IMG/VR virus record: IMGVR_UViG_3300042516_002090
Location: 2,578 to 66,577 of that record
Reading direction: 5' to 3' (one strand)
DNA from: a virus
Length of the DNA stretch: 64,000 nucleotides
Position numbers and translations under genes: made by a program. Below the pieces are notes generated by a model, which was not told the DNA's origin, did not search any database, and worked only from the letters and a program-made list of their open reading frames with translations. Numbering within the stretch: position 1 is the first letter of the stretch; the number at the start of each line of letters is the position of its first letter. Positions 1 through 64,000 of the stretch are shown piece after piece.

Positions 1-97
1 AATTAAAACTCGAAATTAAGGCAATCGCCAATGGTGACTTTTCAAGCGAATTAAAGGCAATTAGCGAATAAATCATAAACAAATAAATCCAGTACAA

Positions 98-469
98 ATG
101 AAAATTACATTCACAAACGAAGAATCACAGCAACATTTCTTGTCTGCAATGTGCAACGGCCTTGGTTACATTTCCGATTACGGCCTTCAATTAAGTTACA
201 AAGAAGCAGAGTACAAATCTGCAAAAAAGAAGCTAGAATCCCCATGTTGGGAGGACGTACTGCTTCAGATTCTTATCGACGGCAATTCCCTATCCCTTTA
301 TGATGGTAATGACGACGTGACGCACACCATTACAATTCAAGACGTATACAATCGCTTGCCGGAAACACCAATGCGACATCTAATGGACATGGTAAATCAG
401 CAAGATGATGCAGTTACTGCGGATGTAATACTTCAAACAATATTCCTTGAGGAAGTAATCTACGGCTAA
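98..469 (+). CDS. hypothetical early protein
   Basis: 123-aa ORF with A-rich leader, on the early-gene strand. Confidence 0.8.
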   Translation: MKITFTNEESQQHFLSAMCNGLGYISDYGLQLSYKEAEYKSAKKKLESPCWEDVLLQILIDGNSLSLYDGNDDVTHTITIQDVYNRLPETPMRHLMDMVNQQDDAVTADVILQTIFLEEVIYG

Positions 470-522
470 GGTTAACTGACGATGGCTTTATTAGCCGAAA
501 CTGCCTTCGGGCAGTCTTAACC
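470..522 (+). ncRNA. type I hammerhead ribozyme
   Basis: GGUUAA-CUGACGA-U-[GGCU uuauu AGCC]-GAAA-[CUGCC uucg GGCAG]-UC-UUAACC: all three stems pair, full core present, predicted GUC cleavage after 516. Confidence 0.92.
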
Positions 523-538
523 ACAAAAAACAATTCAA

Positions 539-706
539 ATGAAAAAGGCAGTTATTTTTTTGGTAGTGTTCATTGCATCACTATTTCTAGCATCAGAATT
601 CGACAAGGAAGTACTACTTATCGAGTGTGTACAAGAAACGCAAGGTAGCGACGCGGACTGCGAAGAATGCTACGTTAAAGTATATGGTAAACCTTCAAAC
701 GATTAA
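539..706 (+). CDS. small secreted or membrane protein (55 aa, not in ORF track)
   Basis: Hand translation MKKAVIFLVVFIASLFLASEFDKEVLLIEC...DCEECYVKVYGKPSND*; signal-peptide-like N-terminus. Confidence 0.7.
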   Translation: MKKAVIFLVVFIASLFLASEFDKEVLLIECVQETQGSDADCEECYVKVYGKPSND

Positions 707-710
707 ACAC

Positions 711-830
711 ATGAAAGAAGAAACACTTATCGCATTGCTCAATTATATCGAGTACTGGACTTCCGATGATCATGAAAGAAGTCAGATGAAGCAAGCCCTA
801 ATCGATTTCATAAACGAAGTACATCAATAA
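711..830 (+). CDS. small hypothetical protein (39 aa)
   Basis: ATG 4 nt after upstream stop; in frame with track ORF 627..830. Confidence 0.55.
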   Translation: MKEETLIALLNYIEYWTSDDHERSQMKQALIDFINEVHQ

Positions 831-851
831 ACAATTAATACAATAAACAAG

Positions 852-1364
852 ATGACAACTCATCAACAAAACATCATCGACTCTTTAGTCGCAGAATTCA
901 ACAGAATCAACACACCAATCCCTAATGGATTCGCTCGAATCGGCGAGGCACTCGAACATTGTGACGAATGGAATTGCCTTGTAGCTGGAGTAAGAGCATG
1001 CAACGCAAGGTTTGAATACCTACGCGAGGAAATGATTGAAACCGATTTCTTTCGACTTAAGGAAGAATGTAGGCTTGCCGGGCTTGATGGTATTCGCATC
1101 ACGATGGGCGACGATTATATCGCGCTCGATGTAGATGGTGATTGGATTCACACGGATGATAGAATTACAATCTACTACAGATTCGAAAGGAAGCACCATA
1201 GCAGTAGTACAAACAAATCGATTGATGAATTCAAACAAATCCGAATTCATTCATATCAGGCCTCATCTACTTACGCGGATGACTTCGCGTCCATAGACAG
1301 CTTGTTTCAACACGGCACATTCTTCCGCAATTGGACGAAACTCATAGAAAAGTCACGCAAATAA
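852..1364 (+). CDS. hypothetical protein
   Basis: 170-aa ORF, leader ACAATAAACAAG-ATG. Confidence 0.8.
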   Translation: MTTHQQNIIDSLVAEFNRINTPIPNGFARIGEALEHCDEWNCLVAGVRACNARFEYLREEMIETDFFRLKEECRLAGLDGIRITMGDDYIALDVDGDWIHTDDRITIYYRFERKHHSSSTNKSIDEFKQIRIHSYQASSTYADDFASIDSLFQHGTFFRNWTKLIEKSRK

Positions 1365-1389
1365 TTAAACTCAATAAACAATAAACAAG

Positions 1390-1656
1390 ATGTTACATAA
1401 CGAACACCTATCGAAAGCAGACGAGTCATACGAAATTCGTCACGACAACAATGGCAATGCTATTCACGTCTACATTAAAGATGGCGAAGCCATCATCTTC
1501 CCTACACTTCATGACTTTGTAATGCGTGTATACTACGGACAAGACGTTGAACGTTTCTACCTAGAAGAGGATAGCCTATCCGCTATGTACGACGAGTCAG
1601 CATATGACTACTACACGCTGAAAGGCCAATACTATGTCGAATCCATCAACAATTAA
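1390..1656 (+). CDS. hypothetical protein
   Basis: 88-aa ORF, same leader ACAATAAACAAG-ATG. Confidence 0.8.
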   Translation: MLHNEHLSKADESYEIRHDNNGNAIHVYIKDGEAIIFPTLHDFVMRVYYGQDVERFYLEEDSLSAMYDESAYDYYTLKGQYYVESINN

Positions 1657-1667
1657 ACACAACTCAG

Positions 1668-1901
1668 ATGAAAATTCTATTCTTCGCGACAATGCTTGTC
1701 GCACATCAGCACTCAGCTGAAATGAAATTCCGTGAAATGCAAGACGATGGATTAATCGTGTACGAAGGTGACGACATCGATACTGGCAATGCCATGTTTA
1801 CCATCATGCTTCCTGATACGACTATTAACTATGCGTACAAAGGTGAAGTAATGGAATACATCAGCACCGGGACATTCGAGTATAATGACTTCTTAAAATA
1901 A
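1668..1901 (+). CDS. hypothetical protein
   Basis: 77-aa ORF in tightly packed operon. Confidence 0.7.
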   Translation: MKILFFATMLVAHQHSAEMKFREMQDDGLIVYEGDDIDTGNAMFTIMLPDTTINYAYKGEVMEYISTGTFEYNDFLK

Positions 1902-1906
1902 ACACC

Positions 1907-2104
1907 ATGAACATAATGAACAGCGACGAAAAATTCAAAATCTACGACCGCGTAATGGCAGTCATAGTAATCATTGCAGTAGTGGCAATGCTACTTACAT
2001 CATGCACAACATCACGTCACTCAGGCTATCAAGACCATCTGAGAAGCACCCACCACACTAATTGGGTAAAGCAAGACAACGGTGGCTGTGGATGGCATAA
2101 TTAA
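1907..2104 (+). CDS. small putative lipoprotein
   Basis: Hydrophobic stretch ending LLTS-C (lipobox-like). Confidence 0.6.
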   Translation: MNIMNSDEKFKIYDRVMAVIVIIAVVAMLLTSCTTSRHSGYQDHLRSTHHTNWVKQDNGGCGWHN

Positions 2105-2123
2105 CCCTTAAAACTAAAACGAA

Positions 2124-2462
2124 ATGGGATTCTTTTCATTCAAAACTCAAGACACCAATCGGAGTATACCAAGCCGATACAGCTGTCGCAAAACATTCAA
2201 AGTGTTCATGCACGATAACGCTGGCAATGTTTACCCTGAGACCAACTACGAAGGCTACGGCACGTTTGGAGGCATGGACTACTATGAACTGCTTGCAAAA
2301 ATGAACGGCCTTGCGGATCGATATGACGCGATTCGAGCATACTGCGACAAGACTGATGGATTACTTTATCCAAACCTAACCGAGTCAGAGGACTGGCAAT
2401 GGCGCAACGAACGGACAAGCGAATGTCCTAACCAAGGCTACTTCTACGACTCAGCAAATTAA
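2124..2462 (+). CDS. phage hypothetical protein
   Basis: 112 aa, MGFFSF...YEGYGTFGGMDYYELLA...PNQG motif pattern. Confidence 0.8.
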   Translation: MGFFSFKTQDTNRSIPSRYSCRKTFKVFMHDNAGNVYPETNYEGYGTFGGMDYYELLAKMNGLADRYDAIRAYCDKTDGLLYPNLTESEDWQWRNERTSECPNQGYFYDSAN

Positions 2463-2475
2463 CAACTCTTAACAA

Positions 2476-2509
2476 GTGGGTGCAGTATTTAAACTTATAT
2501 TGCACCCAC
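2476..2509 (+). other. intergenic 13-bp hairpin
   Basis: GTGGGTGCAGTAT-ttaaactt-ATATTGCACCCAC, no long U tract. Confidence 0.6.
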
Positions 2510-2529
2510 ATTTAAACACTAACAGCGTC

Positions 2530-2724
2530 ATGAAGAAAGAAACAATTACCAATCACAAGCCTATTTCAGAAGATGTCGCCGACTCAATTAAGGCATTGTT
2601 GCCCGAATCGCTTTGGGTTACGGACTTCGCAAAGGCAGTCGCGCACATACTTGCTGACGAGTATGGCGAACACAACTACGAAACGTTTATCGACGAATTA
2701 AAAAAACAGCTAAACAATAAATAA
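2530..2724 (+). CDS. hypothetical protein
   Basis: ATG 2530 in frame with track ORF, downstream of the hairpin. Confidence 0.7.
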   Translation: MKKETITNHKPISEDVADSIKALLPESLWVTDFAKAVAHILADEYGEHNYETFIDELKKQLNNK

Positions 2725-2738
2725 AAACAAAAACAGCT

Positions 2739-3233
2739 ATGGCAAACATGTGCTACAATTATGTTACCTGTACTGGGAGTGCAGAGAGCATTGCAAAACT
2801 GAAACAAACCTTACTAGATGGCCGTGAATACATGCGGACGCATCTTCAAGCAACAGACCTAGGAGTCGACCTACAAGAGGGCGCATTCTTCGAAATTGAA
2901 ATAGGCGACGAGACTGATTGCAGTCTGCAATTCAGCTACGAAACAAAGTGGGCGCCAAATCTGCTCGACCTAGCAGAAGTGTGCAAGATGCACAACGTAT
3001 CAGCAGTAAACGAGTACACCGAGTGTGGATTCGAAATCTACGGCAAGGCCACAATTACACCTGATGGATTGGTCGACGACGACGAAGTACCGGGTGACTT
3101 CCTTGAACTGATTGAGTATATCGAGGACGAGGGATGCTACGAATACAATGGCATTCAGCATGAGACGATAGGCGACGCAATTGAAGAACACTATGAAGAA
3201 TGGAAGAAATCACAACCAAAAACTACAAACTAA
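2739..3233 (+). CDS. DUF1281/YubB ferredoxin-like domain protein
   Basis: MANMCYN start and F-x-Y-E-T-K-W-A-P motif resemble the family. Confidence 0.6.
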   Translation: MANMCYNYVTCTGSAESIAKLKQTLLDGREYMRTHLQATDLGVDLQEGAFFEIEIGDETDCSLQFSYETKWAPNLLDLAEVCKMHNVSAVNEYTECGFEIYGKATITPDGLVDDDEVPGDFLELIEYIEDEGCYEYNGIQHETIGDAIEEHYEEWKKSQPKTTN

Positions 3234-3478
3234 TGGAAGATATCATGAAGGACTTCACCAAGCAACTCAAGAGGAGGTTGCTAGGCAAAAAGATTGTTGC
3301 AATCAGATACATGAGCGACAAGGAAAAAACCTTGTTCGGATGGCACAGCAAGCCATTAATTATCATTCTTGACGATAACACGTTTTTGATACCTCAGGCC
3401 GACGACGAGGGGAATGATGGAGGTGCATTAGCTATGGTCAATGGTCAAGAGTTTAACGTAATACCAGTAACCTATTAA
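3233..3478 (+). CDS. hypothetical protein
   Basis: TAATG coupling to upstream gene; DDEGNDGGAL motif. Confidence 0.75.
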   Translation: MEDIMKDFTKQLKRRLLGKKIVAIRYMSDKEKTLFGWHSKPLIIILDDNTFLIPQADDEGNDGGALAMVNGQEFNVIPVTY

Positions 3479-3491
3479 TCCAATAAGAGTC

Positions 3492-3764
3492 ATGAAAGAT
3501 ATCACATCATTTCACCACTATGGTTTTGCCGAATGGCTAAACGAGGCTTGCAAAGAGCAAGAGAATCAAACCCTAAACGTAAGAGTCTACTACGACGACG
3601 TCGAAGAGTGCTACTACATCGACATTCACAATGCTGATGATCTAGATGAGTTTAATGCACTAGAGTCCTTCCACTATATAGACGTGCCGGAAATACAGCA
3701 CGACGTAGCGGAGGCAATGAATCAATTTCCAATTCACATAAATCTAATTCGCAATGACAACTGA
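3492..3764 (+). CDS. hypothetical protein
   Basis: 90-aa ORF in operon. Confidence 0.7.
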   Translation: MKDITSFHHYGFAEWLNEACKEQENQTLNVRVYYDDVEECYYIDIHNADDLDEFNALESFHYIDVPEIQHDVAEAMNQFPIHINLIRNDN

Positions 3765-3945
3765 AGAAGAAGTAATTGAATTCATCCAACGCACAATCAT
3801 GGACGAATGGCGAGTGGTCATGAAGTATGAAGCCCAACTTAAAAAGCCGGAATGGGAAGGCGACAAAATCATTCAGGACTGCGTAGATAATGCCAAGGAG
3901 CGCATCAAAATTTTTACAATAATCTTAAACAAGTTTGAACAATGA
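3754..3945 (+). CDS. hypothetical protein
   Basis: 63-aa ORF overlapping both neighbours. Confidence 0.7.
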   Translation: MTTEEEVIEFIQRTIMDEWRVVMKYEAQLKKPEWEGDKIIQDCVDNAKERIKIFTIILNKFEQ

Positions 3946-4292
3946 AATACCACAACTATGACGATTGGAAACTATCCAACCCCGACGACGATGGCCACTA
4001 CATCGAAGATACCGACGCCATTCAAGAGGACGTCTACTTCAAGTACCTTCACAATCGTGACAGACGCTGGGCATACGGAGTGATAAACAAGGACGGGTAT
4101 TCAATTACCATTACAAAGTACACATCGATTCCGGCCATCGACGTTGATTGGATGGACGCCACCGAGTTTAATCAGAACGACGAGACTAGCCGCTTGCGTA
4201 TACACTACAAGCAATTCACCTTCATTGACAGGGACGAGTTCGTCGAGGCGTACAAGGATGCCATAAACCAACTAAACAAAGTAATGCTGTGA
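3942..4292 (+). CDS. hypothetical protein
   Basis: ATGA coupling; YDDWKLSNP N-terminal motif. Confidence 0.75.
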   Translation: MKYHNYDDWKLSNPDDDGHYIEDTDAIQEDVYFKYLHNRDRRWAYGVINKDGYSITITKYTSIPAIDVDWMDATEFNQNDETSRLRIHYKQFTFIDRDEFVEAYKDAINQLNKVML

Positions 4293-4357
4293 GAAGGCTC
4301 TTGGACAGCATAGTGTTTACCCTAATGATGTGGCTCTTAAAAGATATAGACAAATGA
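4289..4357 (+). CDS. 22-aa hydrophobic micro-ORF
   Basis: GTGA overlap upstream and ATGA overlap downstream; MRRLLDSIVFTLMMWLLKDIDK*. Confidence 0.45.
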   Translation: MRRLLDSIVFTLMMWLLKDIDK

Positions 4358-4674
4358 TAATAGACTATCGTACTGGCGACGACATCGTCGCAATCAAAGA
4401 CCATTCACAGGGTGTGTTCCTCAAAGGGGATGTGTTCACGGCCATGGCTCTGCAAAGAAACAGCTGTGGATGCATTCTCGTTGTGGACATCGGATTGAAA
4501 TCTGACAGGCCATTTACCAAGTGTCCTGTGTGCGACATGAACGACGAGAAGACCGACAACGTGTGGTGGGTTGACGCCCGTGCGTTTCGCAAGCTGCTGA
4601 CTAAATCAGAGGAGGCCGACCTCGCGGACGTGCTTGCCGGGGTGTTCTCTGAGGAACTAAATAGTCTTAATTAG
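4354..4674 (+). CDS. hypothetical Zn-binding protein
   Basis: CGC and CPVC pairs; ATG 4354 in frame with track ORF. Confidence 0.7.
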   Translation: MIIDYRTGDDIVAIKDHSQGVFLKGDVFTAMALQRNSCGCILVVDIGLKSDRPFTKCPVCDMNDEKTDNVWWVDARAFRKLLTKSEEADLADVLAGVFSEELNSLN

Positions 4675-4685
4675 ATTGGGATCAA

Positions 4686-4714
4686 TTGATACCATTGAAG
4701 TTACACTATATTTG
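4686..4714 (+). promoter_or_regulatory. Bacteroidota-type promoter
   Basis: TTG(4686)-N18-TATATTTG(4707-4714), 8 nt before ATG 4723. Confidence 0.65.
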
Positions 4715-4722
4715 CAATCTAA

Positions 4723-4920
4723 ATGACAAAGCTATTTAAAACTAAAGATGGGTATGAGGTTGTCAAACATTCGCGTGACGTTTATGCAATCGTAGGCAAG
4801 CGCGTGAAGTACATAGGCAAGGTCTCAGCCAACTACCAGTCAAGCGGACGACTGCTCAAGAGTATACCAAACGAAATCAAAACAATCTTTTTTAACATTC
4901 AACGAAATGAAGAGAACTAA
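4723..4920 (+). CDS. hypothetical basic protein
   Basis: 65-aa ORF after promoter. Confidence 0.7.
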   Translation: MTKLFKTKDGYEVVKHSRDVYAIVGKRVKYIGKVSANYQSSGRLLKSIPNEIKTIFFNIQRNEEN

Positions 4921-5212
4921 ATTTTCAATTGACGTAATCAGCGACGTTTACGATGGTTACACGAACGGACAACGGTGGAACGGATGGGAAATGCCATACC
5001 TGAGCAAGGCGGAGGTAATGCGCTTCCTTGCAACCGAGGCATTCGACGAGGACAGCGCGACCACATTCCGGTGGGAAGGTGAAACACTTATCGAAACCGA
5101 CCGAGACGAGCAATGTAGCGACGTCGTGCCGACAACCACCATCGACGGCCAAACCTACTACCGAATCGGAAACGGCTGGGTGTGGGAAGAAGTAAAAACA
5201 ACTTACAATTAA
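4907..5212 (+). CDS. hypothetical protein
   Basis: 101 aa, RWNGWxxP and IGNGWVW motifs. Confidence 0.75.
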   Translation: MKRTKFSIDVISDVYDGYTNGQRWNGWEMPYLSKAEVMRFLATEAFDEDSATTFRWEGETLIETDRDEQCSDVVPTTTIDGQTYYRIGNGWVWEEVKTTYN

Positions 5213-5222
5213 ATAAATCAAC

Positions 5223-6218
5223 ATGAATTGGAACCTCCAACAACTATGGAATGAATGCGTTTATTCCCAACAACGTGCGCTAGAGCCACGAGACTACTGC
5301 TATGCATCTGAAATCGGACAGCCCCTCGTTGACCGATACCTCAAGATGAAGGCCGTTACACCAACCAATCCACCAAACATGAGAAGCCTCCGCAAGTTTG
5401 AAGCGGGTAACCTTGTCGAGTGGGTAGTTCGATACGTCCTTGAACGTGCCGGGCTGATCAACAATACACAAGAGCGTGTGATGGTTGAGTATCCGAATAT
5501 GCTCAAGGTATCGGGTCGATTAGACTTCCTTGCGGGTGGCAAGATTGACATCGAACGTGCCAAGCAAGACATCACATCGTCTCATCTGCCTGAGTCTATC
5601 CAAGCATCCTCCCTATACATCGCAGAGAAACTATATGAGAAGTTTGGTGACAAGGAGCTAGAGAAGAAAGTGCTAGAGATTAAATCGTGTTCATCCTTCG
5701 TAATGGACATGATGGAAAAGACCGAGAAACCGATTAAGCACCACAGACTTCAGCTGTTCCACTACATGAAGGGACTCGGACTCAATGGGGAGTTAGTATA
5801 CATCTGCAAGGACGACCTCCGAATGATGTGCTTCCAGTACGAGCCATCAGCTGAACTAGAGGCCGAGTACATCGCAGACCTTGAGAGAATAACAATCTTC
5901 TTCAACAACTCCGTTAGACCACCACTAGAACCGCTCATTGTGGTCGAAGATGGCAAGTTCAAGAAGAACTTCGGCATCGAGTATTCAAACTATCTGAAGT
6001 TCCTATACGACTTCGAAGAGCCACGCGACTACGCTGACTCAGTTAAGTCTCAGGTCGCACGCTGGACTCGTGTGGTTGCCCGATACGCTAAAGGCGAGAA
6101 GATAACCGCAAAGAATGAGGAGGTACGAGCAGAGATTGAGTTAGCCGGATACAACTTCGATAAAATAGTAGAACAAGCCAAGAAGTTTGGCGTAACTGAA
6201 GAAGAAGAAGAAATTTAA
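5223..6218 (+). CDS. PD-(D/E)XK exonuclease (Cas4/lambda-exo-like recombination nuclease)
   Basis: YASEIG, SGRLD, LEIKS and QLFHY motifs in canonical order. Confidence 0.8.
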   Translation: MNWNLQQLWNECVYSQQRALEPRDYCYASEIGQPLVDRYLKMKAVTPTNPPNMRSLRKFEAGNLVEWVVRYVLERAGLINNTQERVMVEYPNMLKVSGRLDFLAGGKIDIERAKQDITSSHLPESIQASSLYIAEKLYEKFGDKELEKKVLEIKSCSSFVMDMMEKTEKPIKHHRLQLFHYMKGLGLNGELVYICKDDLRMMCFQYEPSAELEAEYIADLERITIFFNNSVRPPLEPLIVVEDGKFKKNFGIEYSNYLKFLYDFEEPRDYADSVKSQVARWTRVVARYAKGEKITAKNEEVRAEIELAGYNFDKIVEQAKKFGVTEEEEEI

Positions 6219-6230
6219 TAATTAAACCAA

Positions 6231-6449
6231 ATGAAAATACAAATCGAAACCAAGTTCTCCATAGGAGACACAATCTTTTTCATCGAGGATGACAAGATTA
6301 AATTCGGGGTAATGTACAAGATGGAAATTACTATCGAAGAACACGAACACAGAACGTATCTATTTGCGCGAGACCAAGACAGAAATGCTTCGGTAGTGCC
6401 GGAAAGAAGAGCGTTCATATCAAGAGAACAACTAATCCAATCCCTATGA
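6231..6449 (+). CDS. hypothetical protein
   Basis: 72 aa, ETKFSIGDTIFF motif. Confidence 0.75.
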   Translation: MKIQIETKFSIGDTIFFIEDDKIKFGVMYKMEITIEEHEHRTYLFARDQDRNASVVPERRAFISREQLIQSL

Positions 6450-6679
6450 AAATTCAAATCGAAAAGGGTGTGCCTGCACCCAAGCAAACCACAAGATCAG
6501 GCAAGTACCCATTCAGGGACATGGTAGTAGGCGACTCCTTCTTTATCAAGGACGAAGACCCTGAGCCTATACGCAAGAAGATATCAGCGGCCGCTTGTAT
6601 GTTCTGCAAGAAGAACGATGACTACAAATTCAAGACCCAGGTCTTCGATACCGGGGTCAGAGTGTGGAGGATACAATGA
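6446..6679 (+). CDS. small phage protein, possibly DNA-binding
   Basis: IEKGVPAP...KYPFRDMVVGDSFFI...GVRVWR pattern. Confidence 0.7.
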   Translation: MKIQIEKGVPAPKQTTRSGKYPFRDMVVGDSFFIKDEDPEPIRKKISAAACMFCKKNDDYKFKTQVFDTGVRVWRIQ

Positions 6680-7110
6680 AGCACAGCGCAGTAATTACAC
6701 CACAGGGGGCATTGCGAATCTACAATCGCCCCCTCTTCGAAGAGGAAGTCAGAGCCATGTCCCGTGAAAAGGACTTGGCTGTGACCATCGAAGTCAAACT
6801 GAAGAAGCGTTTCCGCTCGGACGTGCAGAACGCATACTACTGGGGCGTGGTCGTGGCCATGATATCGCAGAGACTACGCGAGCTTGGACACGATGTTGAC
6901 CGAGACCTCACGCATGAGTTCCTCAAGGGAAGGTTTCTCTACACGGAGTTTACCGACCCAACATCCGGCGAGGTAATGAAGATTCCACGCAAAACGTCGG
7001 AGCTTGCAACGGAAGAATTTATGGAATACGTTGAACACGTCAAGCAGTTTGCGGCTGAGACGTTGGACATTTATATTCCTGACCCGAACGAGCAACTTGA
7101 GATAGGTTAA
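6676..7110 (+). CDS. NinB/Orf-like recombination protein
   Basis: RSDVQNAYYWGVV...TSELATEEFMEYVE...IYIPDP. Confidence 0.65.
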   Translation: MKHSAVITPQGALRIYNRPLFEEEVRAMSREKDLAVTIEVKLKKRFRSDVQNAYYWGVVVAMISQRLRELGHDVDRDLTHEFLKGRFLYTEFTDPTSGEVMKIPRKTSELATEEFMEYVEHVKQFAAETLDIYIPDPNEQLEIG

Positions 7111-7309
7111 ACCTTGGACACATTCAAAAGAAAAGACAGAGAAAAGAAACAAGTCAAGAAGAAACCTAAAGAGAAGAAAAGAAAAAGCCTCCCCCCGTGA
7201 AAAACAAACTACCCCGCCCCACAAAGGGGCAGCTACCCGATCCAACATACTCACGTATGAAGTTTGCCTCTTGCACCGACAGGGCTGATTCGGATGATGG
7301 GGAACGGGT

Positions 7310-7409
7310 AAAAAAAAAGCCCTCGTCTGGCGGACCGAGGGCAATTCTGAGTAAGGTTTTAATCTTACCTCCCACATTACACTGCCGCCAAACACTGTAA
7401 TGTGAGAAC
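7310..7409 (-). ncRNA. kissing-loop small RNA A
   Basis: Own promoter; 13-bp hairpin with loop UUUGGCGG, small GUAAG/CUUAC hairpin, terminator GCCCUCG-GUCCGCCAGA-CGAGGGC-U9. Confidence 0.75.
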
Positions 7410-7413
7410 GCAA

Positions 7414-7485
7414 CAAAAGTATGACTACAAAAATGTAGAAGTCAAAAAAAATAATTGCAATAAACCATCACACGAGTTATCTTTG
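7414..7485. promoter_or_regulatory. divergent Bacteroidota-type promoters
   Basis: - strand TTTG(7446-7443)-N21-TACTTTTG(7421-7414); + strand TTG(7455)-N20-TATCTTTG(7478-7485). Confidence 0.8.
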
Positions 7486-7489
7486 TAAT

Positions 7490-8362
7490 ATGAAAAAAGC
7501 AATATGTTGGTGGAGCGGTGGAATAACGTCTGCCGTGGCCTGTAAACTGGCGATAGATATGTTTGGTGTTGATAACTGCAAGGTTATCATGATTGACACC
7601 AAGAACGAGCATCCGGATACCTACCGATTCAAGGACGACTGCGCCCTGTGGTACGGAAAGGAAATAGAAACCATCACGGCAATCGGAAACAAGTACGAGA
7701 GCATACAAGACGTGTGGACTCAGCACAAGTCCCTCAACGTGGCAAGCGGGGCAATCTGCTCTACTATGCTCAAACGCAGAGTCAGGGAGAGGTTTCAGAA
7801 GGACGAGGACTACGACTACCAAGTGTTCGGCTTTGAGTTCGATAAGAAAGAATTCAACAGAGCTAACTCCCTTACGATGAATCACCCCAAGGCCAAGCCG
7901 ATATACCCATTACTCATGTTCGGGTACGACAAAGACCATTGCATCAAGATGGTGCAGAACGCCGGAATAGAAGTACCTGTAATGTACAAGATGGGCTTTA
8001 GGAACAACAACTGCTTTGGGACAGGGTGTGTACAGGGCGGGATAGGATACTGGCAGAAGATGAAGCGGGACTTCCCCGACAAGTTCGACGCGATGGCCGA
8101 CATGGAGTGGAAACTAACCGAGATGAAGGGAGAGCCAGTCACCATGCTCAAGGATCAGGGCAAGGACGCCAAGTCATCAGGCAACGTGCTTGTCTTCCTC
8201 AAGAAACACCCCGACTACCCAAACTTGAAATCCCTCGATGACATAGAGGGAAGGGAAGTTGAACCCCTTTTTGAATGCAATGGGTTCTGCGGAACGAACG
8301 ACCTCAACGAAAGAACATCAACCGAAAACGAAATCAATTACGGATTATTCTCAAACTTATAA
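7490..8362 (+). CDS. PAPS-reductase/PP-loop family protein
   Basis: WWSGGITS PP-loop, EHPDTYRF, GF-NNNC-xxx-GC, C-terminal CNGFC. Confidence 0.8.
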   Translation: MKKAICWWSGGITSAVACKLAIDMFGVDNCKVIMIDTKNEHPDTYRFKDDCALWYGKEIETITAIGNKYESIQDVWTQHKSLNVASGAICSTMLKRRVRERFQKDEDYDYQVFGFEFDKKEFNRANSLTMNHPKAKPIYPLLMFGYDKDHCIKMVQNAGIEVPVMYKMGFRNNNCFGTGCVQGGIGYWQKMKRDFPDKFDAMADMEWKLTEMKGEPVTMLKDQGKDAKSSGNVLVFLKKHPDYPNLKSLDDIEGREVEPLFECNGFCGTNDLNERTSTENEINYGLFSNL

Positions 8363-8364
8363 AA

Positions 8365-8628
8365 ATGAAAAAAACATCTTTAACAATTTTAATCGCGCTA
8401 TCCCTACTTGCCTGCAAGAAAGAGGAGCCGGAACCCGCACAACCAACACAACAATGCAACTGCGGTACTATCGCTAACGACGGCATCGACTCGGCCACCA
8501 ACTGCTATTGGTTGGAGATACGAAACGAATGCTCCGGCAACAAGAAGAAGTTCTGCTTCGACCAAGACATTTGGATGAACAACTATGTCGGCGACAGATT
8601 CTGTGTAACTAACGTATCATCTTGGTGA
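8365..8628 (+). CDS. lipoprotein
   Basis: MKK-hydrophobic-LLA-C-KKEE lipobox; Cys-rich mature domain. Confidence 0.75.
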   Translation: MKKTSLTILIALSLLACKKEEPEPAQPTQQCNCGTIANDGIDSATNCYWLEIRNECSGNKKKFCFDQDIWMNNYVGDRFCVTNVSSW

Positions 8629-8630
8629 AC

Positions 8631-8864
8631 ATGAAACTACCAATGTTTGACAAAGACAAGGCGAACCACGCCATCTACGGCGTAGTAATCTATGGACTAT
8701 GTTCCATCCTGATCACGCCTGTGTTCTCCTTAATCGCGGTGTTTACCACAGCGGTAGCAAAGGAGCTGTATGACAACTACAACGGCAAGAGATTCAGCTA
8801 TGGCGACATCATGGCGACCCAGGCCGGGGGTATAATCGGGTTCTTGATATCAATTATTAACTAA
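8631..8864 (+). CDS. small membrane protein (YfiM/VanZ-like)
   Basis: DKxxH...AKELYD...DIMAT..GG pattern with hydrophobic helices. Confidence 0.6.
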   Translation: MKLPMFDKDKANHAIYGVVIYGLCSILITPVFSLIAVFTTAVAKELYDNYNGKRFSYGDIMATQAGGIIGFLISIIN

Positions 8865-8877
8865 ACTGATTTGATAA

Positions 8878-9303
8878 ATGACAATAGCACAGCAGTTAAA
8901 AATTACGACATTTCCTTTTGAGATAAAGGATGAGAATGGCAATACAATCTATCGCGAATTCAGCAACAAGTATTGGGTAAAATCTGAATATGACCAAGAT
9001 GGGAATGAAATCTATGCCGAAGATAGTTATGGAGATATCACAGACAACCGCCCCAAGCCTGAACCTGTGCTGACTGCGGTAGAATGGTTGGAAAAGCAAT
9101 TGGATACAACACAATTGTATTGGCAAAAATATTATATAGACCAAGCCAAAGCAATGGAGAAGGAGCAGACTGAGGAGAATATGGCAAAGGCAATAACTTT
9201 CGGATGGGAATTGAGTCACCACCATAGACTTAAAGAACCGGAAGTGCTATTGAAAATGCAAAAAGATTTTATCACATCTGTTGTTGAAGGAGGTGACAAA
9301 TGA
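8878..9303 (+). CDS. hypothetical protein
   Basis: D-x-x-GN-x-IY repeats fused to a TAVEWL...AKAMEKEQ module. Confidence 0.75.
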   Translation: MTIAQQLKITTFPFEIKDENGNTIYREFSNKYWVKSEYDQDGNEIYAEDSYGDITDNRPKPEPVLTAVEWLEKQLDTTQLYWQKYYIDQAKAMEKEQTEENMAKAITFGWELSHHHRLKEPEVLLKMQKDFITSVVEGGDK

Positions 9304-9521
9304 AAAAGAAAGTAGACTTTTACAAGGTTCCCAAGAACGAATGGCAGATGCCCATCGAGAAGGGATACAAGATGGCCTGTTGCGACTGCGGACTCGTTCA
9401 CAGCATGGACTTCAAGGTAATTGATCCGGAGACCAACAAGGTCATTAAGAATGTGCGGACGATCCTCAGAGCAAGAAGGCACGAGACGTTGACCAAACAG
9501 CTCAGAAAAAACAAATACTGA
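9300..9521 (+). CDS. hypothetical Zn-binding protein
   Basis: CCDCGLVH motif. Confidence 0.75.
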   Translation: MKKKVDFYKVPKNEWQMPIEKGYKMACCDCGLVHSMDFKVIDPETNKVIKNVRTILRARRHETLTKQLRKNKY

Positions 9522-9527
9522 AAGAAC

Positions 9528-9824
9528 ATGAATAAGATAGAATGCCGAATCATCAAGACCACGCGCCCCGATGGCAGCGAATACTACACCATCGAACAAA
9601 AGAAGAAGCGGTTCTTTGGTGGCTACAAGTGGAAAGAAGCAGGGATTTGGGAGGGATGGATGAGAACCACCTATAAAACACTAGAAGATGCCCAAGCAGA
9701 TCTGTGTTGGTACGACGGGACAGAAACAAAAACAGAAGTCGTAAGTATGCCGCATAAAGTCGTTTATTACGACTACATGGCTACACCACCTAAAATCATC
9801 TACACCTATGAAAGCAATACTTGA
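9528..9824 (+). CDS. hypothetical protein
   Basis: 98-aa ORF in operon. Confidence 0.7.
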   Translation: MNKIECRIIKTTRPDGSEYYTIEQKKKRFFGGYKWKEAGIWEGWMRTTYKTLEDAQADLCWYDGTETKTEVVSMPHKVVYYDYMATPPKIIYTYESNT

Positions 9825-10023
9825 ATTCAATTTGCCGGAAGATCAGTACGAGTTCGACCTTGCAGTAAAGGCTCGTGAAATGTACCACGCGCTCAATGAC
9901 ATCAGGAACTACCTCAGGGCCAAGGTAAAGTACGAGGAGATGCCAGCCGACAAGTGGGATCTGTGCGATGAAATATACCAAGAGTTTTACAGGCTGCTAG
10001 AACAGAACAACATCAAACTGTGA
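9808..10023 (+). CDS. phage hypothetical protein
   Basis: MKAILEFNLPED motif. Confidence 0.75.
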   Translation: MKAILEFNLPEDQYEFDLAVKAREMYHALNDIRNYLRAKVKYEEMPADKWDLCDEIYQEFYRLLEQNNIKL

Positions 10024-10478
10024 ACCCCCTGTTGTGTACCATAGTCATCTGGTGCGGCATGCACTACGCCACGCCTACTTGGATGAAGAAGCAGGTTCCC
10101 ACATGGATGTGGTCAAGGTACGAGATATTCATCGTGCCATACGGAACGCCACTAGCCGTGGTTGATCCGGATGTTGACTACCAAACAACAGCCCTTGTGG
10201 GATTCAGCGCGGGTGGTATAGACGTGCTGAAGAACTACGACAGCAGATACGCGTTTGTAGGACTGATAGACCCATCAACAAGGCAGTCCTTCCTAAAGGG
10301 AACGTACAGAAACACGGCCATCGTATACAACCCGTCGGTATGGGGAAACATAAACAAGTCCCTCGTCCCCATGGCCGAAAGAATAAAGGCAACTGGAGGC
10401 AACGCCGAGAGGGTACAACTAAGTCATTCTGATATACCAAAATACTTTTTCAACAAACACTTTAAAAACTATGATTAA
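10020..10478 (+). CDS. minimal alpha/beta-hydrolase-like protein
   Basis: LVGFSAGG nucleophile elbow, GLIDPS, C-terminal His (LSHSDIP). Confidence 0.55.
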   Translation: MNPLLCTIVIWCGMHYATPTWMKKQVPTWMWSRYEIFIVPYGTPLAVVDPDVDYQTTALVGFSAGGIDVLKNYDSRYAFVGLIDPSTRQSFLKGTYRNTAIVYNPSVWGNINKSLVPMAERIKATGGNAERVQLSHSDIPKYFFNKHFKNYD

Positions 10479-10746
10479 AATCTCAGACAAGCCATCTAAG
10501 AAGGTGGAACACTTTACCGGAACAATAACCATGTCGTTCCCCGGCGTGGAAAATAAACTTTGGAACTTCACGGTCTTGCGTACAACGAACGGATCAACTA
10601 CCTTTGCTGTACAAGCAGACTATGAGCAATTCAAACAACACATCGACGACGAGAAATATGGCGAGTTCTACACGACGATACTCGAAGAAACCGTCAAGGC
10701 AAACTTGGCTAAAGAACAGGCAGAGTGGAAACCTGCCGAAAAATAA
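10471..10746 (+). CDS. hypothetical protein
   Basis: 91-aa ORF in operon. Confidence 0.7.
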   Translation: MIKISDKPSKKVEHFTGTITMSFPGVENKLWNFTVLRTTNGSTTFAVQADYEQFKQHIDDEKYGEFYTTILEETVKANLAKEQAEWKPAEK

Positions 10747-10754
10747 GATAGCGT

Positions 10755-11294
10755 ATGAAGGCGAGGAATAAGAAGTGCAGGATCTGTAGGCAGGAGTTTA
10801 TCCCTAAGTACAGCACGATGCAGGCAACGTGTGAGAACATCGAGTGCATGATAGCTTACTCCTCCAAGCAGAAAGAAAAGAAAACCAAGGCTGAGTTCAA
10901 GGCCATCAAGGAGCGGAACAAATCCGTTTCACAATGGAGGAAAGAACTACAACAGGTCTTCAATCAGTTTATCCGACTGAGGGATGCCAAGCGTGGGTGT
11001 ATAAGCTGTGGCAAGCCCTTGGTCGGTAAAACAGACGCAGGTCACTACTATTCCGTGGGGTCTTACCCAAACCTTAGGTTCCATGAGGACAACGTGCATG
11101 GCCAGTGTGTAAACTGCAACCAACACAAACACGGGAACCTATTAGAATACGCTATCGGGATTGAGAGGCGGATAGGCAAGGCCAGACTCGAAGAGTTGAA
11201 GTCCATGCGTAACGACCGACTCAGCCTCCCGCTTGACAAGATGAAGGAGTTGATATACCACTACAAGGACAAAGTAAAAGAACTAAAAAAATGA
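10755..11294 (+). CDS. ninG: NinG/Rap-family HNH endonuclease
   Basis: IRLRD..CISCG..DAGHY.SVG..LRFHEDNVHGQCVNCN. Confidence 0.9.
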   Translation: MKARNKKCRICRQEFIPKYSTMQATCENIECMIAYSSKQKEKKTKAEFKAIKERNKSVSQWRKELQQVFNQFIRLRDAKRGCISCGKPLVGKTDAGHYYSVGSYPNLRFHEDNVHGQCVNCNQHKHGNLLEYAIGIERRIGKARLEELKSMRNDRLSLPLDKMKELIYHYKDKVKELKK

Positions 11295-11342
11295 TTGATC
11301 CACCCACCTGGGAAGACCTAGGATATGCTAACTTTGAATAAC

Positions 11343-11741
11343 ATGGACAAGACCAAGAACATATATACTTTAATTATCCTTGCGCTGTCGGTTGTAATTC
11401 TGTGCGGGGTGTTCTTTCTAGTCTTCCACATGGGAGGTTTGAAGGAAAGCTCCGAGAACGAGGCTGTAGCCATAGACAGGCTGCATGAGATAACCGAAAA
11501 GTACGAGGCTAAGATGGACCAGAACATCATCATCGTACAGGAAACAAAGGCCGCCATCGACTCCCTGCTTGTTCAAGACGAGAAACAGTTCGTCATAGAA
11601 CAGGAGCAGATAGCCAAGTCTAAGATATTGATTTCACGAATACCCAAAATGCCAAATGACACGCTACAAAAACTTTACACGCTCTCTTGGAATTATCTTC
11701 TTAATGAGTATCGCTCAGGCCGTCTACAGCCAGCCGAGTGA
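11343..11741 (+). CDS. i-spanin-like membrane-anchored coiled-coil protein
   Basis: One N-terminal TM plus helical domain; overlaps next gene by 86 nt. Confidence 0.5.
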   Translation: MDKTKNIYTLIILALSVVILCGVFFLVFHMGGLKESSENEAVAIDRLHEITEKYEAKMDQNIIIVQETKAAIDSLLVQDEKQFVIEQEQIAKSKILISRIPKMPNDTLQKLYTLSWNYLLNEYRSGRLQPAE

Positions 11742-12072
11742 GGTTCCACAGTTGCCAAGAGAAGCCCAGGAAATCGTATCAGCAGCCGCTGAGACCATAC
11801 GGCAGAACAAGATGACCATTGAGTCACGTTCGATGCGTATACAACAGATGAAAGACCAGCTAGAGGCTGCCCAGATAGCCCTTGACTTGGCCATACAAAA
11901 CAACGACCTTTGCACAGAGGTAAGACAGAACCAACTCGCAGAGATCAGGTTCCTAAAGACTCAGTACCTTGACATGAAGCAGGAGATGAAGAAGGAGAGA
12001 AGGAGAAAGATATTCTGGAAGTGTGCAACGATTGTTACCTCCGCCACGACGTTATACTTTTTTGTGTTCTAG
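11656..12072 (+). CDS. spanin-partner-like exported coiled-coil protein
   Basis: Signal-peptide-like N-terminus, coiled coil, basic patch plus hydrophobic C-terminus. Confidence 0.5.
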   Translation: MTRYKNFTRSLGIIFLMSIAQAVYSQPSEVPQLPREAQEIVSAAAETIRQNKMTIESRSMRIQQMKDQLEAAQIALDLAIQNNDLCTEVRQNQLAEIRFLKTQYLDMKQEMKKERRRKIFWKCATIVTSATTLYFFVF

Positions 12073-12103
12073 TTGTTATAGTTGTTATAGTTGTTTATTG
12101 TTG

Positions 12104-12138
12104 AAAGAGGGCCATCCAACGGGGTGGCCTTTTTTTTA
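12104..12138 (+). terminator. intrinsic terminator at convergent junction
   Basis: GGCCATCC-aacg-GGGTGGCC followed by T8. Confidence 0.8.
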
Positions 12139-12720
12139 TCTAAACCTTGAAGATTTTTTCCACCTTGTTATGTGGGTGTTCTTCGATAGTGGGCGGATCT
12201 TGACATACACCCCATCCCTTGAGCGAGAGTCTCTCATGCCCTGCTCGTTGGTGTTCCCCTCGATGGTGCGGATAGAATACTCCCCAATACGATCTACAAT
12301 CCCGGTGTGGCCGATTCCCTTGAACCTTGACTTTCTAAAGTTAGAGTAGGTGAACGTGGCGACAAGCACGTCCCCTTCCTTGAACGACTGATAGAACCTT
12401 CCGTCTGTAAAGACTACATCGTTCTTGTTATACGCTGACGGAGACCAGCCAGTAATGCTGTTTTGGACACCGCACTCGTCAAGGATAGCCCTGACGAAGA
12501 ACGCGCACCATGCATAGCCGGGCTTCCACCCGACGTTAGCCATCATCTTCTGGAGGTCCCTGTCATTGAAACCCTGATTGTTACCTCCTTTCTCCCTTAC
12601 GCCTACAAAGGAAGCGGCTGTGGCACGGACGCAGTAACCGTCATTATCAGCCACAAGATTAGAAGGAAGGATAAGAATAATCCAAAGTAAACAACAAGGT
12701 ATAAAACGATTCTTTGCCAT
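12136..12720 (-). CDS. CHAP-domain endolysin with signal peptide
   Basis: AWCAFFV catalytic Cys, GHTGIV His, TIEGNT; hydrophobic N-terminus. Confidence 0.85.
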   Translation of the reverse strand: MAKNRFIPCCLLWIILILPSNLVADNDGYCVRATAASFVGVREKGGNNQGFNDRDLQKMMANVGWKPGYAWCAFFVRAILDECGVQNSITGWSPSAYNKNDVVFTDGRFYQSFKEGDVLVATFTYSNFRKSRFKGIGHTGIVDRIGEYSIRTIEGNTNEQGMRDSRSRDGVYVKIRPLSKNTHITRWKKSSRFR

Positions 12721-12995
12721 GGTGTAGATGAGTATTCGAGTTCCGCCTTGGCGTCTTTACTATAGAAGTAGTTCTGCAAACCACGGAAGTTAAAGAACGC
12801 CCCAAGGAACACCACAAAGTTAGCAAAAATCATGACAAGTGCGGCAAGTAAAACCTGCTGAATGTACTCCGTTGAGATCAGTCCGTCCCCGAAATACTCA
12901 GCGCTGTAAGAACCTGCGAGTAAAAACAAAAAGAAGGCGATTGGAATAGACCAAAGGCCGTCGAACATTTGAAGCTTGTTGATTATCTTTTTCAT
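12603..12995 (-). CDS. putative holin
   Basis: Three hydrophobic helices, overlaps endolysin start. Confidence 0.55.
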   Translation of the reverse strand: MKKIINKLQMFDGLWSIPIAFFLFLLAGSYSAEYFGDGLISTEYIQQVLLAALVMIFANFVVFLGAFFNFRGLQNYFYSKDAKAELEYSSTPWQRIVLYLVVYFGLFLSFLLILWLIMTVTASVPQPLPL

Positions 12996-14092
12996 AGGAT
13001 ATATTTATACATTGTGTCTAAGTCGATTGATGAGCCGCTTGTCTCGTTCTTGCCCTGGGCAGGGAGGAACTCAAAGTCAAAGGCCAGTCTGCTACCTTCT
13101 GGGTAGGTCAACATCTTGGTTGCCGCGTCGTATTTAACCTCGTTTCCTTTGACAAGTCTTATGGTCGTGTCCTGGTTAGAGTATAGGGTTATGTCCCACG
13201 CGGTTCCAAACACGTTGGTTCCGGTCTTAGTGAACTTATCATTATACAGCTTCCACCTGCACACGAAGTCAGGTAGATTCTTCCCGTAAGAACTGATTAG
13301 ACTAGTGTATGGAATGTCTTTAGACAAGATTCCATTAATGTAAACCTCACCCTTTAACGTGGTCTCGTCAACCGTCACGATGTCTGCCGCTATGTTCAAG
13401 CAGTGTGTGTCGTGGCTCTTGAGCTCGACGTGCCATGTGGTCCCGAATGAATCTGCCAGTTGGAAGTCATTTAGCCCCGTCTTTGCCTTCAATTCGGCAA
13501 TGGTATACTTAGGGTAGGACTTGGTAAAACGTGTCGGATTTGGGGTCGATGTGGTCTTTATGAAGGTCTTTCTAAGGATCGATCTCCAGGTCACGTTCTC
13601 GTCGTGTGGATAGTACACCCCGAAATAATTGTTAAAGCCCTGCTCGTAATAGAAGTTATAGTCGTACCCATTAGCCGTAGGGACGATGCGAACCTCGTTC
13701 CACCCGGTCCAACTCTTCTGCCCTGTACCCTCTGGGAGATTAACAAGGTTTCCGCTTGAGTCCAGCACCGTGTCAATGGTAAACTCCTGGTATGGGCGAT
13801 AGAACACGAAGGTTCCGTTCTCCATGCTTACAAGATCCATGTCGCTTGAGTGAAGATGGATTGCGGCAAGGTTCAAGGGATAGGCCCCGAACGAAGAGAC
13901 CGCAGAGTCTATGACGTAGTTGTAGGTAACGGTCGGGCCGAGCTTTCCATTTGCCCCCTTGACCATTTTAGTATAGTCCATTACGCAAATTTCCACAAGA
14001 GACTTAGTAGTTCTCTTGTTGATCTGCCCGTTGATTGCCCCTATCTCCGAAGGGAGGTTCAAGAGTCGTAGTGACTTGTCTAGGTTCTGCAT
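12992..14092 (-). CDS. hypothetical protein, possibly tail-associated
   Basis: 366-aa ORF downstream of tail fibre. Confidence 0.7.
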   Translation of the reverse strand: MQNLDKSLRLLNLPSEIGAINGQINKRTTKSLVEICVMDYTKMVKGANGKLGPTVTYNYVIDSAVSSFGAYPLNLAAIHLHSSDMDLVSMENGTFVFYRPYQEFTIDTVLDSSGNLVNLPEGTGQKSWTGWNEVRIVPTANGYDYNFYYEQGFNNYFGVYYPHDENVTWRSILRKTFIKTTSTPNPTRFTKSYPKYTIAELKAKTGLNDFQLADSFGTTWHVELKSHDTHCLNIAADIVTVDETTLKGEVYINGILSKDIPYTSLISSYGKNLPDFVCRWKLYNDKFTKTGTNVFGTAWDITLYSNQDTTIRLVKGNEVKYDAATKMLTYPEGSRLAFDFEFLPAQGKNETSGSSIDLDTMYKYIL

Positions 14093-14289
14093 TATTCTGG
14101 ATTTATTGGTTCTTCTGGAACTACGGGTTCCGGATCAGGGATAGGTTCAATAACACTATCTAAATCAGGCACTAAGTTGCTGCATATCCCGCATATATAC
14201 GCTTGAAATAAATGTGGGCTTACTACCTCAATGTCTATATACCCCAATGGTGTAGAGCAAACACCGCAAGTCATTATTATCCTTTCCAT
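14092..14289 (-). CDS. small CxxC-CxxC protein
   Basis: CGVC...CGIC; ATG directly after fibre stop. Confidence 0.6.
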   Translation of the reverse strand: MERIIMTCGVCSTPLGYIDIEVVSPHLFQAYICGICSNLVPDLDSVIEPIPDPEPVVPEEPINPE

Positions 14290-14290
14290 G

Positions 14291-17200
14291 TTATGATGAG
14301 AATGTACAAGTTGCACCTGCTGTTCCTGCTGTTCCTGTTATTCCTGTTGGAGTTGCAGCCGTAGATGCTGCTACCGCAGTAGAATCAACAACTGTTACAG
14401 AGTTAGCCGCCATATTTATTACTGTTATTTTTCCTCCGTTGCCACCTGAACCACCTTGTCCACCAAAGTTACCAGCACCTCTTCCATCTCCTCCAGTTCC
14501 TCCAGTTCCTCCATCTGCTGATACAAATGTAACGCCACTAGTTCCGCTGATGCTTCCTGCAGCTAAGTAAACAAATCCACCGCCTCCACCGCCTGCTCCC
14601 CCACTACCTGTTCCATTGAATGTGGTGTGAGATCCTCCATTACCTCCTCTGCCACCTCTTGCCGAAATAGCTGCTGCATTTGTTGAAGGACCAACTACTA
14701 TGTTTCTAGCAAATATAACGGTGGTTCCTCCACCTCCACCTCCAGCTCCACCTCCATTTCCAGCAACGGTTACATTAGCACCACTTCCCCCTCCACCGCC
14801 TCCGTGACCTCCTGCAAAGTATATATAAGTAGTAGAAGTAAAGCTGATGTTTGCTGTATTAGAAACATCTTGTCTAGTCCTATTAAAAAATGTACCTGAT
14901 CCTGCTGGATTTGTTATAAATGTTTGTGGGGTATATGTTCCAAAGTTGGTTACACTTATACCCGTAGCTTGTCCAGTAGCTCCTGCACCTCCCGTTGCCC
15001 CGGATGCTGAATTTCCACCTACACCTCCTATTCCCCCTACTCCCCCGATAAGACCTTCTGTACTTAATAAAACAGGTGGACTAGATCCTGCACTTCCATT
15101 TCCACTTGACGTTCCACCATTCCCTCCAGATCCTCCTTTATGCTTTCCATTTGTAGCACTTCCCCCTATAAACCATCCATAAACCGTAGACCCAAATCCA
15201 CCTCGACCACCAGTACCAGTAAGATTAGAAGCTCCACCTGTGCTATTAGCATTATTTGCTCCTCCATATCCATTGTTGTGTATAGCAGAAGACCCAGCAT
15301 TAGTAAGATCTAAAGTCCCACTCACGAATATTCTATAACCATTTAAGTATAAAATACCTCCTGCATCAATAGTTAAATCATTATAGTACATATCATTGGC
15401 AAGGGTTACCGTGCCGCCTGATCCACTTGACCCATTAATTGTTACACTCCCATCTGTGCCATCCCCAAAATAACCTGTAAAAGATAATGATTGTTGCACA
15501 GCATTTGTTACAAAAGCCGTTGTGGCTATCTGAGTTGTATTAGTTCCTGATGCAGCAGTTGGTGCTGTTGGTGTTCCTGTAAATGCAGGAGAATTAATAT
15601 CAGCCGGGGTGTATCCAAGTATGGTGGATATAGACGCGGTCTTCCATTGACCAGGAGAAACCGAGTTGTCGTACCACAAGGTGTCCTTGAGGCTTGGAGT
15701 CTTTGCTTGTACGTTATGCAACTCGTCTAACTCATATCCGTTCTGTACACGGACATACATCCTTCCCGAACCACCTGGATTAGCCGTGGTTACAATCCCT
15801 AAGTAAACCAAATGGTTAGGGGCATATGGCTTGGTAAACGTCTTTGAACCCGCAGTTGGGCCTAGATATACAGGCATTCCATCCGCCCATCCATCAACGG
15901 GTTTCAAAGTGCTAAGCCCTGTAATCAGTCCCTGCATGATGATTATACCCTTTTGGTTGGCGCCAATAGAGTCTGAGTAAACAAGACCAACAGTCTGAGC
16001 GGACGTGCCGTCGGTTGTGTTGTTGGCTAGTTTAACAGTCATGCGATCCCCTGTACCGCTAAAGGCATAAACAGCCTGGCCCTTGGTGATCGTCACCGAG
16101 TCGTCGTTGGTAACGTATGAGAACAAGCTGTTAGGAGACGTTCCAATAGCCTGAAACGCATTGGTAGTCGAGTTGTATACACAGAGCATCTCAGCCCCGG
16201 CCCAAATATCTCCTCCAATGACAGGCCCGTCGTTGTTTCTATAAATAGATATGGCGCCAAAGCCATTTATATTCAAAGTACTAGACGTCGTGTTGCCGTT
16301 TGTAAAACGAATCAAGTAAGCGTCTCCGTCCGCATAAGTGGTTGCCCCTGTAATAGTAGACGTATACGTGTCCGTTCCCGATGCGGTTCCGTGCAGTATT
16401 CCTCCCCCGCCTGTGGACGCTATGGTGAAGCTTGGGTATGTACCTGTCACGCTGATTCCTGTACCCGCAGTCAAAGAAACCGTTTGGTCGGGAAGCGTGT
16501 TCTGTAAGGTAAAACTTGGATAGGTCCCTGTAACCGCAAGTCCTGTGCCTGTGGTTCCAAGAGAAACCGTTTGGTCAGGAGCCGTGTTGGTAACCGTGAA
16601 GGTTCCCGACGTGGTTATAGGCCCGGCAGGAGAGACCGAAATCCCTGTCCCGCCGTCCACATCAATCGACGTAACGGTTCCTGTCCCCGCAGTGCCGCTA
16701 GAGGCCGAGGTGATTCGCCCCTGCTGGTCAACGGTTATGTTCGCATTGGTATAGGCCCCTGGGGTTACAGCCGTGTCTGCAAGGTCAATGGTTCCGCTTG
16801 AGGTTATAGTCCCCCCGTCAAGCCCTACCCCTGCCGTTATCGAGGTGACGGTCCCAAGGCTTCCCCCAACAGAGGTAACGTCCACGCATAGCGAAGTGCC
16901 GTCGGGGAAGCTAGAAGGTCCGTCAAGAAGTGTGGCATTAAACTGAGCGTAAACACCAGGGCCGCCGTCAGAGTAGTTTGATAGCTGATAAATTCCGAAT
17001 ACAGTTGGATCTGTCTTGCTGAAGATAAATATCCATGAGCCGTCTTGAATGATGGGCCAGAATCCTGTGAAGTCTTGATTGTTCGCAGTAGTGTAACTAA
17101 CTCGAATAGCCCCTCCGCCGTCGTAATATATGGTCCCTGAGTCTGTTCCGTTTCCGTAAGTATACTGAATAGAACACTCAGGCTCTGTGTTACCACACTC

Positions 17201-17509
17201 GCAACACCCCTTGAATACAGACGTCACAAGCAGTCTATAAATTTCAATAGTTCTTGCCTGGATTTCAGCTACTGAATTATTAGAGTTGATTGGAACAAAG
17301 GCATTGCCACCAACCTCGTTTATAGTGTAAATGGGAAACTCAAACGATTTGTTTCCATCCTGCGTTATCGAAATCGTATCATACGAGTATGAAATGTACG
17401 TAGGAACCTGAGGCATGATTTGACTCATGCCAATTACATAGTTAGTCCCGTTTAAAAAAGATACGATGTCGTTTCCCTCGATCTGTATCTTTGTAATTGT
17501 TGAAATCAT
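14291..17509 (-). CDS. tail fibre / receptor-binding protein
   Basis: GTVTSI, ITVDQQGRIT and FTGTPTAPT..NTTQIATTAFV fibre motifs; Gly-rich C-terminal domain. Confidence 0.85.
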   Translation of the reverse strand: MISTITKIQIEGNDIVSFLNGTNYVIGMSQIMPQVPTYISYSYDTISITQDGNKSFEFPIYTINEVGGNAFVPINSNNSVAEIQARTIEIYRLLVTSVFKGCCECGNTEPECSIQYTYGNGTDSGTIYYDGGGAIRVSYTTANNQDFTGFWPIIQDGSWIFIFSKTDPTVFGIYQLSNYSDGGPGVYAQFNATLLDGPSSFPDGTSLCVDVTSVGGSLGTVTSITAGVGLDGGTITSSGTIDLADTAVTPGAYTNANITVDQQGRITSASSGTAGTGTVTSIDVDGGTGISVSPAGPITTSGTFTVTNTAPDQTVSLGTTGTGLAVTGTYPSFTLQNTLPDQTVSLTAGTGISVTGTYPSFTIASTGGGGILHGTASGTDTYTSTITGATTYADGDAYLIRFTNGNTTSSTLNINGFGAISIYRNNDGPVIGGDIWAGAEMLCVYNSTTNAFQAIGTSPNSLFSYVTNDDSVTITKGQAVYAFSGTGDRMTVKLANNTTDGTSAQTVGLVYSDSIGANQKGIIIMQGLITGLSTLKPVDGWADGMPVYLGPTAGSKTFTKPYAPNHLVYLGIVTTANPGGSGRMYVRVQNGYELDELHNVQAKTPSLKDTLWYDNSVSPGQWKTASISTILGYTPADINSPAFTGTPTAPTAASGTNTTQIATTAFVTNAVQQSLSFTGYFGDGTDGSVTINGSSGSGGTVTLANDMYYNDLTIDAGGILYLNGYRIFVSGTLDLTNAGSSAIHNNGYGGANNANSTGGASNLTGTGGRGGFGSTVYGWFIGGSATNGKHKGGSGGNGGTSSGNGSAGSSPPVLLSTEGLIGGVGGIGGVGGNSASGATGGAGATGQATGISVTNFGTYTPQTFITNPAGSGTFFNRTRQDVSNTANISFTSTTYIYFAGGHGGGGGGSGANVTVAGNGGGAGGGGGGTTVIFARNIVVGPSTNAAAISARGGRGGNGGSHTTFNGTGSGGAGGGGGGFVYLAAGSISGTSGVTFVSADGGTGGTGGDGRGAGNFGGQGGSGGNGGKITVINMAANSVTVVDSTAVAASTAATPTGITGTAGTAGATCTFSS

Positions 17510-18156
17510 GATTTACACTCTGCGTCAGAAGCAAAGGTACAAAACTCGTCGAGACTTTTGTACATTTTCACATACTTAGATGTAGGAAATTTGTCACGCC
17601 ACTCCATCTTGACTCGCGCCCACTCCGGACCGGTGCGTACAGGCTGCGCCCTTTTCTCTTCCTTAGCCCCCGAAAAGATAAAATCTATTACAGACTTCTT
17701 GCTAGGGCGACCGCCCTCCTTTCGTTTGTTCTCAATCAGAATCTTTACCTCGTCGAGCTTTTCGTGGTTTGCTTCTTCAAGCAATTCCACCATCTGACGA
17801 AGAGATATGCAAGAATCGAGCTTACCACGGGTTATCGAAACCTTCTCGCGAATAACCGGATCGCTGTCCAGGAACTTGATATCAAACCCAAGTTCGCGCA
17901 TAGCGAAGGTAAGGGCGAGAATGTCCGCCTTGATTTGCGCCGTCCCCCGGTTGGGAACCGAGGGGTAAATTGCGGAATGCGAGTCTGTGCGTTTGTCACC
18001 GTCTATCCATATTGATGTAATACTAATCGCGTAATCTGAATACTCCCTGTCAACAAGTACAGTTGCGTCGGGGAACCTTTCCTTTAGCTCCTTAATTAGC
18101 ACTCTATATTCGCCTAATTCATGCGGGGTTGGATCCGCTATTTTCAATTCTATCAT
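17506..18156 (-). CDS. hypothetical protein
   Basis: 216-aa ORF with own TATATTTG box (18180-18173). Confidence 0.75.
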   Translation of the reverse strand: MIELKIADPTPHELGEYRVLIKELKERFPDATVLVDREYSDYAISITSIWIDGDKRTDSHSAIYPSVPNRGTAQIKADILALTFAMRELGFDIKFLDSDPVIREKVSITRGKLDSCISLRQMVELLEEANHEKLDEVKILIENKRKEGGRPSKKSVIDFIFSGAKEEKRAQPVRTGPEWARVKMEWRDKFPTSKYVKMYKSLDEFCTFASDAECKS

Positions 18157-18180
18157 ATCGTTGTATTGAATGCAAATATA

Positions 18181-18248
18181 AAAAGAAAACCCAAGCCGTT
18201 GCCTGGGTCAACCATAAGTAATCACTAACACTATTATTACCAAAACCG
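18181..18248 (-). ncRNA. putative small RNA D
   Basis: TTTG-N20-TATATTCG promoter variant, U/G-rich body, terminator ACCCAGGC-aacg-GCUUGGGU-UUUCUUUU. Confidence 0.5.
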
Positions 18249-18322
18249 GGGCGAATATATATCCTCATGTTTAGTTATGCAAATTATTTTGCATTAATTA
18301 ATAAATGTCATATATTTGCATC

Positions 18323-18396
18323 GCAAGTTCGCGCACATCAGTGCAGTCGGGAGACGAGAACTTTGAGGGCGGGCTGATCACCGCCCTCTGTGTTTT
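18323..18396 (+). ncRNA. kissing-loop small RNA C
   Basis: TTTG-N19-TATATTTG promoter; 3-way junction then GAGGGCGG-GCUGAUCA-CCGCCCUC-UGUGUUUU. Confidence 0.65.
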
Positions 18397-18426
18397 CAGA
18401 AGGTATACAACTACAGAAGGGAGAAA

Positions 18427-18642
18427 TTACTTGGTAGAACGCTTCGCCTTGGCCTTCTTGTGGTGGCCATAAAGAACGACGATAGACACAGTGCATGCAA
18501 GGAGTAGAGACGCGATTCGGAAGGCCCACTCGGCCTGTTCCTGCCATGAAAGCACGGTAGCAAATGTAGTTAATAAAACTGACGCCGCTCCGTCTACGTA
18601 TCCTTGTCCTGTCATATCTGTATGATTGATATCATGCTGCAT
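18427..18642 (-). CDS. small two-TM holin-like protein
   Basis: Two hydrophobic helices, basic tail; TATATTTG box at 18658-18651. Confidence 0.55.
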   Translation of the reverse strand: MQHDINHTDMTGQGYVDGAASVLLTTFATVLSWQEQAEWAFRIASLLLACTVSIVVLYGHHKKAKAKRSTK

Positions 18643-18663
18643 TGCGCTCACAAATATAGTAGA

Positions 18664-21600
18664 TTATTTTGTTTCGATGCCGTATTTTTTTCGTAACTCG
18701 GTTACTATTTGCTCTCTTTTTTTGTAAACCGCCTCTTGCATACCCTTCTCGCTCATGCCCTGCACGTCTAGATCGTACATCTTTTGCCAAAACTCATAAC
18801 GAACATTTTCGATTGCGTCCTGGCGATAGCTACTCAACAACTCAATCTTTTCTGCCTGTGAAGCAGCGTCTATACTTGACTTATTGCTATTTATTAGTTG
18901 AGCGGTTTCCTTGTTGATTATAAGACTAAGTGACTGCTTGAAGTCGTCGTCCATCTCAAAAGGTTCCCTCTCCGAGCCAACATTTACCTCTATCCAGTCC
19001 TTGGCATCCCATCTAGAGTAAGTCTTAGGGAACCACTTCTCCTTTGTTAGGTTATAATACGGGCTGTTTTCAACGTGGCTTGTTCCGTCCTTCCATACAC
19101 TTTCTGGAAGAAGAGCCTTGAGTACCGGGTTCGATGGCTGCACGTACACAGGCTCGCCGAAGTGGTCGTACATCAGACCTCCGTTGGTGTCCATGAATAC
19201 ATCAGTAAAGAAAATATCCGACACTATGTTATCAACCGCCCCGCTTCGTTTCTCCTTTTGAATACCCTTCCACGCCTCGTAGTCCTTCTTAATGTTTTCA
19301 TACAGGGTTGGGGAGAACGATGTTTCGATACCGTCTAAGAAAAATATCTCCAACGCTTCAGCCGCCTTTGCCTCGCCATATCCACCGTATAGTTTTTCTA
19401 TCGCTCTCTTTGGCGCGGACATCTCACTACCTGTTAGCTGGGCGCCGACAAGAGCAAGTATCTTGTTAAAGCCGACGGTTGTTTTATCCCCTTCACCAAA
19501 CCTTATATCGTTTGATACCTCGCCAAGGATTTTACCTATTGCCCCAAACACAGGGCCTGTCAATGACAGAGGAATATTTTTGCCTGCTATGGTTACACTG
19601 TTTGGCTCCGCACCCTCAGCCTCCATCTCAGCTCTTTGCTTGCTGTCCTCGGCCGATCCATAGAATTTGATCCACGCATTAGGGTCGAGTTTCACTTCAT
19701 CGTCATCCTCGTCGCCAAAGTCAAACAATGACGCGATAAGACCACCCCAAATCATTGTAGCCACTACGTTTTTAAACGCTCTGGATATCTTCTCCTCGTT
19801 AGTTAGAGGTACGGTGGTTGCCTTTCCGTCTATGTATCTAACCTTAACCCCAGTAATCTTTTTACCCGGTATGGCCGCTATTACAGCAGGAACAACAGGT
19901 ATGGACTTGTAGAAGTATTCTGCCATTACCGTGTTTAATCGGATGAAGCCTAGCACCGTACTCAGGGTAAGTCTTCCAAACGCAACAACCGGGTTGTCCG
20001 TATCTCGAAATGGAGTTGCCTTGGATATGAGGTTGAACACAGCTGCTCCAGCAAGTGTTTCCGGTTTTTGAAGAAGGAGGGACTTCCTGGCCTGGTGAGC
20101 CATCTCGTCGATAACTTCTTTAGGCATTGCGTTATGAACCTTGTCGCGAAGCTTTCTCTTTGCCCAACCCTTCGGTAACGACTCTCCGTTGGCAATCCTT
20201 TCTGCCGCCTCTTGAGCAACCTCGCTTTTGAAATTGTTTATCTGATCAGGACCTGCCTGTATAAGCTCCTTAAGTTGTTGATTCCAAACCGCTGACCCCT
20301 TCTTCATCTTGACACCTGACTTCTTATTCACCATGTCGAGGTAATTTTCAGCCTCGATGTAGGTGTAAATGTCTTGCAAGGCGCCGCCCATAAGTATATC
20401 CTGGGCGCTCATGAGTACCATACTTATCTCCGAAAGGGCAGGCAAGAACTTGCGCTTTCTATAACCGGAACTCATTAATTGACTAAAGGACTTTAAAAAG
20501 GCTTCTGTTGCGTAACGCGCTCTCCTGCCTCCCTTCTTGTTTATGAAGTCGCTTAGTATCTGAGCGTACTCCTTCTTTGTAACACGATAGATTGCGCCGT
20601 GAGCTTTTTCCTCAGGTCTTTCAAGCATGGTTGTTTCACCAAACCTAGACTGTGGTTTTTCCCACTTCGCGGCAACGGTTTCCCATCCCATTGTGGCGCC
20701 CTCGGCCCTCATCATTTTAGCAAACTTAATCGCCCTGGCCATTCTAGCCGGGTTGTAAAGAGCCGTGAACGCACCGTGCTGAATGCTCGATACTACAGCA
20801 CCCACACCGGATGCCATGATCGCCGTCTTAAATATATCCGAAAGCGCGTTCGTATAGAACTGCTCGGTAAGCCAGCGGCCAACAAGTGCGGCAGTGGTCT
20901 CGTCGTACTCACTAAGGATGTCGTTGATGTACCTGTTAATCTCTTGGTACAACTCCTCTCCGGGCTGGAGTGCTTGCAGCCTATCAAAGTATCCCTGCAA
21001 CTTCACAATGTCGCTTTGAGATATCCCCTTATAGCCAAGCGTGTCCAAAAGAGCGGCCTCAAACTGAGAATCAGAAACCTGTCCCTTAGAAATAGCCCTG
21101 ATAACTCCCTTCTTCACACTCTCGGCGTCCTTAATTCCCTGCATGATCGAGTCTATGCTCTGCTTTTTGGCCTTGATTTTTTCATCAACCTTCTCCGCAA
21201 TCAAAGGCTCGATTTCAGTCTGTAGCTGTGAGGCGTATGCCGGGTCTATTCCAAGGTTGTTGACCAGCGCCTCTGCAAGGGTTTGTATTTTCGCGTTTTG
21301 ATTTGTGATGTGTTCGGCGGCTATACGAGCAATCTCCTTGTCCATATCCTCCTTGCTAAGCGATGCGGCTGCGGCTCTTTTTTCTACACCACCAATTGGC
21401 ATCTCAAGCAGGTCAGATACTAGCGCGTCAATCTCGTTCTTGATTGCCATCTTGGTCGCAGCGTCTAACTTCTCGTTAGCGTCTACGTTTGCCTTGGCAA
21501 TATTCATGGCCTTGGTCACCATCGACTCAACCTGGGCCTTGTTGTTTAGGATTGTCTTGAGCCTGTCCTTTGCCTTCACCTTCTCGCCACGGCTCTTGGC

Positions 21601-22848
21601 CATGACGTAATCAGGGTCGTTCTGTAGAATCGTGTCGGACAACATCTTCAGGGCCTTGTCCTTGACGTTCCTTGTGTCAGCAATACCCTCGAACGCCTTG
21701 GCCAAACGCTTGGTTGCGGTTACCTCTTTGTTCTTCTTAATGTCGGTATCGAAAGAGGACATGTTGTCGTCAACGATTTGATCTATCGCTGTACGTTCAC
21801 CGGGCAGTACGTCCTTGATTTGATTCCACACCTTGTTCTTAATCATCTTGGCCGAGTACGCACCCTCCTCGATGTATGACATAATAAGGTCCCTGATGTG
21901 TGGAGTTATCTCAGCTATAATTGAATTTGACAAGGCAAGTGGGCCTGGGGTCCTTTTCTTCGCCAGAATACCCTTGATTGCGTTTACACTAGCGGTTCTT
22001 TGAGCCTTAAACTCCGGCTTGACCGTTACAACGGTGGCCGTCTTCTTAACCTTTGGCATTGCAGCCGCAACAATAGCGATTGCCTCGGCCTGGTTGAGTT
22101 TTGCTATCTCACGCAGTTGTGTGATAGCCTCTCCAATAGTCATTCCGCCTGACGTTACCTGATTGAGGAAATTCCGCTTTGAACTATCCTCGTCCATTAT
22201 TCGGTTTGCTAACTGCTCTGGAGTTGACGCCGCCGCAAGTGCAGCTACTGTTTGACCGGCCGTAGTTCCTGATGTACCCTTAGTATTATATATCTTCTTG
22301 GCCATCTTATAATCGCCCTTCACGTAGAAGTAGTTAGCAGCCTTAGCCATAACCACTAAGTACTCATACTTTAACCCAGAGTTTTCAATCCATTCGTTCT
22401 CGGTTGTGTTTCCGTATGCACTTAACAAGTCATTAAATATATCCGTTTCTCCAGCTTCATATTGGGCTTTAAGTTGCTCGAACTTTTCGTTTGCTAAAAC
22501 CTCCATGGCCCTTTGATCAATGGCAATATACTCTTCAGTACCTATGCCTCGTTGCTCTGCAAGCCTTTCTCCATAAGCCCTCTGCCTTACGTCGCCGTAA
22601 GCCTCGCCTAGTCTTGACTTCATGAAGTCAGACATTGCGCTCTTCTTTTCTTTAGGTTGTTTCTTGGTGGTCTTAGGAGCCTCGGTAAACGGATTATCAC
22701 CCTTGAGGGCGTTAACGTTCAATTTGTCGTTGTTGATAAGCTCCTGCAGCGCCCCGTTATAGAGCATCTCCATGTACTGCTCAAAGGTTTTTTCCTCCGC
22801 AGCAGTAGCGCCCGGCATCTTTATAGTTACCTTACAAGGTTTCGCCAT
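18664..22848 (-). CDS. large virion ejection (internal) protein
   Basis: 1394 aa, Ala/Lys-rich, single Cys, last of ejection cluster. Confidence 0.7.
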   Translation of the reverse strand: MAKPCKVTIKMPGATAAEEKTFEQYMEMLYNGALQELINNDKLNVNALKGDNPFTEAPKTTKKQPKEKKSAMSDFMKSRLGEAYGDVRQRAYGERLAEQRGIGTEEYIAIDQRAMEVLANEKFEQLKAQYEAGETDIFNDLLSAYGNTTENEWIENSGLKYEYLVVMAKAANYFYVKGDYKMAKKIYNTKGTSGTTAGQTVAALAAASTPEQLANRIMDEDSSKRNFLNQVTSGGMTIGEAITQLREIAKLNQAEAIAIVAAAMPKVKKTATVVTVKPEFKAQRTASVNAIKGILAKKRTPGPLALSNSIIAEITPHIRDLIMSYIEEGAYSAKMIKNKVWNQIKDVLPGERTAIDQIVDDNMSSFDTDIKKNKEVTATKRLAKAFEGIADTRNVKDKALKMLSDTILQNDPDYVMAKSRGEKVKAKDRLKTILNNKAQVESMVTKAMNIAKANVDANEKLDAATKMAIKNEIDALVSDLLEMPIGGVEKRAAAASLSKEDMDKEIARIAAEHITNQNAKIQTLAEALVNNLGIDPAYASQLQTEIEPLIAEKVDEKIKAKKQSIDSIMQGIKDAESVKKGVIRAISKGQVSDSQFEAALLDTLGYKGISQSDIVKLQGYFDRLQALQPGEELYQEINRYINDILSEYDETTAALVGRWLTEQFYTNALSDIFKTAIMASGVGAVVSSIQHGAFTALYNPARMARAIKFAKMMRAEGATMGWETVAAKWEKPQSRFGETTMLERPEEKAHGAIYRVTKKEYAQILSDFINKKGGRRARYATEAFLKSFSQLMSSGYRKRKFLPALSEISMVLMSAQDILMGGALQDIYTYIEAENYLDMVNKKSGVKMKKGSAVWNQQLKELIQAGPDQINNFKSEVAQEAAERIANGESLPKGWAKRKLRDKVHNAMPKEVIDEMAHQARKSLLLQKPETLAGAAVFNLISKATPFRDTDNPVVAFGRLTLSTVLGFIRLNTVMAEYFYKSIPVVPAVIAAIPGKKITGVKVRYIDGKATTVPLTNEEKISRAFKNVVATMIWGGLIASLFDFGDEDDDEVKLDPNAWIKFYGSAEDSKQRAEMEAEGAEPNSVTIAGKNIPLSLTGPVFGAIGKILGEVSNDIRFGEGDKTTVGFNKILALVGAQLTGSEMSAPKRAIEKLYGGYGEAKAAEALEIFFLDGIETSFSPTLYENIKKDYEAWKGIQKEKRSGAVDNIVSDIFFTDVFMDTNGGLMYDHFGEPVYVQPSNPVLKALLPESVWKDGTSHVENSPYYNLTKEKWFPKTYSRWDAKDWIEVNVGSEREPFEMDDDFKQSLSLIINKETAQLINSNKSSIDAASQAEKIELLSSYRQDAIENVRYEFWQKMYDLDVQGMSEKGMQEAVYKKREQIVTELRKKYGIETK

Positions 22849-23339
22849 TAGAACAATTTTTCTTCGAGAAGCAATAACTTGAATTTATCCTTTCCATCCA
22901 CATCCTCAAGCATATTGAGCTTGTCGCTGTACTCCGCAACAGACTTGGTCTGTATCAAACGGAACTGTTGCAAGAAGTCAAACGTGCAAAGGTCCATGTT
23001 GAAAAGTTTTTTGGACGTGTCTTCATACGCCTCGTACAAATCGTACTCAATCTTGTATGCCTCCTCTAGCACCTCAAGAAGCCCGGAGAAGTCTACGCGT
23101 GGCTTGGGTACAGTGGGAAGTGGAACCGTGATGTTCCAGTCCACCAAGTACTTTTCAATCTTGGCCGCGTGTTCGAGTTCATCCTGCGACTCAGCCGCGA
23201 AAAAGGCAGCCGCCTTGAAGTATCCAACACCCTGACACCAGTTGCTGGCGGCACGATAGAAGTAAAATGCATCCATCTCGTCAAGATGGCGTGGAGCTAG
23301 TAGGTCTACTACACCTTTGTCTAAGCTATAAGGTTTCAT
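22848..23339 (-). CDS. ferritin (non-haem, FtnA-like)
   Basis: E..A..FY, ESQDELEHA, EAYKIE, Q....AE ferroxidase pattern; 163 aa. Confidence 0.85.
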   Translation of the reverse strand: MKPYSLDKGVVDLLAPRHLDEMDAFYFYRAASNWCQGVGYFKAAAFFAAESQDELEHAAKIEKYLVDWNITVPLPTVPKPRVDFSGLLEVLEEAYKIEYDLYEAYEDTSKKLFNMDLCTFDFLQQFRLIQTKSVAEYSDKLNMLEDVDGKDKFKLLLLEEKLF

Positions 23340-23345
23340 GTTTTA

Positions 23346-26300
23346 TTACGGGCAACCGTCGGTTTTATCTGTTATCACACCTGCTTCTTGCAGCTGCTTG
23401 TTAATGTCGCTAATATTTTTGTAAATATACTTCAACTTTGGGTCGAGATCCAAAATTTCATCAATGGCATCACGAGCTGCTGCACGTTCGGCACGGTCCC
23501 CGTCCTTGATCTTATAGTAATTTTCAACAATACTACTGATGTTTGCCGCCAACCCGGAGGTAGGCGCTGCCTTTGGAGCCTTTGGGGCCTTTGGAGCCGG
23601 CTTCTTAGGTAGGCCCCTAGGTGTAACACCAAAGTCCTCCTTAATGAACTCATCGAATTGATTCTTATACTTCGGATTAAGTTCATTGTACCAGTCCTGG
23701 CTACCAACAAAGTCATTAACAGCTATCTGGGCGTCCGTGCCTGATGCAATCGCCTCGTCAATGGCATCCATTGCGTCCTCCATCAACCTCTGAATCTCGT
23801 CATTGCTTCGGTTAATCATGGACATCTGACCTTCCTGGGCGACCTGTTTAGGTTTATTAAACTCCGCCTCACGCTTGGTTACCTCTGCTGCTTTGATTTT
23901 TGCTGATGGCATTGCGCCCATAATGGCCTTAGCCGCCTCAGGTTTTCCTCGCAGGCCAAACTGTGTAGGGTTCACGTCCTTACCTGTACCCATCGGCTTT
24001 GACTCGTAGAATATTGAACGAGCGTCAAGCATTTCATTTAGATACTTGACTGACTTAATTGTACCGCTAATAACGTAGTTATAAGACTTATGGTGGTACT
24101 CGTCGGCCTCCTCTGTCTTTACAACCTTCAGGGACTCAGGATCGTACTCTACAAATCCTACAACGTCTCCGTACTCGGCGTTGGCAAACGCTGGTTCGTT
24201 AGTGTAGTCAAGAATAGTCTGATCCATTTTATAGGTAGCACCTCCGCTAATGGAAGGAATACCAAACTTCAGGCTGTTACCTACATTGAATACTTTTTTG
24301 AAGTAGCTTGATCTTACGTCATAGGTAGAATCAAAAAGTTCGTCATAAAGCTCTTGAACCGAATTGAATCTTATACCCTTTTTATAAATGGCGTCTATCT
24401 TGGCCAGGGCCGTGTTCTTTCGGGCAGCTATCCCCTTTGAAGACTTGTTAAACTCTGCTGGAGTTATTTTTCCATCCTTCAGCGACTTCTTTATTTTGTT
24501 TTCTTCTTTCTCTATATCGGCTAACTGTTTTCTTATAACCACCGTCCCCGGTCTGTCCTCTAAGAGTTTTTCATAAAATGGAAAGTCCTTTTGAAACGCT
24601 GTGTTGAGGGGATTGTTTATCGCGTCCAACAGTTCGTTTATGAACTTCTTCGCCTCGGCCTTCTGCTGTGGAGTTGACTTGCTACTTGCCAGTGTGTCTT
24701 GGTGCGGCTTCAGTGCCTTATTCAACAAGTCAGCGTAGTGTGCAAGCATCATCTTGTTACCCAGAACTCCAGTAGATGCCTGAGCGCCTATAGCCGCAAG
24801 CTGACCCTTCTTTAAAGCATTCAATAGCTTGTTTGCCCCATCCTCGTCGGTGGTCGCCCACACAGAGCCATTTAGTATCTCACTTATTTTACCTGAGATT
24901 AGGTTGGCCAGCTCCTTTTGGTTCGCCCATATCGGGTAAAATCCGCCACCTCTGCCATAAAAAGGTACTCCTGTAGGAGACACAACATCCCCCACAACCT
25001 GCTTGTCACCTAAGAAACCAACAGCTGTTTTTCCGTCGTACTCCTTAATGTCGGCGTATTGGATCAGGGAGCTATCAAATGGACGTTCTACAGTGGTATC
25101 TTTTACCACGCCTCTGTTGGTTTTGTCGCGGTTAAGAATAGTGAACTGACCACCATTATTACCCAGGATAATGTTTTCGTATCGCTTCACGTTTTCCTTA
25201 CCAACAACATCACCTATCGTCCCGCCATTATTCATGGCAAACGAAAGCTTCTGAGCAAACTCTCTGAACTTTTTAGCAGACGCGTTCTTGTCCACAGGGT
25301 TATAGCCAAACATTCTGGCTATCTTGTTCATTATGTCAACGAGTAGGTCCTTGAGGCTTTTGTTAAGCTCAGTAACATTAACGTCCCCGGTAACAATTTT
25401 AGCAAGCGTCTCTACGACAATCTCGTCCTCAATGGTTTCGCTACCCTTTAGTTGGTATCCTCCCGTGTCCTTCACCTCGTTTATGATATTAGCAATAGCG
25501 CCGTTTACCTGCGCCTCGCCCTTAATCCCGTCTACAATAGCCTGATAAAGCTCAGGGTTTGTGTTGCGGATGATATTTATCACCGGGTGAATACCCTCGT
25601 GAAACGCGATAACCCTACCGCTTGAACTCTTGAGTCGGTCGCGGTTAATGTAGATTACACCGTAGTCTTTGCTGGCAAGGAATATACCATCGATACTACC
25701 CTCCACCTGACGCTGTTGACCGAGCCTCTGTGCCTCGTTGTCGTCAATAATTTTTACATCAATGCCAGACTCCTTGACAAACTCTTGAATTCTTTCAGCG
25801 GCGTTCTCACCATCGGTCTCGAACATCTTAGCAATACGTGCCTTGCCTGTGCGCTTTGGCGCCTCTTTTTTAGGAGTCTTAGCTTCGCTTTCAAGAACAG
25901 ACTTAACGTCCTTTGCAAAAGGAGTTGAGCCATAATCTTTTTTAAAATCATCAAAAGTAAATTCTTTTAAATCATAAGCTAAATGTTCGGCCCAGTTAAT
26001 ACCTTTATTAACAAGCAAAGAACTTAGCTCGCTGCTAAATCCATATTCATCTTGCAGATACTTTATTATTTTTTTTGGATCACGATTCCAAATAGGCATA
26101 TCCAAAACCTCAACCGCACTAGCTGCCTTTTTTACATATTCAAATGCTTTTTCGTAGTCCTCTTTAGACGCCGGGATAGTATCATATTCATATGCTTCTT
26201 TTAGATCCTTAACGGATTTTATTGCTGCTTCTTTTGCTTCCTCTAATGAACTAAATGTTTGAACGTTTTCATATCGTGTATCTAAATTAAATTTATTTCG

Positions 26301-29300
26301 CACACTTGTCTTTAAAACGTATTCAGGATTTCCGTCATCGTCCTTGCCTTCTTTCTCTATAGTAACTTTTGTTTTATCGAAGTCGTTTGATTCGGTAAAC
26401 AAAACGTCACCGTTTTCATCTACAGTTTCATTACCCCACTCAACATCCTCTGATTTCTTAGGATCAACCTTAGATGGCATTTTGTAATTAGTAGCCTTCT
26501 GTTCTTGAACTTCAACACTTGTGCTAGGGGTTGACAATCCATTCTTAATACCTTCTTTTAATAACTTAATATTTCCATTTATATATTCAATTCTAAACTC
26601 TTGTGATCTGAATGCATCTTTGTTGCTTTTCTTAATTGATTTAAGTTTATCCTTAGCCTCGGCAAGAAGTTTTTCATTCAGCTTCAGCTCTTCTTCATAA
26701 TCAACAACAGGGTCTGAATTTTGAGCAATCGCCCACCATTCCTTATCTCTATCCTTTAATTTTTTTACATCTCCTCCATGATGATATTTATACAATGCAT
26801 CAGGATTGGTTGTAAGACCGAGTTCTTTTGCAATAGAATCGTTTCTTTTTCTCCATTCCTCTAAAACTGATGACCTCGGTACGTTAAATCCCCACTCTTG
26901 TGGATGTGACATTTGAATCAACAAATACAAATCCACAGCCGACGCCTCTCCAATGTTGAATTGATTGTATCTAAGAAGCTGAGGATACTCTTGGGTTAGA
27001 TCAGTTTCAGATTTGTAAAATTCTGGAGAAGACAATGTCCCCTTTACACCTGCGGGTATAAAGGTATTCCTATTAGATTTTTGAACAGTTTTAGGTGCTT
27101 GTTTTGACACCGGCTGTTTGCCTGTTTTCTTTTCAGCCTTTGTTTCAGGTTCTTTTTTGGTCTCCGTCTTTGTTTCTACTGGTTCTACTTTATCCTTAGA
27201 TTTTCTTTTCTTTTTGTATTTTCCAGCAACGAACAAATAGTTAGGTTCTTTTTCATTGGGAACCTTAACAATTTCACCTGTGTTGATATTTTGTATTTCA
27301 GATATTAATGTCGGAGTAACGCTTGTAGAATATGAACTTAATACCTCATACTCCTGACCGTCTTTTATTGATTTTATCAAGTTCCCACTTCCTAAGTCAC
27401 TTAAAGAAATAGGTGTTTCACTTGTGATCTCTCTTAATGTTGCACCAAAATCAAGAAATGTATGTGTGCTTTCTAGCTGTCCATTATCGTTTATAAAAAC
27501 ACGTATACCTCTCTGATCTTCACCAAACAAAAAATACGCTTCCGTTACATCTTCTCTGTCATTGTATCCAGGGTCATCACTAAGATCAAACGGTTCTCCT
27601 ACTCTTGCTATTTTCATAGGCCCAGACATATGAGTACCCATAATCACAGTAGCACCTACTATTTTTCCAATGTTTTCTTTTGTGAATTTAGCAGGGAATA
27701 CCTTTTTGCTGTTTATAGTTGGCTTTGTGGCTGGAGCCTCTGTTTCAGGTTCTTTTTTGGTCTTAGGCTCAGGCTTTGTTTCAGGAGCCTTTTTCCCCTC
27801 AGTAAGCTCGGTTCGGCGGAAATTCGCTTCTCCTGCATATGCGGGTTCTCCTTCTGGCTTTAAAATCACCAATGAGTTATTGCCCACGTAAGATTCTGGC
27901 CATTCTTCTGAGTCAATGTTTCCAGGGAGTCTTTCTATTACAATATTTTCAGTTTCATCCGGGCCAAGGACTACGCCTTCGATATAACTTACCCAACCCA
28001 TTCTTTCATCAATAGCACGAACCACTATGTCGCCAACTTTGAATTCAGAGAGCGGCTTTCCGTTTTTATTAACTTCTTCTATCCTATCACTTACAAATTT
28101 CTCGTTTTCTTCGGTTTCAAATAACCTAGACTCCCGTGGTTTGCGCTCCTCAGTCTTAGTTTCAACTGCCGCAGGCTCGGCCTCCTCCTCGCCCTCAAAT
28201 ATCTTGGCGATGCGCTTTTTACGAGTAGTCTTGGGTTCGGTTTTGACTTCAGGCTTTGTCTCTGGAGCTTTTTCTTTTTTAGCCGGAGCTGCTTCTTCTA
28301 CTTGAGGGGCGGCTTGTGTTTTGGAGGCTTCGAGGGCGGCTAGTTTTGCGTCGTATTCAGCATTGATTTTATCTTTAGATTTTTGAAAACCACTTCTACT
28401 TACAATTTCAAAAAACAAATTAGGAGATTCTTCTGTGTTGCTCCATAATCCATTACTTTCATCTAATACTTGAGGTCTTCCGGTATTTTCATTTACTCTA
28501 AAAATTCTATTATTTGGATCACCAATTATTTTAAACTCCCCGTCTTCAACTGTTGGTTTTCTATCATAAACTACTCTATTTTTTAACTCTTCTTGTCTTT
28601 CCTTTTCTACTTCTTCCCTTTGTGCTTGAAGTACTCCACCTGCTTCAGGCGTTTCTGCGCTTGGGACTTCGATAGGTTTGGCTGCGACAGGTTCTTGCCC
28701 GACTCCGACTTGACCTGATACCCTTGTTTCGTTTTCTTTATCATATTTTAGATTGTTAAGATTTTCAAGCAATAACTTGGAGTTGCCCTGCTGGCCCTCT
28801 CTTATCTGTAACGTCTTGCCGTCCTCGGTGGTGATGTTTACCGATACTATCTTCCCGTTCTTCTCAGCGTAATTATTAAGAGTCGCATTCTTCCCGGCGT
28901 AGTTAATCGTCGCACCCTTCTCAAGCGTTGGCGTAATGAGAGTGTTTTGATTCTCGATGTTCATTTCACCGACAACACCCTCGTCGGTCTCGATTCCCAT
29001 TTCGCGAATCTTATCGACTGCACCCTCTCCCTTCTCAACAATAACACTCTTACCGTTGTTGTATTCTATCTCGTAGTCACCATCCTCGTTAATAAAGAAG
29101 TTGGCGTACTGTCCACCAATCACAACACGCTGAGGTGTTGTTGACGTGCCTACTGACTTGGCGCTGATGCCGTTTTCCCCAAGCGACAAGATTTCTTGAC
29201 GCTCGTTTTTCAATCTTTCAATCTGAGCATTGATAATAGGGTCCTTCAGGTCTGTATCCTCAAGGGTTCGTATCTGCTGGGTAATGCCAAAAGCCCTGGC

Positions 29301-31826
29301 CTTCTTAGGTCTGTCAAGGTTCTTCCAGTTAGGATGAGCAGAAAGATTCATAAAATCCTCCCTTGGCCCCTTCATGTCCTGCTTCAGCTTGCCGATGTTA
29401 TTGTTGTTGTTGTAGGCCGCTATTATACCATCAGCGTTCTCCACCGCTTCGAGCATGATCTCCTCTGAGATATTTGAAGCGCCAACAGGTCTCTTAAAGA
29501 AATTACCCACGCTACCACCGATCAGACCACCTAACGCCGCGTCCTTATATGCTCTGCTATTCAAAAGGTCCTTGAAGTATTCGGTCTCGCCAATGTAGTT
29601 GATCAGACCCTTAACACCATCATCAACGGTCTTTTGGGCCAACTCCTCGCCGCCTTCTTTGAGGCCGGAAAGCAAGTATGATTCCGCTGATTCGGGCATG
29701 GCATTTCTAAACGCTTGAGAAACACTTTTGCTACTAGCGATTTCATTCAGCATTGATTTTCTGAATGCAGATGGCTCAAAGTACTTGATATCTGGAATTA
29801 ATCCTTCTACCAACGATGTCGCCACCGCCACCGCAGTTGATGCAGCCGCAGCTTGTCGTGGGGACATTTTGTGCGTATTGATTGCCTCCTCATAAGCGCC
29901 AACCTCTGTGGTTAGCATTGATGACACGAACGTAGCTCCGAACTGAGACATCTTTGATGCCCCGCCAAACGTACCGCCAAGTGCGAATACAGCAAGAGAG
30001 GACAAGGTGTTACCACCAAGACCAGCCAAATACTGAGTAGTCGATTCAGAGTCTATGCTTGGAAAATCAAGTTGCTTTTCCATTCTGTAGTTTTCCACGC
30101 CGTCGTAGAACTCGTCCAAGAAATTGTATTCTGTATTACCAGTGATAAGATCCTCTACAACCTTTGGTATCTGAACCACGTTAAGGGCTAGATCTCCGAT
30201 ACCCGAAGCAAACGTGTTGGCTAGTTCGCCGGGAGCGTAAACCATCTTCATTAATGGAGATGCGCTTTCCCATCTTTGCTTTCCAGCCTCTTGGGCTTTT
30301 TCTATCTGATCTTTTAAAGTGCTGTACTCGGAGTAATAATTTATATTTTCTTGGTTCATTGTACCAAGAGCCTTGAGCGACAATGCCGACTGACCCAACT
30401 GTTGATACGCGCCTTTTGCTTGTTGCAGCTTAGCCACGTTTTCGTCAGTCATTCTTGACCTAACCTTCAGTGTTTCGTAGTCTTGTTGCAACTTATTGCT
30501 TCGCTCTTCAAGTTGTGCAAAACTTGGATACTTTGCCTTGTACGCCTCGTATTCAGCCTTGTATTCGTCAGTGATCCTATTAAACTCAGCCTCATAATCT
30601 TCACGATTCATGGTTGAGGCTTTGGTGTTTAAACTTTCGATAGCCTTATTGAAGGCCGCTTCTTTCTCACTCCATTGAGCAGAAGACTGACTAGCCTGTT
30701 CGTTAAGTCTCTTGTATTCGCTATCAATAGCCGCTCTCTCCTTATTCAAGGCTATCACACCACTGTCAAACATTCGAGTGTCAATAGAAGCCTCTATCTG
30801 AGAGTATTCGTTTACGGCTGACTTTTGTTTTTCGTAGTTCCTCTTTATGGCAGACATCTTCATTTGAATAGCCCTGGTCTCCATTGAATGAAGCCACTCT
30901 TCATTCTTGGCGCTTCTGTCCGCTTTTGATTTTAATGCCAGATATTTGTTTTGTTCCGCCTCACCAGCCTCTGGGTATTTGGCTTTCATGTAGGTGAAAT
31001 AGTCATCCATCAAAGCGGATGTTATCTCACCTCTTTTGCCCTCTTTCTCAATGGTAGTTCCATTGGGAACTTCTCTTTGGCCAAGAGCAATTTGAAGATC
31101 CGTTAAATCAGCCGGTGCTACTGTGAAGTACGGGAAGAACTTATCAGACTTGTTGCCAGCACTTTCCATGTAGCTGTCTATCTCCTCGCCAAACTGAGCC
31201 TCGTACTCTTTCTTTATCTGATTGTCTACATCCTCCTTTGATAGAAGATTTACACCTTTCTCTTGCAGTACTTGTTGGCTCTTTTCAAAAGCCTTTTGAT
31301 TAACCTTTTTAATGGTCTCTTCAGATGTCCAATCGGTTCCTTTCTCCTCAGAAATCTTTGTAACAGGAGACTGTACAAATTTGCCTTCCTGTACCTTTTC
31401 CTCAACCGACTTTATTGTTTTAGCCATTTGAGGAACCTGAGCTTGTGTGGTCTCAGACGGCAACTCTGGGCGACGAAATGTGATATCCTGTTCTTTCTTT
31501 TGAGGTTCTTTCTTAACCCCTTTCATTACAGGCTGCCCACTAACAAGCGCGTCAGTGACTACTTTTTGCCCAAAACTCGGCGCAGAAGGCTGACCAGGCT
31601 GCTGTACAGGCTGACCAGAAGCGGCTTGTGTACCGTCTTTTTTTTTTACACCAAGAATACTCTCAAATTCATTATAGTCTTTGAATCCAAGCTCCTTATT
31701 AGAGTTTTCAAAAAACACTTTACGACTATTGTTGTTAGCCATTAAAGACTTAAACTCATCATAGCCATTGAAACCCTTATTGTTTGCGTAATTATCCCAA
31801 AGGAACTTTAACTGATTCTCGTTCAT
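23346..31826 (-). CDS. giant polyvalent ejection protein with zincin-like domain
   Basis: 2826 aa; Gly/Ala hydrophobic segments; YIN...FHEGIH...DEIVVE; single Cys. Confidence 0.75.
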   Translation of the reverse strand: MNENQLKFLWDNYANNKGFNGYDEFKSLMANNNSRKVFFENSNKELGFKDYNEFESILGVKKKDGTQAASGQPVQQPGQPSAPSFGQKVVTDALVSGQPVMKGVKKEPQKKEQDITFRRPELPSETTQAQVPQMAKTIKSVEEKVQEGKFVQSPVTKISEEKGTDWTSEETIKKVNQKAFEKSQQVLQEKGVNLLSKEDVDNQIKKEYEAQFGEEIDSYMESAGNKSDKFFPYFTVAPADLTDLQIALGQREVPNGTTIEKEGKRGEITSALMDDYFTYMKAKYPEAGEAEQNKYLALKSKADRSAKNEEWLHSMETRAIQMKMSAIKRNYEKQKSAVNEYSQIEASIDTRMFDSGVIALNKERAAIDSEYKRLNEQASQSSAQWSEKEAAFNKAIESLNTKASTMNREDYEAEFNRITDEYKAEYEAYKAKYPSFAQLEERSNKLQQDYETLKVRSRMTDENVAKLQQAKGAYQQLGQSALSLKALGTMNQENINYYSEYSTLKDQIEKAQEAGKQRWESASPLMKMVYAPGELANTFASGIGDLALNVVQIPKVVEDLITGNTEYNFLDEFYDGVENYRMEKQLDFPSIDSESTTQYLAGLGGNTLSSLAVFALGGTFGGASKMSQFGATFVSSMLTTEVGAYEEAINTHKMSPRQAAAASTAVAVATSLVEGLIPDIKYFEPSAFRKSMLNEIASSKSVSQAFRNAMPESAESYLLSGLKEGGEELAQKTVDDGVKGLINYIGETEYFKDLLNSRAYKDAALGGLIGGSVGNFFKRPVGASNISEEIMLEAVENADGIIAAYNNNNNIGKLKQDMKGPREDFMNLSAHPNWKNLDRPKKARAFGITQQIRTLEDTDLKDPIINAQIERLKNERQEILSLGENGISAKSVGTSTTPQRVVIGGQYANFFINEDGDYEIEYNNGKSVIVEKGEGAVDKIREMGIETDEGVVGEMNIENQNTLITPTLEKGATINYAGKNATLNNYAEKNGKIVSVNITTEDGKTLQIREGQQGNSKLLLENLNNLKYDKENETRVSGQVGVGQEPVAAKPIEVPSAETPEAGGVLQAQREEVEKERQEELKNRVVYDRKPTVEDGEFKIIGDPNNRIFRVNENTGRPQVLDESNGLWSNTEESPNLFFEIVSRSGFQKSKDKINAEYDAKLAALEASKTQAAPQVEEAAPAKKEKAPETKPEVKTEPKTTRKKRIAKIFEGEEEAEPAAVETKTEERKPRESRLFETEENEKFVSDRIEEVNKNGKPLSEFKVGDIVVRAIDERMGWVSYIEGVVLGPDETENIVIERLPGNIDSEEWPESYVGNNSLVILKPEGEPAYAGEANFRRTELTEGKKAPETKPEPKTKKEPETEAPATKPTINSKKVFPAKFTKENIGKIVGATVIMGTHMSGPMKIARVGEPFDLSDDPGYNDREDVTEAYFLFGEDQRGIRVFINDNGQLESTHTFLDFGATLREITSETPISLSDLGSGNLIKSIKDGQEYEVLSSYSTSVTPTLISEIQNINTGEIVKVPNEKEPNYLFVAGKYKKKRKSKDKVEPVETKTETKKEPETKAEKKTGKQPVSKQAPKTVQKSNRNTFIPAGVKGTLSSPEFYKSETDLTQEYPQLLRYNQFNIGEASAVDLYLLIQMSHPQEWGFNVPRSSVLEEWRKRNDSIAKELGLTTNPDALYKYHHGGDVKKLKDRDKEWWAIAQNSDPVVDYEEELKLNEKLLAEAKDKLKSIKKSNKDAFRSQEFRIEYINGNIKLLKEGIKNGLSTPSTSVEVQEQKATNYKMPSKVDPKKSEDVEWGNETVDENGDVLFTESNDFDKTKVTIEKEGKDDDGNPEYVLKTSVRNKFNLDTRYENVQTFSSLEEAKEAAIKSVKDLKEAYEYDTIPASKEDYEKAFEYVKKAASAVEVLDMPIWNRDPKKIIKYLQDEYGFSSELSSLLVNKGINWAEHLAYDLKEFTFDDFKKDYGSTPFAKDVKSVLESEAKTPKKEAPKRTGKARIAKMFETDGENAAERIQEFVKESGIDVKIIDDNEAQRLGQQRQVEGSIDGIFLASKDYGVIYINRDRLKSSSGRVIAFHEGIHPVINIIRNTNPELYQAIVDGIKGEAQVNGAIANIINEVKDTGGYQLKGSETIEDEIVVETLAKIVTGDVNVTELNKSLKDLLVDIMNKIARMFGYNPVDKNASAKKFREFAQKLSFAMNNGGTIGDVVGKENVKRYENIILGNNGGQFTILNRDKTNRGVVKDTTVERPFDSSLIQYADIKEYDGKTAVGFLGDKQVVGDVVSPTGVPFYGRGGGFYPIWANQKELANLISGKISEILNGSVWATTDEDGANKLLNALKKGQLAAIGAQASTGVLGNKMMLAHYADLLNKALKPHQDTLASSKSTPQQKAEAKKFINELLDAINNPLNTAFQKDFPFYEKLLEDRPGTVVIRKQLADIEKEENKIKKSLKDGKITPAEFNKSSKGIAARKNTALAKIDAIYKKGIRFNSVQELYDELFDSTYDVRSSYFKKVFNVGNSLKFGIPSISGGATYKMDQTILDYTNEPAFANAEYGDVVGFVEYDPESLKVVKTEEADEYHHKSYNYVISGTIKSVKYLNEMLDARSIFYESKPMGTGKDVNPTQFGLRGKPEAAKAIMGAMPSAKIKAAEVTKREAEFNKPKQVAQEGQMSMINRSNDEIQRLMEDAMDAIDEAIASGTDAQIAVNDFVGSQDWYNELNPKYKNQFDEFIKEDFGVTPRGLPKKPAPKAPKAPKAAPTSGLAANISSIVENYYKIKDGDRAERAAARDAIDEILDLDPKLKYIYKNISDINKQLQEAGVITDKTDGCP

Positions 31827-31838
31827 AATTTATACAAA

Positions 31839-33113
31839 TTATTTATTTTGCTCTCTCATGAGTTCGGCCATTGTCTTTTTACCTCCTGTTGAACCCGTGC
31901 CGGTTGATGTGTCTGTATTATCGGTTGAATTATTTTTTTGAATAAAGTCTTCCATCACATCATAGCCGTTCATCTGCGCTTTCAATGCCTGTTTGTTTTT
32001 ATTATAACTAATATATGAGTCTACATCTTTGCCACCTTGTTTTTTAAATCCTCTGATACTAATTTCATTCCCCTTTAAGTAAAAAGCGGTCGGTTGAAAC
32101 TGTATTAAATTACCGTTGTCATCTTGTAGATTTAAAAATGGGAGGTTATCATTTGACGCTGTTCTTGTAATGCTTATTGCGTTTGCCTTATTAGCGGCTG
32201 GATAAGCGGCATCGTTTCCATACGTTATAGTTAATTTACCATCCCAGTTACCCGTACCGTACCCACTCTCCTTCTCTTCCTTATCTTCTCTAGATTGTTT
32301 GGTAGTGCTTCTTTTTGTCTTATCAGCTTTGAATGTAGCCTCAAATATCTCCTCCGCCTTCTTCATCAAATCAGCATCGTCCTTATACTTGCCACTATTC
32401 ATCAATGCTTCGTAGTCCTCCATTCCGCTTTGATCGTTGAAGTAAATTGACATTAACTTCTTAAAGTCCTCCTTATCCCTTCCCGTTATATCATATCCGC
32501 CTTGGGTTAATTTTTGCTCCTCCATTTTTTCTCCAATAGAATAAACAAGATTAGTAAGATCTACATTCTTTTGGTATGGCTTGCCCTGTTGGCGAATCTT
32601 GGCCCTTTCGGAAGGAGTAAGGTTTGGGTCGGCGTATTGTTCAAACCATTTGGTGGCGTATTCCTGATTCCATGTTTTTCCAGCATCCTCATCAATGTTG
32701 AAAGTATTCTTATCCCAATACTCTTTATTAGCCTTGGCCGCATTGGTTTCACGAATTACTTCAGTTTTAAGCCTTTCAAGTTCTCTTGACTCTTTTGCTG
32801 GTAAATCGTATGGGTTATATCCTTGCTCTCTAAGTGATCTAACGTAGTCGTTATAAGCTAAACTTTTTTCTTTAACCTTCTCGAAATCTAAATTCCATAC
32901 GTCAGGGGTCTTCTCAAGCATGGTGTTCCATGCGTTATTCTTCTTTTGCTGCTCCTCTTTCCTAAGTTTTTCGTCTTCACGAATATCCTTAAGCCACTGA
33001 TTCATGTTTTCAAGTGAAGAGCTTATATCCTCGGAATAGGCTGCACCTTTTCCCGAACCAGACATTTCGCCTGCTGCCCCTGTATAAACTACTGCTGCGC
33101 TTGGTACTCCCAT
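31839..33113 (-). CDS. virion ejection protein
   Basis: 424 aa, Cys-free, position in internal-protein cluster. Confidence 0.6.
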   Translation of the reverse strand: MGVPSAAVVYTGAAGEMSGSGKGAAYSEDISSSLENMNQWLKDIREDEKLRKEEQQKKNNAWNTMLEKTPDVWNLDFEKVKEKSLAYNDYVRSLREQGYNPYDLPAKESRELERLKTEVIRETNAAKANKEYWDKNTFNIDEDAGKTWNQEYATKWFEQYADPNLTPSERAKIRQQGKPYQKNVDLTNLVYSIGEKMEEQKLTQGGYDITGRDKEDFKKLMSIYFNDQSGMEDYEALMNSGKYKDDADLMKKAEEIFEATFKADKTKRSTTKQSREDKEEKESGYGTGNWDGKLTITYGNDAAYPAANKANAISITRTASNDNLPFLNLQDDNGNLIQFQPTAFYLKGNEISIRGFKKQGGKDVDSYISYNKNKQALKAQMNGYDVMEDFIQKNNSTDNTDTSTGTGSTGGKKTMAELMREQNK

Positions 33114-33125
33114 TTCAATTTATTT

Positions 33126-33929
33126 TTATCCCGGAATCCATGTTTGTAAATATGGATCGTAATATCCACCACCATAAGATCCACCTATTTGATTTTGCCA
33201 ATTAGCACCCATTCCAGATCCTCCGGCAGGATTTCCGTAATTTCCAAATTGACTATTTTGCATAGAGCCGGCCCCCATTATTGCATTAGCAGCAGACGGA
33301 GCAACAGAACCTATATCGAAGCCGCCTCCGCCCAATCCGCCTCCTCCACCGAATTGAGTTATTCCACCACCCACTGTTTGAGCCAAACTACCAAATGCGT
33401 TAAAGGTATTATTTGATTCCTTGTATCTCTTTTCTTGAAGAGCAGAAATAGCAGCCGACGTTCTCAAGAATGGGTTTAACTCATTCTCTCTGTACATTAC
33501 GTCTCTGTATTGACCTATTTGACCAGCAAGTTGAGCAATTGCGCGCATCTTTTCCTGCTCGGCCTCTCCTTGATATTGAGCAGCTGTCTCTGAGAGCTTT
33601 AAGCCGCCCATCATCCTTTGCTCTCCAAGCCCTGTTGCCGCTGCTAATAAATCTTGAGAACTAGTGGCCGCCCTGCTTACTCCCCCCAAAGCTTGCCCAT
33701 AAGACATGTCCATACCATATCTAGCAAGTTGCTGTCCCGGCATTTCTGTAGACATCCCAAGCTGTCTGTTGTAAGCAGACATCAGTTCTGGAGGGAGTTC
33801 ATATGAAGGCTCTACTAAACCCTTCTTAAGCCTGTTTATTTCTTTTTTAGCACGATTGGAGCGAACAGCACTTTGTATGCCTTTACCGAGAGCTATACTG
33901 CCAACTACTACTGATCCTATTATAGGCAT
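33126..33929 (-). CDS. virion ejection protein (T7 gp14-like position)
   Basis: Hydrophobic Gly-rich N-terminus, Q/A helix, Gly-rich tail, Cys-free. Confidence 0.65.
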   Translation of the reverse strand: MPIIGSVVVGSIALGKGIQSAVRSNRAKKEINRLKKGLVEPSYELPPELMSAYNRQLGMSTEMPGQQLARYGMDMSYGQALGGVSRAATSSQDLLAAATGLGEQRMMGGLKLSETAAQYQGEAEQEKMRAIAQLAGQIGQYRDVMYRENELNPFLRTSAAISALQEKRYKESNNTFNAFGSLAQTVGGGITQFGGGGGLGGGGFDIGSVAPSAANAIMGAGSMQNSQFGNYGNPAGGSGMGANWQNQIGGSYGGGYYDPYLQTWIPG

Positions 33930-34354
33930 GACTTATATCTTAGTTTAATAATTTTTTCCAAATCTACAGGCTCTTTCTCCATCCCACATTTCTCAAGCCA
34001 TTTTACGCTTCTTTCATTTCTTTCCCACATATAAGCGACAAAATCTCCATTCATCCAGTCTTTCACGTCTTCAAAAACACTTTTCAAGAAAGCTTTGTTT
34101 CTGTAGTTTTTGTTTACACCAAAGCTAACTAAAACATTGTCAAAGTAATAAACAAAACCAACCTCCTTTTCATTAGATTTTATAGTTTTAAAAACACCAT
34201 CAACTAATGTTTCGTAATCAACAAGCTTTTCAAAAACGTCATCAATCACACCCTTTGGTGTCGGATTTTTATTCCCTGGATCACAGTATTTATCAATCTC
34301 ATCATCCCCTTCAAACGCAGCGCAAATTGCGCTATAGGAAATCTTGCCATCCAT
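33920..34354 (-). CDS. GNAT-fold protein (T7 gp13-like position)
   Basis: SFGVNKNYRNK and NERSVKWLEKCGM acetyltransferase motifs; TAAATTTG box 6 nt upstream. Confidence 0.7.
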   Translation of the reverse strand: MDGKISYSAICAAFEGDDEIDKYCDPGNKNPTPKGVIDDVFEKLVDYETLVDGVFKTIKSNEKEVGFVYYFDNVLVSFGVNKNYRNKAFLKSVFEDVKDWMNGDFVAYMWERNERSVKWLEKCGMEKEPVDLEKIIKLRYKSCL

Positions 34355-34365
34355 TAGCGGCAAAT

Positions 34366-37300
34366 TTAAGATAAAACGCCCTTAATTCCAACAGAGAAAA
34401 GAACAGAACCTTCGCCCGATGCGCTAGGCGCCGCCGGGTCATAACTCAACGTGTGAGTCAATGCGTTTGCTCTTATGTCTTCTCCGTTTAACAAAACCTT
34501 CTCGCTCAAGTACCAAGTCCCATCAACACCTATCGTGTTCGGCTGCAAGCCTACTAACTCGATATCTGTGGTGTTGGGTCCTACGTTATAAACAGGGTTT
34601 GTAATTACACCCGTATATATATTCTTGTCTGTATCCTGAATAATAGTAATGGTCTCACCGATAAGCGATGTTTGGTTGCCATCCAAAGTCCATGTAGTTG
34701 TATTTGTCTCGCTCACATTGGAATTTATACGGAATCTTGGATCGTACAGATTCTTTCTGTAGTTTGTTTTTCCGTAACCCTCATACATATTAATAATTTG
34801 CTCTGACATTATTGTCTTCATTCCGAGCGGATAGCTTCTGTTTGGCTCGGATGACGCCTCAATAGAGAAGCTGTCATCAGAAACCAAGGTTATATCTTGA
34901 TAACGCTTTAACATCAACGGATTCTCATTAGAAACAAACGTAACCTTTTGAATAAAAGAATCGCCGTGGAATGTCCAAACACCGTCTTGGTTGTGTACGT
35001 ACAACTGGTTGTTCTTGCCCCATCCAACTAGAGTCTGTCCTAGGTTGCAAAACTGACGGAAATTGTAGTCGTATGTCGAACGCCATCTCATGTTCACGTA
35101 GTCAAACACTACGTGTTCGTAAGTCTCTTCGTCATCAAAGCTGAAAGCAAAACCAACTTCTCCAACAGTCTCATTCACATACGTCCTAACCAAAGGTGTT
35201 ATACCTAGGGCTAAACTTTCATTATACGCTTTCGCAAGTTCCTTAGTCTTTGTTCTGAACTTGTAGTCCTTCCCGGTATCGGGATCTATCTCGCTCACCA
35301 CAATTTGACCGTTTCCTCCCGAATAGATAAACACTCCAGAGTTGTTATCAAAATACATCGTGGCTCCGTTTGGAAGTACAGCAGTAGCTCCAGCATCAGA
35401 ACATCCGAAGAGACTCTTGTAATCAAACCACGAAGCAAAGGTCTTATTAGATACGCGAACCGTTGAGTCCGAGCCTACCTCGTTGGGGTAGTACTGAATG
35501 TAAATCGAGTTCTCCCTCTTTGGTTGTAGACACTTCAAGGTTTTACCTTCTCTACCCGACATATACGTTCTAATGATTTCTCCGTAGAACGGATTCATTT
35601 CCTCAATGTTTTGGTTGTCTAGCGCAAACGAAGAAAGTCCATTTACTTGAGTACCTACTATGAATGAGTCTGAGTGGATAGAAGATGCTTTTCTATGAAC
35701 CATTTTAGCATTTTGATCTTCAATCCTAATTCTTCCAGTATTGTGTATATCGCTTGACCAGTAATCTGAATAATGTGGATCTTCCACATAATAATATAGA
35801 TAGGCATACGCATCATCAAGACCAGTTCTATACAATCTCTGCCTCAAATAAACATCGCCGTACTCAACAGGGTAGTACGCTGAAGTTGTATTTGAAAGAT
35901 TATTAACTATTTGATCTTGTCCATTGAATGTAATATAAGCAATCGTTGGAGAAGGGACAACACTGTCCAAATCTAATCCGGTGGCGTTTTCAGCACTATC
36001 GTATGTAGCACTTAACACAAGTGCAAAATTTTGATCTATAGTCCCATCCGTGTAGTGAATAGTTATTGGCCAAATTGTTCCAAGTAATTGAGTTTGGTCG
36101 CCAGTGAGATAAAAATAAATTCCACCAAATACAGTAGGGCTGTATTGAACATAGTATTGAACAGGAGAACCATGAGATCTATCTTCGGTATGAGGATTTA
36201 TTATTTGAATGGCCTCTGTTACATCGTTCCAAGTAGATATAAATATGCTTCCTGTGTCGTCTGTAGAAGGACGAGGGGTATATATTTCTAGAAATTGGCC
36301 AAAAAGCCTATTGTCACTTAAAGCTAGATTATTGTCTATTATTGATGTGTCAAAAATATTAGTGTACACTAAATCACCTCCAGTTAAACCACCACCTTTT
36401 ACGTATTTAACTACGTCTAACTCCAAATAGGGAATCCAATCTAATGTGTGAGCATTCTGCCTTATAAATCTTATTTTATCACCTTCTTTTATTTCGTGTC
36501 TTATTTTAGCGCCTACAAATGTTGTCTCGTAATAATTGTCTATTTCTATTATGTACCTGTTTGAATCAAGTTTAATTGATATTGTATATCCAGAGTTAAC
36601 GTAGGCGGCGGTATCAGAGTTAGTAATGTATTGACCAAAACTCAAGATTTCCGTTGCTGGTTTTGCAACTATCCAGTATTTAGTAGCCCAAACAGGGGGG
36701 ATGTGGTTTATTACAATTTCAGGAGTTACTGTAAATGGATTTTTTTGATCTGAAAAAAGAGATTTATCTATATCGTAAAACCAAGGAACAAAGACATTCA
36801 TGGCATCCACAGTGTAGACCGTACTATCTCTATAAGCCCTATCTCCATAAACAATTCCAAATTCGTGTGTCGCTCCAACTTTCAAAGAAGGCATTGTATT
36901 GCTAAGTACCTGAAATGGTATTCGTTGATAACTTTTATTGTTTACCCCTGGATAGTCATCAAATTCATATTGAACAATCAAATAAGTAGGATCTACAACT
37001 ATTTGATTTACAAATCCAGTAGGAAGCCCACAAGCAATAGCTATTTGGTTCCCTAATATTCCTAACATTGCTTTAAAACGCTGAAATGCACCGGGTAATA
37101 TAAAAGCATTATCAATGTCAGCTTGAGTTATAGTATAATTAAAAGTGTCTCCATTAGGAAGAGGAACACTCATAACCATTCCCACAGCAAATGGAAACGG
37201 AAGATCATACGGGAGTATGATGTCTCTATAACCATAAATCCAAAATTCACAACCAAAATTATCATCATACTCTACATAAAACAACAAATCCTGAAACGGA

Positions 37301-38418
37301 TTTGAAACCACCTCCTTAACTTTATATCCCATCCAAACATCCAAAGTAAATGGCGGGTCTGTAGGTTTATCGTATCCCTCTCTAAAGTTAGAATATACTA
37401 ATTGATTTGTTGGTAGATATTCTTGACAATCAGCAATTATTGGAAGTCTATCATAATTCTTAAACACATCAATCGCCGGACTTATAGCTGCGTCGCCATA
37501 AAAATAAACTGTATAAAACTCATTATCATTTATGTTGTCCTGCACTTTATCCAACTGAAGAAAAACCCCAAATGGAGGAGTGGCTCCAAGATTTTTACTG
37601 TCGAATTGCTGAACAGCAATGTTAAATTTCCTAATTATTTTAGATCCGGTGTCAAATTGAATCTTTATCGCGTTGTCATTGTTTAAGTAAACCCAGTTTG
37701 TTCCACTAACAAGTTCAGACCTGTCTGGTAATTCTAAACTAGAATACATCGACCATACACCTAATTCTCCATTTTCATATATAGGCTGAATAATGAACTT
37801 AAAAAGTTTATTGCGTAATTTATTATCATTACGAGTGGTGTCTGTGAAATAACTAACAATAGGCGGCTCCATTGGCCACTTAATCGCATCTATGGTTTGA
37901 AGGTCGATTATACCGTAAAATCCATTTGGACTTGGCAGCTCAAGGGCCTTACTCAAATTAATCTGATAAGGAGGGTTGAAAAGACGAGTTCCATCAGATT
38001 CATACATAACGGGATCCCAACGTCCGTCGGTCCACTTAAGAATATCATCCACTACGTTTGAATGGAAGATTGGCCAATCTGGACTAAAATTAAGTTCACT
38101 ACCTTGTAGGGCTAAAACATGAGTTTGAGTAGAGATATAGTAAACCCATATCTCGTGGATTCCAGTATCCTTGTAAAGAAAATAAACGATAGCATTTTCC
38201 TTAAGCCATTGCGTGGCTCCAATTACCTTATCGTCTCCTAAGATGGCCGGATTATTTATTTCAATTGTACCGCTAGATGTCTCTACAGCGAAAGCATTAC
38301 CAGAATTATAACCAAGGCGACAATATGAAAAGTCACGATAGTCACCTTTAGGCACACCCTGTGGGGTGTCGTCGGTATTTATACCGCCCTCAAATGTTAT
38401 TATCTCGTTGAAATCCAT
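34366..38418 (-). CDS. tail nozzle / stabilization protein
   Basis: 1350 aa, FEGGINTDD..PKGDYR N-terminus, beta-rich, precedes ejection genes. Confidence 0.75.
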   Translation of the reverse strand: MDFNEIITFEGGINTDDTPQGVPKGDYRDFSYCRLGYNSGNAFAVETSSGTIEINNPAILGDDKVIGATQWLKENAIVYFLYKDTGIHEIWVYYISTQTHVLALQGSELNFSPDWPIFHSNVVDDILKWTDGRWDPVMYESDGTRLFNPPYQINLSKALELPSPNGFYGIIDLQTIDAIKWPMEPPIVSYFTDTTRNDNKLRNKLFKFIIQPIYENGELGVWSMYSSLELPDRSELVSGTNWVYLNNDNAIKIQFDTGSKIIRKFNIAVQQFDSKNLGATPPFGVFLQLDKVQDNINDNEFYTVYFYGDAAISPAIDVFKNYDRLPIIADCQEYLPTNQLVYSNFREGYDKPTDPPFTLDVWMGYKVKEVVSNPFQDLLFYVEYDDNFGCEFWIYGYRDIILPYDLPFPFAVGMVMSVPLPNGDTFNYTITQADIDNAFILPGAFQRFKAMLGILGNQIAIACGLPTGFVNQIVVDPTYLIVQYEFDDYPGVNNKSYQRIPFQVLSNTMPSLKVGATHEFGIVYGDRAYRDSTVYTVDAMNVFVPWFYDIDKSLFSDQKNPFTVTPEIVINHIPPVWATKYWIVAKPATEILSFGQYITNSDTAAYVNSGYTISIKLDSNRYIIEIDNYYETTFVGAKIRHEIKEGDKIRFIRQNAHTLDWIPYLELDVVKYVKGGGLTGGDLVYTNIFDTSIIDNNLALSDNRLFGQFLEIYTPRPSTDDTGSIFISTWNDVTEAIQIINPHTEDRSHGSPVQYYVQYSPTVFGGIYFYLTGDQTQLLGTIWPITIHYTDGTIDQNFALVLSATYDSAENATGLDLDSVVPSPTIAYITFNGQDQIVNNLSNTTSAYYPVEYGDVYLRQRLYRTGLDDAYAYLYYYVEDPHYSDYWSSDIHNTGRIRIEDQNAKMVHRKASSIHSDSFIVGTQVNGLSSFALDNQNIEEMNPFYGEIIRTYMSGREGKTLKCLQPKRENSIYIQYYPNEVGSDSTVRVSNKTFASWFDYKSLFGCSDAGATAVLPNGATMYFDNNSGVFIYSGGNGQIVVSEIDPDTGKDYKFRTKTKELAKAYNESLALGITPLVRTYVNETVGEVGFAFSFDDEETYEHVVFDYVNMRWRSTYDYNFRQFCNLGQTLVGWGKNNQLYVHNQDGVWTFHGDSFIQKVTFVSNENPLMLKRYQDITLVSDDSFSIEASSEPNRSYPLGMKTIMSEQIINMYEGYGKTNYRKNLYDPRFRINSNVSETNTTTWTLDGNQTSLIGETITIIQDTDKNIYTGVITNPVYNVGPNTTDIELVGLQPNTIGVDGTWYLSEKVLLNGEDIRANALTHTLSYDPAAPSASGEGSVLFSVGIKGVLS

Positions 38419-39149
38419 TATCCTAGGTTAAACTCTGAACTTTGTGCAAGCGCATCAATCATCTCACTTAGTCGTGGAGCCTTAACTAAAATGTTGGCGC
38501 TCCACTGAGCAGCTTCGTATTGTAATTGTAATTCTTTATACTTCGAACGGTCTAATGAGTTACCCTTGTGTAGGCAATATTCCGCCATCAAATACAAACG
38601 GAATGGCTCCGCGTATGCCGTGTCAATTAGACTATCCTCGTTAACGTCCGAACCGTTTGAAAAGTATTCGATTACTAACTGCCCGTCGGGTATGTTGTGA
38701 TCGAAAATAATGTTATTACCATCTATTCGGTAATAGTTCTGATTCCGTCCACCACCCAAACCAAACTGGGTCTGGTTGTAAAAGAAACCAAAGTATCCGT
38801 ATGGGAAAAGGCCGTCTGCAATTACAGGATCGGTCTTGTCGCTTTCGCACTGAAAGAACTCCTCTGGATATGTCAGCGACGTGTCCGGGGTCAGAGTCCA
38901 AATGCGACGGCCAGACTTGAGTCCAACTTTGGTAATTCTCATGCAGTCACCGGGCATTGTGAACACTCGCGCACCTGTATCAATCTTTCCGTAAATTGTT
39001 CTTAGCGACACGTTTCCGTCTAGTGGAGACTTTTCACTCAAATAGTCAATGGCCACCTGAACCATCCAGTTTAACTCACGACCAACCGGGTTCTTCCCTA
39101 GACGATATAGGGCCGACGTGGCAATATATTTTATATTCTTAATGGTCAT
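38418..39149 (-). CDS. tail ring/adaptor protein
   Basis: MPGDCMRITKVG motif, position before nozzle. Confidence 0.6.
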   Translation of the reverse strand: MTIKNIKYIATSALYRLGKNPVGRELNWMVQVAIDYLSEKSPLDGNVSLRTIYGKIDTGARVFTMPGDCMRITKVGLKSGRRIWTLTPDTSLTYPEEFFQCESDKTDPVIADGLFPYGYFGFFYNQTQFGLGGGRNQNYYRIDGNNIIFDHNIPDGQLVIEYFSNGSDVNEDSLIDTAYAEPFRLYLMAEYCLHKGNSLDRSKYKELQLQYEAAQWSANILVKAPRLSEMIDALAQSSEFNLG

Positions 39150-39766
39150 TCGTTACTATATAATCTTGATGTATCTCTCGCAAGCGATTGAGCGTCAACA
39201 GAATCGTTATTCAAGTCGTCTTGATATTGCTGTGAAGCTAGTAATTGAAGACACGTTTGGAATAACATCGCTTCTCCACGACCTGTCTCATTAGATGGAA
39301 TGATTAATACATCGTCATCCTCCATTTGGTATACGTTGGGAACCATGACCACGGTCACATCTCCTTCGGGCCTTTTGTTGAAGCGGAGTTTGTTATTGTA
39401 AAAAACAACAGCCGAGTTGTTTTCACCACGAAGAACCTTCATGGCTCTAGCCTCTGCTTTTGTCTGAATTATGTATTCGTTATTTCCCGTACTTTCGTCT
39501 GTTACCGTAAATACAGCAAGAGACCCCGCCACAGGCTGTGGACTTAGAATTACGTAGTATCCGTTAGCGTCGGACGCAGGAGTAAATGTATAAGGAACCG
39601 CCATGTCACTCGCGTCGTATGGGTTGGCACTTACAATATCTGCAATTGCCATGTTGATTACGCGAGAAATTACCGAGCGCGGATATAAACGGCGCAAGTC
39701 CTCTGGGGTATCCCCGCCAGTCAACCTGTGCTGTATGAGTTCTATGGCTTGACGTTTTGTTATCAT
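39146..39766 (-). CDS. tail ring/adaptor protein
   Basis: Position and size in coupled tail operon. Confidence 0.55.
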   Translation of the reverse strand: MITKRQAIELIQHRLTGGDTPEDLRRLYPRSVISRVINMAIADIVSANPYDASDMAVPYTFTPASDANGYYVILSPQPVAGSLAVFTVTDESTGNNEYIIQTKAEARAMKVLRGENNSAVVFYNNKLRFNKRPEGDVTVVMVPNVYQMEDDDVLIIPSNETGRGEAMLFQTCLQLLASQQYQDDLNNDSVDAQSLARDTSRLYSNE

Positions 39767-40518
39767 ACTTTACTAGGCATTTGAGTCTGAATGTTCCACT
39801 GGTTCTCGTTACCAATACCAACATACGTCTTAATCATATCGATCAAGTGGTCTACGCAGCTCTCAGGATACTCAAACTCAACACTCAAACTCGGAGATCC
39901 CACAGTTGCTACAGTACTATTAGTATGTACGCTACCCGGTGGTAAATATACGGGAATTCCGTTATCAATGTCGTAGTCGAAGTAAGGAATATTTGGAGTT
40001 CTTATGTAAGTAAACGTGATACGCGGAAGATATGGGTAAATGAAGTACTTGTCGTTTCGTGTGACAAGGATTGGGTCGTTTTCTTCCGGGTTGTCTACAG
40101 GGCTTATGAGCGAACTTCTCATCTTTGCATCAAACTGATGCTGACTAACAAACTCAACGCTTCTGTAGTTAGTCTCAAGCCCGCAGTTCACGTTTAAAAG
40201 TTCAAGGTAACTAGATGATGCCTCGTACCAAATGTCGCTTGGAATGTCGGCATACCCACCCTTCTTTGGGTCTCCTGAAAACACAGGAGTGAAATTCAGA
40301 GCAGGATACTGAGGGCTTCCCAAGGTCTTGATAAATGGCTGAAGGTCGCTAGTAATCTCCCGGTTCTTTTCAAAAAGGTCAACCAAGCGGTTTAAGTATC
40401 GTTGGTTAACCGTCTTGATACCCTTGTTGAAGGTTTCGGGAGTTATGTACCCTCCGCGCAAGTCCTTACCTGCGCGGAAGAGCAACTCGTCATATATTTC
40501 ACCTAGATTGGTTATCAT
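39763..40518 (-). CDS. tail ring/adaptor protein
   Basis: KD.RGGYITPETFN and TYIRTP motifs. Confidence 0.65.
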   Translation of the reverse strand: MITNLGEIYDELLFRAGKDLRGGYITPETFNKGIKTVNQRYLNRLVDLFEKNREITSDLQPFIKTLGSPQYPALNFTPVFSGDPKKGGYADIPSDIWYEASSSYLELLNVNCGLETNYRSVEFVSQHQFDAKMRSSLISPVDNPEENDPILVTRNDKYFIYPYLPRITFTYIRTPNIPYFDYDIDNGIPVYLPPGSVHTNSTVATVGSPSLSVEFEYPESCVDHLIDMIKTYVGIGNENQWNIQTQMPSKV

Positions 40519-43397
40519 TATGGGTAAATTTCAATTCTTATTGACGCTACATTCAAAAGGCCATCATCTAACTGTATGCTTCCTCCGCGAGGAAGTCCTA
40601 GTGTTTTCACCTCAACTGTGCTTGTACTTGTTCTTTTAGACTGGACGTTAATCAGCAATCCATCATAAGGAGTTACTGCGGCATACCCCCCAAAGTTTAT
40701 AAACACAGATGTTTTTGACGCAGTAAAAGCGTTACCTGTAATCGTAGCGGTATATTCACCTGTTCCAGTTCTTGTCCAAGTAATTGTTTGTCCTGTAGTA
40801 TTAAGAATTTCTGTAGCAGTAGGAGCAACAGAACCTGTTTGGGTTAGTGTCGCTACATATACTTTAGGCAAAACAGGAACAGCAGGTGTTTCAATTACGT
40901 TTCCAGCTGAGTCAACACTCAAAGAGTGAGTTGGCGTTCCTGTAAATGCCCCTGTGCCATAAGAACTCAATTTAGTAGATCCGACTGAATTAAGAGTAAA
41001 AAATGTTGACTCAACACCATTATTGGCCGTGGTTAATTCAATTTTAGAATTTTGATTAGCGGCGTCTTCCCATGAGCTTTTTATAGAAGATGTTGTAACG
41101 CTTAATCCAGTTGTATTTTCTAAAGCAAACTCCACTGAAGCGCCGAATCCATTTCCAACAGTTCCGCTTGTGCCGGTTTGTACTTTTATGTTTTTCGCAA
41201 CCGTATTATCAGTAGAGGTTCTGTTCACGGCAAATACACCAGCTAAATTACCCGTGGCTTGCGACGCAAAACTGCTGTCAACTCCGCTTACAACCATTGC
41301 AGGGAAACCGGTAGTAGATTTCGATACACTTATAAAACCTGTTGTAATTGGATAACTTAAAAAGTTAGCGCCTACATCTATTGTAGTTGATTCAGTTAAT
41401 GTCCCTCCAAGTTTAACATTGTCTCCTGATGTAGACAAACCATTTAAAGCACCACTTACCTGATTGCTTTCAATAATATTTCCATCAACATCCACAGATA
41501 ATGAATATGTAGGTGTTCCTGTATAAGTTCCAGCACCATAATTATTTAAAGTAGCTTTTCCATCAGCATTTAGTGTAAGGGCTGTAGATTCTACATCTGA
41601 GTTCATTGTTGTAAACTCCAACTTAGAACTTAACGTAGTAGCGTTTGACCACGTGCTTTTGATTGTGGACATAGCGCCACCCGTTGGGAATCCGGTAGCA
41701 CCATTGGCTGTAAATTCAATCGAGGTTCCATATCCATTACCAGGAGCGAATGCCACCCCGGCTAGGGTTAGGGTTGGGGAAGGCGTAACAGCTGAACCAG
41801 AAGTGTCTAATGTGGCAAGAGTTGCAGATCCTGAGCTATGCGCTCCTTGAGTGCTAAACGCCTGAGCCGCTGTATTAGTTACAGAAAGAGATGGTGACGT
41901 ATCTCCTCCAGTTACAGAAACATTACCAGTCGTTCCACTTAAAATAAGATTGTAAGCGCCTCTGGCTATTGTAGTGTTTCTATTTAAGGTTCCTCCAAGC
42001 CCAACAGTTCCGCTTAATTCAGTTAAGCCGTTGTCTGCACTTAAAATTGAATCATTTGGATCGTAATAAACTTCCCATTGTAAATTTGAAGGAGTTGCGT
42101 CTATACAGCGATATAGAACGCCTGTATTAGTGTTTTGCCAAATCGCTCCATATTCTACCCCCGCTTGGGCAGGCCCAGGATCTCCAGTGCCTGCAAACAA
42201 GCGGTATTGGAAGTTTGCAAGCAGCTCGTCGATAATAGAGTTGGCTGAGTTGTTTGATACCCAGTAGTAAGTCTCGTCATCGCAACAAGCGCATTCACAC
42301 CCTGAGGCGTCTAGTTGAGCCTCAAGAAGCGCAATGGTTGACTTATATTTGTCAAGTTCTCCGCAAGCCTTGTAGTTCATAGCCTCCAAGTAATATAGGG
42401 CTACGTTGTCTACATAAACTTGATACTTTGACACCTTGTTTCGTACAAGTTCTGCCGCGTGAGCTGCGCGAAGATTCTCGATGCAAGGAACAAGTCCGCA
42501 AAGGGTTCCGGCACAACTTACGGTAAATTCTTTTGTTACAGACTTAGTGTATGTAACCACAAGACCTGAGGTCTGTGTTTGCTGAATTAACTCTGACAGT
42601 AAAATGCTGTAAGTACCAGTAGCAAGCGGAGTATCCTCTGTTGGTAAAGTTGGATACGGAAGAGACGTGGTAACTATCTGTGGATTGAACAATGGGTCGA
42701 TGTTTGTCCAAGATGGATAGTTTATCGTACAACTTTCGCTTACTATAATTTCGTTTGAACCTAAAACTGTAGTGTTTGATACAGACCATGTTCCGCTATC
42801 TAAATAATCGCAGTCATATATGAAGTCTACATCTGCTGTTGTTTGCGTACAACCCGCATAAGCATAGGTTGCGCTAAATTGAACAGAAACATCATTAATA
42901 AACGTCAATGGCTTGGCTGGACCGTTTGCTGCAACCGTACCTAAAGTAATTACAGCGTCAGAACCAACAACAACTGCTCCGGCAACTGTATTATTAACAC
43001 CATCAACAGCTATAGAACTACCTATAGGTAAAACTTCAACTAACCATTCTGCCGCGCTGGTAAAAGTGGTTCCTCCTGTAACGGTTCCAACATAACCTAC
43101 ACCAGAGGCAGTTGAATCTAGTCTCAAGCTATACTCAAAACCATATACGCCATTAGCCACATTGCCGTTGTTATCAAGGGGGAGATTGATAAAGCCCGTT
43201 GTTTCAAAAGCCTCAAGATTTATGAGAGGGTTTATAACGGTATCTTTTGCCTCAACTACATCTCCGTTAAAAGTGAGAACACCGTATCCCTTTGCGCTAA
43301 ATAAATCAACTGCAAATGGATAAGTAGTTGAATCGGTGACAACAACTCTCGGTGGAGATGCGCTTAAATCAAACGAAAGGGATACGGTGCTAATCAT
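40518..43397 (-). CDS. structural fibre protein with tandem repeat
   Basis: 959 aa, Cys-rich neck (CECACC), two ~195-aa Thr/Gly-rich repeats. Confidence 0.65.
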   Translation of the reverse strand: MISTVSLSFDLSASPPRVVVTDSTTYPFAVDLFSAKGYGVLTFNGDVVEAKDTVINPLINLEAFETTGFINLPLDNNGNVANGVYGFEYSLRLDSTASGVGYVGTVTGGTTFTSAAEWLVEVLPIGSSIAVDGVNNTVAGAVVVGSDAVITLGTVAANGPAKPLTFINDVSVQFSATYAYAGCTQTTADVDFIYDCDYLDSGTWSVSNTTVLGSNEIIVSESCTINYPSWTNIDPLFNPQIVTTSLPYPTLPTEDTPLATGTYSILLSELIQQTQTSGLVVTYTKSVTKEFTVSCAGTLCGLVPCIENLRAAHAAELVRNKVSKYQVYVDNVALYYLEAMNYKACGELDKYKSTIALLEAQLDASGCECACCDDETYYWVSNNSANSIIDELLANFQYRLFAGTGDPGPAQAGVEYGAIWQNTNTGVLYRCIDATPSNLQWEVYYDPNDSILSADNGLTELSGTVGLGGTLNRNTTIARGAYNLILSGTTGNVSVTGGDTSPSLSVTNTAAQAFSTQGAHSSGSATLATLDTSGSAVTPSPTLTLAGVAFAPGNGYGTSIEFTANGATGFPTGGAMSTIKSTWSNATTLSSKLEFTTMNSDVESTALTLNADGKATLNNYGAGTYTGTPTYSLSVDVDGNIIESNQVSGALNGLSTSGDNVKLGGTLTESTTIDVGANFLSYPITTGFISVSKSTTGFPAMVVSGVDSSFASQATGNLAGVFAVNRTSTDNTVAKNIKVQTGTSGTVGNGFGASVEFALENTTGLSVTTSSIKSSWEDAANQNSKIELTTANNGVESTFFTLNSVGSTKLSSYGTGAFTGTPTHSLSVDSAGNVIETPAVPVLPKVYVATLTQTGSVAPTATEILNTTGQTITWTRTGTGEYTATITGNAFTASKTSVFINFGGYAAVTPYDGLLINVQSKRTSTSTVEVKTLGLPRGGSIQLDDGLLNVASIRIEIYP

Positions 43398-43401
43398 CTT
43401 T

Positions 43402-44325
43402 TTATAGTTTTCTTAATTTACCTAATAATTCTTCATTTACTTTGAGGTGATCAATCAAGGCAAATGCGTCCTTCTCTCCTGTTGATTCGAAGAACGGATT
43501 CTTTAACCACTTGGTTCCGTCACCTCTACGGTCGCGAAGATACCAAATTCCGTCCTCATTTTTAATAAAACCTTCAGAAGAAAGTCGATTTACCATCTCA
43601 TGGATAGTTTCCTCGGTTTTTACCTCTTGTTTCTTGGGACGAGAGTCAAGTATTTCGAACGCGTTTTTGCGGAACGTAGCGCTTCCATTCTTAATAGAGT
43701 CGTGAAGCATCACGCGGTTTTCCTCCTCAGAATTCTTCTTTGGAAGGGATAATCCGTCGATTGTCTTCAACACCATGTCGTATGGAGTATCGAAATAAAT
43801 CATGTTCTCTAAATCACGAGCGCTCTTAGCTTGTTCAATTTTGCTCTTAGCATCCATCTCCGGTCTGTCAAACTCGTAGAATGGGTCTGCCGCAGGGTTC
43901 ATACACTTGTTGCCCTTGATGTTTGGACACAAAAAGTACAAATAGAACAAGAAGTCTTTTTGCCCAGGCTGAACAGTCATATTGTTATCAAGGGTTATGT
44001 ACCCCGATGGGTATCCCCAAGTTATTTGCCCTTCTGACCTTTTGGGGTAAGTAGTGGCATATTGAATTGGATATGTGTAACCGTCTTCAGGATCCACAAC
44101 TAGGCCTCTAGCCTTTCTTGTGTTTCCCGGAGGGGCTTCGATTACGGTTCTCATTTCTCCGTTCTTGTCTGAAGAAGAAACCTTTTGTAGTCGAAGCATC
44201 TTTGATTCTGTAACCTTAATTTTCAGCGGAATCCCCTTGTAAAATTCAGGAAATTCTTTTTGCATTATTTCATCTGCCCATATTGGAACAGGTATGGACT
44301 CACCTGTACTTATATCGAAAAGCAT
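43402..44325 (-). CDS. hypothetical protein downstream of capsid gene
   Basis: 307-aa ORF. Confidence 0.75.
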   Translation of the reverse strand: MLFDISTGESIPVPIWADEIMQKEFPEFYKGIPLKIKVTESKMLRLQKVSSSDKNGEMRTVIEAPPGNTRKARGLVVDPEDGYTYPIQYATTYPKRSEGQITWGYPSGYITLDNNMTVQPGQKDFLFYLYFLCPNIKGNKCMNPAADPFYEFDRPEMDAKSKIEQAKSARDLENMIYFDTPYDMVLKTIDGLSLPKKNSEEENRVMLHDSIKNGSATFRKNAFEILDSRPKKQEVKTEETIHEMVNRLSSEGFIKNEDGIWYLRDRRGDGTKWLKNPFFESTGEKDAFALIDHLKVNEELLGKLRKL

Positions 44326-44343
44326 AACGTATATTGGTTTTAT

Positions 44344-44378
44344 AAAAACAAGGGGGCTTTTTAGACCCCCTCGTTTTT
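44344..44378 (-). terminator. terminator after major capsid gene
   Basis: AAAAACGAGGGGG-loop-CCCCCTTGTTTTT inverted repeat. Confidence 0.8.
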
Positions 44379-44391
44379 GAGTTTACAAAGA

Positions 44392-45780
44392 TTAGTTGAT
44401 GTTGGTCAACAAGCCGTACTTCTGAGCGTTGATGAATTTGAACGCGATTTCAGATACAATGTGAACACCGAGCTGCCACTTGTCGGTCTTGTTAGACGCG
44501 GCACGGCCACCTGTTTGCCACATGTTCATGAATGCGCCTGGCTTGTGAGAAAGACGGATATATTTACCCATGTTACCCAAACCATCGTCAACACCTTGAG
44601 AAGTCATTGGCAAGAACACTGCGTAACCAGGCCATGGGTTAGTACCATTGCCAGGAGCTACGTTGAACGTCTGTGGGTTATCGAAGATACCCATACGAAC
44701 AAGTGCAAAGTTCTTGTTATTGAACACGAGATTGTTGAAGCTATAAGTAGAAGACATCAAGTCTGCATAAGCACCCTCACCCCAGAAGGTCTTCTCCATC
44801 TGAACCTTGTTGACGCTGATGTTCGCATTCTTGTTGTACTGCAACAAAAGCTGCTCAAGAATAGATGAGCTTTGACCGCTAGTCCAAACCATGTAGTTCT
44901 TTACAGAACCATCGATTTTAGAGAGCTTAGCTTCCAAAGCGTAGATATCAGCAACATCAGGACCAGCAGTCGTGGTGTCGCAGTCTACAACCTGACCTGA
45001 ACTAAAGATGGTAGGAATCAAACCGTTTGTGAACTGGTAACCATTCATACCTGTGTTGGTATTGGTCTTACCGGCCAAGAACGTGTTTACGATTGCCACC
45101 TGATGCTCACGCTGTAAGTAGATGATGTCACGTGAGTTAGAGTACGGAGTTGCAGTACCGTTCTCAAGCTGAGAGTACCAAAGTTGGTTGTACAAAGCCT
45201 CAGAGCTAGCAAGCGCATCGTTACGGAAGGTTTGCAGTTTAGCGCTGTACTTTGTATCAAACACGAACTTAGGATCCTGAGCGCCTGAGTTTTCAGCAAC
45301 AGATACACCAACGTAGAAGAATGAGTCTCCAGCTGCGATGTCAGTAGCAGGAACTACAGTAGCAGTCAAAGGACGCAATTCCAAAGTGTTAGCCGATGTC
45401 TTGTCGATAACTTGATAAAGCTCACCGGTCTTAGCGTGACGCCAAATTTCATTCTTGATAGGGAAAGAGTAACCAGTTACTGCATCCACCTCGCTAGAAG
45501 GAATAGTGATGGTAATGGTTGTACCAGCAGTAGCTCCACCTGATTCAGTTGCAACTGTGAAAGGAACTTCCATACGGTTCATTTCAAACCAGTTTACAAT
45601 CTGCTGTGTTGCAATTTCACGGTTACCAATACCGTTCATGATTTGGTTCATAGCATCCCAGTATTCGTCACCGAAGGGCAGGTATGCTACTGCATCGAAG
45701 TCTGCCTTCAATGCATCCCAGTTGTTGAGAATCCCATTGGTAATACCACCGGGAATCGCTTGGGCTAAAAGATTTGCCAT
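44392..45780 (-). CDS. major capsid protein
   Basis: 462 aa after portal and scaffold, followed by terminator; TNGLIP motif. Confidence 0.8.
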   Translation of the reverse strand: MANLLAQAIPGGITNGILNNWDALKADFDAVAYLPFGDEYWDAMNQIMNGIGNREIATQQIVNWFEMNRMEVPFTVATESGGATAGTTITITIPSSEVDAVTGYSFPIKNEIWRHAKTGELYQVIDKTSANTLELRPLTATVVPATDIAAGDSFFYVGVSVAENSGAQDPKFVFDTKYSAKLQTFRNDALASSEALYNQLWYSQLENGTATPYSNSRDIIYLQREHQVAIVNTFLAGKTNTNTGMNGYQFTNGLIPTIFSSGQVVDCDTTTAGPDVADIYALEAKLSKIDGSVKNYMVWTSGQSSSILEQLLLQYNKNANISVNKVQMEKTFWGEGAYADLMSSTYSFNNLVFNNKNFALVRMGIFDNPQTFNVAPGNGTNPWPGYAVFLPMTSQGVDDGLGNMGKYIRLSHKPGAFMNMWQTGGRAASNKTDKWQLGVHIVSEIAFKFINAQKYGLLTNIN

Positions 45781-45799
45781 TTTTTTCTAAATTTTTTTA

Positions 45800-46864
45800 T
45801 TATTCAACATTCTTTATTTTCTGAGACGGCAGAGCAATACCCCTAGCCAACAAGTCCTGTTGTGCAGGGGTTAAGTTCTTCGCGTCTACAGTTGTTTTGT
45901 CTACACGGTTAATCGTTTTTGGTTGACCGTTGTAGACCTCTTTGACCACCTTCTTTTCTACGCTTGCCGAAAGTGACTTGGCTATTTGAACTCCGAGATC
46001 CCCAGACTGAACCTTATGAATGAGGATTTGGTTCTCTAACCAGTTTCTAACCGCCTGCTTTCCTTCTCTAGTGGTCGTATCAAATGCTTGACCCAAGTAG
46101 CCTGCATACTGCGACTTCAAAATCGAATCGATCTCTTCGTTTGAAACTTTTAACGAAACTTCTGATTCGCCGAATTTGTAGGGAACATCCTTTAGCTGCT
46201 TGGCGTAGGACTCTGCCTCGGCAAGTGCTATTGTCTGTCTTTCCGCAATCTGCTTTTGAGTTTGGCTCTTTAGCTCTTTTGCAAAGGTAAAAGGATTTTT
46301 AACAGTTTCAACATCTTTCTTAGTCTTTTCAATTATTTCTATAGCATCTATAGCATCAGACTTTAAAAGAGCTGTCGCATAATAGTCACCTTCACCTAAG
46401 TTATACTTTTCACGAATGGCTTCCTCAATAGTTGAGTGGCCAAGTCGCTTGAATTTGTCTGGGTTCTTTACCGCCTCAGCGATAACCAACGCCTTGAGCG
46501 GATCTTCCATCAAGGAATCCGGGTTTGAAGAAACAATCTGATTGGCGATAGATGGGCTGATACCCTTCTTGCCAAAAGCAACAAGTGTACGCGCCTCTTC
46601 ATTTCCGCCAAACGGATCGTCAGCCTCCTGCAATAAAGAAAGACCTTCATTTATTTCAGCCTCCTTACTAGCAATATACTCTGCGCGCTCCTTGTAACTC
46701 TTTAGTTCCTCAAACTGAGAACGGAAGTCGTCCTCGGTCTCAAAGCCAAACGAGCCATACCATGTGGATGGAGTCTCGTTTGTTTCCTGGTTCTCATTTG
46801 TTTCTTGTGAGATTTCTTGATTGTCAATAATCTCTTCTTGATTGTTCATTTCTGTGTTTTCCAT
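45800..46864 (-). CDS. putative scaffolding protein
   Basis: Acidic N-terminus, helical, between portal and capsid. Confidence 0.6.
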   Translation of the reverse strand: MENTEMNNQEEIIDNQEISQETNENQETNETPSTWYGSFGFETEDDFRSQFEELKSYKERAEYIASKEAEINEGLSLLQEADDPFGGNEEARTLVAFGKKGISPSIANQIVSSNPDSLMEDPLKALVIAEAVKNPDKFKRLGHSTIEEAIREKYNLGEGDYYATALLKSDAIDAIEIIEKTKKDVETVKNPFTFAKELKSQTQKQIAERQTIALAEAESYAKQLKDVPYKFGESEVSLKVSNEEIDSILKSQYAGYLGQAFDTTTREGKQAVRNWLENQILIHKVQSGDLGVQIAKSLSASVEKKVVKEVYNGQPKTINRVDKTTVDAKNLTPAQQDLLARGIALPSQKIKNVE

Positions 46865-46869
46865 GTGTT

Positions 46870-49266
46870 TTATACTCTTCCTGTTATTTCGTTTCCTAAC
46901 TCAGCCTCAAGGGTTGCCTCAAGCTGTATCTCTTCAAGGGCTTGCTTGCCCTTCAATAATTGTACTTGGTAGTTTGCGTCGGCCTTAATCTTAGCGAGCT
47001 GTTGCTCCTTCATAAGCTCCATGTTGGCCATCTCGCGCTGTTTCATGATTTCGATCTGAGCAAGCTGCATGGCTGTTTGGCGCTTAGCTTCTTCGGCCAT
47101 CATAGCAGACTGCTGTTGACCTTGAATTGTTTGCTGAAGCATCATTTGAGCATTCTTCTGCTCGCGTTCACGCGCTTCTGTTTCCTCGGTTGCCATGAAC
47201 CAAAGTGCTTCATCTACATCACCGTTCTTAAGAAGTTGAGCAACACGCTCTACACTTGACGGAGTAAGAAGAACTGAACCATCCTTGGTTGGGATTTGAG
47301 ACATCTGAATAGCTCTTTGAAGTATTGCGCTCTTTTCTTTTTCGTTCGGAATAGACTTAACGCTAATTGCAAGCTGGTCTAATGACAATCCTTCAATCTC
47401 ATCCAAGGAGTCAATCATGTTTTTGCCAATTACCGCCTCGTAAAACTCGCGAATCTTAGGGTCGTATTCTATGTCTATACGAGCCTGGTGAATCATGCGC
47501 TCTCCTACCTTGCGTTTAAAGTCACGCTCTGAATCGCGAAGAGTCCAGTTTGCGTGGTTGCCGGCTTGGTAATCCTGCTCCATAACACCAACAAGTCTTT
47601 CCGCGCTTTGGTCGGGGCTAGCCGCCATTGCATCCGGAATACCCATGGTATCCTTAATCATCATCTGCAAGTTGGCTATCTGCTGAATCCATTCAGTTCC
47701 CTGTGGGCCTAATCCGTTGTCCATCTCGGTCAATGGCTGGGACACATACTTTCCCGTTGCTGCGTTGAACTTAGTGGCAACAACCTGAATACCATTCTGA
47801 CGATGTACGTGTACAAGGTCAAACAAGTCGTATTCTACTCCGCCAATCTTGATGTTGGCGGCCTCACCTACGTCAATTCGATAACCCTTAGGAGCAGCAG
47901 CCCATACAGCGGCGCGAAGTTTAAGGATGGCGAACATTAAGTCGTCAAGCAATCCTCTTACGCTACGTGTGGGGGACTGTCCTGGAATACGGTCGATAAC
48001 GTAAGAACTCATCGGTGTGAGTCCCTTCTGCATCTGGTTAGGCTTCTTCTTCCATTCGTAGATTCGGTCAAGACCGGTTCCCGAGATGATGTATGAACCT
48101 TCGTACCAATAGTTGCAGGCAACCTCTTCGTATGTGTCGTTAGGATTCTTTTTCTTTTCCTCTACAGGCTTGTTGTTTCGAAGGAATGAGGCATAACCCT
48201 GCTTGTTCTTTCTCTCAACATATTGCTTGTAGTCAGTGGAAAGGTATTCAAACTTTAGGACGTAAACCTTGAAGTCCATCCAAACCCATCGGTTTGATGT
48301 CTCGTCCTTTCTCTCAAAAGCCCACACGGGAATCATGGAGGCATTCGTCTGATAAGGAACGTAAGACTTAGCCATTGACTGAATCTGCTTCTCGTCAAAT
48401 CCTGCCTCAACTAGCTTAGGGAATATCGACTGAATGGTCTCAATCTCAATGTGGCCAATAGCTACAGGCTCGTCTTCATTGTCTTCGTTCCAAAGCATGA
48501 TAAGACGAGCGGGGTCTATATATTGAACCTTTACTTGTCCTGTGATTGGGTCGTTGTAAATCTTAGCAGACCGGAAGTGGTAATCAATAGCGTCGCGATT
48601 TATATCAGTACGCATTGAACCCCAATTAGATGAACGAAAGCCTGACTCAGCAAGTTTCTCCAAGGCAACCTCATATTTAGTCTTGAAAAAACCAAGGCGA
48701 TCCGCCATGTCGAGCATGGTCTCGTCCTTTGGCACAAACGGAAGTTTAAACTCCGGAAGGCCAAGCTCACGCATTAACGGATTTGTAAAATTCGCTTTAG
48801 CGTAAATATCATTTTTTTCGCGCTTCTTTTTATTGATGATATTTTTATCAAGAGAAATACAATCAAGTTTGTAATCGTTATCAGAAAGAATTGATAAAAG
48901 AACATTGGTCAGTTTTTTCATTGGAGAGAAAATGTCGTAGCTTATGTTAGCCATCGCCTTTCTCTGTGCCGTGTTCATGCCCTTTGTTGACTGAGAGGTC
49001 TCGTTGTTTGACCTTGTCTTAGTTCCAATAGGGGATCCGTTAGTAAACCAGTTCTTATATTTCTCCACCGATTGAATTCCAGAGCCGTAGTTTCGGGTCT
49101 CTTGCATCTCAGGGAGCTGCGTGTATGAAAAGTACGTACCCCCTGTGCAAAAACGAGAATACAATGCTCTTCCGCATCGTAAGCCAAATTCGGGCTTTAG
49201 TTTTTCTATCTCTGGCACGTTATCGCTTGGAAACAAATAGTTTCCAGCCATTTGAGGTAGTATCAT
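46870..49266 (-). CDS. portal protein
   Basis: 798 aa after TerL; Q/M/A-rich C-terminal barrel typical of podoviral portals. Confidence 0.85.
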   Translation of the reverse strand: MILPQMAGNYLFPSDNVPEIEKLKPEFGLRCGRALYSRFCTGGTYFSYTQLPEMQETRNYGSGIQSVEKYKNWFTNGSPIGTKTRSNNETSQSTKGMNTAQRKAMANISYDIFSPMKKLTNVLLSILSDNDYKLDCISLDKNIINKKKREKNDIYAKANFTNPLMRELGLPEFKLPFVPKDETMLDMADRLGFFKTKYEVALEKLAESGFRSSNWGSMRTDINRDAIDYHFRSAKIYNDPITGQVKVQYIDPARLIMLWNEDNEDEPVAIGHIEIETIQSIFPKLVEAGFDEKQIQSMAKSYVPYQTNASMIPVWAFERKDETSNRWVWMDFKVYVLKFEYLSTDYKQYVERKNKQGYASFLRNNKPVEEKKKNPNDTYEEVACNYWYEGSYIISGTGLDRIYEWKKKPNQMQKGLTPMSSYVIDRIPGQSPTRSVRGLLDDLMFAILKLRAAVWAAAPKGYRIDVGEAANIKIGGVEYDLFDLVHVHRQNGIQVVATKFNAATGKYVSQPLTEMDNGLGPQGTEWIQQIANLQMMIKDTMGIPDAMAASPDQSAERLVGVMEQDYQAGNHANWTLRDSERDFKRKVGERMIHQARIDIEYDPKIREFYEAVIGKNMIDSLDEIEGLSLDQLAISVKSIPNEKEKSAILQRAIQMSQIPTKDGSVLLTPSSVERVAQLLKNGDVDEALWFMATEETEAREREQKNAQMMLQQTIQGQQQSAMMAEEAKRQTAMQLAQIEIMKQREMANMELMKEQQLAKIKADANYQVQLLKGKQALEEIQLEATLEAELGNEITGRV

Positions 49267-49272
49267 ATCTTA

Positions 49273-49300
49273 CAAATTTAATAAAACAACTACAAATGTA
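49273..49300 (-). promoter_or_regulatory. tandem -7 boxes before portal
   Basis: TACATTTG (49300-49293) and TAAATTTG (49280-49273). Confidence 0.6.
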
Positions 49301-49330
49301 TGAAAATTTATCATAAATGGTTGAAAACAA

Positions 49331-51793
49331 TCAATCTATTTCGAAAAACGAAAATCCTCCCTGTACCTCTATCGGTTGGTAAGCCTCCTTGTAAAGATCT
49401 GGCATCCGGCTCTTTATGGCTCTCATACACCACCCCGTTGCGGCACACAAGTCATGGTTTGTCAAGTCATCAATGCCCCTCATCTGACTCCATTCCTCGA
49501 CTATCTCCCACATTTTCACGTACTTAACATTGTTGTTAAAGAAGGTCATGATGTCTCCGGCCATCTCGTTTTTTTCGGCTTCCCCCGCCCAAACACCTGG
49601 TCTTGAGTCCTGCTTGCCGTCTGATCCCAAGTCCTTCAGAAGGTATCCGTCAAATCCGTTATCTCTAAAGTATTCGACAAGGGCCTCTCCATCGGGCCAT
49701 TCTGGGTAAACGTATGCCCCAAGGAATACAGCCGCCTTTAACCACTCTTCGTGATACTCAGCCTTGTCTTCGGTCTGTCTGTTGTAAATCAGAATCCAGT
49801 CGTTACTTACCCACTCGCTTCTAGGCTTGGTGTCGGGGTCCGCCTGACTATCTCTTTTGTAAAACACAGCGGCAGCAGCGTTTGACTTCTTTTTACCTAC
49901 AGTGTTTCGCTTGTGGAACTTTACAGGGTCACAGCAAAGGAAGAATCTATTCATTACCGATGGATCGGGAGCGTAAATAGGTCCCCTATTCTTTGGTTGA
50001 ATGTAGCCCTCTTCTGCTGTAACAACGGTCTTCCTATTACGCATCTCATTTGGAGGAAGGTAACTCATGGTCCAACTTCCCTTGGGGTCGTTTTCTACAT
50101 AAACATCCCCACCAAACTTGTCACCCATCCACTTGAAGTTGATTTTTGTTGTAATAGGTGTACGAGAAAACTTGAGTTCCGATATACGGTCGCGCATCTT
50201 CTCGATAGGCATACCCATGTCCTTAGGGATTACCGCGAACGCCTGCTTCCAACTCATCGGGAAGTTCTGCTGTAACTTAATCAGCTTTTGCCACTCCCTC
50301 TTGCGCTCGAAGTAGTCTGCCTGGTTCAAAAGATACGACTTAGCTCCCTTGGTAATCCACTTGCCCTCGTTAGACATCACAGGTTCCTTAGGGTCGTCGA
50401 TAATGCTTGCCCCATACTCGTCGATGTATCCCTCTACCGCGTAGTAACCCGGCAAGAAGAAGTTGATGAGTCCCGATGGTGTAGTTCCATTCTCATTACG
50501 ATCAGAGAAGTGCGAGTCGTTGGCAATGTCAAAGAACTGCGCTCCACCCCCTGTGTCCATGTCACCTACTGTAGATGGCATGATGCAGAACCCACGAATG
50601 TTTTCCCCTCGTTCGATAGCGGGTTTCATCGTGTTGTACCACCACGTCGGGATGTTTTGGTCCGCCGCCTTCGCATCCGTTTTCTTCGCTGGCTCGTCAC
50701 GGTAGACAAAAGCGATTTCCGCTTCACCATCCGCCGCTTTCTCCGTCGAAGGGAGCGGCGTGATAAAGCACTCCATTTGTTCTGGGATGATTCCTGCCCT
50801 TGCTGCTGATGCGATTGCTCCTTCATACTGGAAACGCAAGCCCTCCTTTGCCTCTATTCGTCCGCGATAGTATGGGCGAAAGAAGAAAGGAAGCTTGCTT
50901 ACAGGTGTTTGAATTTGTTTTATGAATATCTTGTTTACCGCCTGGTCCTCATTCATCGCCTGGATGATAAAGGTTTGGTCGGGCATATTGAGCGTTCCCC
51001 ACGTGCAGAAGCAACAAGCAATAGCTGTCTTAGCAATACGTCGCCCGGATACGAAGTTTATCCCATGCACAGTGCGCTTTCCTTTCTTGACCGTGATGTT
51101 TACGTTTGGTTCAACGAAGTACTCCACACCCATTTCGTTCATTTCGTCAACCACGTTCTTCACGTCTTGGTTTGAGTACTTTGTTTTTACTACCGCGTCT
51201 TCCCTGTAGATAATCTTGTGCTTATAGAACGCATCCTCTGTAGTGTAGGCATACATGAACAGGTGGAACATTTTCCTTTGGTAGTCCCTGTAGTCAGGTC
51301 TGTTGTTATTCTTACCAAAGTTCTTTACCGTCCAAAAGTTCAAGAAGAAATAGTTCGCCCCGTTTATGTAGGTTGGTTTCCCTTTAATGAAACACCAATA
51401 GCCAACGTATCTACGCTTTATCTGGAGCTTGATCCACTCAATCTCCATAGCGTAATACTTCTGATTCGATTCTATCTCCTCGTAAATATCTTCTAACCTT
51501 ACGTCACCGACCTCTTTGTACTTGGACTTGTTGGTTGCGTGTTTCTTATTAAAAACGACCTCGTAAATAAGTCTTATCTTTTCAGGAGTTTCCTGATAAG
51601 TGAACTTTTGGTCTTTTGGATTCATTCCATACCCATCGACGTAAGTAAGCGCTTCTTCCCTAGTGACCTCTCTTTTTAGGTGGTGTGAATACCACTCCTC
51701 AAGGCGCGGAAGCGGAATGCGGATTGTATCCAACTCGTCGTCATCCTCGTGGAATGAAACATACTTATCCTCCTCATCGTATTCGTACTTCAT
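49331..51793 (-). CDS. terL: terminase large subunit
   Basis: GRRIAKT Walker A, FVYRDE Walker B, PST, FLCCDP and HDLCAA nuclease motifs; ATGA-coupled start. Confidence 0.9.
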   Translation of the reverse strand: MKYEYDEEDKYVSFHEDDDELDTIRIPLPRLEEWYSHHLKREVTREEALTYVDGYGMNPKDQKFTYQETPEKIRLIYEVVFNKKHATNKSKYKEVGDVRLEDIYEEIESNQKYYAMEIEWIKLQIKRRYVGYWCFIKGKPTYINGANYFFLNFWTVKNFGKNNNRPDYRDYQRKMFHLFMYAYTTEDAFYKHKIIYREDAVVKTKYSNQDVKNVVDEMNEMGVEYFVEPNVNITVKKGKRTVHGINFVSGRRIAKTAIACCFCTWGTLNMPDQTFIIQAMNEDQAVNKIFIKQIQTPVSKLPFFFRPYYRGRIEAKEGLRFQYEGAIASAARAGIIPEQMECFITPLPSTEKAADGEAEIAFVYRDEPAKKTDAKAADQNIPTWWYNTMKPAIERGENIRGFCIMPSTVGDMDTGGGAQFFDIANDSHFSDRNENGTTPSGLINFFLPGYYAVEGYIDEYGASIIDDPKEPVMSNEGKWITKGAKSYLLNQADYFERKREWQKLIKLQQNFPMSWKQAFAVIPKDMGMPIEKMRDRISELKFSRTPITTKINFKWMGDKFGGDVYVENDPKGSWTMSYLPPNEMRNRKTVVTAEEGYIQPKNRGPIYAPDPSVMNRFFLCCDPVKFHKRNTVGKKKSNAAAAVFYKRDSQADPDTKPRSEWVSNDWILIYNRQTEDKAEYHEEWLKAAVFLGAYVYPEWPDGEALVEYFRDNGFDGYLLKDLGSDGKQDSRPGVWAGEAEKNEMAGDIMTFFNNNVKYVKMWEIVEEWSQMRGIDDLTNHDLCAATGWCMRAIKSRMPDLYKEAYQPIEVQGGFSFFEID

Positions 51794-52443
51794 GGTATTA
51801 CCTCCGGGAATATCTCTTTCTTTTCGCGCCAAATCCTTGCATAGTGTTCGGGCTGTATTCCAAGGTTCTCAGCGCGTACAGAGAATGTAATCGCTTTCTG
51901 TAGTGTAATGCTAACCTCGTCGCTCATGATTCGAGTACGAGCATCCACAAGTGTCTGGCGCCAACTCTCAAGACCTGCTTGGAAGTTTTTATCGTCGTTC
52001 GATCTGTCAACTGGCTGAGTCAATAGCGCCCTCTGCAACGCGGCTATTCGGATGTCTGCCGTACTCATGATTGAGTAGTCCTCCGAGCATTGCAGGCGGG
52101 TAAACGTGATGTACCGCTCCACCGCCCAGTCCACATTCATCATGCAGAGCTGAGCGTACCCATCCTCCGAATCCGTGTCATCAACCATGATATTCAGCTT
52201 GTTCAACGTGTATCGTTTGCGCTGGTTGATGTCCGGATACGCGTCTTTAACGGGCGTACCTGGAGCGAACATATATATGAGATATCGAACAACCTTGTCG
52301 GCGCTAACCCCCTCAGGAAGATCGTCAGACCTGTCCAGAATATGGGCTTGACTAGCCAGGTCCGAGAAACGGTAAATCACCGACTCGTCATCCGGGATGC
52401 CTTCAATGTTGTACGATATTTTACTAAAGTCTAGTTTTATCAT
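51790..52443 (-). CDS. putative terminase small subunit
   Basis: Helical 217 aa, coupled directly upstream of TerL. Confidence 0.5.
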   Translation of the reverse strand: MIKLDFSKISYNIEGIPDDESVIYRFSDLASQAHILDRSDDLPEGVSADKVVRYLIYMFAPGTPVKDAYPDINQRKRYTLNKLNIMVDDTDSEDGYAQLCMMNVDWAVERYITFTRLQCSEDYSIMSTADIRIAALQRALLTQPVDRSNDDKNFQAGLESWRQTLVDARTRIMSDEVSITLQKAITFSVRAENLGIQPEHYARIWREKKEIFPEVIP

Positions 52444-53243
52444 TCTTCGATTGCTAATATGACCCTAGGCTGAAACCTAACGTAATCACTTGACTCGGCC
52501 ATTGTTGAGTCTAACTTCACTGAGAAGTGTTTCTTAATACAAACCACGTCTCCTTTCTTTACCTCTGTGTTTGTCCATACATCGTCGGCAACATACTTGG
52601 GCATCTTTGCAGGTGGGACTTCTACTTGTACTCTTTCTGTTTCTGAATCCAACAGAAAAATACTTCCTGCCTTTCTATCATTAGGTAAAACCTTTCCAAT
52701 GATGTATCCGTTCATGCTCTTAATCTCTCCGTTCCTCTTCGCGGCATAAATACATTCAGAAGGAACAAGCACATATCTTTTTCCGTCCTTCTCAAACCCT
52801 CCGTCGCCTTCTGTGATAAAGTTTCTCGTGTAGGTAGAATCAAACCAAACCTCATCGCCTGGCTCTCCGTCAAACTCGCAAGAAAAGTCCCAGTTCTTTG
52901 TGGTAGAACCTTTTTCAGGCTTCTTTACAAGCACCCCGCGCCTAACAGCCTGAGTGGCCCTAATATCTTCCTTGTTGGGGTCAACCTCCTTCTTTTGTTC
53001 TCCAGCCATTCTCATGTATTCAGACATAGCCCTCTTGTCCTTGTAGTTACTTTTCTTCATAGACTTTACAAGAGAATTCATGTCGCTTATACTTCCAGAA
53101 TCGGTCATACCCTTTAGGCTGTTCACTAACTTCAATGTTCCCCCATTAAAAGATATCTCATCTTCGGTCCAAGAATGTATCTCGACCAAGCAGTCACCGT
53201 CTATAAGCCTTAACTGGTCTATGTCAACGTCTTCAAAGTTCAT
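52440..53243 (-). CDS. tandem GroES-like domain protein
   Basis: GDEVWF...YVLVPSECIYA and KAGSIFL...EVKKGDVVC motifs. Confidence 0.65.
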   Translation of the reverse strand: MNFEDVDIDQLRLIDGDCLVEIHSWTEDEISFNGGTLKLVNSLKGMTDSGSISDMNSLVKSMKKSNYKDKRAMSEYMRMAGEQKKEVDPNKEDIRATQAVRRGVLVKKPEKGSTTKNWDFSCEFDGEPGDEVWFDSTYTRNFITEGDGGFEKDGKRYVLVPSECIYAAKRNGEIKSMNGYIIGKVLPNDRKAGSIFLLDSETERVQVEVPPAKMPKYVADDVWTNTEVKKGDVVCIKKHFSVKLDSTMAESSDYVRFQPRVILAIEE

Positions 53244-53491
53244 TAGAGTATCTTCTTATAAATTTCAAATAGTTGCTTTTGGGTTTCAAAGTTCTTCTTG
53301 CCAACCGGCGTTCGCTTCTTTATCTTGTTCACACCACGGCGGAGTGACGAGTATGTTCCAAACAGATTGATTGCGTCCCAGTTACTCATCAGCTTCTCTA
53401 CATCCTTCATGTCTGTATTCTCCCGCTCGATGTAGTACTCATACACCTCTATAATCTTGAGGTAGTTACCCTTTGTTTTTGTCCTTATCAT
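53243..53491 (-). CDS. hypothetical protein
   Basis: 82-aa ORF in operon. Confidence 0.7.
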   Translation of the reverse strand: MIRTKTKGNYLKIIEVYEYYIERENTDMKDVEKLMSNWDAINLFGTYSSLRRGVNKIKKRTPVGKKNFETQKQLFEIYKKIL

Positions 53492-53768
53492 AATGCTCTT
53501 TCAGTTTTTGAAAGTATGTTGACCGCTTTATTCTGGTCTCAACCTGTGTTTTACCCATATCCTCTAGGGTGTCCTTGTATCTTACAATAGCCTTTTCGAC
53601 CTCGTCTAAATCGTTTGATGTTATGTTAGGATTGCAGTAAAGCAAGTTTCTCCGCGCAGATGTAGCCATCGGAGTGAATATTTTCATCACCTCATAAATC
53701 TCAATCTTCTCGTCAAGCATCCGGTTGACGATTGATATGGCTCTTTTCCAGTTTTCTGTCTTATTCAT
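53466..53768 (-). CDS. hypothetical protein
   Basis: ATG 53768 overlapping upstream stop region. Confidence 0.7.
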   Translation of the reverse strand: MNKTENWKRAISIVNRMLDEKIEIYEVMKIFTPMATSARRNLLYCNPNITSNDLDEVEKAIVRYKDTLEDMGKTQVETRIKRSTYFQKLKEHYDKDKNKG

Positions 53769-53976
53769 ATAAAAATGCAATGTGTCGTTCATGTACAGAG
53801 TAAACTTCAATGCCTTGCAGTTCCACCTTCTCTATTTTTCCCATAACACAAGCCTTCTGCCCAATCTGTAGTTCTACTCCGTTTCCTACCGCCGTTATGG
53901 TTACGTCTATTTGCTTTGGCTGTTTTTTATCGATCGTCACAAAAACACGCCCGTCTGGTGGTCTCAAGTTCGTCAT
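53761..53976 (-). CDS. GroES-like protein lacking mobile loop
   Basis: LRPPDGRVFV, ITAVGNG, LQIGQ, VELQGIEVYSVHERHI align to GroES strands. Confidence 0.65.
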   Translation of the reverse strand: MTNLRPPDGRVFVTIDKKQPKQIDVTITAVGNGVELQIGQKACVMGKIEKVELQGIEVYSVHERHIAFLYE

Positions 53977-53980
53977 GTTG

Positions 53981-54048
53981 CAAATATACAAACAAATAAC
54001 ATAGTGTCAAGTTCTTGCTTGTAAACAATACTATTTTGCGTAAATTTG
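53981..54048. promoter_or_regulatory. divergent promoters between morphogenesis and replication modules
   Basis: - strand TTG-N19-TATATTTG-CAAC-ATG; + strand TTG-N19-TAAATTTG-CGCT-ATG. Confidence 0.8.
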
Positions 54049-54052
54049 CGCT

Positions 54053-54244
54053 ATGTTTATCCTCTCAATTGTCTTAACTGTTGTATCTATCTATCTGATG
54101 ATCAAGAACTCCATATATGGCTGTGGCAAAAGATGTTACAAGACCCGAAAGGAGGCTCAGGATCATTGTGATCAGGACCAACAAGTGTTCATGTGTTGGG
54201 ACTGCGAAAAGTGGCACATAAAAAATAATGAAGAAAATACTTGA
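54053..54244 (+). CDS. small membrane-anchored Zn-finger protein
   Basis: N-terminal TM; CGKRCY and CWDCEKWH. Confidence 0.7.
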   Translation: MFILSIVLTVVSIYLMIKNSIYGCGKRCYKTRKEAQDHCDQDQQVFMCWDCEKWHIKNNEENT

Positions 54245-54276
54245 CAGCCACGCGTGTTTGTTTTATGTTTGTCAAA

Positions 54277-54386
54277 ATATTTCACCCCTCGTTTGCTACG
54301 AACCACAGTAAACTAGGGTTGGAAGCTAAGTAAAAACTTACTTATCAACCTAAAAGCTCGCAAAGTGGTTCTTGCGAGCTTTTTTT
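54277..54386 (+). ncRNA. kissing-loop leader RNA B of replication operon
   Basis: TTG-N20-TATGTTTG promoter; hairpin loop ACGAACCAC; UAAGUAA/UUACUUA hairpin; terminator loop AGUGGUUC and U7. Confidence 0.8.
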
Positions 54387-54391
54387 ATCTT

Positions 54392-55114
54392 ATGCACAAT
54401 CAATATTCAATCATCCCTGCAAGTGTGCTGCTTAGTAAGGAATTGTCATCTACTGAGAAATTGCTCATAGGTGTCATATCAAATCTATCAAACATCAAAG
54501 GTTATTGTTTCGCTTCAAACCATTACCTGGGTGAGTGCCTTGGTATATCCAAGCATAGTGTTCGTCGGGTTATTTCCGATCTAGAACAGAAGGGTGTTCT
54601 AGGGAGAATAGTTAAACTCAACAGTCGAAATGAAGTTGAGGTAAGGTGTTTAACAATAAATCCAGACGCTGATATTTTGAGTAGAACGGTCACCCCTGAA
54701 ATACCAATATCTGAAAATGAGGAAGATGAATTTTTTGATCATACCCCTGCTCAAAAACCTGCATACCCCCTGCTCAAAAATGAGCATACCCCTGCTCAGG
54801 AATGCTCACATAATAAAAAGAATAAAGTAAAAGAAGAAAGTAAGTATTCTTTCGAGCAGTTTTGGTTGATGTATGACAAGAAGGTGGATAAGAAACAAAC
54901 CCTTGCTGTTTGGAATAAACTATCTGCTGAGGACCGAACCCTAGCAGTTGAAGGCATGGGAAACCATAAAAGTGGGCGCGAGCGCAAATACTGGAAGGAC
55001 CCGATACGATATCTTCGCGACAGAAGGTGGGAAGACGAAACAACGAATACGAATACAAATACAAAACAAACTAACTACAATTATGACCCAAATGACCCAA
55101 GGAATAAATGGTAA
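54392..55114 (+). CDS. replication initiator (HTH, lambda O-like)
   Basis: LSSTEKLL...GYCFASNHYLGE HTH; FEQFWLMYDKK...P.RYL...RWEDE C-domain. Confidence 0.85.
   Translation: MHNQYSIIPASVLLSKELSSTEKLLIGVISNLSNIKGYCFASNHYLGECLGISKHSVRRVISDLEQKGVLGRIVKLNSRNEVEVRCLTINPDADILSRTVTPEIPISENEEDEFFDHTPAQKPAYPLLKNEHTPAQECSHNKKNKVKEESKYSFEQFWLMYDKKVDKKQTLAVWNKLSAEDRTLAVEGMGNHKSGRERKYWKDPIRYLRDRRWEDETTNTNTNTKQTNYNYDPNDPRNKW
54740..54808 (+). repeat. iterons (putative replication origin)
   Basis: CATACCCC(C)TGCTCA at 54740, 54762, 54785, followed by A-rich tract. Confidence 0.8.
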
Positions 55115-57029
55115 GGTATCCATCTACAAAGACTTCAATGACCTGCAAGGACACACGATTAGTGTACTGGGCGCACTTGAACGAATTAGGACTGGAAAAT
55201 CAAAGGCACTTGTTGAGAAGGCGAGGGAAGCCAAGACCAAGAAAGAGGCGGACGAATTAAAAAAGAAACTCCCCGCAGTTTGTTTCAGTGGAACTTTTTC
55301 CAAAAGGAAAGACTCTGAGCTGCTCGAACACTCCGGATACATCGTGTTGGACTTCGATAACGTGTCAGATATGGCCCAAAAACGAAGCGAATTGTGTTCG
55401 ATGAGGTATATTACCGCTGTTTGGGAATCACCCTCAGGAAAAGGCTTAAAAGCGCTCGTCCAAATAGAGTGGAAAACCAAGCATAAGGAACACTTTGACG
55501 CTTTGATGGAAGAAATGCCCGACATTGACAAGACCGGTCGCAATGTTTCTCGCCTGTGCTTTGAGTCGTATGATACCAATCTTTGGTACAACGAGAACGC
55601 TGAAGTGTACACAAAGCTTCCTGTAAAAAAGGAAGATAGGAGGTTGCCCCAACAGACAACTACCGAGACTATTAACGACGACGACAAGATATTTCAAAAT
55701 CTTCTTGCGTGGATGACATCTAAGGGTGATGCGTTCCGTGAAGGCGAAAGGAACCACTTTGTATTCAAGTTAGCTGCGAGTTGCTGCCGCTTTGGGATGA
55801 TGGAGGAAACTTGCTACAGCTTAATGATGATGCACGTTACTCCAAACTCTAGCTTCAGTCAAAAGGAATGCAGGCAAGCCATCCGTAGTGCTTACCGGGC
55901 CAACATGAATCAGTGGAATACTGCTGAGTTCACTAAAGACCAACTGGTTACAAAGAGTAACCACAAGGAGGTAGAGATCGTAATCACCGCAGAAGATGCG
56001 GAGAATATCGCCGCAGAAGATGTCATTTATGCTGAAGAAGTGTTTGAGCAGGCATCTGAGATTTACCACAAGGGCTATCAGGCAGCAATGCCGCTTGGCG
56101 TTCCGCTCCTAGACAAACACTTCAAAAGAGTTAAAGGCGAATTAACAATTGTTTCCGGAATCGGAAACTATGGTAAGTCTTCGTTTATGAAGTGGGAGAT
56201 GATATTCCGCATGGTCAAGTTTGGGGAGAAGGTTGCCATATTTACTCCCGAGGAATTGCCCGCTGAGCAGTTCTATCATGACCTAGTCGAGATTTACTTT
56301 GGAAAGGACTGCACACCCAACAATTACCACAGACCGAGTTACGAGTCTTACAAGAAGGTGTATGATATGATTGGACAACACATCTTCATGGTGTATCCAA
56401 AGAACGTAAGCCCGACTCCTGACTATGTCAAGGAAGTCTTCCTAAGCATGATCATCAAGCATGGAGTAGACCGAGTAGTAATCGACCCGTTCAACCAAAT
56501 GGCAAACGACTACAGCAAGGGCGGTGGTCGCAGCGACAAGTACCTTGAGACATTTCTATCCGACTGCACAAGGTTTGCAAGAAAAAACAACGTGTACTTC
56601 GATATTGTGGTCCACCCGCACAAGATGAGAAAAGGAGACGACGGCAACTACCCATGCCCGGAGGTGTTTGACCTTGCCGATGGGGCGATGTGGAACAACA
56701 AGGCTGACAACATCATCATTTACCATCGTCCTGTCGCTCAGACAGCCCCCGAAAGTCCACTGTGTGAGTTTCACTCCAAGAAGATCCGTAGACAGAAGAT
56801 AGTGGGGATAAAGGGCTTCTTTGACTTTGAACTCGTAAGGTCTACTCGCAGGTTCACGTTCGAGGGCGTCGATTACCTTCAACAGGCGATCGAGGGTAAG
56901 TATGTGCAAGCTGAAATTAAACAGCCAGCCGCGATAAAGCCGAACAAGAGTTGGACTGATTCGAAAGAGGCAAAGGAATGGAACGAGGAGCCAGGACACC
57001 CGAACGGGTATAAAGAGGCTTGGGAGTAA
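55083..57029 (+). CDS. primase-helicase (BT4734/VirE-N + PriCT + SF4 helicase)
   Basis: KKKLPAVCFSG, IVLDFD, SPSGKGLK, EGERN, SGIGNYGKS, VVIDPFN, VVHPHK. Confidence 0.9.
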   Translation: MTQMTQGINGKVSIYKDFNDLQGHTISVLGALERIRTGKSKALVEKAREAKTKKEADELKKKLPAVCFSGTFSKRKDSELLEHSGYIVLDFDNVSDMAQKRSELCSMRYITAVWESPSGKGLKALVQIEWKTKHKEHFDALMEEMPDIDKTGRNVSRLCFESYDTNLWYNENAEVYTKLPVKKEDRRLPQQTTTETINDDDKIFQNLLAWMTSKGDAFREGERNHFVFKLAASCCRFGMMEETCYSLMMMHVTPNSSFSQKECRQAIRSAYRANMNQWNTAEFTKDQLVTKSNHKEVEIVITAEDAENIAAEDVIYAEEVFEQASEIYHKGYQAAMPLGVPLLDKHFKRVKGELTIVSGIGNYGKSSFMKWEMIFRMVKFGEKVAIFTPEELPAEQFYHDLVEIYFGKDCTPNNYHRPSYESYKKVYDMIGQHIFMVYPKNVSPTPDYVKEVFLSMIIKHGVDRVVIDPFNQMANDYSKGGGRSDKYLETFLSDCTRFARKNNVYFDIVVHPHKMRKGDDGNYPCPEVFDLADGAMWNNKADNIIIYHRPVAQTAPESPLCEFHSKKIRRQKIVGIKGFFDFELVRSTRRFTFEGVDYLQQAIEGKYVQAEIKQPAAIKPNKSWTDSKEAKEWNEEPGHPNGYKEAWE

Positions 57030-57070
57030 TGAAAAAAACCATATCGGGTATAAATTTAACAGTTTTTTTC

Positions 57071-57101
57071 TTGCACAAAAGAAACATATATGCTAGATTT
57101 G
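57071..57101 (+). promoter_or_regulatory. Bacteroidota-type promoter for SSB
   Basis: TTG-N20-TAGATTTG. Confidence 0.7.
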
Positions 57102-57134
57102 CGAAACATAACCAATTAATTAATCATAAAAATT

Positions 57135-57767
57135 ATGGGATTAAATCAAGGTGGTTCATCAAACCGTACTTACCTCAGCATATCTGGCGGTAAGATTGCC
57201 AAGCGAGTTCCTGAAGGAACGGCTGGCTCAATTAAGTGTAACAGCAAGGACGGCACTAAGGTGTGGTACGAGCAGAGATTTTCTTCTCTGTCTGGCTACA
57301 TAGTAGACGTGTTCAAGCGCGTATCCGAACAGGGATATGGAGACCAACTCTGCGTGGTTCTTAGAGATGGAAGCGAGGAGTATCAGATCCAGATGCCGTG
57401 GTCTTCACGCTACTCGTCAGGATTCTTCTTATCAATGCCGAACATCGACGCCGGCAAAGAAATTACTCTAACTCCGTGGTCTAAAGAGATTGACGGAAAG
57501 ACTCGCACGATGCTTTACCTCCGTCATGGTCAAGAGGATATCAAGTGGGGGTGGACCAAGGACAATCCTGGAAATATGCCTGAGATGAAACAAATTAAGG
57601 TGAAGGGACAAATCGTGTGGGACGACTCAGAACGTCAAGAATTTTTTGAGAAGCACCTCAACGACATCTTCATGCCACAAGTAAAGGCTGTGAGTTCTGT
57701 AAAGAAATTAGATTCATACGCCGCTATAGCTCCTTCTGAGGACCCTGGAGACGACCTGCCATTCTAA
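57135..57767 (+). CDS. putative single-stranded DNA-binding protein
   Basis: C-terminal DDLPF tail, position after helicase. Confidence 0.75.
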   Translation: MGLNQGGSSNRTYLSISGGKIAKRVPEGTAGSIKCNSKDGTKVWYEQRFSSLSGYIVDVFKRVSEQGYGDQLCVVLRDGSEEYQIQMPWSSRYSSGFFLSMPNIDAGKEITLTPWSKEIDGKTRTMLYLRHGQEDIKWGWTKDNPGNMPEMKQIKVKGQIVWDDSERQEFFEKHLNDIFMPQVKAVSSVKKLDSYAAIAPSEDPGDDLPF

Positions 57768-57776
57768 CTTTAACCA

Positions 57777-57821
57777 AGGGCCGTGGCGGGGGATAAACAG
57801 GGGCGAACCTGCCGCGGCCTT
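57777..57821 (+). other. GC-rich intergenic hairpin
   Basis: 14-bp stem, 17-nt purine-rich loop, no U tract. Confidence 0.55.
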
Positions 57822-57834
57822 AATCCAAACGAAC

Positions 57835-58320
57835 ATGAGATATACATTCAAAGACCTAGTGGAGCTTGTCCACGTAAACAAACGAAACGAGTTTACAAAA
57901 ATTTACGAGTACTTACATAAGATAGACAACCCTCAGGAAAACGAAATCCTTGAGAAGGTAGGAAAACACTTCGAGGTAACTCCAAAAGAAATCAAGGGAA
58001 GGAACAGATACGCTGACGTTGTACTAGCGAGACACATGTTTATGGCGACAATCAAGGTATGCTCTACAAAAACACTTGCCGAGGTTGCAAGACTGGTAGA
58101 GAGAGACCACGCCACTGTTTGCCACGCCATGAAGACTATCCGCATGGACTACGACTACAACCCGGCTAGAAGGAACAAGATAAGACACTTCATCGCCGAC
58201 CTAGACCCAACAAGACAAGAACTTTTATTAGACTTTTTAAATGAACGGAACCCCGATATACTTGCCGCCTACGCCGTCGACACTGACCGAGTTACAGCAC
58301 CTTCGGAATTTAAGGCATAA
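57835..58320 (+). CDS. DnaA C-terminal HTH domain protein
   Basis: R...VVLARH...TLAEVARLVERDHATVCHA matches DnaA domain IV signature. Confidence 0.85.
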   Translation: MRYTFKDLVELVHVNKRNEFTKIYEYLHKIDNPQENEILEKVGKHFEVTPKEIKGRNRYADVVLARHMFMATIKVCSTKTLAEVARLVERDHATVCHAMKTIRMDYDYNPARRNKIRHFIADLDPTRQELLLDFLNERNPDILAAYAVDTDRVTAPSEFKA

Positions 58321-58507
58321 GCTACTCATTCAGGACATGGAATACCCAAAGCTGGGTATACACAAGCCAAAGATAAAATATGATCGTGACAAGTCTCTAA
58401 TGCGTTTGATTAACGTAAGGTTGTACGAACTCACTGGTAATGATATGTATCTTTGGATCAGCGGACATTTTAATGAACTTAAAAAAATAGAAGATGGGCA
58501 GAATTGA
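58241..58507 (+). CDS. hypothetical protein
   Basis: 88-aa ORF overlapping neighbours. Confidence 0.6.
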   Translation: MNGTPIYLPPTPSTLTELQHLRNLRHKLLIQDMEYPKLGIHKPKIKYDRDKSLMRLINVRLYELTGNDMYLWISGHFNELKKIEDGQN

Positions 58508-58772
58508 AATAAAAGACGCAAAGCGCACAGTAGACGGACAGAAGGTAAACGCGTACCGGGTCCGTACTATTGGGGATAACAACGAGATACTTCAGACCTC
58601 TGAGGTGTTGAACACGATTGACAGCGTGAAAAAGCACATCAGAGCGATGGCTCTTGCTTGGAATAGTGAAGGTTATGCCGAGGTGATAGACTGCACGTAT
58701 CGCGGAAAGTTTGATGGTAAAATCATCGATCTTGAAGAGTACGACAAGCTAAAAATTGAAACAATTTCCTAA
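58494..58772 (+). CDS. hypothetical protein (YegP-like pattern)
   Basis: YRVRTIGDNNEILQTSE motif. Confidence 0.65.
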   Translation: MGRIEIKDAKRTVDGQKVNAYRVRTIGDNNEILQTSEVLNTIDSVKKHIRAMALAWNSEGYAEVIDCTYRGKFDGKIIDLEEYDKLKIETIS

Positions 58773-58918
58773 TGGACACCATTGAGTCTATCATGTACGT
58801 GCCATACAGTGTGTGTGAGGGCGGCGAAGAGAAAATAATGTATATTTGCGTACCTACTACATTGGTAATCATGAAGAGTCAACAAGTCGAAAAATCACAA
58901 TTTATATTTTGGAACTAA
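58772..58918 (+). CDS. small hypothetical protein (48 aa, not in track)
   Basis: TAATG-coupled, MDTIESIMYVPY...FIFWN*. Confidence 0.5.
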   Translation: MDTIESIMYVPYSVCEGGEEKIMYICVPTTLVIMKSQQVEKSQFIFWN

Positions 58919-58938
58919 AAAAGTCATTCCCAGCCTAC

Positions 58939-59157
58939 ATGTTGGAGTTACCCAACATCACCCTTACAGCATTCCTGTTTGCGTTTGTTATTGCCTTTGT
59001 GTTTTCACTTTTGGAGAAAAACTACGCAACCGCGATTGCTTCGTTTTTGATCGTGGCATCCATCCTTCCAATTAAGTACTATATGTGGAAGAAGATAAAG
59101 GTGCAAAACGATGACAACGAAAAAAAGCATAAAGTCATCGTAATCAAAAGAAAGTGA
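58939..59157 (+). CDS. small two-TM membrane protein
   Basis: Two hydrophobic helices and basic tail. Confidence 0.6.
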   Translation: MLELPNITLTAFLFAFVIAFVFSLLEKNYATAIASFLIVASILPIKYYMWKKIKVQNDDNEKKHKVIVIKRK

Positions 59158-59189
59158 GCAAACTAAATTGTTTGTTGATACATTTGCTG

Positions 59190-59269
59190 AGTTGTGCTTT
59201 TATAGCGCAAGTTCAGTTTGTTTTATTCATTTCGTTTGTGAAAACCGTCTCCTAAGCGAGGCGGTTTTT
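59190..59269 (+). ncRNA. small RNA E, antisense to start-codon regions
   Basis: TACATTTG box, 5' hairpin, unpaired UUUGUUUUAUUCAUUUCGUUUGUG, terminator AAAACCGUCUC/GAGGCGGUUUUU. Confidence 0.7.
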
Positions 59270-59312
59270 GCTTTCTAGGTGATACTCATTATATTTGCAA
59301 ATATCTACCTTA

Positions 59313-60332
59313 ATGAAAAACAACGTACAGAACTATCGCAACATCTTAAACGACACGCGAGACCTTAGTCAAAACAAAAAGATTGAATTAGAGTATGATA
59401 ACGTAACGTCCGGGATCACACTTGAGTCTTTTAAACGACAGTTTCTCTCCTGGAAGAAGAACAACAAAGTAGAACCGGCAAAGAAGGCGCGGATAACTCC
59501 AAAAGCCATCGCAAACGCATTCGAGGATATCATTAATGAGCTGATTCCCGACAGCAATCCACTAGGGTTGCCTGACTCAAAGGAAAAAAGTTACAGCCCA
59601 TATAAATTCCCAGTTAACCACAATGATATCCTATTTCTCACCGACATTCACGTACCATATCACAACATCCCTGCCCTCACAGCAGCGCTCAAGTACGGAC
59701 TTGAAAACGATGTCAACACAATCTACATCAACGGGGACCTCATCGACTTCTATGCGATCAGCCGGTTCCAAAAAGACCCGCGCAAGAGAGACCTCGCTTC
59801 TGAAATCTATATGGCAAGGGACTTCCTCTACACGCTGCGGAAGCTGTTCCCTACTCAAGCAATATACTTCAAGGCAGGAAACCACGACATCCGTTGGGAC
59901 CACTACCTGATCAACAACGCATCAGATTTAGTTGGGATTGAAGAGTTCTCCTTGGAATCCATCTTGCATCTTAAGCAGCTCAACATCACATTTATCCCAG
60001 ACAAGCAGCTTGTAAGAATGGGCAAGCTAATAGCACTGCACGGCCACGAGTTTGGGTCAAGTATGTTCAGCCCGGTAAACATCGCCCGTGGTTTATACCT
60101 TAGGGCCAAGGACAACGCAATCTGCGGACACCACCACCAGACGTCGGAGCATACCGAGCCAAATATCAACGGGAAGGTGACAACCTGCTGGTCGGTAGCC
60201 TGCCTGTGCGAGCTTCACCCTGACTATATGCCGATTAACAAGTTCACTCACGGTTTCGCGCACGTGAAAGTGTTTGATAATGAGGAGTTTGAGGTTACAA
60301 ACTACCGAATCGTAAACGGCAGGATCAAGTAA
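59313..60332 (+). CDS. calcineurin-like metallophosphoesterase
   Basis: DIHVP, NGDLID, GNHD, HGHE, GHHH motifs; own TTTG-N19-TATATTTG promoter. Confidence 0.9.
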   Translation: MKNNVQNYRNILNDTRDLSQNKKIELEYDNVTSGITLESFKRQFLSWKKNNKVEPAKKARITPKAIANAFEDIINELIPDSNPLGLPDSKEKSYSPYKFPVNHNDILFLTDIHVPYHNIPALTAALKYGLENDVNTIYINGDLIDFYAISRFQKDPRKRDLASEIYMARDFLYTLRKLFPTQAIYFKAGNHDIRWDHYLINNASDLVGIEEFSLESILHLKQLNITFIPDKQLVRMGKLIALHGHEFGSSMFSPVNIARGLYLRAKDNAICGHHHQTSEHTEPNINGKVTTCWSVACLCELHPDYMPINKFTHGFAHVKVFDNEEFEVTNYRIVNGRIK

Positions 60333-60349
60333 ACCTCGTAACATTTTTA

Positions 60350-60384
60350 TGCACGTTTTTGTTACAGAACGTGTGCGTTTTTTT
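60350..60384 (+). terminator. intrinsic terminator
   Basis: GCACGTTT/GAACGTGT stem then T7. Confidence 0.55.
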
Positions 60385-60410
60385 CTGTATTTTGCATAAC
60401 AGGATGTGCA

Positions 60411-60653
60411 ATGGAGAACCCAAGGATCAGATACAGGAAGTTAGGCAGGGAAAAGGCGCGTGGCCTTTACCATGAGGACGGTCTTATCGAGATCGATCCA
60501 AGACTCCCTGCAAAGGAACACCTTGAGGTAATTATCCACGAATATCTTCACCACGAGTTCAAGCATTGGGAGGAGGGGCATGTTGAAGAGTATGGAATAA
60601 AAATATCCGAGTTCCTGTGGGCATTAGGTTACAGACGCGTAAATTTGGAATGA
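60411..60653 (+). CDS. small zincin-like protein
   Basis: IEIDPRL...IIHEYLH (HExxH) plus downstream Glu. Confidence 0.75.
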   Translation: MENPRIRYRKLGREKARGLYHEDGLIEIDPRLPAKEHLEVIIHEYLHHEFKHWEEGHVEEYGIKISEFLWALGYRRVNLE

Positions 60654-60654
60654 C

Positions 60655-60906
60655 ATGAGAATTATGCTCCCGATAGTCATAGACAACGACGAGAAAAGGG
60701 TCGCCGACCTGGTTGGTTCTACGCCGGAGAAGTTCGAATGCGAGCCGGCTATTTTTTACTCCATAGATAACATTCGTCCATACCTCAATTACAAGAATCT
60801 CTGCATGATAAGCTCTGGGGGAGACGACTTTATCGTCGGACTTTCCATGGAAGAGGTGGACGACATCATCATGAGCGACATAAGCCACATGTTTAGCGCA
60901 AATTAA
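60655..60906 (+). CDS. hypothetical protein
   Basis: 83-aa ORF. Confidence 0.7.
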   Translation: MRIMLPIVIDNDEKRVADLVGSTPEKFECEPAIFYSIDNIRPYLNYKNLCMISSGGDDFIVGLSMEEVDDIIMSDISHMFSAN

Positions 60907-60964
60907 TGTTAAAATTGTTGCATGTTGCCACGCGTGTATTATATTTGCCATATAAATAAACGAA

Positions 60965-61423
60965 ATGAACGATTTAGAAAGAAAAAAACGACTGATTGTG
61001 ACCGCTTTGGGCGCACAACAAATCTACGCACAGTGTCACGACGAGTGTGTGGACATGAAGTTCTTCAAGCACGATATGAAGATGCACTCCAAAAACCTTA
61101 TTGCCAAGCTAGAGCGTGAGCTTATGCCCATTTTCGGGGTGCTTGGTAACGTGGACGGAGGAGACGCATATCTAAACGCCGTTGGTATGATGGAAAACAC
61201 CTTGCAGAACCTTGCAACGCTCCCTGTCGAATACTGGGCGGTAATCAACATTGCGATTAACGACATAAAAAAGCGAATCGATGAAAAGAACCAAGAAGGG
61301 GATAACGGAGTACCTGACGGAGAAGCTCATGGAGTGGAATCCGACGGTGGACAGCCAAGCGATAGCGTGGACGCTGAGCCGGAACATACCGCAGCTGAAG
61401 AGCATGAAGCAAGCGGACATTGA
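60965..61423 (+). CDS. hypothetical protein
   Basis: 152 aa; TTG-N19-TATATTTG promoter at 60918-60947. Confidence 0.75.
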   Translation: MNDLERKKRLIVTALGAQQIYAQCHDECVDMKFFKHDMKMHSKNLIAKLERELMPIFGVLGNVDGGDAYLNAVGMMENTLQNLATLPVEYWAVINIAINDIKKRIDEKNQEGDNGVPDGEAHGVESDGGQPSDSVDAEPEHTAAEEHEASGH

Positions 61424-61638
61424 CACAGTACTCCAAGCCTGCAAAGATGATCTTTCCCAATGGTCCTATACCGGTCACGACTCCCCTTGGAGACGGATAC
61501 ATCCTCTACATAACACCGAACGGTTTTCTGGAGAATGACGAGATAACGGTCGTGCTGTCAAACGGCGGCGAAATAAGGCACTTCTCTAGCGATCAGGTGC
61601 GTGTGTGGAAAAACTCAACCTACGGGATACATGAATAA
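61420..61638 (+). CDS. hypothetical protein
   Basis: IPVTTPLGDG motif; ATGA coupling. Confidence 0.7.
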   Translation: MTQYSKPAKMIFPNGPIPVTTPLGDGYILYITPNGFLENDEITVVLSNGGEIRHFSSDQVRVWKNSTYGIHE

Positions 61639-61819
61639 CTACGTGATAACGATATGGGACGGCGAGAAGATCGTCCACAACGCAAGGGCCAAGGCCAAGA
61701 GTCCTGAGTCTGCCAAGACAAAGGCTTTAAGCGACTGCTTGAAGATGGATAAACTAATGGGAAAAGAAAACAACTGGTTAAGCTACCGATGGGACATACA
61801 AGCGACAATAAGCCGATAA
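61631..61819 (+). CDS. hypothetical protein
   Basis: ATG 61631 in frame with track ORF. Confidence 0.65.
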   Translation: MNNYVITIWDGEKIVHNARAKAKSPESAKTKALSDCLKMDKLMGKENNWLSYRWDIQATISR

Positions 61820-62001
61820 AATATGTGTCAGAACTGCTCAACGAGGTAATCGTTGACATGATTATGCGTGAAAAGAAGGGTTTTTCTCAGTATAATCACA
61901 CAATGGACCGCACGGACCTGACCAAGGAGGAGTGGATTCAACACGCATACGAGGAGGCGCTTGATCTTGCGCTGTACCTCAAGAAGATTATGAAGTCATA
62001 A
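61789..62001 (+). CDS. small phage protein (all-alpha NTP-PPase-like pattern)
   Basis: R...G..QY..TMDRTDL...WIQHAYEEALDLALYL. Confidence 0.65.
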   Translation: MGHTSDNKPIKYVSELLNEVIVDMIMREKKGFSQYNHTMDRTDLTKEEWIQHAYEEALDLALYLKKIMKS

Positions 62002-62010
62002 ACAAACGAA

Positions 62011-62292
62011 ATGAAAAAGAAGACACAGTACACAATCTTTGCCTACGAGCCAGGCACTGAGGTTTATGCCATCTCCATGTGGCATGATAACGGAAAGCCA
62101 ACTGATCATCTAGCAATCTACAAGGCCAAGGTGGCGTCGTGGAGCTATGACGCGGAGGAGAAAGATGTTCTTTACTACCTTGAAAACCTCAGCGGAGAGT
62201 GGTGGGGAGACAGCATCAAGGGGGAGTATGTGTCGGAGTCGTTTGACGAACTTATGAACTACGCCAAAGAACTCTGGAGAAATGCGAAATAA
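62011..62292 (+). CDS. hypothetical protein
   Basis: 93-aa ORF. Confidence 0.75.
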   Translation: MKKKTQYTIFAYEPGTEVYAISMWHDNGKPTDHLAIYKAKVASWSYDAEEKDVLYYLENLSGEWWGDSIKGEYVSESFDELMNYAKELWRNAK

Positions 62293-62386
62293 ATACAACT
62301 TCCGAAGGGACATTGAACACATTATCCCTTACCTGATCCTACTTGCAATCTACGCAGTAATAATCCTAATACTATTTTCACTATGA
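62282..62386 (+). CDS. 34-aa single-TM peptide (not in track)
   Basis: MRNKYNFRRDIEHIIPYLILLAIYAVIILILFSL*, ATGA-coupled to next gene. Confidence 0.55.
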   Translation: MRNKYNFRRDIEHIIPYLILLAIYAVIILILFSL

Positions 62387-62661
62387 GCGAGCCAAAAGAA
62401 TACAAGAACTACCTAGAAGTCTTACTTGACCTTTACCCTGACGACGAGTTTCTCATCGCAGACGGGTTTGACGACGCCGTGATTGGTGTTGACTACGGGT
62501 CTTCACGCCTGATATACTCATGCAAGAAGTGTCTAGAGATCTTAATTGAAGTCGAGGAGATGGACCCAGAGGATGCGATCGAGCATTTTCAGTACAACGT
62601 GGCTGGCGCCTACGTGGGGGAGAAGACCCCAATCTGGTGCGAAGACAGCTACGAGCTATAA
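62383..62661 (+). CDS. phage hypothetical protein
   Basis: ADGFDDAVIG...YNVAGAYVGEKTP motif. Confidence 0.8.
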   Translation: MSEPKEYKNYLEVLLDLYPDDEFLIADGFDDAVIGVDYGSSRLIYSCKKCLEILIEVEEMDPEDAIEHFQYNVAGAYVGEKTPIWCEDSYEL

Positions 62662-62683
62662 AAAAACCGGGAGTTACCCCGGC
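62660..62683 (-). terminator. intrinsic terminator at convergent junction
   Basis: GCCGGGG-uaac-UCCCGG-U7 on - strand. Confidence 0.75.
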
Positions 62684-62726
62684 TTTAGTCGTAACTACAA
62701 CGGTCCCCCACACGAGACCGTGTTTC

Positions 62727-62990
62727 TTAGCAGTCCCATTTACGTAAAGCTAAAGCCTTACGAGTAGGCTTGCCGTTAGGTTTCTTCATTGGGCCTGGCA
62801 TACCACCCATTCTAGCACAGAAGGATTTCCTTCGAACAGCCGCCTTTGGGGACTTCTTTGCCTGCTTAGCAGAGACTGGGGGCTTCAATGTGCCTCCGGT
62901 TTCACGCTTATACGAAGCTCTACCCTTGGCGTTTAGTCCGCCTTCCGGGTTCTTGCCCTCCTTTCTTTGCCATGCTGCTGTCTTTGCCAT
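62727..62990 (-). CDS. DUF6321-like basic protein
   Basis: AWQRKEGKNPEGGLNAKGRASY...RRKSFCARM...ALRKWDC. Confidence 0.8.
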   Translation of the reverse strand: MAKTAAWQRKEGKNPEGGLNAKGRASYKRETGGTLKPPVSAKQAKKSPKAAVRRKSFCARMGGMPGPMKKPNGKPTRKALALRKWDC

Positions 62991-63349
62991 TACTTTCTTT
63001 TTGGTTTCATGATGTTTACCGCGTTGAGCGAATCACGGGTAGCCTGAGACTTCAAAGTCTTTGCCGCCGGCTTATTTCCTCTCTTCTCCTGCTCAGACGC
63101 CAAAAACTTCTTGTTTTCAGATTCTTGCATACGAATTTTAGAGTCTAATCTTGAGATCTCAGATACCTTACTTGGCGTATTGGACTTTGAACCAGCAGGT
63201 ATACCCTTCGGCAAGAACTGTGAACCTCCTTTGGGTTTTTCAGCGACCATCTTGCGGACACCTGTAGATTTATCGTTCTTTGGAGCAGGCTTGTACGGGC
63301 CAACCGGACTCGACTTCTTGCCAGGCGGTGTGTTTGTCTTCTTTGCCAT
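62990..63349 (-). CDS. Lys/Pro-rich basic protein
   Basis: 119 aa, coupled to DUF6321-like gene. Confidence 0.7.
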   Translation of the reverse strand: MAKKTNTPPGKKSSPVGPYKPAPKNDKSTGVRKMVAEKPKGGSQFLPKGIPAGSKSNTPSKVSEISRLDSKIRMQESENKKFLASEQEKRGNKPAAKTLKSQATRDSLNAVNIMKPKRK

Positions 63350-63352
63350 TAT

Positions 63353-63511
63353 TTATTTTTTTGGTTTTTTTGCTGTCAACTTAGACTTGATGAAGTCCTT
63401 CAACTTAGGCGCACCCTTACTTCCGGGCTTCCTCATCTTCTCGCCTGATCCTTCAGCTATTCGCTTGCGCTTGGCGTGAATGTTTGCATATAGTCCTGTC
63501 TTTGCTTTCAT
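63353..63511 (-). CDS. small basic protein (52 aa, not in track)
   Basis: MKAKTGLYANIHAKRKRIAEGSGEKMRKPGSKGAP... Confidence 0.75.
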   Translation of the reverse strand: MKAKTGLYANIHAKRKRIAEGSGEKMRKPGSKGAPKLKDFIKSKLTAKKPKK

Positions 63512-63627
63512 CCTTGTCCTCTTGATGGTTTTACATTCTTGTCCATTGGTGACTTGCGCTTAAAAGGTTTGCCGTCCTTGCGCTTGCCAAAGGTCGTCTT
63601 AGACCCGGTACCCATCGCCTTAGCCAT
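63508..63627 (-). CDS. small basic protein (39 aa, not in track)
   Basis: MAKAMGTGSKTTFGKRK...PSRGQG*, ATGA-coupled. Confidence 0.7.
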   Translation of the reverse strand: MAKAMGTGSKTTFGKRKDGKPFKRKSPMDKNVKPSRGQG

Positions 63628-63778
63628 GACTACCCCCTTCACACTTGCACTTCTCCGCCTCCTTGGCCTCCATCTCCATTCTCTCCATGTCCTGGCGACG
63701 TCTGTTCTTTACCATCTGCTTGGCAGGTGAGTACCCCCCAAACATGTTGTCCATAAAGTCCTGTGATGCGTATCTCAT
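63620..63778 (-). CDS. hypothetical protein (52 aa)
   Basis: ATG 63778 below TTG-N19-TATATTTG promoter (63821-63792). Confidence 0.65.
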   Translation of the reverse strand: MRYASQDFMDNMFGGYSPAKQMVKNRRRQDMERMEMEAKEAEKCKCEGGSHG

Positions 63779-63846
63779 AGCCTTTTTTTTACAAATATAT
63801 GCAATGTCGTCATCTATACAAGGTTTGGCGAACTTATCTTTTTTCC

Positions 63847-63954
63847 GTAAACTCATAATGGTTGGCATTTCGTAAACCAACTATGGTTGGGGTACACAAT
63901 CTGTAAACTTATAATGGTTGGGGTGAATAATTCATAAACTCATATTGGTTGGGG
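63847..63954. repeat. four degenerate ~21-bp direct repeats
   Basis: RTAAAC-N6-TGGTTGG(GG) at 63847, 63872, 63903, 63934. Confidence 0.8.
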
Positions 63955-63955
63955 T

Positions 63956-63991
63956 CCCCCCACCCACCCCCAACCCCACACCCGCAAACCC
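63956..63991 (-). other. potential G-quadruplex
   Basis: Six runs of 3 or more G on the - strand within 36 nt. Confidence 0.55.
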
Positions 63992-64000
63992 AACTCGATA

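Follow-up and report, generated by a model that had tools for sequence, protein, structure and literature searches.

A type I hammerhead RNA with predicted self-cleavage between two small phage genes and the viral family to which it belongs

On the + strand of the window, which is the whole 64,000-nt stretch of phage DNA analysed here, positions 470-522 are confirmed by comparative sequence analysis as a hammerhead RNA of type I, which is predicted to cleave itself. It is quite probably an active member of a uniform family of phage hammerheads, and its cleavage would separate the cistron of a 123-aa protein from that of a 55-aa protein. An earlier sequence-only reading of this DNA had described such a ribozyme at 470-522 (+), and every part that it listed is present in its place, including the start right after the upstream stop codon (the TAA of the upstream ORF occupies 467-469 and stem I begins at 470). 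The assignment to type I is borne out by homologues with covarying stems, while the position of the cleavage site and the length of the 22-nt leader behind it both follow directly from the sequence. By itself, this single element adds little. It opens, though, onto a large and uniform family, seen in at least 260 viral loci, which lies below the thresholds of Rfam 15.

The element and its genomic surroundings

The virus record is 66,577 bp long with a G+C content of 44%, and the window covers its bases 2578-66577. The genome has a podophage-like layout, in which small co-directional ORFs occupy the + strand between the left end and ~14.6 kb and a long structural block lies on the - strand. Matches to PHROG profiles include the portal, the large terminase, a primase-helicase, a Cas4-like exonuclease and a PAPS reductase, and the terminase is only ~24% identical to the terminases of Maribacter, Flavobacterium and Cellulophaga phages. 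Three long ORFs of the structural block, 23346-31823 (-), 18664-22845 (-) and 40518-43394 (-), encode proteins of 2825, 1393 and 958 aa, none of which has a PHROG match at E 0.001. An SD-like 4-mer precedes 2 of 34 long ORFs, and the leaders contain 44% A. The DNA of this phage recurs in lake-water metagenomes, and its host is likely to be a freshwater member of the Bacteroidota. Searches of window 1-3000 by megablast and blastn found no close DNA relatives among deposited phages. In two of the metagenome runs, X4 and X7, variant contigs differ from the window at 1085-1283, where 197 bases in the early gene 852-1364 are swapped for 191 others.

The element is flanked by two small genes. Homologues of the upstream 123-aa protein were found in an uncultured 462-kb phage (45% identity) and in the loci L145 and L146 (55-59%), and the related-locus search of viral contigs returned no relatives of this protein. 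The downstream ORF at 539 had been described as a gene of 55 aa that lacks annotation, and it proves to be real and conserved, with four homologues of 69-85% identity that share three invariant Cys residues. A search of metagenome contigs with the 55-aa alignment gave 320 pattern matches, of which 0 were confirmed. The features of the region are as follows.

98..469, + strand: upstream gene of 123 aa, function unassigned; its stop codon abuts the ribozyme
469..523, + strand: whole element, that is the 53-nt hammerhead with the family-conserved flanking A469 and A523
470..475, + strand: 5' strand of stem I, GGUUAA, pairing with 517-522
476..482, + strand: core C3 U4 G5 A6 C7 G8 A9 (CUGACGA), read from the sequence
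483, + strand: extra U between A9 and G10.1, read from the sequence
484..496, + strand: stem II, GGCU/AGCC, 4 bp (484-487/493-496), with G10.1-C11.1 and the loop UUAUU at 488-492
497..499, + strand: core G12 A13 A14, read from the sequence
500..515, + strand: stem III, A15.1-U16.1 plus CUGCC/GGCAG (500-505/510-515), with the UUCG loop at 506-509
516..517, + strand: predicted cleavage site, C516 (C17) / U517 (N1.1), by hammerhead numbering applied to the sequence
517..538, + strand: 22-nt leader of the downstream gene after predicted cleavage, consisting of the 6 nt of the stem I 3' strand and 16 A-rich nt
539..706, + strand: downstream gene of 55 aa with a hydrophobic N-terminus and three invariant Cys; homologues in 7 viral loci

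These parts follow one another in the order of a hammerhead, namely stem I, core, stem II, GAA, stem III, N17 and stem I again. The conserved core is complete, with CUGACGA at 476-482, GAA at 497-499, the pair A500-U515 and a C, not G, as N17 at 516; the cleavage-site triplet is GUC and the catalytic positions are all intact. The one departure from a strict consensus without inserted core bases is U483, which stands between A9 and G10.1. The topology is that of type I, as stems II and III are closed by loops (488-492 and 506-509) and stem I is open, formed by the two ends of the element. When the 53 nt were folded in isolation, the minimum-energy structure was the three-way junction (-17.3 kcal/mol, z -3.17), and none of 200 shuffles folded as well. 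The six-pair duplex of stem I has an energy of about -4 kcal/mol, and four of its pairs are A-U. No intrinsic terminator was found at 470-522 on the + strand.

Hammerheads require a tertiary contact between stem I and stem or loop II for fast cleavage at cellular Mg2+. In this element, whose six-pair stem I has neither a loop nor a bulge, the candidates for such a contact are the invariant flanking As, the G-C pair at the end of stem I and the loop U-N-A-N-U of stem II. A mutual-information search for covariation between loop II and the flanks, run on the listed family matches, gave no clear pair, and the neighbours of stem I and lineage effects dominated the signal.

Chance level and a uniform family of minimal phage hammerheads

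A descriptor of our own, which held the core with 0 or 1 inserted base and required no fewer than 4 pairs in stem I and no fewer than 3 in each of stems II and III, was run on both strands of the 66,577-bp genome and matched at 470-522 only. Some lax match occurred in 38 of 300 dinucleotide-preserving shuffles of the genome (48 matches in total); none of these shuffles reached stems of 6, 4 and 6 pairs, and 1 reached the observed total of 16 pairs. The chance of such a motif, taken by itself, is thus about 1 in 300 per genome, which is appreciable, and not negligible, when many windows are scanned. In addition, the stemless core pattern showed no enrichment in the genome, with 14 matches against 18.15 expected. 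The motif alone is therefore weaker than it looks, and the case rests on comparative evidence from relatives.

A check against the Rfam hammerhead models had been suggested by the sequence-only reading; Rfam 15 gave 0 matches in the window at gathering score. In E-value mode over 400-600, the only model to appear was RAGATH-1-hammerhead (RF03152), with 13.4 bits against a gathering score of 56.3 and an E-value of 8.4. The hammerhead models that appeared in the outputs were Hammerhead_3 (RF00008), Hammerhead_II (RF02276) and RAGATH-1-hammerhead (RF03152). Other Rfam hammerhead models bear the names Hammerhead_1, HH9 and HH10. Likewise, no Rfam hammerhead was detected at gathering score in 20 loci that carry family members, nor in L410, L144 and L142, and the sub-threshold matches to canonical family copies came from Hammerhead_3 and RAGATH-1 only. 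Since the same library does detect the type II hammerhead of phage CRP-7, the miss reflects a gap in the models and not a failure of the search, and annotation pipelines based on Rfam will miss the A-flanked minimal type I family.

The first search pattern for relatives, CTGACGATGG..CCGAAAC..GUC, was taken from the window and held the core, the first two pairs of stem II and GAAAC...GUC. It was found in at least 125 viral loci. Among the 117 distinct matches listed, stems I, II and III are uninterrupted in 96, while 13 fail by an interrupted stem III alone and 8 are without stem I. A covariance model, R1, was built from six 53-nt copies of the same geometry from other viral contigs, with the window excluded. 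On the window it gave 470-522 a score of 67.2 bits (E 2.7e-18) and aligned it with standard base pairs at all 16 paired positions, whereas the next match reached 13.6 bits. The score of 470-522 is partly circular because ~20 of the 53 positions were fixed by the window-derived search pattern. On the whole 66.6-kb genome R1 gave one match. Over the window and 99 of the at least 125 listed loci, it gave 126 matches, some of which had not been selected by the pattern.

The R1 matches among the listed loci yielded a covariation alignment of 120 distinct rows. In this alignment, 94.5% of the cells are paired, compared with 68.9% in shuffles and 30-41% with slid partners, a fraction that is favoured by the alignment having been fitted to the structure of the model. 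Changes on both sides were seen in 14 of the 16 pairs, and all three stems covary; the covariation score was 0.595 against 0.144 for shuffled alignments and was reached by 0 of 500 shuffles. By stem, pairs 3 and 4 of stem II covary, and 5 of the 6 pairs of stem III change on both sides.

In two broader scans, which differed in the U after A9, the only parts prescribed were the core, GG..CC and the loop U-N-A-N-U. The form with the U was found in at least 131 loci and the form without it in at least 129. Complete stems I and III are present in 225 of the 237 distinct matches listed from these scans. Stem I has exactly 6 bp in 224 of these 225 complete listed matches and starts with G, and an A at position -1 and an A at position +1 of stem I each occur in 224 of the 225. 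At N17, 206 of the same matches have C and 19 have A, and 78 distinct stem I hexamers occur among the matches listed. The length of stem I and its flanking As, which the search patterns had left free, are almost invariant. Stem II of the family has four pairs and the loop U-N-A-N-U, of which GG..CC and the loop were set by the broader search patterns. N7 varies (U, C, A, G), and the rest of the core is fixed, as its fixed letters were part of the search patterns. The window element has the commonest stem I among the matches listed, and its loop UUAUU occurs in 16 other listed members. It shows every feature of the family, namely an A, a 6-bp stem I starting with G, CUGANGA with or without a U, GGNN-UNANU-NNCC, GAAAC...GU-H, the second strand of stem I, and an A, with a start codon 12-26 nt behind. 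In the literature searched, including the available part of the supplement of PMC3088659, we found no description of this particular A-flanked minimal type I phage family. The regular features of the family and the gap in Rfam are useful by-products of this analysis.

According to the alternative of a chance look-alike, intergenic hairpins would stand beside CUGANGA and GAAA by accident, and the one shuffled genome in 300 that reached 16 pairs and the lack of an Rfam match speak in its favour. This is hardly credible, because the comparative data already contradict it: the element belongs to a family with features that were not asked for, its stems covary, and a variant of the same locus has the canonical core.

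The inserted U, placement in phage genomes and predicted processing

The sequence-only reading noted the extra U before stem II. Close variants of the locus and other family members do without it, in agreement with a tolerated insertion. Among 26 distinct R1 matches not selected by the first pattern, the U is present in 16 and absent in 7, with a G in the remaining 3, and the U-insert and canonical forms often occur on one contig. Lake-metagenome contigs over the same locus leave base 483 out, at all of the depth in X3 (2 contigs) and in 1 contig of X7, so that these near-identical variants have the canonical core. According to a review, the CChMVd (+) hammerhead carries an additional A here, the change of which to U raised the trans-cleaving rate 3-4 fold (PMC3705267). 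Hammerheads of Penelope-like elements carry a conserved base between positions 9 and 10.1 (PMC4209133). Judged from these sequences, the U after A9 is a known and tolerated kind of variation that is optional in the family.

In longer contexts (71-401 nt), the predicted minimum-energy structure is more stable than the hammerhead fold by 1.9-3.0 kcal/mol, and the hammerhead fold makes up ~1% of the ensemble, in a model that ignores tertiary and core interactions. Two predicted helices could compete with the hammerhead fold. The first pairs 464-469, the stop-codon region GGCUAA, with 491-496, the 3' strand of stem II, and the second pairs 501-507, the 5' strand of stem III, with 544-550 (AAGGCAG) within the 55-aa gene. 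The upstream competitor in the window ranks 13th among 224 listed family members and is stronger than in 211 of them. As a conserved feature of the family it was rejected, since the mean duplex energy was -3.04 kcal/mol against -2.97 kcal/mol (sd 0.10) for permuted partners, and it is a local peculiarity of the window element. A ribosome terminating at 467-469 would also cover stem I.

These observations bear on a reading in which the element is a hammerhead by descent and now mainly a structured spacer, whose two hairpins, stem II and the UUCG-capped stem III, would shield the upstream message or make ribosomes pause, with weak cleavage or none, the low activity being attributed to the inserted U and the competing helices. 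The extra base in the core and competitor helices stronger than those in most listed family members fit such a role. It is improbable nonetheless, as all catalytic positions are intact with a GUC cleavage triplet, and a mere hairpin would not need the conserved core. Moreover, the inserted U is the commoner state (16 of the 26 matches not selected by pattern) and occurs in at least 131 loci, which is not expected of a disabling change, and a U at this place was reported to be favourable (PMC3705267).

Relatives of the 55-aa protein are encoded in seven viral loci, which also contain counterparts of further early genes of this phage (45-83% identity), arranged in another order. As these loci were fetched via the protein, they provide a route to the family that is independent of the ribozyme pattern. 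Hammerheads of the same type occur in three of these loci; their N7 is U, the extra U is present or absent, and their stem I, GGUAAA/UUUACC, differs from that of the window element on both sides. The copies of these relatives occupy other intergenic slots, and one precedes the homologue of the window gene 852-1364. In none of the seven loci does a hammerhead stand directly before the 55-aa homologue, and two of them have no hammerhead within 1.5 kb, so the element is not tied to the 55-aa gene. More distant phages, with terminases 27-31% identical, have 1 to 5 copies clustered on one strand, and in two complete 67-kb records a copy lies ~3.1 kb from the left end, as in this phage. A tblastn comparison of all ORFs of the phage with the flanks of the first set of at least 125 hammerhead loci gave no match, and those copies lie in unrelated gene contexts. 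A pattern scan of genome contigs gave 7 loci, 2 of which are convincing by R1 (74.8 and 59.2 bits) and 5 of which have poor stems.

In runs X4 and X7, a 3- to 10-fold increase in depth within window 451-527 is confined to the ribozyme, and loose ends lie at 468 and 501. Further contigs there match just the 5' two-thirds of the ribozyme, and one of them continues as an L097-type stem III. The same ribozyme is present in several co-occurring phages of those metagenomes. Within one contig, the ribozyme and a leader of 20-40 nt behind it are repeated together before different small genes, as at L014:1495-1547 and 1763-1815, at L042:1180-1231, 1495-1549 and 2853-2904, at G003 77273-80150 (5 copies) and at G005 15321-17407 (4 copies). 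These repeated units look as if a cassette had been copied.

Several further ribozymes and other structured elements were noted in viral sequences. L015:760-827 (+) is a pistol ribozyme (RF02679, 61.8 bits, gathering score 34.5), located ~670 nt upstream of the family hammerhead L015:1495-1556 on the same strand, so that two different self-cleaving ribozymes stand in one phage gene block. In the uncultured Pelagivirus S35C6 (L410, AP013542.1), the segment 1497-1556 (+) is an unannotated family member that lacks the extra U and has GUA at the cleavage site (R1 41.2 bits). It separates two small ORFs, and a MarR-type regulator and an integrase are encoded downstream of it. Roseobacter phage CRP-7 (L409, MK613349.1) was considered as a cultured carrier of the family and rejected, because its match, an unannotated hammerhead at 570-633 (+) between gp01 and gp02, is of type II (RF02276, 50.1 bits, gathering score 37). 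This RNA overlaps the annotated start of gp02 at 619, which may be miscalled for that reason, and the cultured phage CRP-7 might be suitable for laboratory work on what phage hammerheads do. Finally, the contig L003 has at 136-262 a long G+C-rich hairpin of ~125 nt, made of repeated GGGGUUGCG-like units, near its hammerheads; several miRNA models of plants and animals match this strong inverted repeat below threshold, on either strand.

A second, larger type I subclass with a CUGACGA+U core occurs in the loci L001-L125 (for example L006:1495-1551, L032:1495-1555 and L049:1495-1556). Its 3' tail is complementary to loop II and the two change together (for example, the tail is GCCA where the loop has UGGC, and ACCAC where it has GUGGU), from which a loop II-tail pseudoknot is predicted. 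Many members then have a conserved stretch such as CUUCCAAAUCA before the SD, and none of this subclass was detected by Rfam at gathering score.

Another possibility is that the ribozyme and its leader form a mobile cassette, which moves or reshuffles small genes, for instance by cleavage and re-ligation into RNA circles wherever a gene has a copy on either side, and does not serve mRNA processing as such. Copies at different intergenic slots in related phages with shuffled early genes, the many contigs that have 2-5 copies 230-900 nt apart among the matches listed, and the joint repetition of ribozyme and leader within a contig (e.g., L014 and L042) would agree with it. This genome, by contrast, has a single copy and hence no fragment flanked by two sites, and a search by Perreault et al. 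for RNA products that had been spliced or made circular was negative (PMC3088659). We consider this role very improbable.

Regarding the genes around the ribozyme, 163 of 220 family members listed have an ATG 12-26 nt behind stem I whose frame runs uninterrupted through the rest of the flank, compared with 17.75 in shuffled flanks. The spacing peaks at +16 to +21 among the listed members, and the ATG of the window (539) lies at +16. On the upstream side, an open frame of at least 40 codons ends at most 40 nt before the element in 105 of 119 cases (median 0; 124 distinct R1 matches listed), a generous count since the ribozyme itself contains stop triplets. A ribozyme that serves the gene behind it would fit this family-wide spacing, which may also be a mere reflection of compact phage genomes.

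From gene orientation and position, we infer transcription of the left arm on the + strand as one polycistron, its early timing and self-cleavage. The best-supported reading is that predicted cleavage after C516 would give the 55-aa gene a 22-nt leader with a 5'-OH. During transcription of the left-arm genes on the + strand, the first stems to form would be II and III, and stem I would close once 517-522 have been made, whereupon the RNA would cut itself between C516 and U517. Because of the type I topology, almost the whole ribozyme would remain on the upstream fragment, and the message of the 123-aa gene would end in a 2',3'-cyclic phosphate one base after the stable UUCG hairpin. The downstream fragment would retain six bases of stem I, and the six-pair helix, with its four A-U pairs, could fall apart, leaving the 55-aa gene with an A-rich leader of 22 nt and a 5'-OH at its beginning. 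Overall, the two cistrons would be separated without any protein, with the consequence that the stability and translation of each would no longer depend on the other. Likewise, we infer cleavage in vivo, co-transcription of the two genes and an effect on stability or translation. This processing matches the proposal made for prophage hammerheads (PMC3088659; PMC6765202).

The same cleavage chemistry and placement would fit equally well with an active ribozyme that lowers expression, in which case the 5'-OH end would be degraded by a host 5' exonuclease and a lower level would be set for the genes behind it. In Bacillus, the product of the glmS ribozyme is degraded by RNase J1. For a decay signal, however, it would be odd that an RBS or an A-rich leader and a start codon are kept intact near the new 5' end, and lowered expression seems unlikely compared with a separation of the cistrons.

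Beyond processing as such, it can be speculated that the element is a natural insulator cassette. The fixed A-flanked 6-bp stem I and the start distance would have been selected for a 5'-OH leader of 18-32 nt, the new 5' end would aid ribosome loading, the cassette would move between slots of early operons, and the optional U would tune the cleavage rate. This remains a doubtful extension, to which we give some weight but not much. If true, it would matter most in hosts without Shine-Dalgarno pairing, as the leaders of this phage suggest. The role of bacterial and phage hammerheads is still described as unsettled (PMC6765202), and the bare A-flanked 6-bp stem I, the optional U and the start-codon spacing provide testable hypotheses on how neighbouring phage genes may be uncoupled by RNA self-cleavage.

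Comparison with known hammerheads

That hammerheads had been reported in phage sequences before, as the sequence-only reading stated, agrees with Perreault et al. (2011, PMC3088659). According to that study, prophage hammerheads flank genes, cleave in vitro and in E. coli, and were proposed to process long phage transcripts, a proposal that is also made in a review (PMC6765202). Type I topology has been reported for bacteria and phages (PMC7761336), and all three hammerhead topologies in phages are already in print (PMC3088659; PMC7761336). The window element resembles these prophage and phage hammerheads in its class, in its location in gaps between co-directional genes, in the frequent presence of several copies per region and in the proposed role. 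Unlike it, the examples tested in PMC3088659 are mostly of type II or have pseudoknots, whereas the window element is a minimal type I hammerhead with a bare 6-bp stem I.

As for the inserted base, the hammerheads of CChMVd (+) and of Penelope-like elements also have one extra nucleotide between A9 and G10.1 and keep G10.1-C11.1 (PMC3705267; PMC4209133). They differ in belonging to a plant viroid (type III) and to eukaryotic retroelements, respectively, while the window element belongs to a phage and its extra base is a U that is optional within one family.

A pseudoknot hammerhead structure is in print (PMC11300833), and the pseudoknot type I hammerheads of the same viral collection share with the window element the CUGACGA+U core, the type I layout and the intercistronic placement. 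This subclass differs by a G+C-rich stem I of 5 bp, a stem II of 5-8 bp, a larger loop and a complementary 3' tail, and the pairing between loop II and a 3' tail is absent from the window element. RAGATH-1 (RF03152), the only Rfam model that aligned at all, is similar in its type I layout, its short stem II and GAAAC...GUC. Its 5' hairpin has no counterpart in the window element, which at 13.4 bits against 56.3 is not a member.

Synthetic insulators of the RiboJ type place a hammerhead before the RBS, where it cuts off the upstream RNA; they derive from an engineered satellite-RNA hammerhead with an added hairpin. The likeness to the window element would be one of function, as cleavage just upstream of the start would leave a fixed short leader with a 5'-OH whatever lies upstream. 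RiboJ has another topology and an added hairpin and is engineered, so the parallel is a functional analogy and not a membership.

What the first reader, a model, noticed from the sequence alone, without database searches (positions are those of the whole stretch)
7310..54386. Family of promoter-driven RNAs whose 5' loop kisses their own terminator loop
Seen: three loci with different sequences share one design: consensus Bacteroidota promoter, 5' hairpin, small auxiliary hairpin, terminator whose loop is complementary to the 5' loop. A (7409-7310, -): UUUGGCGG/CCGCCAGA, 8 bp with one GU. B (54277-54386): GAACCAC/GUGGUUC, 7 bp. C (18323-18396): AUCAGU/GCUGAU, 6 bp with one GU. A and B also share GUAA..AAAAC.UUAC in the middle hairpin. 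Different loop keys with preserved pairing are natural covariation. Inference: a set of orthogonal RNA switches (attenuation or antisense immunity, conceptually like P4 CI or P1 C4 RNAs). I cannot assign them to a named family.
Basis: partly seen in the sequence, partly recalled or inferred. Interest (0 to 1): 0.85.

Follow-up and report, generated by a model that had tools for sequence, protein, structure and literature searches.

The report
Self-kissing phage replication leader RNAs
Two of the three loci belong to an undescribed family of about 100-nt phage RNAs whose first hairpin loop and terminator loop always match each other through many different 7-10-base "keys", one copy sitting directly in front of the phage's DNA-replication genes, which points to an RNA lock-and-key control of replication; the third locus is not a member.

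Summary
A (7413-7310, -) and B (54275-54388, +) are real and related. Each has a Bacteroidota-type promoter, a long 5' hairpin, a small variable hairpin and a strong intrinsic terminator. The apical loops of the first and last hairpins are complementary.

Within the window alone the match is not beyond chance. Comparison settles it. In relatives from IMG/VR I found 16 different loop keys (10 B-type, 6 A-type), each matched by 7-10 base pairs. None of 58 B-type and 18 A-type loci is mismatched, although stems, the middle hairpin and downstream genes are reshuffled.

B-type leaders end 4-17 nt before the start codon of a replication-initiator gene, followed in the window by primase/helicase. Replication genes therefore need read-through of this terminator. 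A is a paralogue heading a non-coding unit.

C fails: its complementarity is lost in relatives.

Rfam has no match, even at E <= 10. The function is inferred, not shown: a key-addressed attenuator, working like P4 CI or IsrK but not a member of either. No expression data were available.

The parts
54241..54271 (+). B promoter: TTGACA (54241-54246), 17-nt spacer, TATGTTTG (54264-54271)
   Evidence: Read. TAnnTTTG is present upstream of 19 of 19 family representatives and TTGAC at the -33/-35 place in 11 of 19. The box is conserved in the alignment of 38 unique homologues.
54280..54324 (+). B 5' hairpin (16 pairs, 9-nt loop); key 1 GAACCAC at 54300-54306
   Evidence: Fold. The helix has 16 pairs, 96.8% of cells paired, and 5 pairs with changes on both sides across 36 distinct rows.
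54327..54344 (+). B small middle hairpin (variable in sequence, hairpin kept)
   Evidence: 71% of cells paired in the MAFFT alignment, 3 pairs with double changes; 5-9 pairs in all 17 representatives folded.
54352..54386 (+). B intrinsic terminator: 12-pair stem 54352-54383, loop with key 2 GUGGUUC at 54365-54371, T-run 54380-54386
   Evidence: The helix has 99.5% of cells paired and 4 pairs with double changes. The loop-loop helix has 7 pairs, 100% paired in 36 of 36 distinct rows, with 2 pairs changed on both sides in 16 rows.
54392..55114 (+). Replication-initiation protein gene (240 aa, wHTH), ATG 5 nt after the T-run
   Evidence: ORF. PHROG phrog_270 'replication initiation protein' E 2.2e-26. 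Pfam HTH_36 E 2e-9.
55083..57029 (+). DNA primase/helicase gene (648 aa), second gene of the unit headed by B
   Evidence: phrog_18375 E 5.5e-54. Used to fetch 70 related loci.
7414..7445 (-). A promoter: TTGACT (7445-7440), 18-nt spacer, TACTTTTG (7421-7414)
   Evidence: Nearly invariant in 15 unique A-type sequences.
7370..7407 (-). A 5' hairpin (12-14 pairs); key 1 UUUGGCGG at 7392-7385
   Evidence: Stem conserved in A-type relatives.
7350..7369 (-). A middle hairpin GGUAAG-AUUAAAAC-CUUAC
   Evidence: Replaced by other hairpins in relatives that carry the same or other keys. Nearly identical to the middle hairpin of the B-type leaders L065 and L067.
7310..7342 (-). A intrinsic terminator T1: stem GCCCUCG/CGAGGGC 7342-7319, 10-nt loop with key 2 CCGCCAGA at 7333-7326, T-run 7318-7310
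   Evidence: Stem invariant while the loop varies and stays matched in 18 of 18 A-type loci.
7204..7309 (-). Conserved non-coding stretch X after T1, ending in a second terminator-like hairpin T2 (7232-7214 plus T-rich tail)
   Evidence: Conserved in most A-type loci. T2 is listed. The reading frame in it varies from 41 to 125 aa with frame changes, so it is not coding. It holds a 5-pair hairpin with loop GUGA, GCGA or GAGA (read).
18311..18396 (+). Locus C: TATATTTG box (18311-18318), 4-pair hairpin, 3-pair hairpin, terminator-like hairpin 18365-18388. A conserved small unit but NOT a member of the kissing family
   Evidence: Relatives. Loop complementarity is not kept. No R1 or R2 hit.

Best explanation
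A and B are two paralogous members of an undescribed family of 102-121-nt RNAs in an uncultivated group of about 66-kb tailed phages, most likely of Flavobacteriia or other Bacteroidota.

Each unit is a portable cassette with four parts: a host-type promoter (TTGAC, 17-19 nt, TAnnTTTG); a long 5' hairpin with a 8-14-nt loop; a small hairpin of free sequence; and a strong intrinsic terminator with an unusually large 8-15-nt loop.

Shown: the two apical loops form a 7-10-bp helix (a kissing or pseudoknot contact). Its sequence, the 'key', differs between phages but is always matched.

Shown: the B-type cassette is the leader of the replication operon. Its U-tract ends a few nucleotides before the start codon of the replication-initiator gene, so transcripts from this promoter reach the replication genes only by reading through the terminator.

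Inferred: the key-to-key contact is what sets or senses this termination decision. Because the only partner of each key is the other loop of the same kind of RNA, the terminated short RNA can also address nascent or read-through leaders that carry the same key. That would give autoregulation of replication-gene expression that is specific to one key type. It would work like P4 CI RNA or IsrK, but without an antisense gene.

The A-type cassette applies the same device, with its own orthogonal key, to another unit. In this window that unit is the non-coding stretch X. In a relative it is a double winged-helix protein gene.

The direction of the effect (more or less termination) and cis versus trans action are not known.
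For: Structure and pairing
- Folds are better than shuffles (z -4.1 for A, -5.2 for B).
- In 38 unique B homologues, the loop-loop helix is 100% paired in 36 of 36 distinct rows, with two doubly compensated positions.
- More distant leaders found with models R1 and R2 carry entirely different, perfectly matched keys.
- Cognate Watson-Crick runs are 6-10 in 14 representatives. The 182 non-cognate combinations are mostly 3-4, with a maximum of 7.
- Of 84 terminators in 80 loci sharing A's stem, the 15 with the A scaffold all have 8-9 bp once G.U is counted (14 by exact match, L361 6 exact). The other 69 have at most 6.

Selection for matching
- There are no mismatched combinations among 58 B-type loci, although the key label changes at least 15 times on the tree of the downstream 2.7 kb.
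- Three 5'-stem backgrounds each occur with both main alleles.
- In A-type loci the middle hairpin, which lies between the two keys, is reshuffled independently, yet 18 of 18 are matched.

RNA on this strand
- G.U pairs are common in the stems, for example UG:20/CG:16 and GU:20/GC:16.
- A promoter box is present in 19 of 19 representatives, and U-tracts are present.

Leader role
- The ORF starts 4-17 nt after the model match in 11 of 11 B-type lineages.
- The product is a replication initiator in the window and in 6 of 7 diverse relatives.
- An A-type cassette in L357 is followed at once by a 239-aa double wHTH protein gene.

No other partner
- Between allele-1 and allele-2 genomes only the leader's own two loops swap; no third site does.
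- There is no conserved promoter box on the opposite strand.

Precedents read
- P4 CI RNA prevents expression of replication genes by premature termination through pairing with seqA and seqC.
- The short IsrK isoform acts in trans on the read-through isoform (PMC4825925: abstract and the passages found).
Against: - No expression data: no RNA run was listed.
- Nothing shows that the pairing changes termination. A 7-10-bp loop-loop helix is compatible with a closed terminator hairpin, so it may simply shape or stabilise the RNA.
- The terminators look strong on their own.
- Transcripts starting further upstream (63-aa ORF at 54053-54244) also run into the leader.
- In the window, A has no protein gene behind it.
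- Only two alleles account for 51 of 58 close B-type loci, so keys are not changing fast there.
- The middle hairpin is as variable as the keys, so high variability alone does not prove diversifying selection.
- No integrase was found, so prophage-type immunity is unlikely.
- Covariation cannot tell intramolecular from intermolecular pairing.
- Within the window alone the complementarity is not significant.
Confidence: 0.55

Rival explanations
1. The contact is purely architectural. The loop-loop helix forms within one molecule and only locks a compact, nuclease-resistant fold of a leader or small RNA whose function lies elsewhere (protein binding, RNA stability, translation of the adjacent start codon). 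Keys differ between phages by compensatory drift and carry no specificity.
For: - Every RNA is matched to itself, never cross-wired to the other cassette of the same genome.
- No third target site was found.
- 5' hairpin length (13-18 pairs) is of the same order as terminator stem plus key (15-21), which would allow side-by-side packing (the geometry is my inference).
- The middle hairpin is equally variable.
Against: - Keys of 7-10 contiguous Watson-Crick pairs are longer than intramolecular tertiary contacts usually need (recalled general knowledge).
- Between close relatives, whole keys differ while the surrounding stems are identical: L025 versus L045, and the window versus L003.
- No half-changed intermediates were seen among 58 loci, and two discrete alleles persist on many backgrounds.
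- This reading does not explain why the device sits on a terminator directly before replication genes.
Confidence: 0.3
2. The signal acts at the DNA level. The inverted 7-9-bp repeats and the hairpins are part of a replication origin or operator next to the initiator gene, read by a protein or as single-stranded DNA, not as RNA.
For: The location is directly upstream of the replication-initiator gene. Matched half-sites of an inverted repeat would also covary.
Against: - G.U pairs are frequent in the stems and present in A's key. On the other strand or in duplex DNA these would be A-C mismatches.
- Promoter boxes are present in 19 of 19 representatives, and U-tracts lie on one strand only.
- Half-sites sit 50-65 nt apart, each in the loop of its own hairpin.
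- Keys are independent of the initiator type: the same initiator type occurs with keys GAACCAC and GUAAGGC, and different initiator types share one key.
- A-type copies are not next to an initiator.
Confidence: 0.05
3. The RNA multimerises like phi29 pRNA. The 5' loop of one molecule pairs with the terminator loop of the next, building dimers or rings that serve in a machine such as packaging or replication.
For: The loops are complementary but not palindromic, so head-to-tail association is possible. In pRNA the loop pairs also covary between phages (recalled, not read here).
Against: - No Rfam pRNA hit, even at E <= 10.
- The cassette heads a replication operon or a regulator gene, with the start codon just after the terminator.
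- Two orthogonal copies in one genome are not expected for one machine.
- Cultured relatives lack it.
Confidence: 0.05
4. Chance. Ordinary promoter-proximal hairpins and terminators happen to share a short complement.
For: In the window alone the excess is not significant: non-cognate controls reach 7 or more in 11 of 342. For locus C this is the best reading.
Against: For A and B there are 16 different keys, all matched; 0 mismatches in 58 plus 18 loci; and controls of at most 6 in 69 unrelated terminators with the same stem.
Confidence: 0.02

Closest known systems
Satellite phage P4 immunity: CI RNA with seqA/seqB/seqC (passage in PMC4825925; primary papers cited there were not read)
   Same: RNA-RNA complementarity between segments of the untranslated leader of the replication operon. 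The outcome in P4 is premature transcription termination before the replication genes. The RNA comes from the same transcript that it regulates.
   Different: - P4 is a temperate satellite of enterobacteria and its CI RNA is cut out by processing.
- Here the RNA ends at its own intrinsic terminator, and one partner is that terminator's loop.
- No integrase is present.
- There is no sequence or Rfam relationship.
- The effect on termination is untested.
IsrK of the Gifsy-1 prophage (PMC4825925; abstract and found passages read)
   Same: One promoter gives a short terminated isoform and a read-through isoform, and the short RNA acts in trans on the long one. The authors call IsrK a structural homologue of P4 seqA RNA.
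   Different: IsrK switches on translation of a downstream ORF through alternative structures. No loop-to-terminator-loop key is described in what I read, and it has no link to replication-initiator genes. The hosts are enterobacteria.
Countertranscript-driven attenuation and kissing-loop copy control of plasmid rep genes (pT181, pIP501/pAMbeta1, R1 CopA/CopT, ColE1 RNA I/II). Recalled; only search listings were seen.
   Same: A terminator or structured leader lies directly before a rep gene. Recognition is by loop-loop kissing of 6-7 nt. Loop sequence defines specificity (incompatibility) groups.
   Different: Those regulators are antisense RNAs from the opposite strand, so complementarity is automatic. 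Here no conserved opposite-strand promoter exists, and both partners lie on the same strand about 50-65 nt apart, so matching must be kept by paired changes.
P1/P7 C4 antisense RNA and Rfam C4, c4-2, c4-a1b1 families
   Same: A phage RNA whose loops pair with sites in the same operon transcript.
   Different: There is no match to any Rfam model at gathering score or at E <= 10. The C4 targets lie downstream at a ribosome-binding site (recalled), not in a terminator loop.
phi29 prohead RNA (pRNA)
   Same: Two loops of one RNA are complementary to each other and covary between related phages (recalled).
   Different: In pRNA the pairing is 4 bp, intermolecular, and part of the packaging motor. 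Here it is 7-10 bp, on a leader/terminator cassette, with no Rfam hit.

Membership tests
New family defined here (promoter, 5' hairpin, middle hairpin, terminator, matched loops) | Covariance-model match to leaders of the replication operon | tested here: met
   B: 115.7-120.1 bits. A: 29.6 bits, E 8.5e-4 with R2, which was built without A-type sequences. C: no hit at E <= 10.
New family defined here | 5' loop and terminator loop complementary over 7 or more pairs, kept through sequence change in relatives | tested here: met
   A and B lineages: 16 keys, 0 mismatches in 58 + 18 loci. C: not met.
Bacteroidota housekeeping-sigma promoter | -7 box TAnnTTTG, with TTG or TTTG near -33 (consensus recalled) | tested here: met
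   TAnnTTTG upstream of 19 of 19 representatives; TTGAC 16-20 nt upstream in 11 of 19. Activity not testable here.
Intrinsic (Rho-independent) terminator | G+C-rich hairpin followed directly by a U-run | tested here: met
   B: 12-pair stem plus U7. A: 7-pair G+C stem plus U9. Termination itself not testable here.
Rfam C4 / c4-2 / c4-a1b1 and every other Rfam 15 family (including pRNA and riboswitches) | Match to the family covariance model | tested here: not met
   0 matches in the window at gathering score and at E <= 10. In 10 homologue loci, only two tRNAs in L066.
P4-type CI RNA immunity | Leader of the replication operon holds mutually complementary segments | tested here: met
   Keys lie in the leader of the initiator and primase/helicase operon.
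P4-type CI RNA immunity | Temperate or satellite life style, with immunity of a lysogen | tested here: not met
   No PF00589 integrase in the 66,577-nt record. Three of five relatives searched carry direct terminal repeats. Other recombinase families were not searched.
P4-type CI RNA immunity | Pairing causes premature termination; the RNA is released by processing | not testable with these tools
   Needs transcription assays and RNA end mapping.
Plasmid-type countertranscript attenuation (pT181 / pIP501) | Antisense RNA gene on the opposite strand of the rep leader | tested here: not met
   A -7-like box on the opposite strand within 300 nt occurs in only 5 of 15 leaders, at differing places. 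Opposite-strand model hits are weak mirror images of the 5' hairpin.
Plasmid-type countertranscript attenuation (pT181 / pIP501) | Terminator immediately upstream of the rep gene | tested here: met
   The ORF starts 4-17 nt after the leader in 11 of 11 lineages. It is an initiator in the window and in 6 of 7 relatives.
Riboswitch | Conserved ligand-binding core nucleotides in loops and junctions | tested here: not met
   Loops, middle hairpin and linkers are the most variable parts; only the stems and promoter are conserved.

The most novel reading that the evidence does not exclude
The keys are addresses. The terminated leader RNA acts in trans on nascent leaders that carry the same key and decides termination at the head of the replication operon. 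A purely RNA-encoded, sense-strand lock-and-key would then define replication 'incompatibility' or superinfection-exclusion groups among co-infecting virulent Bacteroidota phages. Extra cassettes such as A would extend the same code to further units. The two discrete alleles kept on many recombinant backgrounds would be balanced specificity types.
Probability: 0.25. Interest if true: 0.9.

Novelty: new variant of a known kind. Interest (0 to 1): 0.8.

Why it matters
It adds a well-supported structured RNA family, with a long-range loop-loop helix proven by many independent key changes, to phages of Bacteroidota, where phage gene regulation is little studied.

It places an RNA-RNA recognition device on an intrinsic terminator directly in front of replication genes. 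This is the plasmid and P4 logic of RNA copy or immunity control, but achieved without an antisense gene.

The natural set of at least 16 mutually non-matching keys on one scaffold makes testable how RNA specificity types arise and are kept matched under recombination. It is also a ready-made library of orthogonal terminator switches for synthetic biology in Bacteroidota.

Tried and rejected
In the 80 loci returned, model R2 found no family member at the key sites. The result is noise, so the question whether another phage uses A's key on a replication leader stays open.
- Scan for A's middle-hairpin motif: 40 stretches. Only the two contigs already known (L243 = contig of L067, L269 = contig of L065) are members.
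- My pattern for the shared middle-hairpin motif matched A only, not B.
- L077 and L174, weak R2 hits, were folded and are not members: 4-nt terminator loops and no key.
- Primase scan of genome contigs: no relative found, so there is no host or prophage information.
- Megablast of 20 kb against cultured phages: no match. By protein, the nearest are phages of Flavobacteriia hosts at under 40% identity. Two of them (Maribacter phage Panino and MW202828) have no R2 hit above 9.6 bits with filters off.
- RNA runs: no RNA holder was listed.
- Third-site test and opposite-strand promoter test: nothing found.
- The ORF in stretch X downstream of A was rejected as coding: lengths of 41-125 aa with frame changes.
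- The genome search with R2 on the own record did not list A, and on five relatives it missed the A-type copy of G001 that the terminator pattern later found. That route under-counts A-type copies.
- Literature: searches returned no paper describing a leader whose 5' loop pairs with its own terminator loop in phages. From PMC11979758 and PMC6478431 I saw only the listing and the start of the abstract. Supplements were not consulted. The library lacks most subscription-journal papers, so 'not described' rests on these searches and on Rfam only.
- I did not run R-scape, and I did not make a family-wide alignment in register for the pseudoknot. The family-wide counts are from my scripts.

Full report
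**What the window is.** The window is 64,000 of the 66,577 nt of one IMG/VR virus record. It holds a long minus-strand block of structural genes, including portal and large terminase. Plus-strand blocks carry replication, recombination and nucleotide genes. There are no tRNAs and no tyrosine integrase. Megablast finds no close cultured relative. By protein, the primase/helicase is under 40% identical to phages of Flavobacterium, Maribacter, Cellulophaga and Tenacibaculum. Three of five related complete records have direct terminal repeats.

**The observation in the window.**
- Both fold into three hairpins well below shuffled controls (z -4.1 and -5.2).
- The stated complements lie in the apical loops of the first and last hairpins: A has 8 pairs including one G.U, and B has 7 Watson-Crick pairs. 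Duplex energies are -15.5 and -11.9 kcal/mol.
- C is weaker. Its 5' hairpin has 4 pairs and a 4-nt loop, and two of the six proposed pairs use stem nucleotides.
- A crude test inside the window does not reach significance. Of 19 terminator-like sites only A and B have an exact complement of 6 or more upstream. Non-cognate combinations reach 7 or more in 11 of 342 and 6 or more in 28 of 342.
- The window alone therefore could not have settled the matter.

**B in relatives.**
- The primase/helicase brought in 70 related loci. Fifty held a blastn match to B, giving 38 unique sequences.
- The 5' loop and the terminator loop occur as two alleles, GAACCAC with GUGGUUC and GAGCAAC with GUUGCUC, linked without exception.
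- On the alignment, the loop-loop helix is paired in 100% of cells of 36 distinct rows. Two pairs are changed on both sides in 16 rows. The three hairpins also covary (14 pairs with double changes overall; 93.8% of cells paired, against 40-52% when partners are slid).
- Frequent G.U pairs (UG:20/CG:16, GU:20/GC:16 and others) show that the constraint is on RNA of this strand.
- Three different 5'-stem backgrounds each carry both alleles.
- On a tree of the downstream 2.7 kb (55 rows), the key label needs at least 15 changes. Among the 58 loci scanned for four keys, no mismatched combination exists.

**More distant leaders.**
- A covariance model of B (R1) and a second one from 21 hits (R2) found leaders in front of more diverged replication modules.
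- Folding showed entirely different keys, each perfectly matched:
  - GUAAGGC/GCCUUAC
  - GUGGAGU/ACUCCAC
  - GUACGAG/CUCGUAC
  - GGACUAG/CUAGUCC
  - GUCGAGAG/CUCUCGAC
  - GUAGAGC/GCUCUAC
  - GUAAGGAA/UUCCUUAC
  - GGUAGGAGU/ACUCCUACC
- L025 and L045 share an identical 44-nt stretch up to the terminator loop and then differ in the key.
- With the two alleles above, this makes ten B-type keys.

**A is a paralogue.**
- R2, built without A-type sequences, hits A at 29.6 bits, E 8.5e-4 in 498 kb.
- A's middle hairpin is nearly identical to that of L065 and L067.
- A-type copies in L072, L233 and L234 carry other keys.
- A scan for A's invariant terminator stem with any 9-11-nt loop gave 84 matches in 80 loci. 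Fifteen have the A scaffold, and all have 8-9 bp of loop-loop complement. L361 shares the window's G.U-containing key. The other 69 have at most 6.
- In all there are 18 A-type loci (15 unique) with six terminator-loop keys.
- The middle hairpin, which lies between the two keys, is combined freely with different keys. One key occurs with three middle hairpins, and one middle hairpin with three keys. Yet the two keys always match. Recombination therefore breaks between the keys, and mismatched products are not seen. I read this as selection.
- Across 14 representatives, cognate Watson-Crick runs are 6-10, and the 182 non-cognate combinations are mostly 3-4. A and B of this window do not match each other.

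**C is not a member.** Five relatives keep a nearly invariant unit with the terminator loop GCUGAUCA. The small 5' loop changes without compensation, so the longest pairing run falls to 4 (L279) and 3 (L280). L278 keeps six pairs only by three G.U. L281 lacks the element. Neither model finds C. C is a conserved small promoter-plus-terminator unit of another kind.

**Context and what follows from it.**
- All 19 representatives tested have TAnnTTTG upstream, and 11 also have TTGAC 16-20 nt before it.
- B-type leaders are followed within 4-17 nt by an ORF in 11 of 11 lineages.
- In the window this ORF is a replication-initiation protein (phrog_270, E 2.2e-26), followed by primase/helicase. In 6 of 7 diverse relatives it is also an initiator or DnaD/O-like protein, of non-orthologous types.
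- No space for another promoter exists between the U-tract and the ATG. RNA from this promoter therefore reaches the replication genes only by read-through. This step is shown by the sequence.
- Keys are independent of the initiator type.
- A-type cassettes precede one of three things:
  - a conserved non-coding stretch X with a second terminator-like hairpin (the window and most others);
  - an 82-84-aa ORF;
  - in L357, a 239-aa protein with two winged-helix domains, whose ATG directly follows the U-tract.
- The cassette is thus a portable head of transcription units.

**Partner search.**
- Comparing two allele-2 genomes with three allele-1 genomes, the only homologous sites where one key is replaced by the other are the leader's own two loops.
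- A conserved promoter on the opposite strand is absent.
- The keys therefore recognise each other, either within a molecule or between copies of the same leader.

**Mechanism.**
- Shown: the architecture, the pairing, its maintenance under recombination, and the position before replication genes.
- Inferred: the contact governs or senses termination, and the short terminated RNA can address leaders of the same key. This is the logic of P4 CI RNA and of IsrK (PMC4825925, passages and abstract).
- The length of the helices (7-10 contiguous pairs), the whole-key differences between near-identical scaffolds, and the two discrete alleles kept on many backgrounds lean towards a specificity function. 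The equally variable middle hairpin and the strict self-matching fit a purely architectural contact as well.
- I put 0.95 on the pairing being real, about 0.55 on the attenuator reading as stated, and about 0.25 on key-specific trans action.

**Comparison with known systems.**
- No Rfam 15 family matches the window at gathering score or at E <= 10, or ten homologue loci at gathering score, where only two tRNAs in L066 appear.
- It is not a member of C4, pRNA or a riboswitch class. It lacks the antisense gene of plasmid attenuation systems and the temperate setting of P4.
- Five literature searches found no description of such a leader.
- I rate it a new variant of a known kind: RNA-RNA loop recognition coupled to a terminator before replication genes.

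Noticed in passing
window 18311-18396 (+) and 18420-18635 (-): Locus C is a small unit, almost invariant across relatives that are 77-95% identical in the flanks. Its 'U-tract' GUUUUC can pair with GAGAAC upstream to extend the hairpin. It lies antisense to the 3' region of an unlisted small minus-strand ORF (about 70 aa, hydrophobic) that has its own TATATTTG box. A minus-strand terminator-like site sits at 18209-18188.
   Followed up: partly
window 7204-7309 (-): Stretch X after A's terminator is conserved in most A-type loci. It is non-coding and holds a 5-pair hairpin whose tetraloop varies as GUGA, GCGA or GAGA. It ends in a second terminator-like hairpin (7232-7214), convergent with the NinB/Orf-like gene at 6676-7110. 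Its function is unknown.
   Followed up: partly
L357 2071-2790; L316 2323-2571; L352 8116-8364; L234 1242-1496: The A-type cassette is placed before different cargo in relatives: a 239-aa double winged-helix protein (Pfam MarR, 2.5e-7), or an 82-84-aa ORF with no family match.
   Followed up: partly
L025, L045, L052, L064, L066, L067, L107 (ORFs listed): The same leader family precedes at least five non-orthologous replication-initiator types. The junction between leader and gene therefore looks like a recombination seam.
   Followed up: partly
window 54053-54244 (+): A 63-aa ORF with an N-terminal hydrophobic stretch and CxxxC/CxxC motifs ends inside B's promoter. Its 3' end is conserved in nearly all B homologues. 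No Pfam match.
   Followed up: no
window 54218-54329 (-) and the same place in many relatives: R1 and R2 give weak minus-strand hits (13-29 bits) over the promoter and 5' hairpin. They look like mirror images of the hairpin. No conserved opposite-strand promoter was found.
   Followed up: partly
L066 2705-2793 and 2897-3007: Two tRNA genes lie directly upstream of the leader in this relative.
   Followed up: no
window 6676-7110 / 7490-8362 versus L072 2552-2986 / 3001-3873: The PAPS-reductase-like gene lies on opposite sides of the A cassette in the window and in L072, so this region is mosaic.
   Followed up: no

What the first reader, a model, noticed from the sequence alone, without database searches (positions are those of the whole stretch)
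22834..23354. Two giant ejection proteins each carry one cysteine, at facing termini
Seen: by my reading the 2826-aa protein has its only Cys as the penultimate residue (..TDGCP*) and the 1394-aa protein has its only Cys at position 5 (MAKPC..); the 267- and 424-aa ejection proteins have none. Known: proteins ejected through podovirus tails, such as N4 vRNAP, avoid Cys. Inference: a head-to-tail disulfide joins the two into one ~4200-residue chain threaded out in order and released in the reducing cytoplasm, i.e. a split protein re-linked covalently.
Basis: partly seen in the sequence, partly recalled or inferred. Interest (0 to 1): 0.78.

Follow-up and report, generated by a model that had tools for sequence, protein, structure and literature searches.

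The report
Paired terminal cysteines on split phage giants
Two huge, otherwise cysteine-free proteins of an uncultured phage each keep one cysteine at the ends that face each other, and relatives keep or lack both together, which suggests the phage cuts one giant injected protein into pieces and clips them back end to end.

Summary
The 2826-aa protein has one Cys at residue 2825 (..TDGCP*). The 1394-aa protein has one Cys at residue 5 (MAKPCK..). The 267- and 424-aa proteins have none. The other 28 ORFs predict about 55 Cys for these 4911 residues (P about 2e-21).

I used that gene as a Cys-blind anchor and compared 80 distinct gene triplets from 120 loci:
- 61 have both terminal Cys.
- 17 have neither.
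- 2 look like exceptions, and both are explained.

The flanking residues diverge while the Cys stays, and both Cys codons are used. Relatives with one unsplit giant (4203 and 4518 aa) have no Cys at all. Three-piece relatives have a middle protein with Cys at both ends. In a 1.84-billion-protein library, 144 of 144 N-terminal matches to the downstream protein's N-terminal domain carry the early Cys. Related giants carry polyvalent-protein domains.

A head-to-tail link between pieces of a split, Cys-depleted, probably ejected polyvalent protein is the best reading, most simply a disulfide. The bond itself is untested. Independent gain or loss events are few (about 2 to 4). Complex prediction gave only weak support (0.43 against 0.01 for controls).

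The parts
33126..33929 (-). 267-aa Cys-free protein, first gene of the putative internal/ejection-protein block. It has a weakly hydrophobic N-terminus and a Gly-rich C-terminus.
   Evidence: 0 Cys. Sequence read. No PHROG or Pfam match. Cys-free counterparts stand at the same position in relatives.
31839..33113 (-). 424-aa Cys-free protein, second gene of the block.
   Evidence: 0 Cys. No PHROG or Pfam match. Cys-free counterparts of 405-885 aa in relatives.
23346..31826 (-). Upstream giant ('UP'), 2826 aa, mosaic polyvalent-type protein. Its sole Cys is at 2825.
   Evidence: Of 45 homologues, 42 have Cys at -2. Homologues carry RadC, ART-PolyVal, GNAT and DUF7178 domains. The window's own copy has no Pfam, PHROG or PDB match.
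23349..23483 (-). Conserved C-terminal module of UP, about the last 45 aa (..DPKLKYIYKNISDINKQLQEAGVITDKTDGCP). The Cys codon is TGC at 23352-23354, followed by Pro and a double stop.
   Evidence: In alignment A2 (19 diverse sequences, last 150 aa) the Cys is the only invariant column. Among 54 distinct tails the Cys sits at -2 in 48, -1 in 3 and -3 in 3, and Pro follows it in 46.
22848..23339 (-). 163-aa ferritin-like gene between the two giants, apparently translationally coupled to both neighbours.
   Evidence: Pfam PF00210 E = 1.8e-18. Bacterial non-heme ferritins in the PDB, E = 7.8e-14. E21, Y28, E54, H57, E98 and Q130 are invariant in 18 diverse copies. Present in 120 related loci.
18664..22848 (-). 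Downstream giant ('DN'), 1394 aa. Its sole Cys is at position 5.
   Evidence: Of 25 homologues, 23 have exactly one Cys, at position 5. The other 2 are N-truncated fragments. The ESM Atlas look-alikes are viral clusters, one of them with LPD38 in 33% of its members (a lead only).
22714..22848 (-). Conserved N-terminal module of DN, about the first 45 aa (consensus MAxPCxxTYKGKEYxYxEFxxxLxxGxL). The Cys codon is TGT at 22834-22836.
   Evidence: In A3 and A5 only M1 and C5 are invariant. Of 144 N-terminal matches in the 1.84-billion-protein library, all 144 have a Cys within the first 12 residues. It is never found internally in the fetched loci.

Best explanation
The window is almost all of a 66.6-kb uncultured phage, distantly related to Cellulophaga and Flavobacterium podophages. 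Between its tail-type and tail-fibre genes it encodes a block of Cys-depleted proteins (267, 424, 2826 and 1394 aa). This is most likely the set of internal proteins that leave the capsid through the tail.

The giant part of the block is a mosaic polyvalent effector protein. In different relatives it is made as one, two or three polypeptides. Wherever it is cut, the piece before the cut ends in a small helical module with a Cys at -1 to -3, usually ..CP*. The piece after the cut starts with a small module with a Cys at position 3 to 11, usually MAxPC.

Proposed mechanism:
1. The two modules dock.
2. The two thiols form a bond, most simply a disulfide, once the particle is outside the reducing cytoplasm or during passage of the periplasm.
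3. This gives a nearly unbranched head-to-tail chain (N..C-S-S-N..C), with stubs of only 1 to 4 residues. Such a chain can be held and translocated like a single polypeptide.
4. The link is undone in the host cytoplasm.

Shown here:
- Cys depletion, and strict conservation of each terminal Cys at the amino-acid level.
- Their joint presence or absence.
- Cys-free unsplit forms.
- Exchange of modules between the two proteins.
- Middle pieces with Cys at both ends.

Inferred:
- Virion location and ejection.
- Direct docking.
- The disulfide chemistry, and where and when it forms and breaks.
For: 1. Depletion. There are 2 Cys where about 55 are expected. Ninety-eight complete, distinct relatives of at least 600 aa hold 119 Cys in 158,377 aa, and 83 of the 98 have exactly one.

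2. Conservation tested without bias on Cys.
- A DNA pattern for the C-terminal peptide that left the Cys and Pro codons unspecified found 9 loci. All 9 end in Cys-Pro-stop.
- Loci anchored on the ferritin gene alone gave 80 distinct triplets of UP tail, ferritin and DN head, taken from 120 loci. Both Cys are present in 61 and neither in 17. The other two are L121, counted 'UP only', and L126, counted 'DN only'.
- L121 does have Cys3. It failed only my length rule.
- L126 is L129 with a 7-nt deletion, and the ..GNCP* tail is still readable in the shifted frame.
- L051 was set to 'both' by hand, because its partner (MAC.., sole Cys at 3) lies behind an inserted 445-aa ORF.

3. Selection acts on the residue.
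- The Cys is the only invariant column in the last 150 aa of UP, and together with Met1 in the first 130 aa of DN.
- TGC/TGT counts are 12/9 at the C-terminal site and 7/14 at the N-terminal site, each among 21 distinct 45-nt ends.

4. Global check. In the library of 1.84 billion proteins, 144 of 144 N-terminal matches have the early Cys. Six of the best 150 were set aside: 4 repeat proteins, 1 partial internal match and 1 mis-called start. Among the 106 matches of at least 600 aa, 86 have a single Cys. The profile itself contains the Cys, so there is a small bias.

5. Unsplit forms. L057 (4518 aa) and L058 (4203 aa) have 0 Cys and are followed by ferritin and no large partner. The window's sum is 4220 aa.

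6. One pool of modules.
- UP residues 2007-2656 are 44% identical to residues 154-769 of P0030, an N-Cys-type protein.
- Class-B giants match pieces of both UP and DN proteins.

7. Extra cuts bring extra Cys.
- In L024, L060, L065, L075 and L077 a middle protein has Cys5 and Cys-2.
- The piece before it is visible in L024, L065, L075 and L077. Its sole Cys lies in an internal KCPP motif. In L060 the contig cuts off that part of the piece.
- Seven further proteins with Cys at both ends are P0067, L080, P0176, P0178, P0203, P0206 and P0218.

8. Mirror geometry. Pro lies on the outer side of the Cys at both ends: C-P in 46 of 54 tails and P-C in 37 of 55 heads.

9. Complex prediction of UP residues 2759-2826 with DN residues 1-60.
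- The verdict was 'weak support': ipSAE 0.43 (runs 0.42, 0.43, 0.43) against 0.01 for the best of 3 controls.
- The mark was reached by 58 of 80 solved complexes and 2 of 110 mismatched pairs. At 0.60 or under it was reached by only 7 of those 80 and by both mismatches that passed.
- The runs agree in at least 95% of contacts. The partner's pLDDT is at least 68.
- My own alignments were used, so the calibration counts hold only roughly.

10. Context.
- Related giants carry ART-PolyVal, LPD23, RadC and GNAT domains.
- Cys suppression in an ejection operon is documented for Schitoviridae (PMC11445570).
Against: - No chemistry was observed. A disulfide, a metal bridge and two unrelated uses of the thiols all fit the sequence data.
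- The joint presence or absence rests on few independent events. On the ferritin tree each trait changes 4 times, with only 2 independent pairs on well-supported branches, so no sign test is possible.
- The two termini are only about 500 nt apart, so they are inherited together whatever their function.
- In class B the downstream protein is missing altogether, so only the loss of the upstream Cys is informative.
- In the three-piece lineages the presumed partner Cys of the first piece is not terminal. It lies 74 to 314 residues from the end, which would give a branched chain unless the extension is removed.
- Some relatives carry 1 to 3 additional internal Cys. Fifteen of the 98 complete proteins have more than one Cys.
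- Summed lengths of the two pieces range from 1739 to 4549 aa, so 'one protein of constant size cut in two' is only loosely true.
- No fused form with the two modules side by side was found.
- Virion location is inferred from gene order, composition and domains of relatives. The window's own giants match no Pfam, PHROG or PDB entry.
- The complex prediction is weak by the tool's own calibration.
Confidence: 0.5

Rival explanations
1. The link is indirect. The two terminal Cys are joined through a third component encoded at the junction, or through a shared metal ion. The third component would be the ferritin-like protein at the main junction and the small CxxC protein at the extra junction of three-piece phages. 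Each junction would then be a 1+2+1 Cys site, either a disulfide relay or a tetrahedral Zn/Fe(Cys)4 clasp.
For: - Every junction has a small gene between the two ends. Ferritin, mostly with Cys35 and Cys118, sits between UP and DN.
- A 63-501-aa protein sits between the first and middle pieces in L024, L060, L065, L075 and L077. Its only two Cys form an invariant EGCHEC motif.
- In the model of that protein the CxxC lies at the start of a helix (mean pLDDT 66.9).
- The ferritin gene appears translationally coupled to both neighbours.
Against: - Class-B phages keep the ferritin with both Cys although the giant has no Cys and no partner. The ferritin Cys are therefore conserved for another reason.
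- The equivalent of Cys35 also stands in Helicobacter-type ferritin (alignment).
- Several lineages keep the terminal pair while their ferritin has a single Cys: L045/L129, L055/L134, L119/L120, L099, L121, L131, L102-L104 and L135.
- The CxxC protein has no Pfam match over the CxxC domain and no significant fold match.
Confidence: 0.2
2. The two Cys act independently and do not touch each other. Each could anchor its protein to another virion part such as the portal or shell, form UP-UP and DN-DN homodimers, or serve as a redox or Dsb-dependent trigger during ejection. They would occur together only because they are closely linked and share ancestry.
For: - Independent transitions are few.
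- The partner Cys is not always terminal.
- The complex prediction is only weak.
- The Cys-free state of ejection proteins has been ascribed to passage through the oxidising periplasm (PMC11445570). A lone Cys could therefore be a deliberate Dsb target.
Against: - When the downstream protein is absent, the upstream Cys is absent too. Self-pairing or anchoring of UP alone would not predict this.
- New cuts bring a new C-type Cys and a new N-type Cys together.
- The ends face each other in chain polarity, with mirrored Pro.
- Both end modules are found only at termini.
Confidence: 0.17
3. The terminal Cys have no function. They are chance survivors or by-products of a conserved DNA signal at the gene boundaries.
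For: None beyond the general point that gene ends can hold regulatory sequence.
Against: - Both synonymous Cys codons are used, and the neighbouring codons vary.
- The Cys is the only invariant column in diverged ends.
- All 144 of 144 library matches keep it.
- The joint chance placement is about 8e-6 in the window alone.
Confidence: 0.02

Closest known systems
Ejection operon of N4-like phages (Schitoviridae: DEV gp71-gp73, N4 gp50-gp52)
   Same: A giant virion protein of more than 3000 aa and two smaller proteins, encoded together and ejected into the host. Cysteine is suppressed in them: 0.00075% in gp71 homologues against 0.865% in the proteomes (PMC11445570, passages read).
   Different: - Those proteins have essentially no Cys at all, and the giant is one polypeptide.
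- Here each piece of a split giant keeps exactly one Cys at the cut.
- No sequence similarity was found. tblastn of both giants against 50,697 phage records gave no match.
- I did not test for an RNA polymerase domain beyond Pfam, which found none.
Polyvalent proteins of phages and conjugative elements (Iyer, Burroughs, Anand, de Souza, Aravind 2017; PMC5512222)
   Same: Very large mosaic proteins that combine unrelated effector domains, encoded among virion genes and predicted to be injected with the DNA. Relatives of the window's giants carry ART-PolyVal, LPD23, RadC-like JAB, GNAT and DUF3293 domains.
   Different: - A term search of that paper found 'cysteine', 'disulfide' and 'ferritin' 0 times.
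- Splitting with paired terminal Cys is not described there.
- The window's own two proteins have no recognised domain.
T7-type internal core proteins gp14, gp15 and gp16 (recalled, not tested)
   Same: Three or so proteins encoded between the tail-tube and tail-fibre genes, stored on the portal and ejected to bridge the cell envelope. The gene position matches the block seen here.
   Different: No homology was detected. The sizes and mosaic content differ. I know of no terminal Cys pair there (recalled only).
Split inteins / protein trans-splicing
   Same: A protein encoded in two genes is rejoined after translation, with a Cys at the junction.
   Different: - There is no Hint or intein match in Pfam.
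- The Cys lie at the extreme outer ends, -2 and +5. They are not at the extein-intein boundaries.
- Only 1 to 4 residues lie beyond them, so there is nothing to excise.
Bacterial non-heme ferritin (Ftn), and ferritin-like cargo of encapsulins (the latter recalled)
   Same: The intervening gene is a full-length Ftn homologue with six of the seven ferroxidase-centre residues invariant (the residue list is recalled). An HK97-type particle carrying a ferritin would echo encapsulins.
   Different: The position that aligns with the last site-B glutamate is Ser or Ala. Nothing shows that the protein is packaged. Its role in the Cys link, if any, is doubtful (see the rival explanations).

Membership tests
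Polyvalent proteins (Iyer et al. 2017) | Several unrelated effector or LPD domains in one very large polypeptide | tested here: inconclusive
   The window's UP and DN have no Pfam domain at E <= 0.01. Proteins that share their end modules or bodies have ART-PolyVal 9.8e-16, RadC 1.8e-17, DUF7178 3.4e-31, LPD23 1.8e-06 and 1.2e-07, DUF3293 3.4e-10 and GNAT. The Atlas leads LPD38, LPD22 and LPD14 are weak.
Polyvalent proteins (Iyer et al. 2017) | Encoded among virion or packaging genes of a portal-terminase phage | tested here: met
   The terminase (phrog_6681, 6.1e-38) and portal (phrog_6547, 8.1e-54) lie upstream, and a tail fibre (phrog_2631) lies downstream in the same minus-strand gene array.
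Cys-suppressed ejection proteins (as in Schitoviridae) | Cysteine frequency far below the rest of the proteome | tested here: met
   2 Cys in 4911 aa against 1.12% elsewhere, P = 1.8e-21. Relatives have 119 Cys in 158,377 aa.
Cys-suppressed ejection proteins (as in Schitoviridae) | Present in the virion and ejected into the host | not testable with these tools
   No isolate and no proteome. Inferred from gene order and composition only.
Cys-suppressed ejection proteins (as in Schitoviridae) | Sequence homology to N4 gp50-52 or DEV gp71-73 | tested here: not met
   tblastn against the phage collection gave no match for either giant. No PHROG match.
Ferritin (Pfam PF00210) | Profile match above the curated cut-off over the whole four-helix domain | tested here: met
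   67.3 bits against a cut-off of 24.5, residues 20-145. PDB ferritins, E = 7.8e-14, residues 6-153.
Ferritin (Pfam PF00210) | Complete ferroxidase centre (E17, Y24, E50, H53, E94, Q127, E130 in E. coli FtnA numbering, recalled) | tested here: inconclusive
   The equivalents E21, Y28, E54, H57, E98 and Q130 are invariant in 18 diverse copies. The position that aligns with E130 is Ser or Ala.
Split intein | Hint-domain halves at the C-terminus of the first protein and the N-terminus of the second, with the nucleophile at the extein boundary | tested here: not met
   No Pfam match. The Cys are 1 and 4 residues from the chain ends. The conserved end modules are only about 45 aa and lie on the inner side of the Cys.
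Inter-chain disulfide | A covalent S-S bond between the two Cys in the particle | not testable with these tools
   Only comparative evidence and a weak complex prediction are available (0.43 against 0.01).

The most novel reading that the evidence does not exclude
The end modules are a natural, modular 'protein coupling' system. Pairs of docking modules (a ..CP* tail and an MAxPC head) come in mutually distinct types within one phage. For example, KCPP pairs with MAKGCVYIPK at one junction, and TDGCP pairs with MAKPCKVTIK at the next. This would let a phage cut a 4000-residue polyvalent effector at arbitrary points, swap pieces by recombination, and still assemble them in a fixed order into one linear, reducible chain of 2, 3 or more proteins that is drawn through the tail like a single polypeptide.

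A more remote version, which I put at a few percent, rests on the conserved Gly-Cys-Pro end and the near-N-terminal Cys. It is that the chemistry goes beyond a disulfide to a thioester or peptide ligation, as in the synthetic cysteinyl-prolyl-ester ligation (recalled).
Probability: 0.35. Interest if true: 0.9.

Novelty: new variant of a known kind. Interest (0 to 1): 0.8.

Why it matters
Ejected phage proteins are known to avoid cysteine. A rule that keeps exactly one Cys at each cut end of a split giant has not been described in the papers I could search. If the ends really bond, it would show how proteins too long or too modular for one gene can be stored and delivered in a defined order through a channel that admits only unfolded chains. 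It would also explain how polyvalent anti-defence effectors can be shuffled without losing delivery. And it would supply small, orthogonal, redox-reversible coupling tags for protein engineering. The idea is directly testable with two short peptides or domains and a reducing gel.

Tried and rejected
- PHROG, Pfam and PDB sequence searches of the two giants and the two smaller proteins found no family.
- tblastn of both giants against 50,697 phage records found no match. The tool warns that records very near the window may be left out.
- The search for related loci with P0067, the first protein seen with Cys at both ends, confirmed no locus. Its context stays unknown.
- I looked for a fused 'Rosetta stone' form with my own HMMs of the two end modules against all ORFs of the fetched loci. 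There were 98 NTD and 96 CTD hits, none internal. In the large library the internal hits were 4 repeat proteins, 1 partial match (P0132) and 1 mis-called start (P0130).
- Ferritin as a two-Cys adaptor is weakened by class B and by the lineages whose ferritin has a single Cys (see the rival explanations).
- The CxxC protein of the three-piece phages gave a model of mean pLDDT 66.9 (three strands and two helices). It had no Foldseek match at E <= 0.001 in the PDB and no Pfam match over the CxxC domain.
- The 314-aa extension after the internal KCPP motif of L024 has no relative among the loci fetched up to then. UP1 proteins with extensions ending in the same motif turned up later in L060, L065 and L075. 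No Pfam family was found.
- A phylogenetic sign test of co-occurrence has too few independent pairs.
- Split intein and lipobox readings are rejected on the position of the Cys and the absence of the defining domains (sequence).
- Literature searches used four term sets:
  - 'ejection proteins', disulfide, bacteriophage, cysteine: 2 papers.
  - 'polyvalent proteins', bacteriophages, 'conjugative elements': 27 papers, 10 listed.
  - 'phage-encoded ferritin', ferritin-like, virion, bacteriophage: 30 papers, 12 listed.
  - 'intermolecular disulfide', 'internal virion protein', podovirus: 78 papers, 12 listed.
- None of the listed titles or abstracts describes a terminal Cys pair. I read passages only of PMC11445570, PMC5512222, PMC8008677 and PMC4819975. 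I saw no supplements.
- Earlier findings of this scan held nothing for this genome, these words or this sequence.

Full report
**What is in the window**

The window is 64,000 of the 66,577 bases of a virus record that CheckV rates as complete. A long minus-strand gene array runs in this order:
- terminase (49331-51832, phrog_6681)
- portal (46870-49266, phrog_6547)
- head and tail-type genes
- a 1350-aa virion structural protein (phrog_14478)
- proteins of 267, 424, 2826, 163 and 1394 aa
- a 216-aa protein
- a 1072-aa tail fibre
- an endolysin

The nearest named phages are Cellulophaga phages phi19:3, phi46:3, phi18:3 and phi13:2 (Pachyviridae) and Flavobacterium podophages. Their portals are only 22-23% identical.

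**The observation**

The 2826-aa protein has one Cys at 2825 (..TDGCP*). The 1394-aa protein has one Cys at 5 (MAKPCK..). The 424- and 267-aa proteins have none.

The other 28 ORFs of at least 150 aa hold 1.12% Cys. That predicts about 55 Cys in these 4911 residues, and 2 are seen (P = 1.8e-21). The chance placement of the two lone Cys at those ends is about 8e-6.

It is a 163-aa ferritin (Pfam PF00210, 67.3 bits; bacterial non-heme ferritins in the PDB at E = 7.8e-14). It starts 6 nt after the giant's double stop, and its own stop overlaps the next ATG by one base.

**Is each Cys conserved?**

Homologues of the 1394-aa protein number 25. Of these, 23 have exactly one Cys, at position 5. That includes proteins only about 25% identical in the body and two that share only the N-terminus. 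The other two begin mid-sequence and are truncated.

Homologues of the last 627 residues of the giant number 45:
- 41 have exactly one Cys, at -2.
- P0067 has Cys at -2 and at 5.
- P0030 has its only Cys at 5.
- P0031 (4533 aa) and P0070 (1651 aa) have none.

To avoid circularity I searched viral contigs with a DNA pattern for the C-terminal peptide that did not specify the Cys and Pro codons. All 9 loci found end in Cys-Pro-stop. Eight of the 9 show the ferritin gene next, and all 6 that reach far enough show an MAxPC start after it.

**Are the two Cys kept together?**

I anchored on the ferritin gene alone. That fetched 40 viral loci and 80 metagenome loci.

I kept loci where both the end of the upstream ORF and the start of the downstream ORF are visible, and collapsed identical triplets. 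That leaves 80 distinct cases:

| State | Cases |
|---|---|
| both terminal Cys | 61 |
| neither | 17 |
| upstream only | 1 (L121) |
| downstream only | 1 (L126) |

Neither exception is real. L121 has Cys3, but its downstream ORF is only 331 aa and failed my length rule. L126 is L129 with a 7-nt deletion, and the ..GNCP* end is intact in the shifted frame. L051 first looked like an exception. Its partner (1246 aa, MAC.., sole Cys at 3) lies behind an inserted 445-aa Cys-rich ORF, and I set it to 'both' by hand.

The flanks diverge beyond recognition while the Cys stays:
- Tails: ..VKCP, ..VRCP, ..KECP, ..GNCP, ..TKNC, ..SCRK, ..KPCNI.
- Heads: MASPC, MALNC, MADC, MPC, MAC, MAKKKGPC, MARVKFDLGDC.

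In alignments of 19 diverse ends the Cys is the only invariant column of the last 150 residues. Together with Met1 it is the only invariant column of the first 130. Both Cys codons are used at both sites.

Positions:
- C-terminal Cys: -2 in 48 of 54 distinct tails, -1 in 3, -3 in 3.
- N-terminal Cys: position 5 in 33 of 55 distinct heads, 3 to 11 in the rest.
- Pro sits on the outer side of the Cys at both ends: C-P in 46 of 54 tails and P-C in 37 of 55 heads.

**A library-wide check**

A profile of the first 52 positions of the downstream protein (38 sequences, A5) was run over 1.84 billion representative proteins. It gave 276 hits at E <= 0.001. Among the best 150, six were set aside: four repeat proteins, one partial internal match and one mis-called start. 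The other 144 all match at their N-terminus, and all 144 have a Cys within the first 12 residues. The position is 5 in 88 and 3 in 38. Of the 106 that are at least 600 aa long, 86 have a single Cys. The profile contains the Cys, which biases this count slightly.

**Evidence that the pieces are one protein cut up**

The 17 'neither' cases are mostly one clade (class B). There a single giant ends without Cys and is followed by ferritin and then small Cys-rich proteins, one of them a peptidase M15. Three of the 17 (L092, L127, L130) show the ferritin in another context, with no giant beside it.

Two class-B giants read in full are 4518 and 4203 aa with no Cys. They are preceded by Cys-free proteins of 238 and 496 aa, and of 221 and 491 aa. 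The window's two pieces sum to 4220 aa. Sums in other split phages range from 1739 to 4549 aa, so size is not strictly conserved.

The bodies are mosaics:
- Residues 2007-2656 of the window's upstream protein recur at 44% identity in P0030, a downstream-type protein.
- Class-B giants match pieces of both upstream and downstream proteins, in no fixed order.
- Related giants carry ART-PolyVal, LPD23, RadC-like JAB, GNAT, DUF3293 and DUF7178 domains.

These are the hallmarks of the polyvalent proteins of Iyer et al. 2017. In that paper the words cysteine, disulfide and ferritin do not occur.

A more distant phage (L014, L015) has one 2614-aa giant with no Cys and no ferritin.

**Three-piece phages**

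In L024, L060, L065, L075 and L077 the giant is cut once more. The gene order is:
1. A first piece whose sole Cys lies in an internal [IVE]KCPP[GK] motif, 74 to 314 residues before its end. This Cys is visible in L024, L065, L075 and L077. L060 shows only the last 147 residues of the piece.
2. A small protein (63-501 aa) whose only two Cys form an invariant EGCHEC motif.
3. A middle piece with Cys5 (MAKGCVYIPK..) and Cys-2 (..GCP*).
4. The ferritin gene.
5. The usual downstream piece (MAKPC.. or MAKNPC..).

The new N-type Cys thus appears together with a new CP-type Cys. The two junctions of one phage use different end sequences.

Proteins with Cys at both ends recur in other lineages: P0067, L080, P0176, P0178, P0203, P0206 and P0218.

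Against a simple linear chain, the first junction's CP motif is not terminal.

**How strong is the co-occurrence?**

In counts it is near perfect. In evolutionary events it is thin. On the ferritin tree class B needs 1 to 2 changes. On the 80-row tree each trait changes 4 times, with only 2 independent pairs on well-supported branches, so a sign test cannot reach significance. The two ends are also only about 500 nt apart and are co-inherited whatever they do.

The argument therefore rests on the combination of five things:
- extreme purifying selection on each Cys in proteins that otherwise exclude Cys
- the facing polarity of the two ends
- loss of the upstream Cys when the partner is absent
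- gain of a matched pair at new cuts
- restriction of both end modules to termini

**Direct binding**

A complex prediction paired the last 68 residues of the upstream protein with the first 60 of the downstream one, each with a 19-row alignment. The verdict was 'weak support': ipSAE 0.43 (runs 0.42, 0.43, 0.43) against 0.01 for the best of three controls.

By the tool's calibration:
- The mark is reached by 58 of 80 solved complexes and 2 of 110 mismatched pairs.
- At 0.60 or below it is reached by only 7 of the 80 and by both mismatches that passed.
- The runs agree in at least 95% of contacts, and the partner's pLDDT is at least 68.
- My own alignments were used, so these counts hold only roughly.

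No contacts were reported, so the Cys-Cys distance is unknown.

**Mechanism and rivals**

The end modules dock and the two thiols bond, most simply as a disulfide. The bond would form once the particle is in an oxidising milieu or while the proteins cross the periplasm. The pieces of the split polyvalent protein then form one nearly unbranched chain, which is released by reduction in the cytoplasm.

The short stubs fit a chain that must pass a narrow channel. One residue lies after the C-terminal Cys. Three would lie before the N-terminal Cys if Met is removed before Ala, a rule I recall and did not test. The outer Pro residues could protect the ends from exopeptidases. That is inference.

Rival 1 (about 0.2) is an indirect link through the junction-encoded proteins or a metal, because each junction adds up to 1+2+1 Cys. 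It is weakened because class B keeps ferritin with both Cys and several lineages have a one-Cys ferritin.

Rival 2 (about 0.17) is two unrelated uses of the thiols.

Chance is excluded for practical purposes.

**Comparison and novelty**

Cys suppression in an ejection operon is published for N4-like phages (PMC11445570, passages read). There it is ascribed to passage of the oxidising periplasm, and polyvalent injected proteins are published too. What is new here is the exception to that rule: exactly one Cys at each cut end, in mirrored context, across a wide uncultured clade.

Four literature searches and the passages I read turned up no description of it. Subscription journals and supplements were not searchable.

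I file it as a new variant of a known kind, with high interest because two peptides and a reducing gel could test it.

Noticed in passing
window 22848-23339 (-), and L017-L138: A full-length ferritin gene sits inside the late structural operon of a phage and appears translationally coupled to the giants on both sides. It is conserved in 120 related loci, including those without the Cys pair. Six ferroxidase-centre residues and Cys118 are invariant in 18 diverse copies, and the C-terminus ..LLLE[EK]KLF is conserved in many. Ferritin-like genes are reported as rare in phages (PMC8008677, passage read). Whether it is packaged, as in an encapsulin, is open.
   Followed up: partly
L024 6249-6440; L060 446-1150; L065 5610-6950; L075 5419-6120; L077 2663-4168: A small protein of 63-501 aa stands at the extra cut of the three-piece phages. 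It is otherwise Cys-free and has an invariant EGCHEC (CxxC) motif at the start of a predicted helix. It has no Pfam match over the CxxC domain and no significant fold match. It could be a redox catalyst, a metal half-site or a link piece.
   Followed up: partly
L024 2770-6249 (residue 844); L065 373-5610 (1442); L075 2-5419 (1539); L077 3-2615 (797): The first piece of the three-piece phages has its only Cys in an internal KCPP motif. An extension of 74-314 aa follows. In L024 it is Gly/Ala-rich then Gln/Pro-rich, and in L024, L060, L065 and L075 it ends ..[AT]PDQYGNL[IV]P.. . Cleavage after the CP would make it a normal ..CP end. I did not test this.
   Followed up: no
L126 about 3990-4250, compared with L129: A 7-nt deletion shifts the frame of the upstream giant about 90 codons before its end in an otherwise 98% identical copy. 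This is either an assembly error or a natural mutant that has lost the Cys-bearing tail.
   Followed up: yes
L051 10575-11912: A 445-aa ORF with 8 Cys and no Pfam match is inserted between the ferritin and the downstream giant. It is the only locus seen where the pair is separated by a second gene.
   Followed up: partly
window 17506-18156 (-) and 14291-17509 (-): The 216-aa protein after the downstream giant keeps three Cys (116, 206, 214; ..FCTFA..EECK) in many relatives. The tail-fibre protein keeps an N-terminal Cys cluster (102, 103, 105, 112). These are conserved Cys motifs of unknown role, next to the Cys-free block.
   Followed up: no
window 7490-8362 (+), 5223-6218 (+), 59295-60332 (+): The plus-strand early region holds a PAPS-reductase-like gene (phrog_424, 9.2e-45), a Cas4/RecE-type exonuclease and a metallophosphoesterase. 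These are ordinary phage accessory genes.
   Followed up: no
L014 and L015 (6200-14044 in L014): A more distant phage has one 2614-aa giant with no Cys and no ferritin gene. Its residues 1710-1949 match residues 473-722 of the window's downstream protein (26% identity, E = 4e-10).
   Followed up: partly
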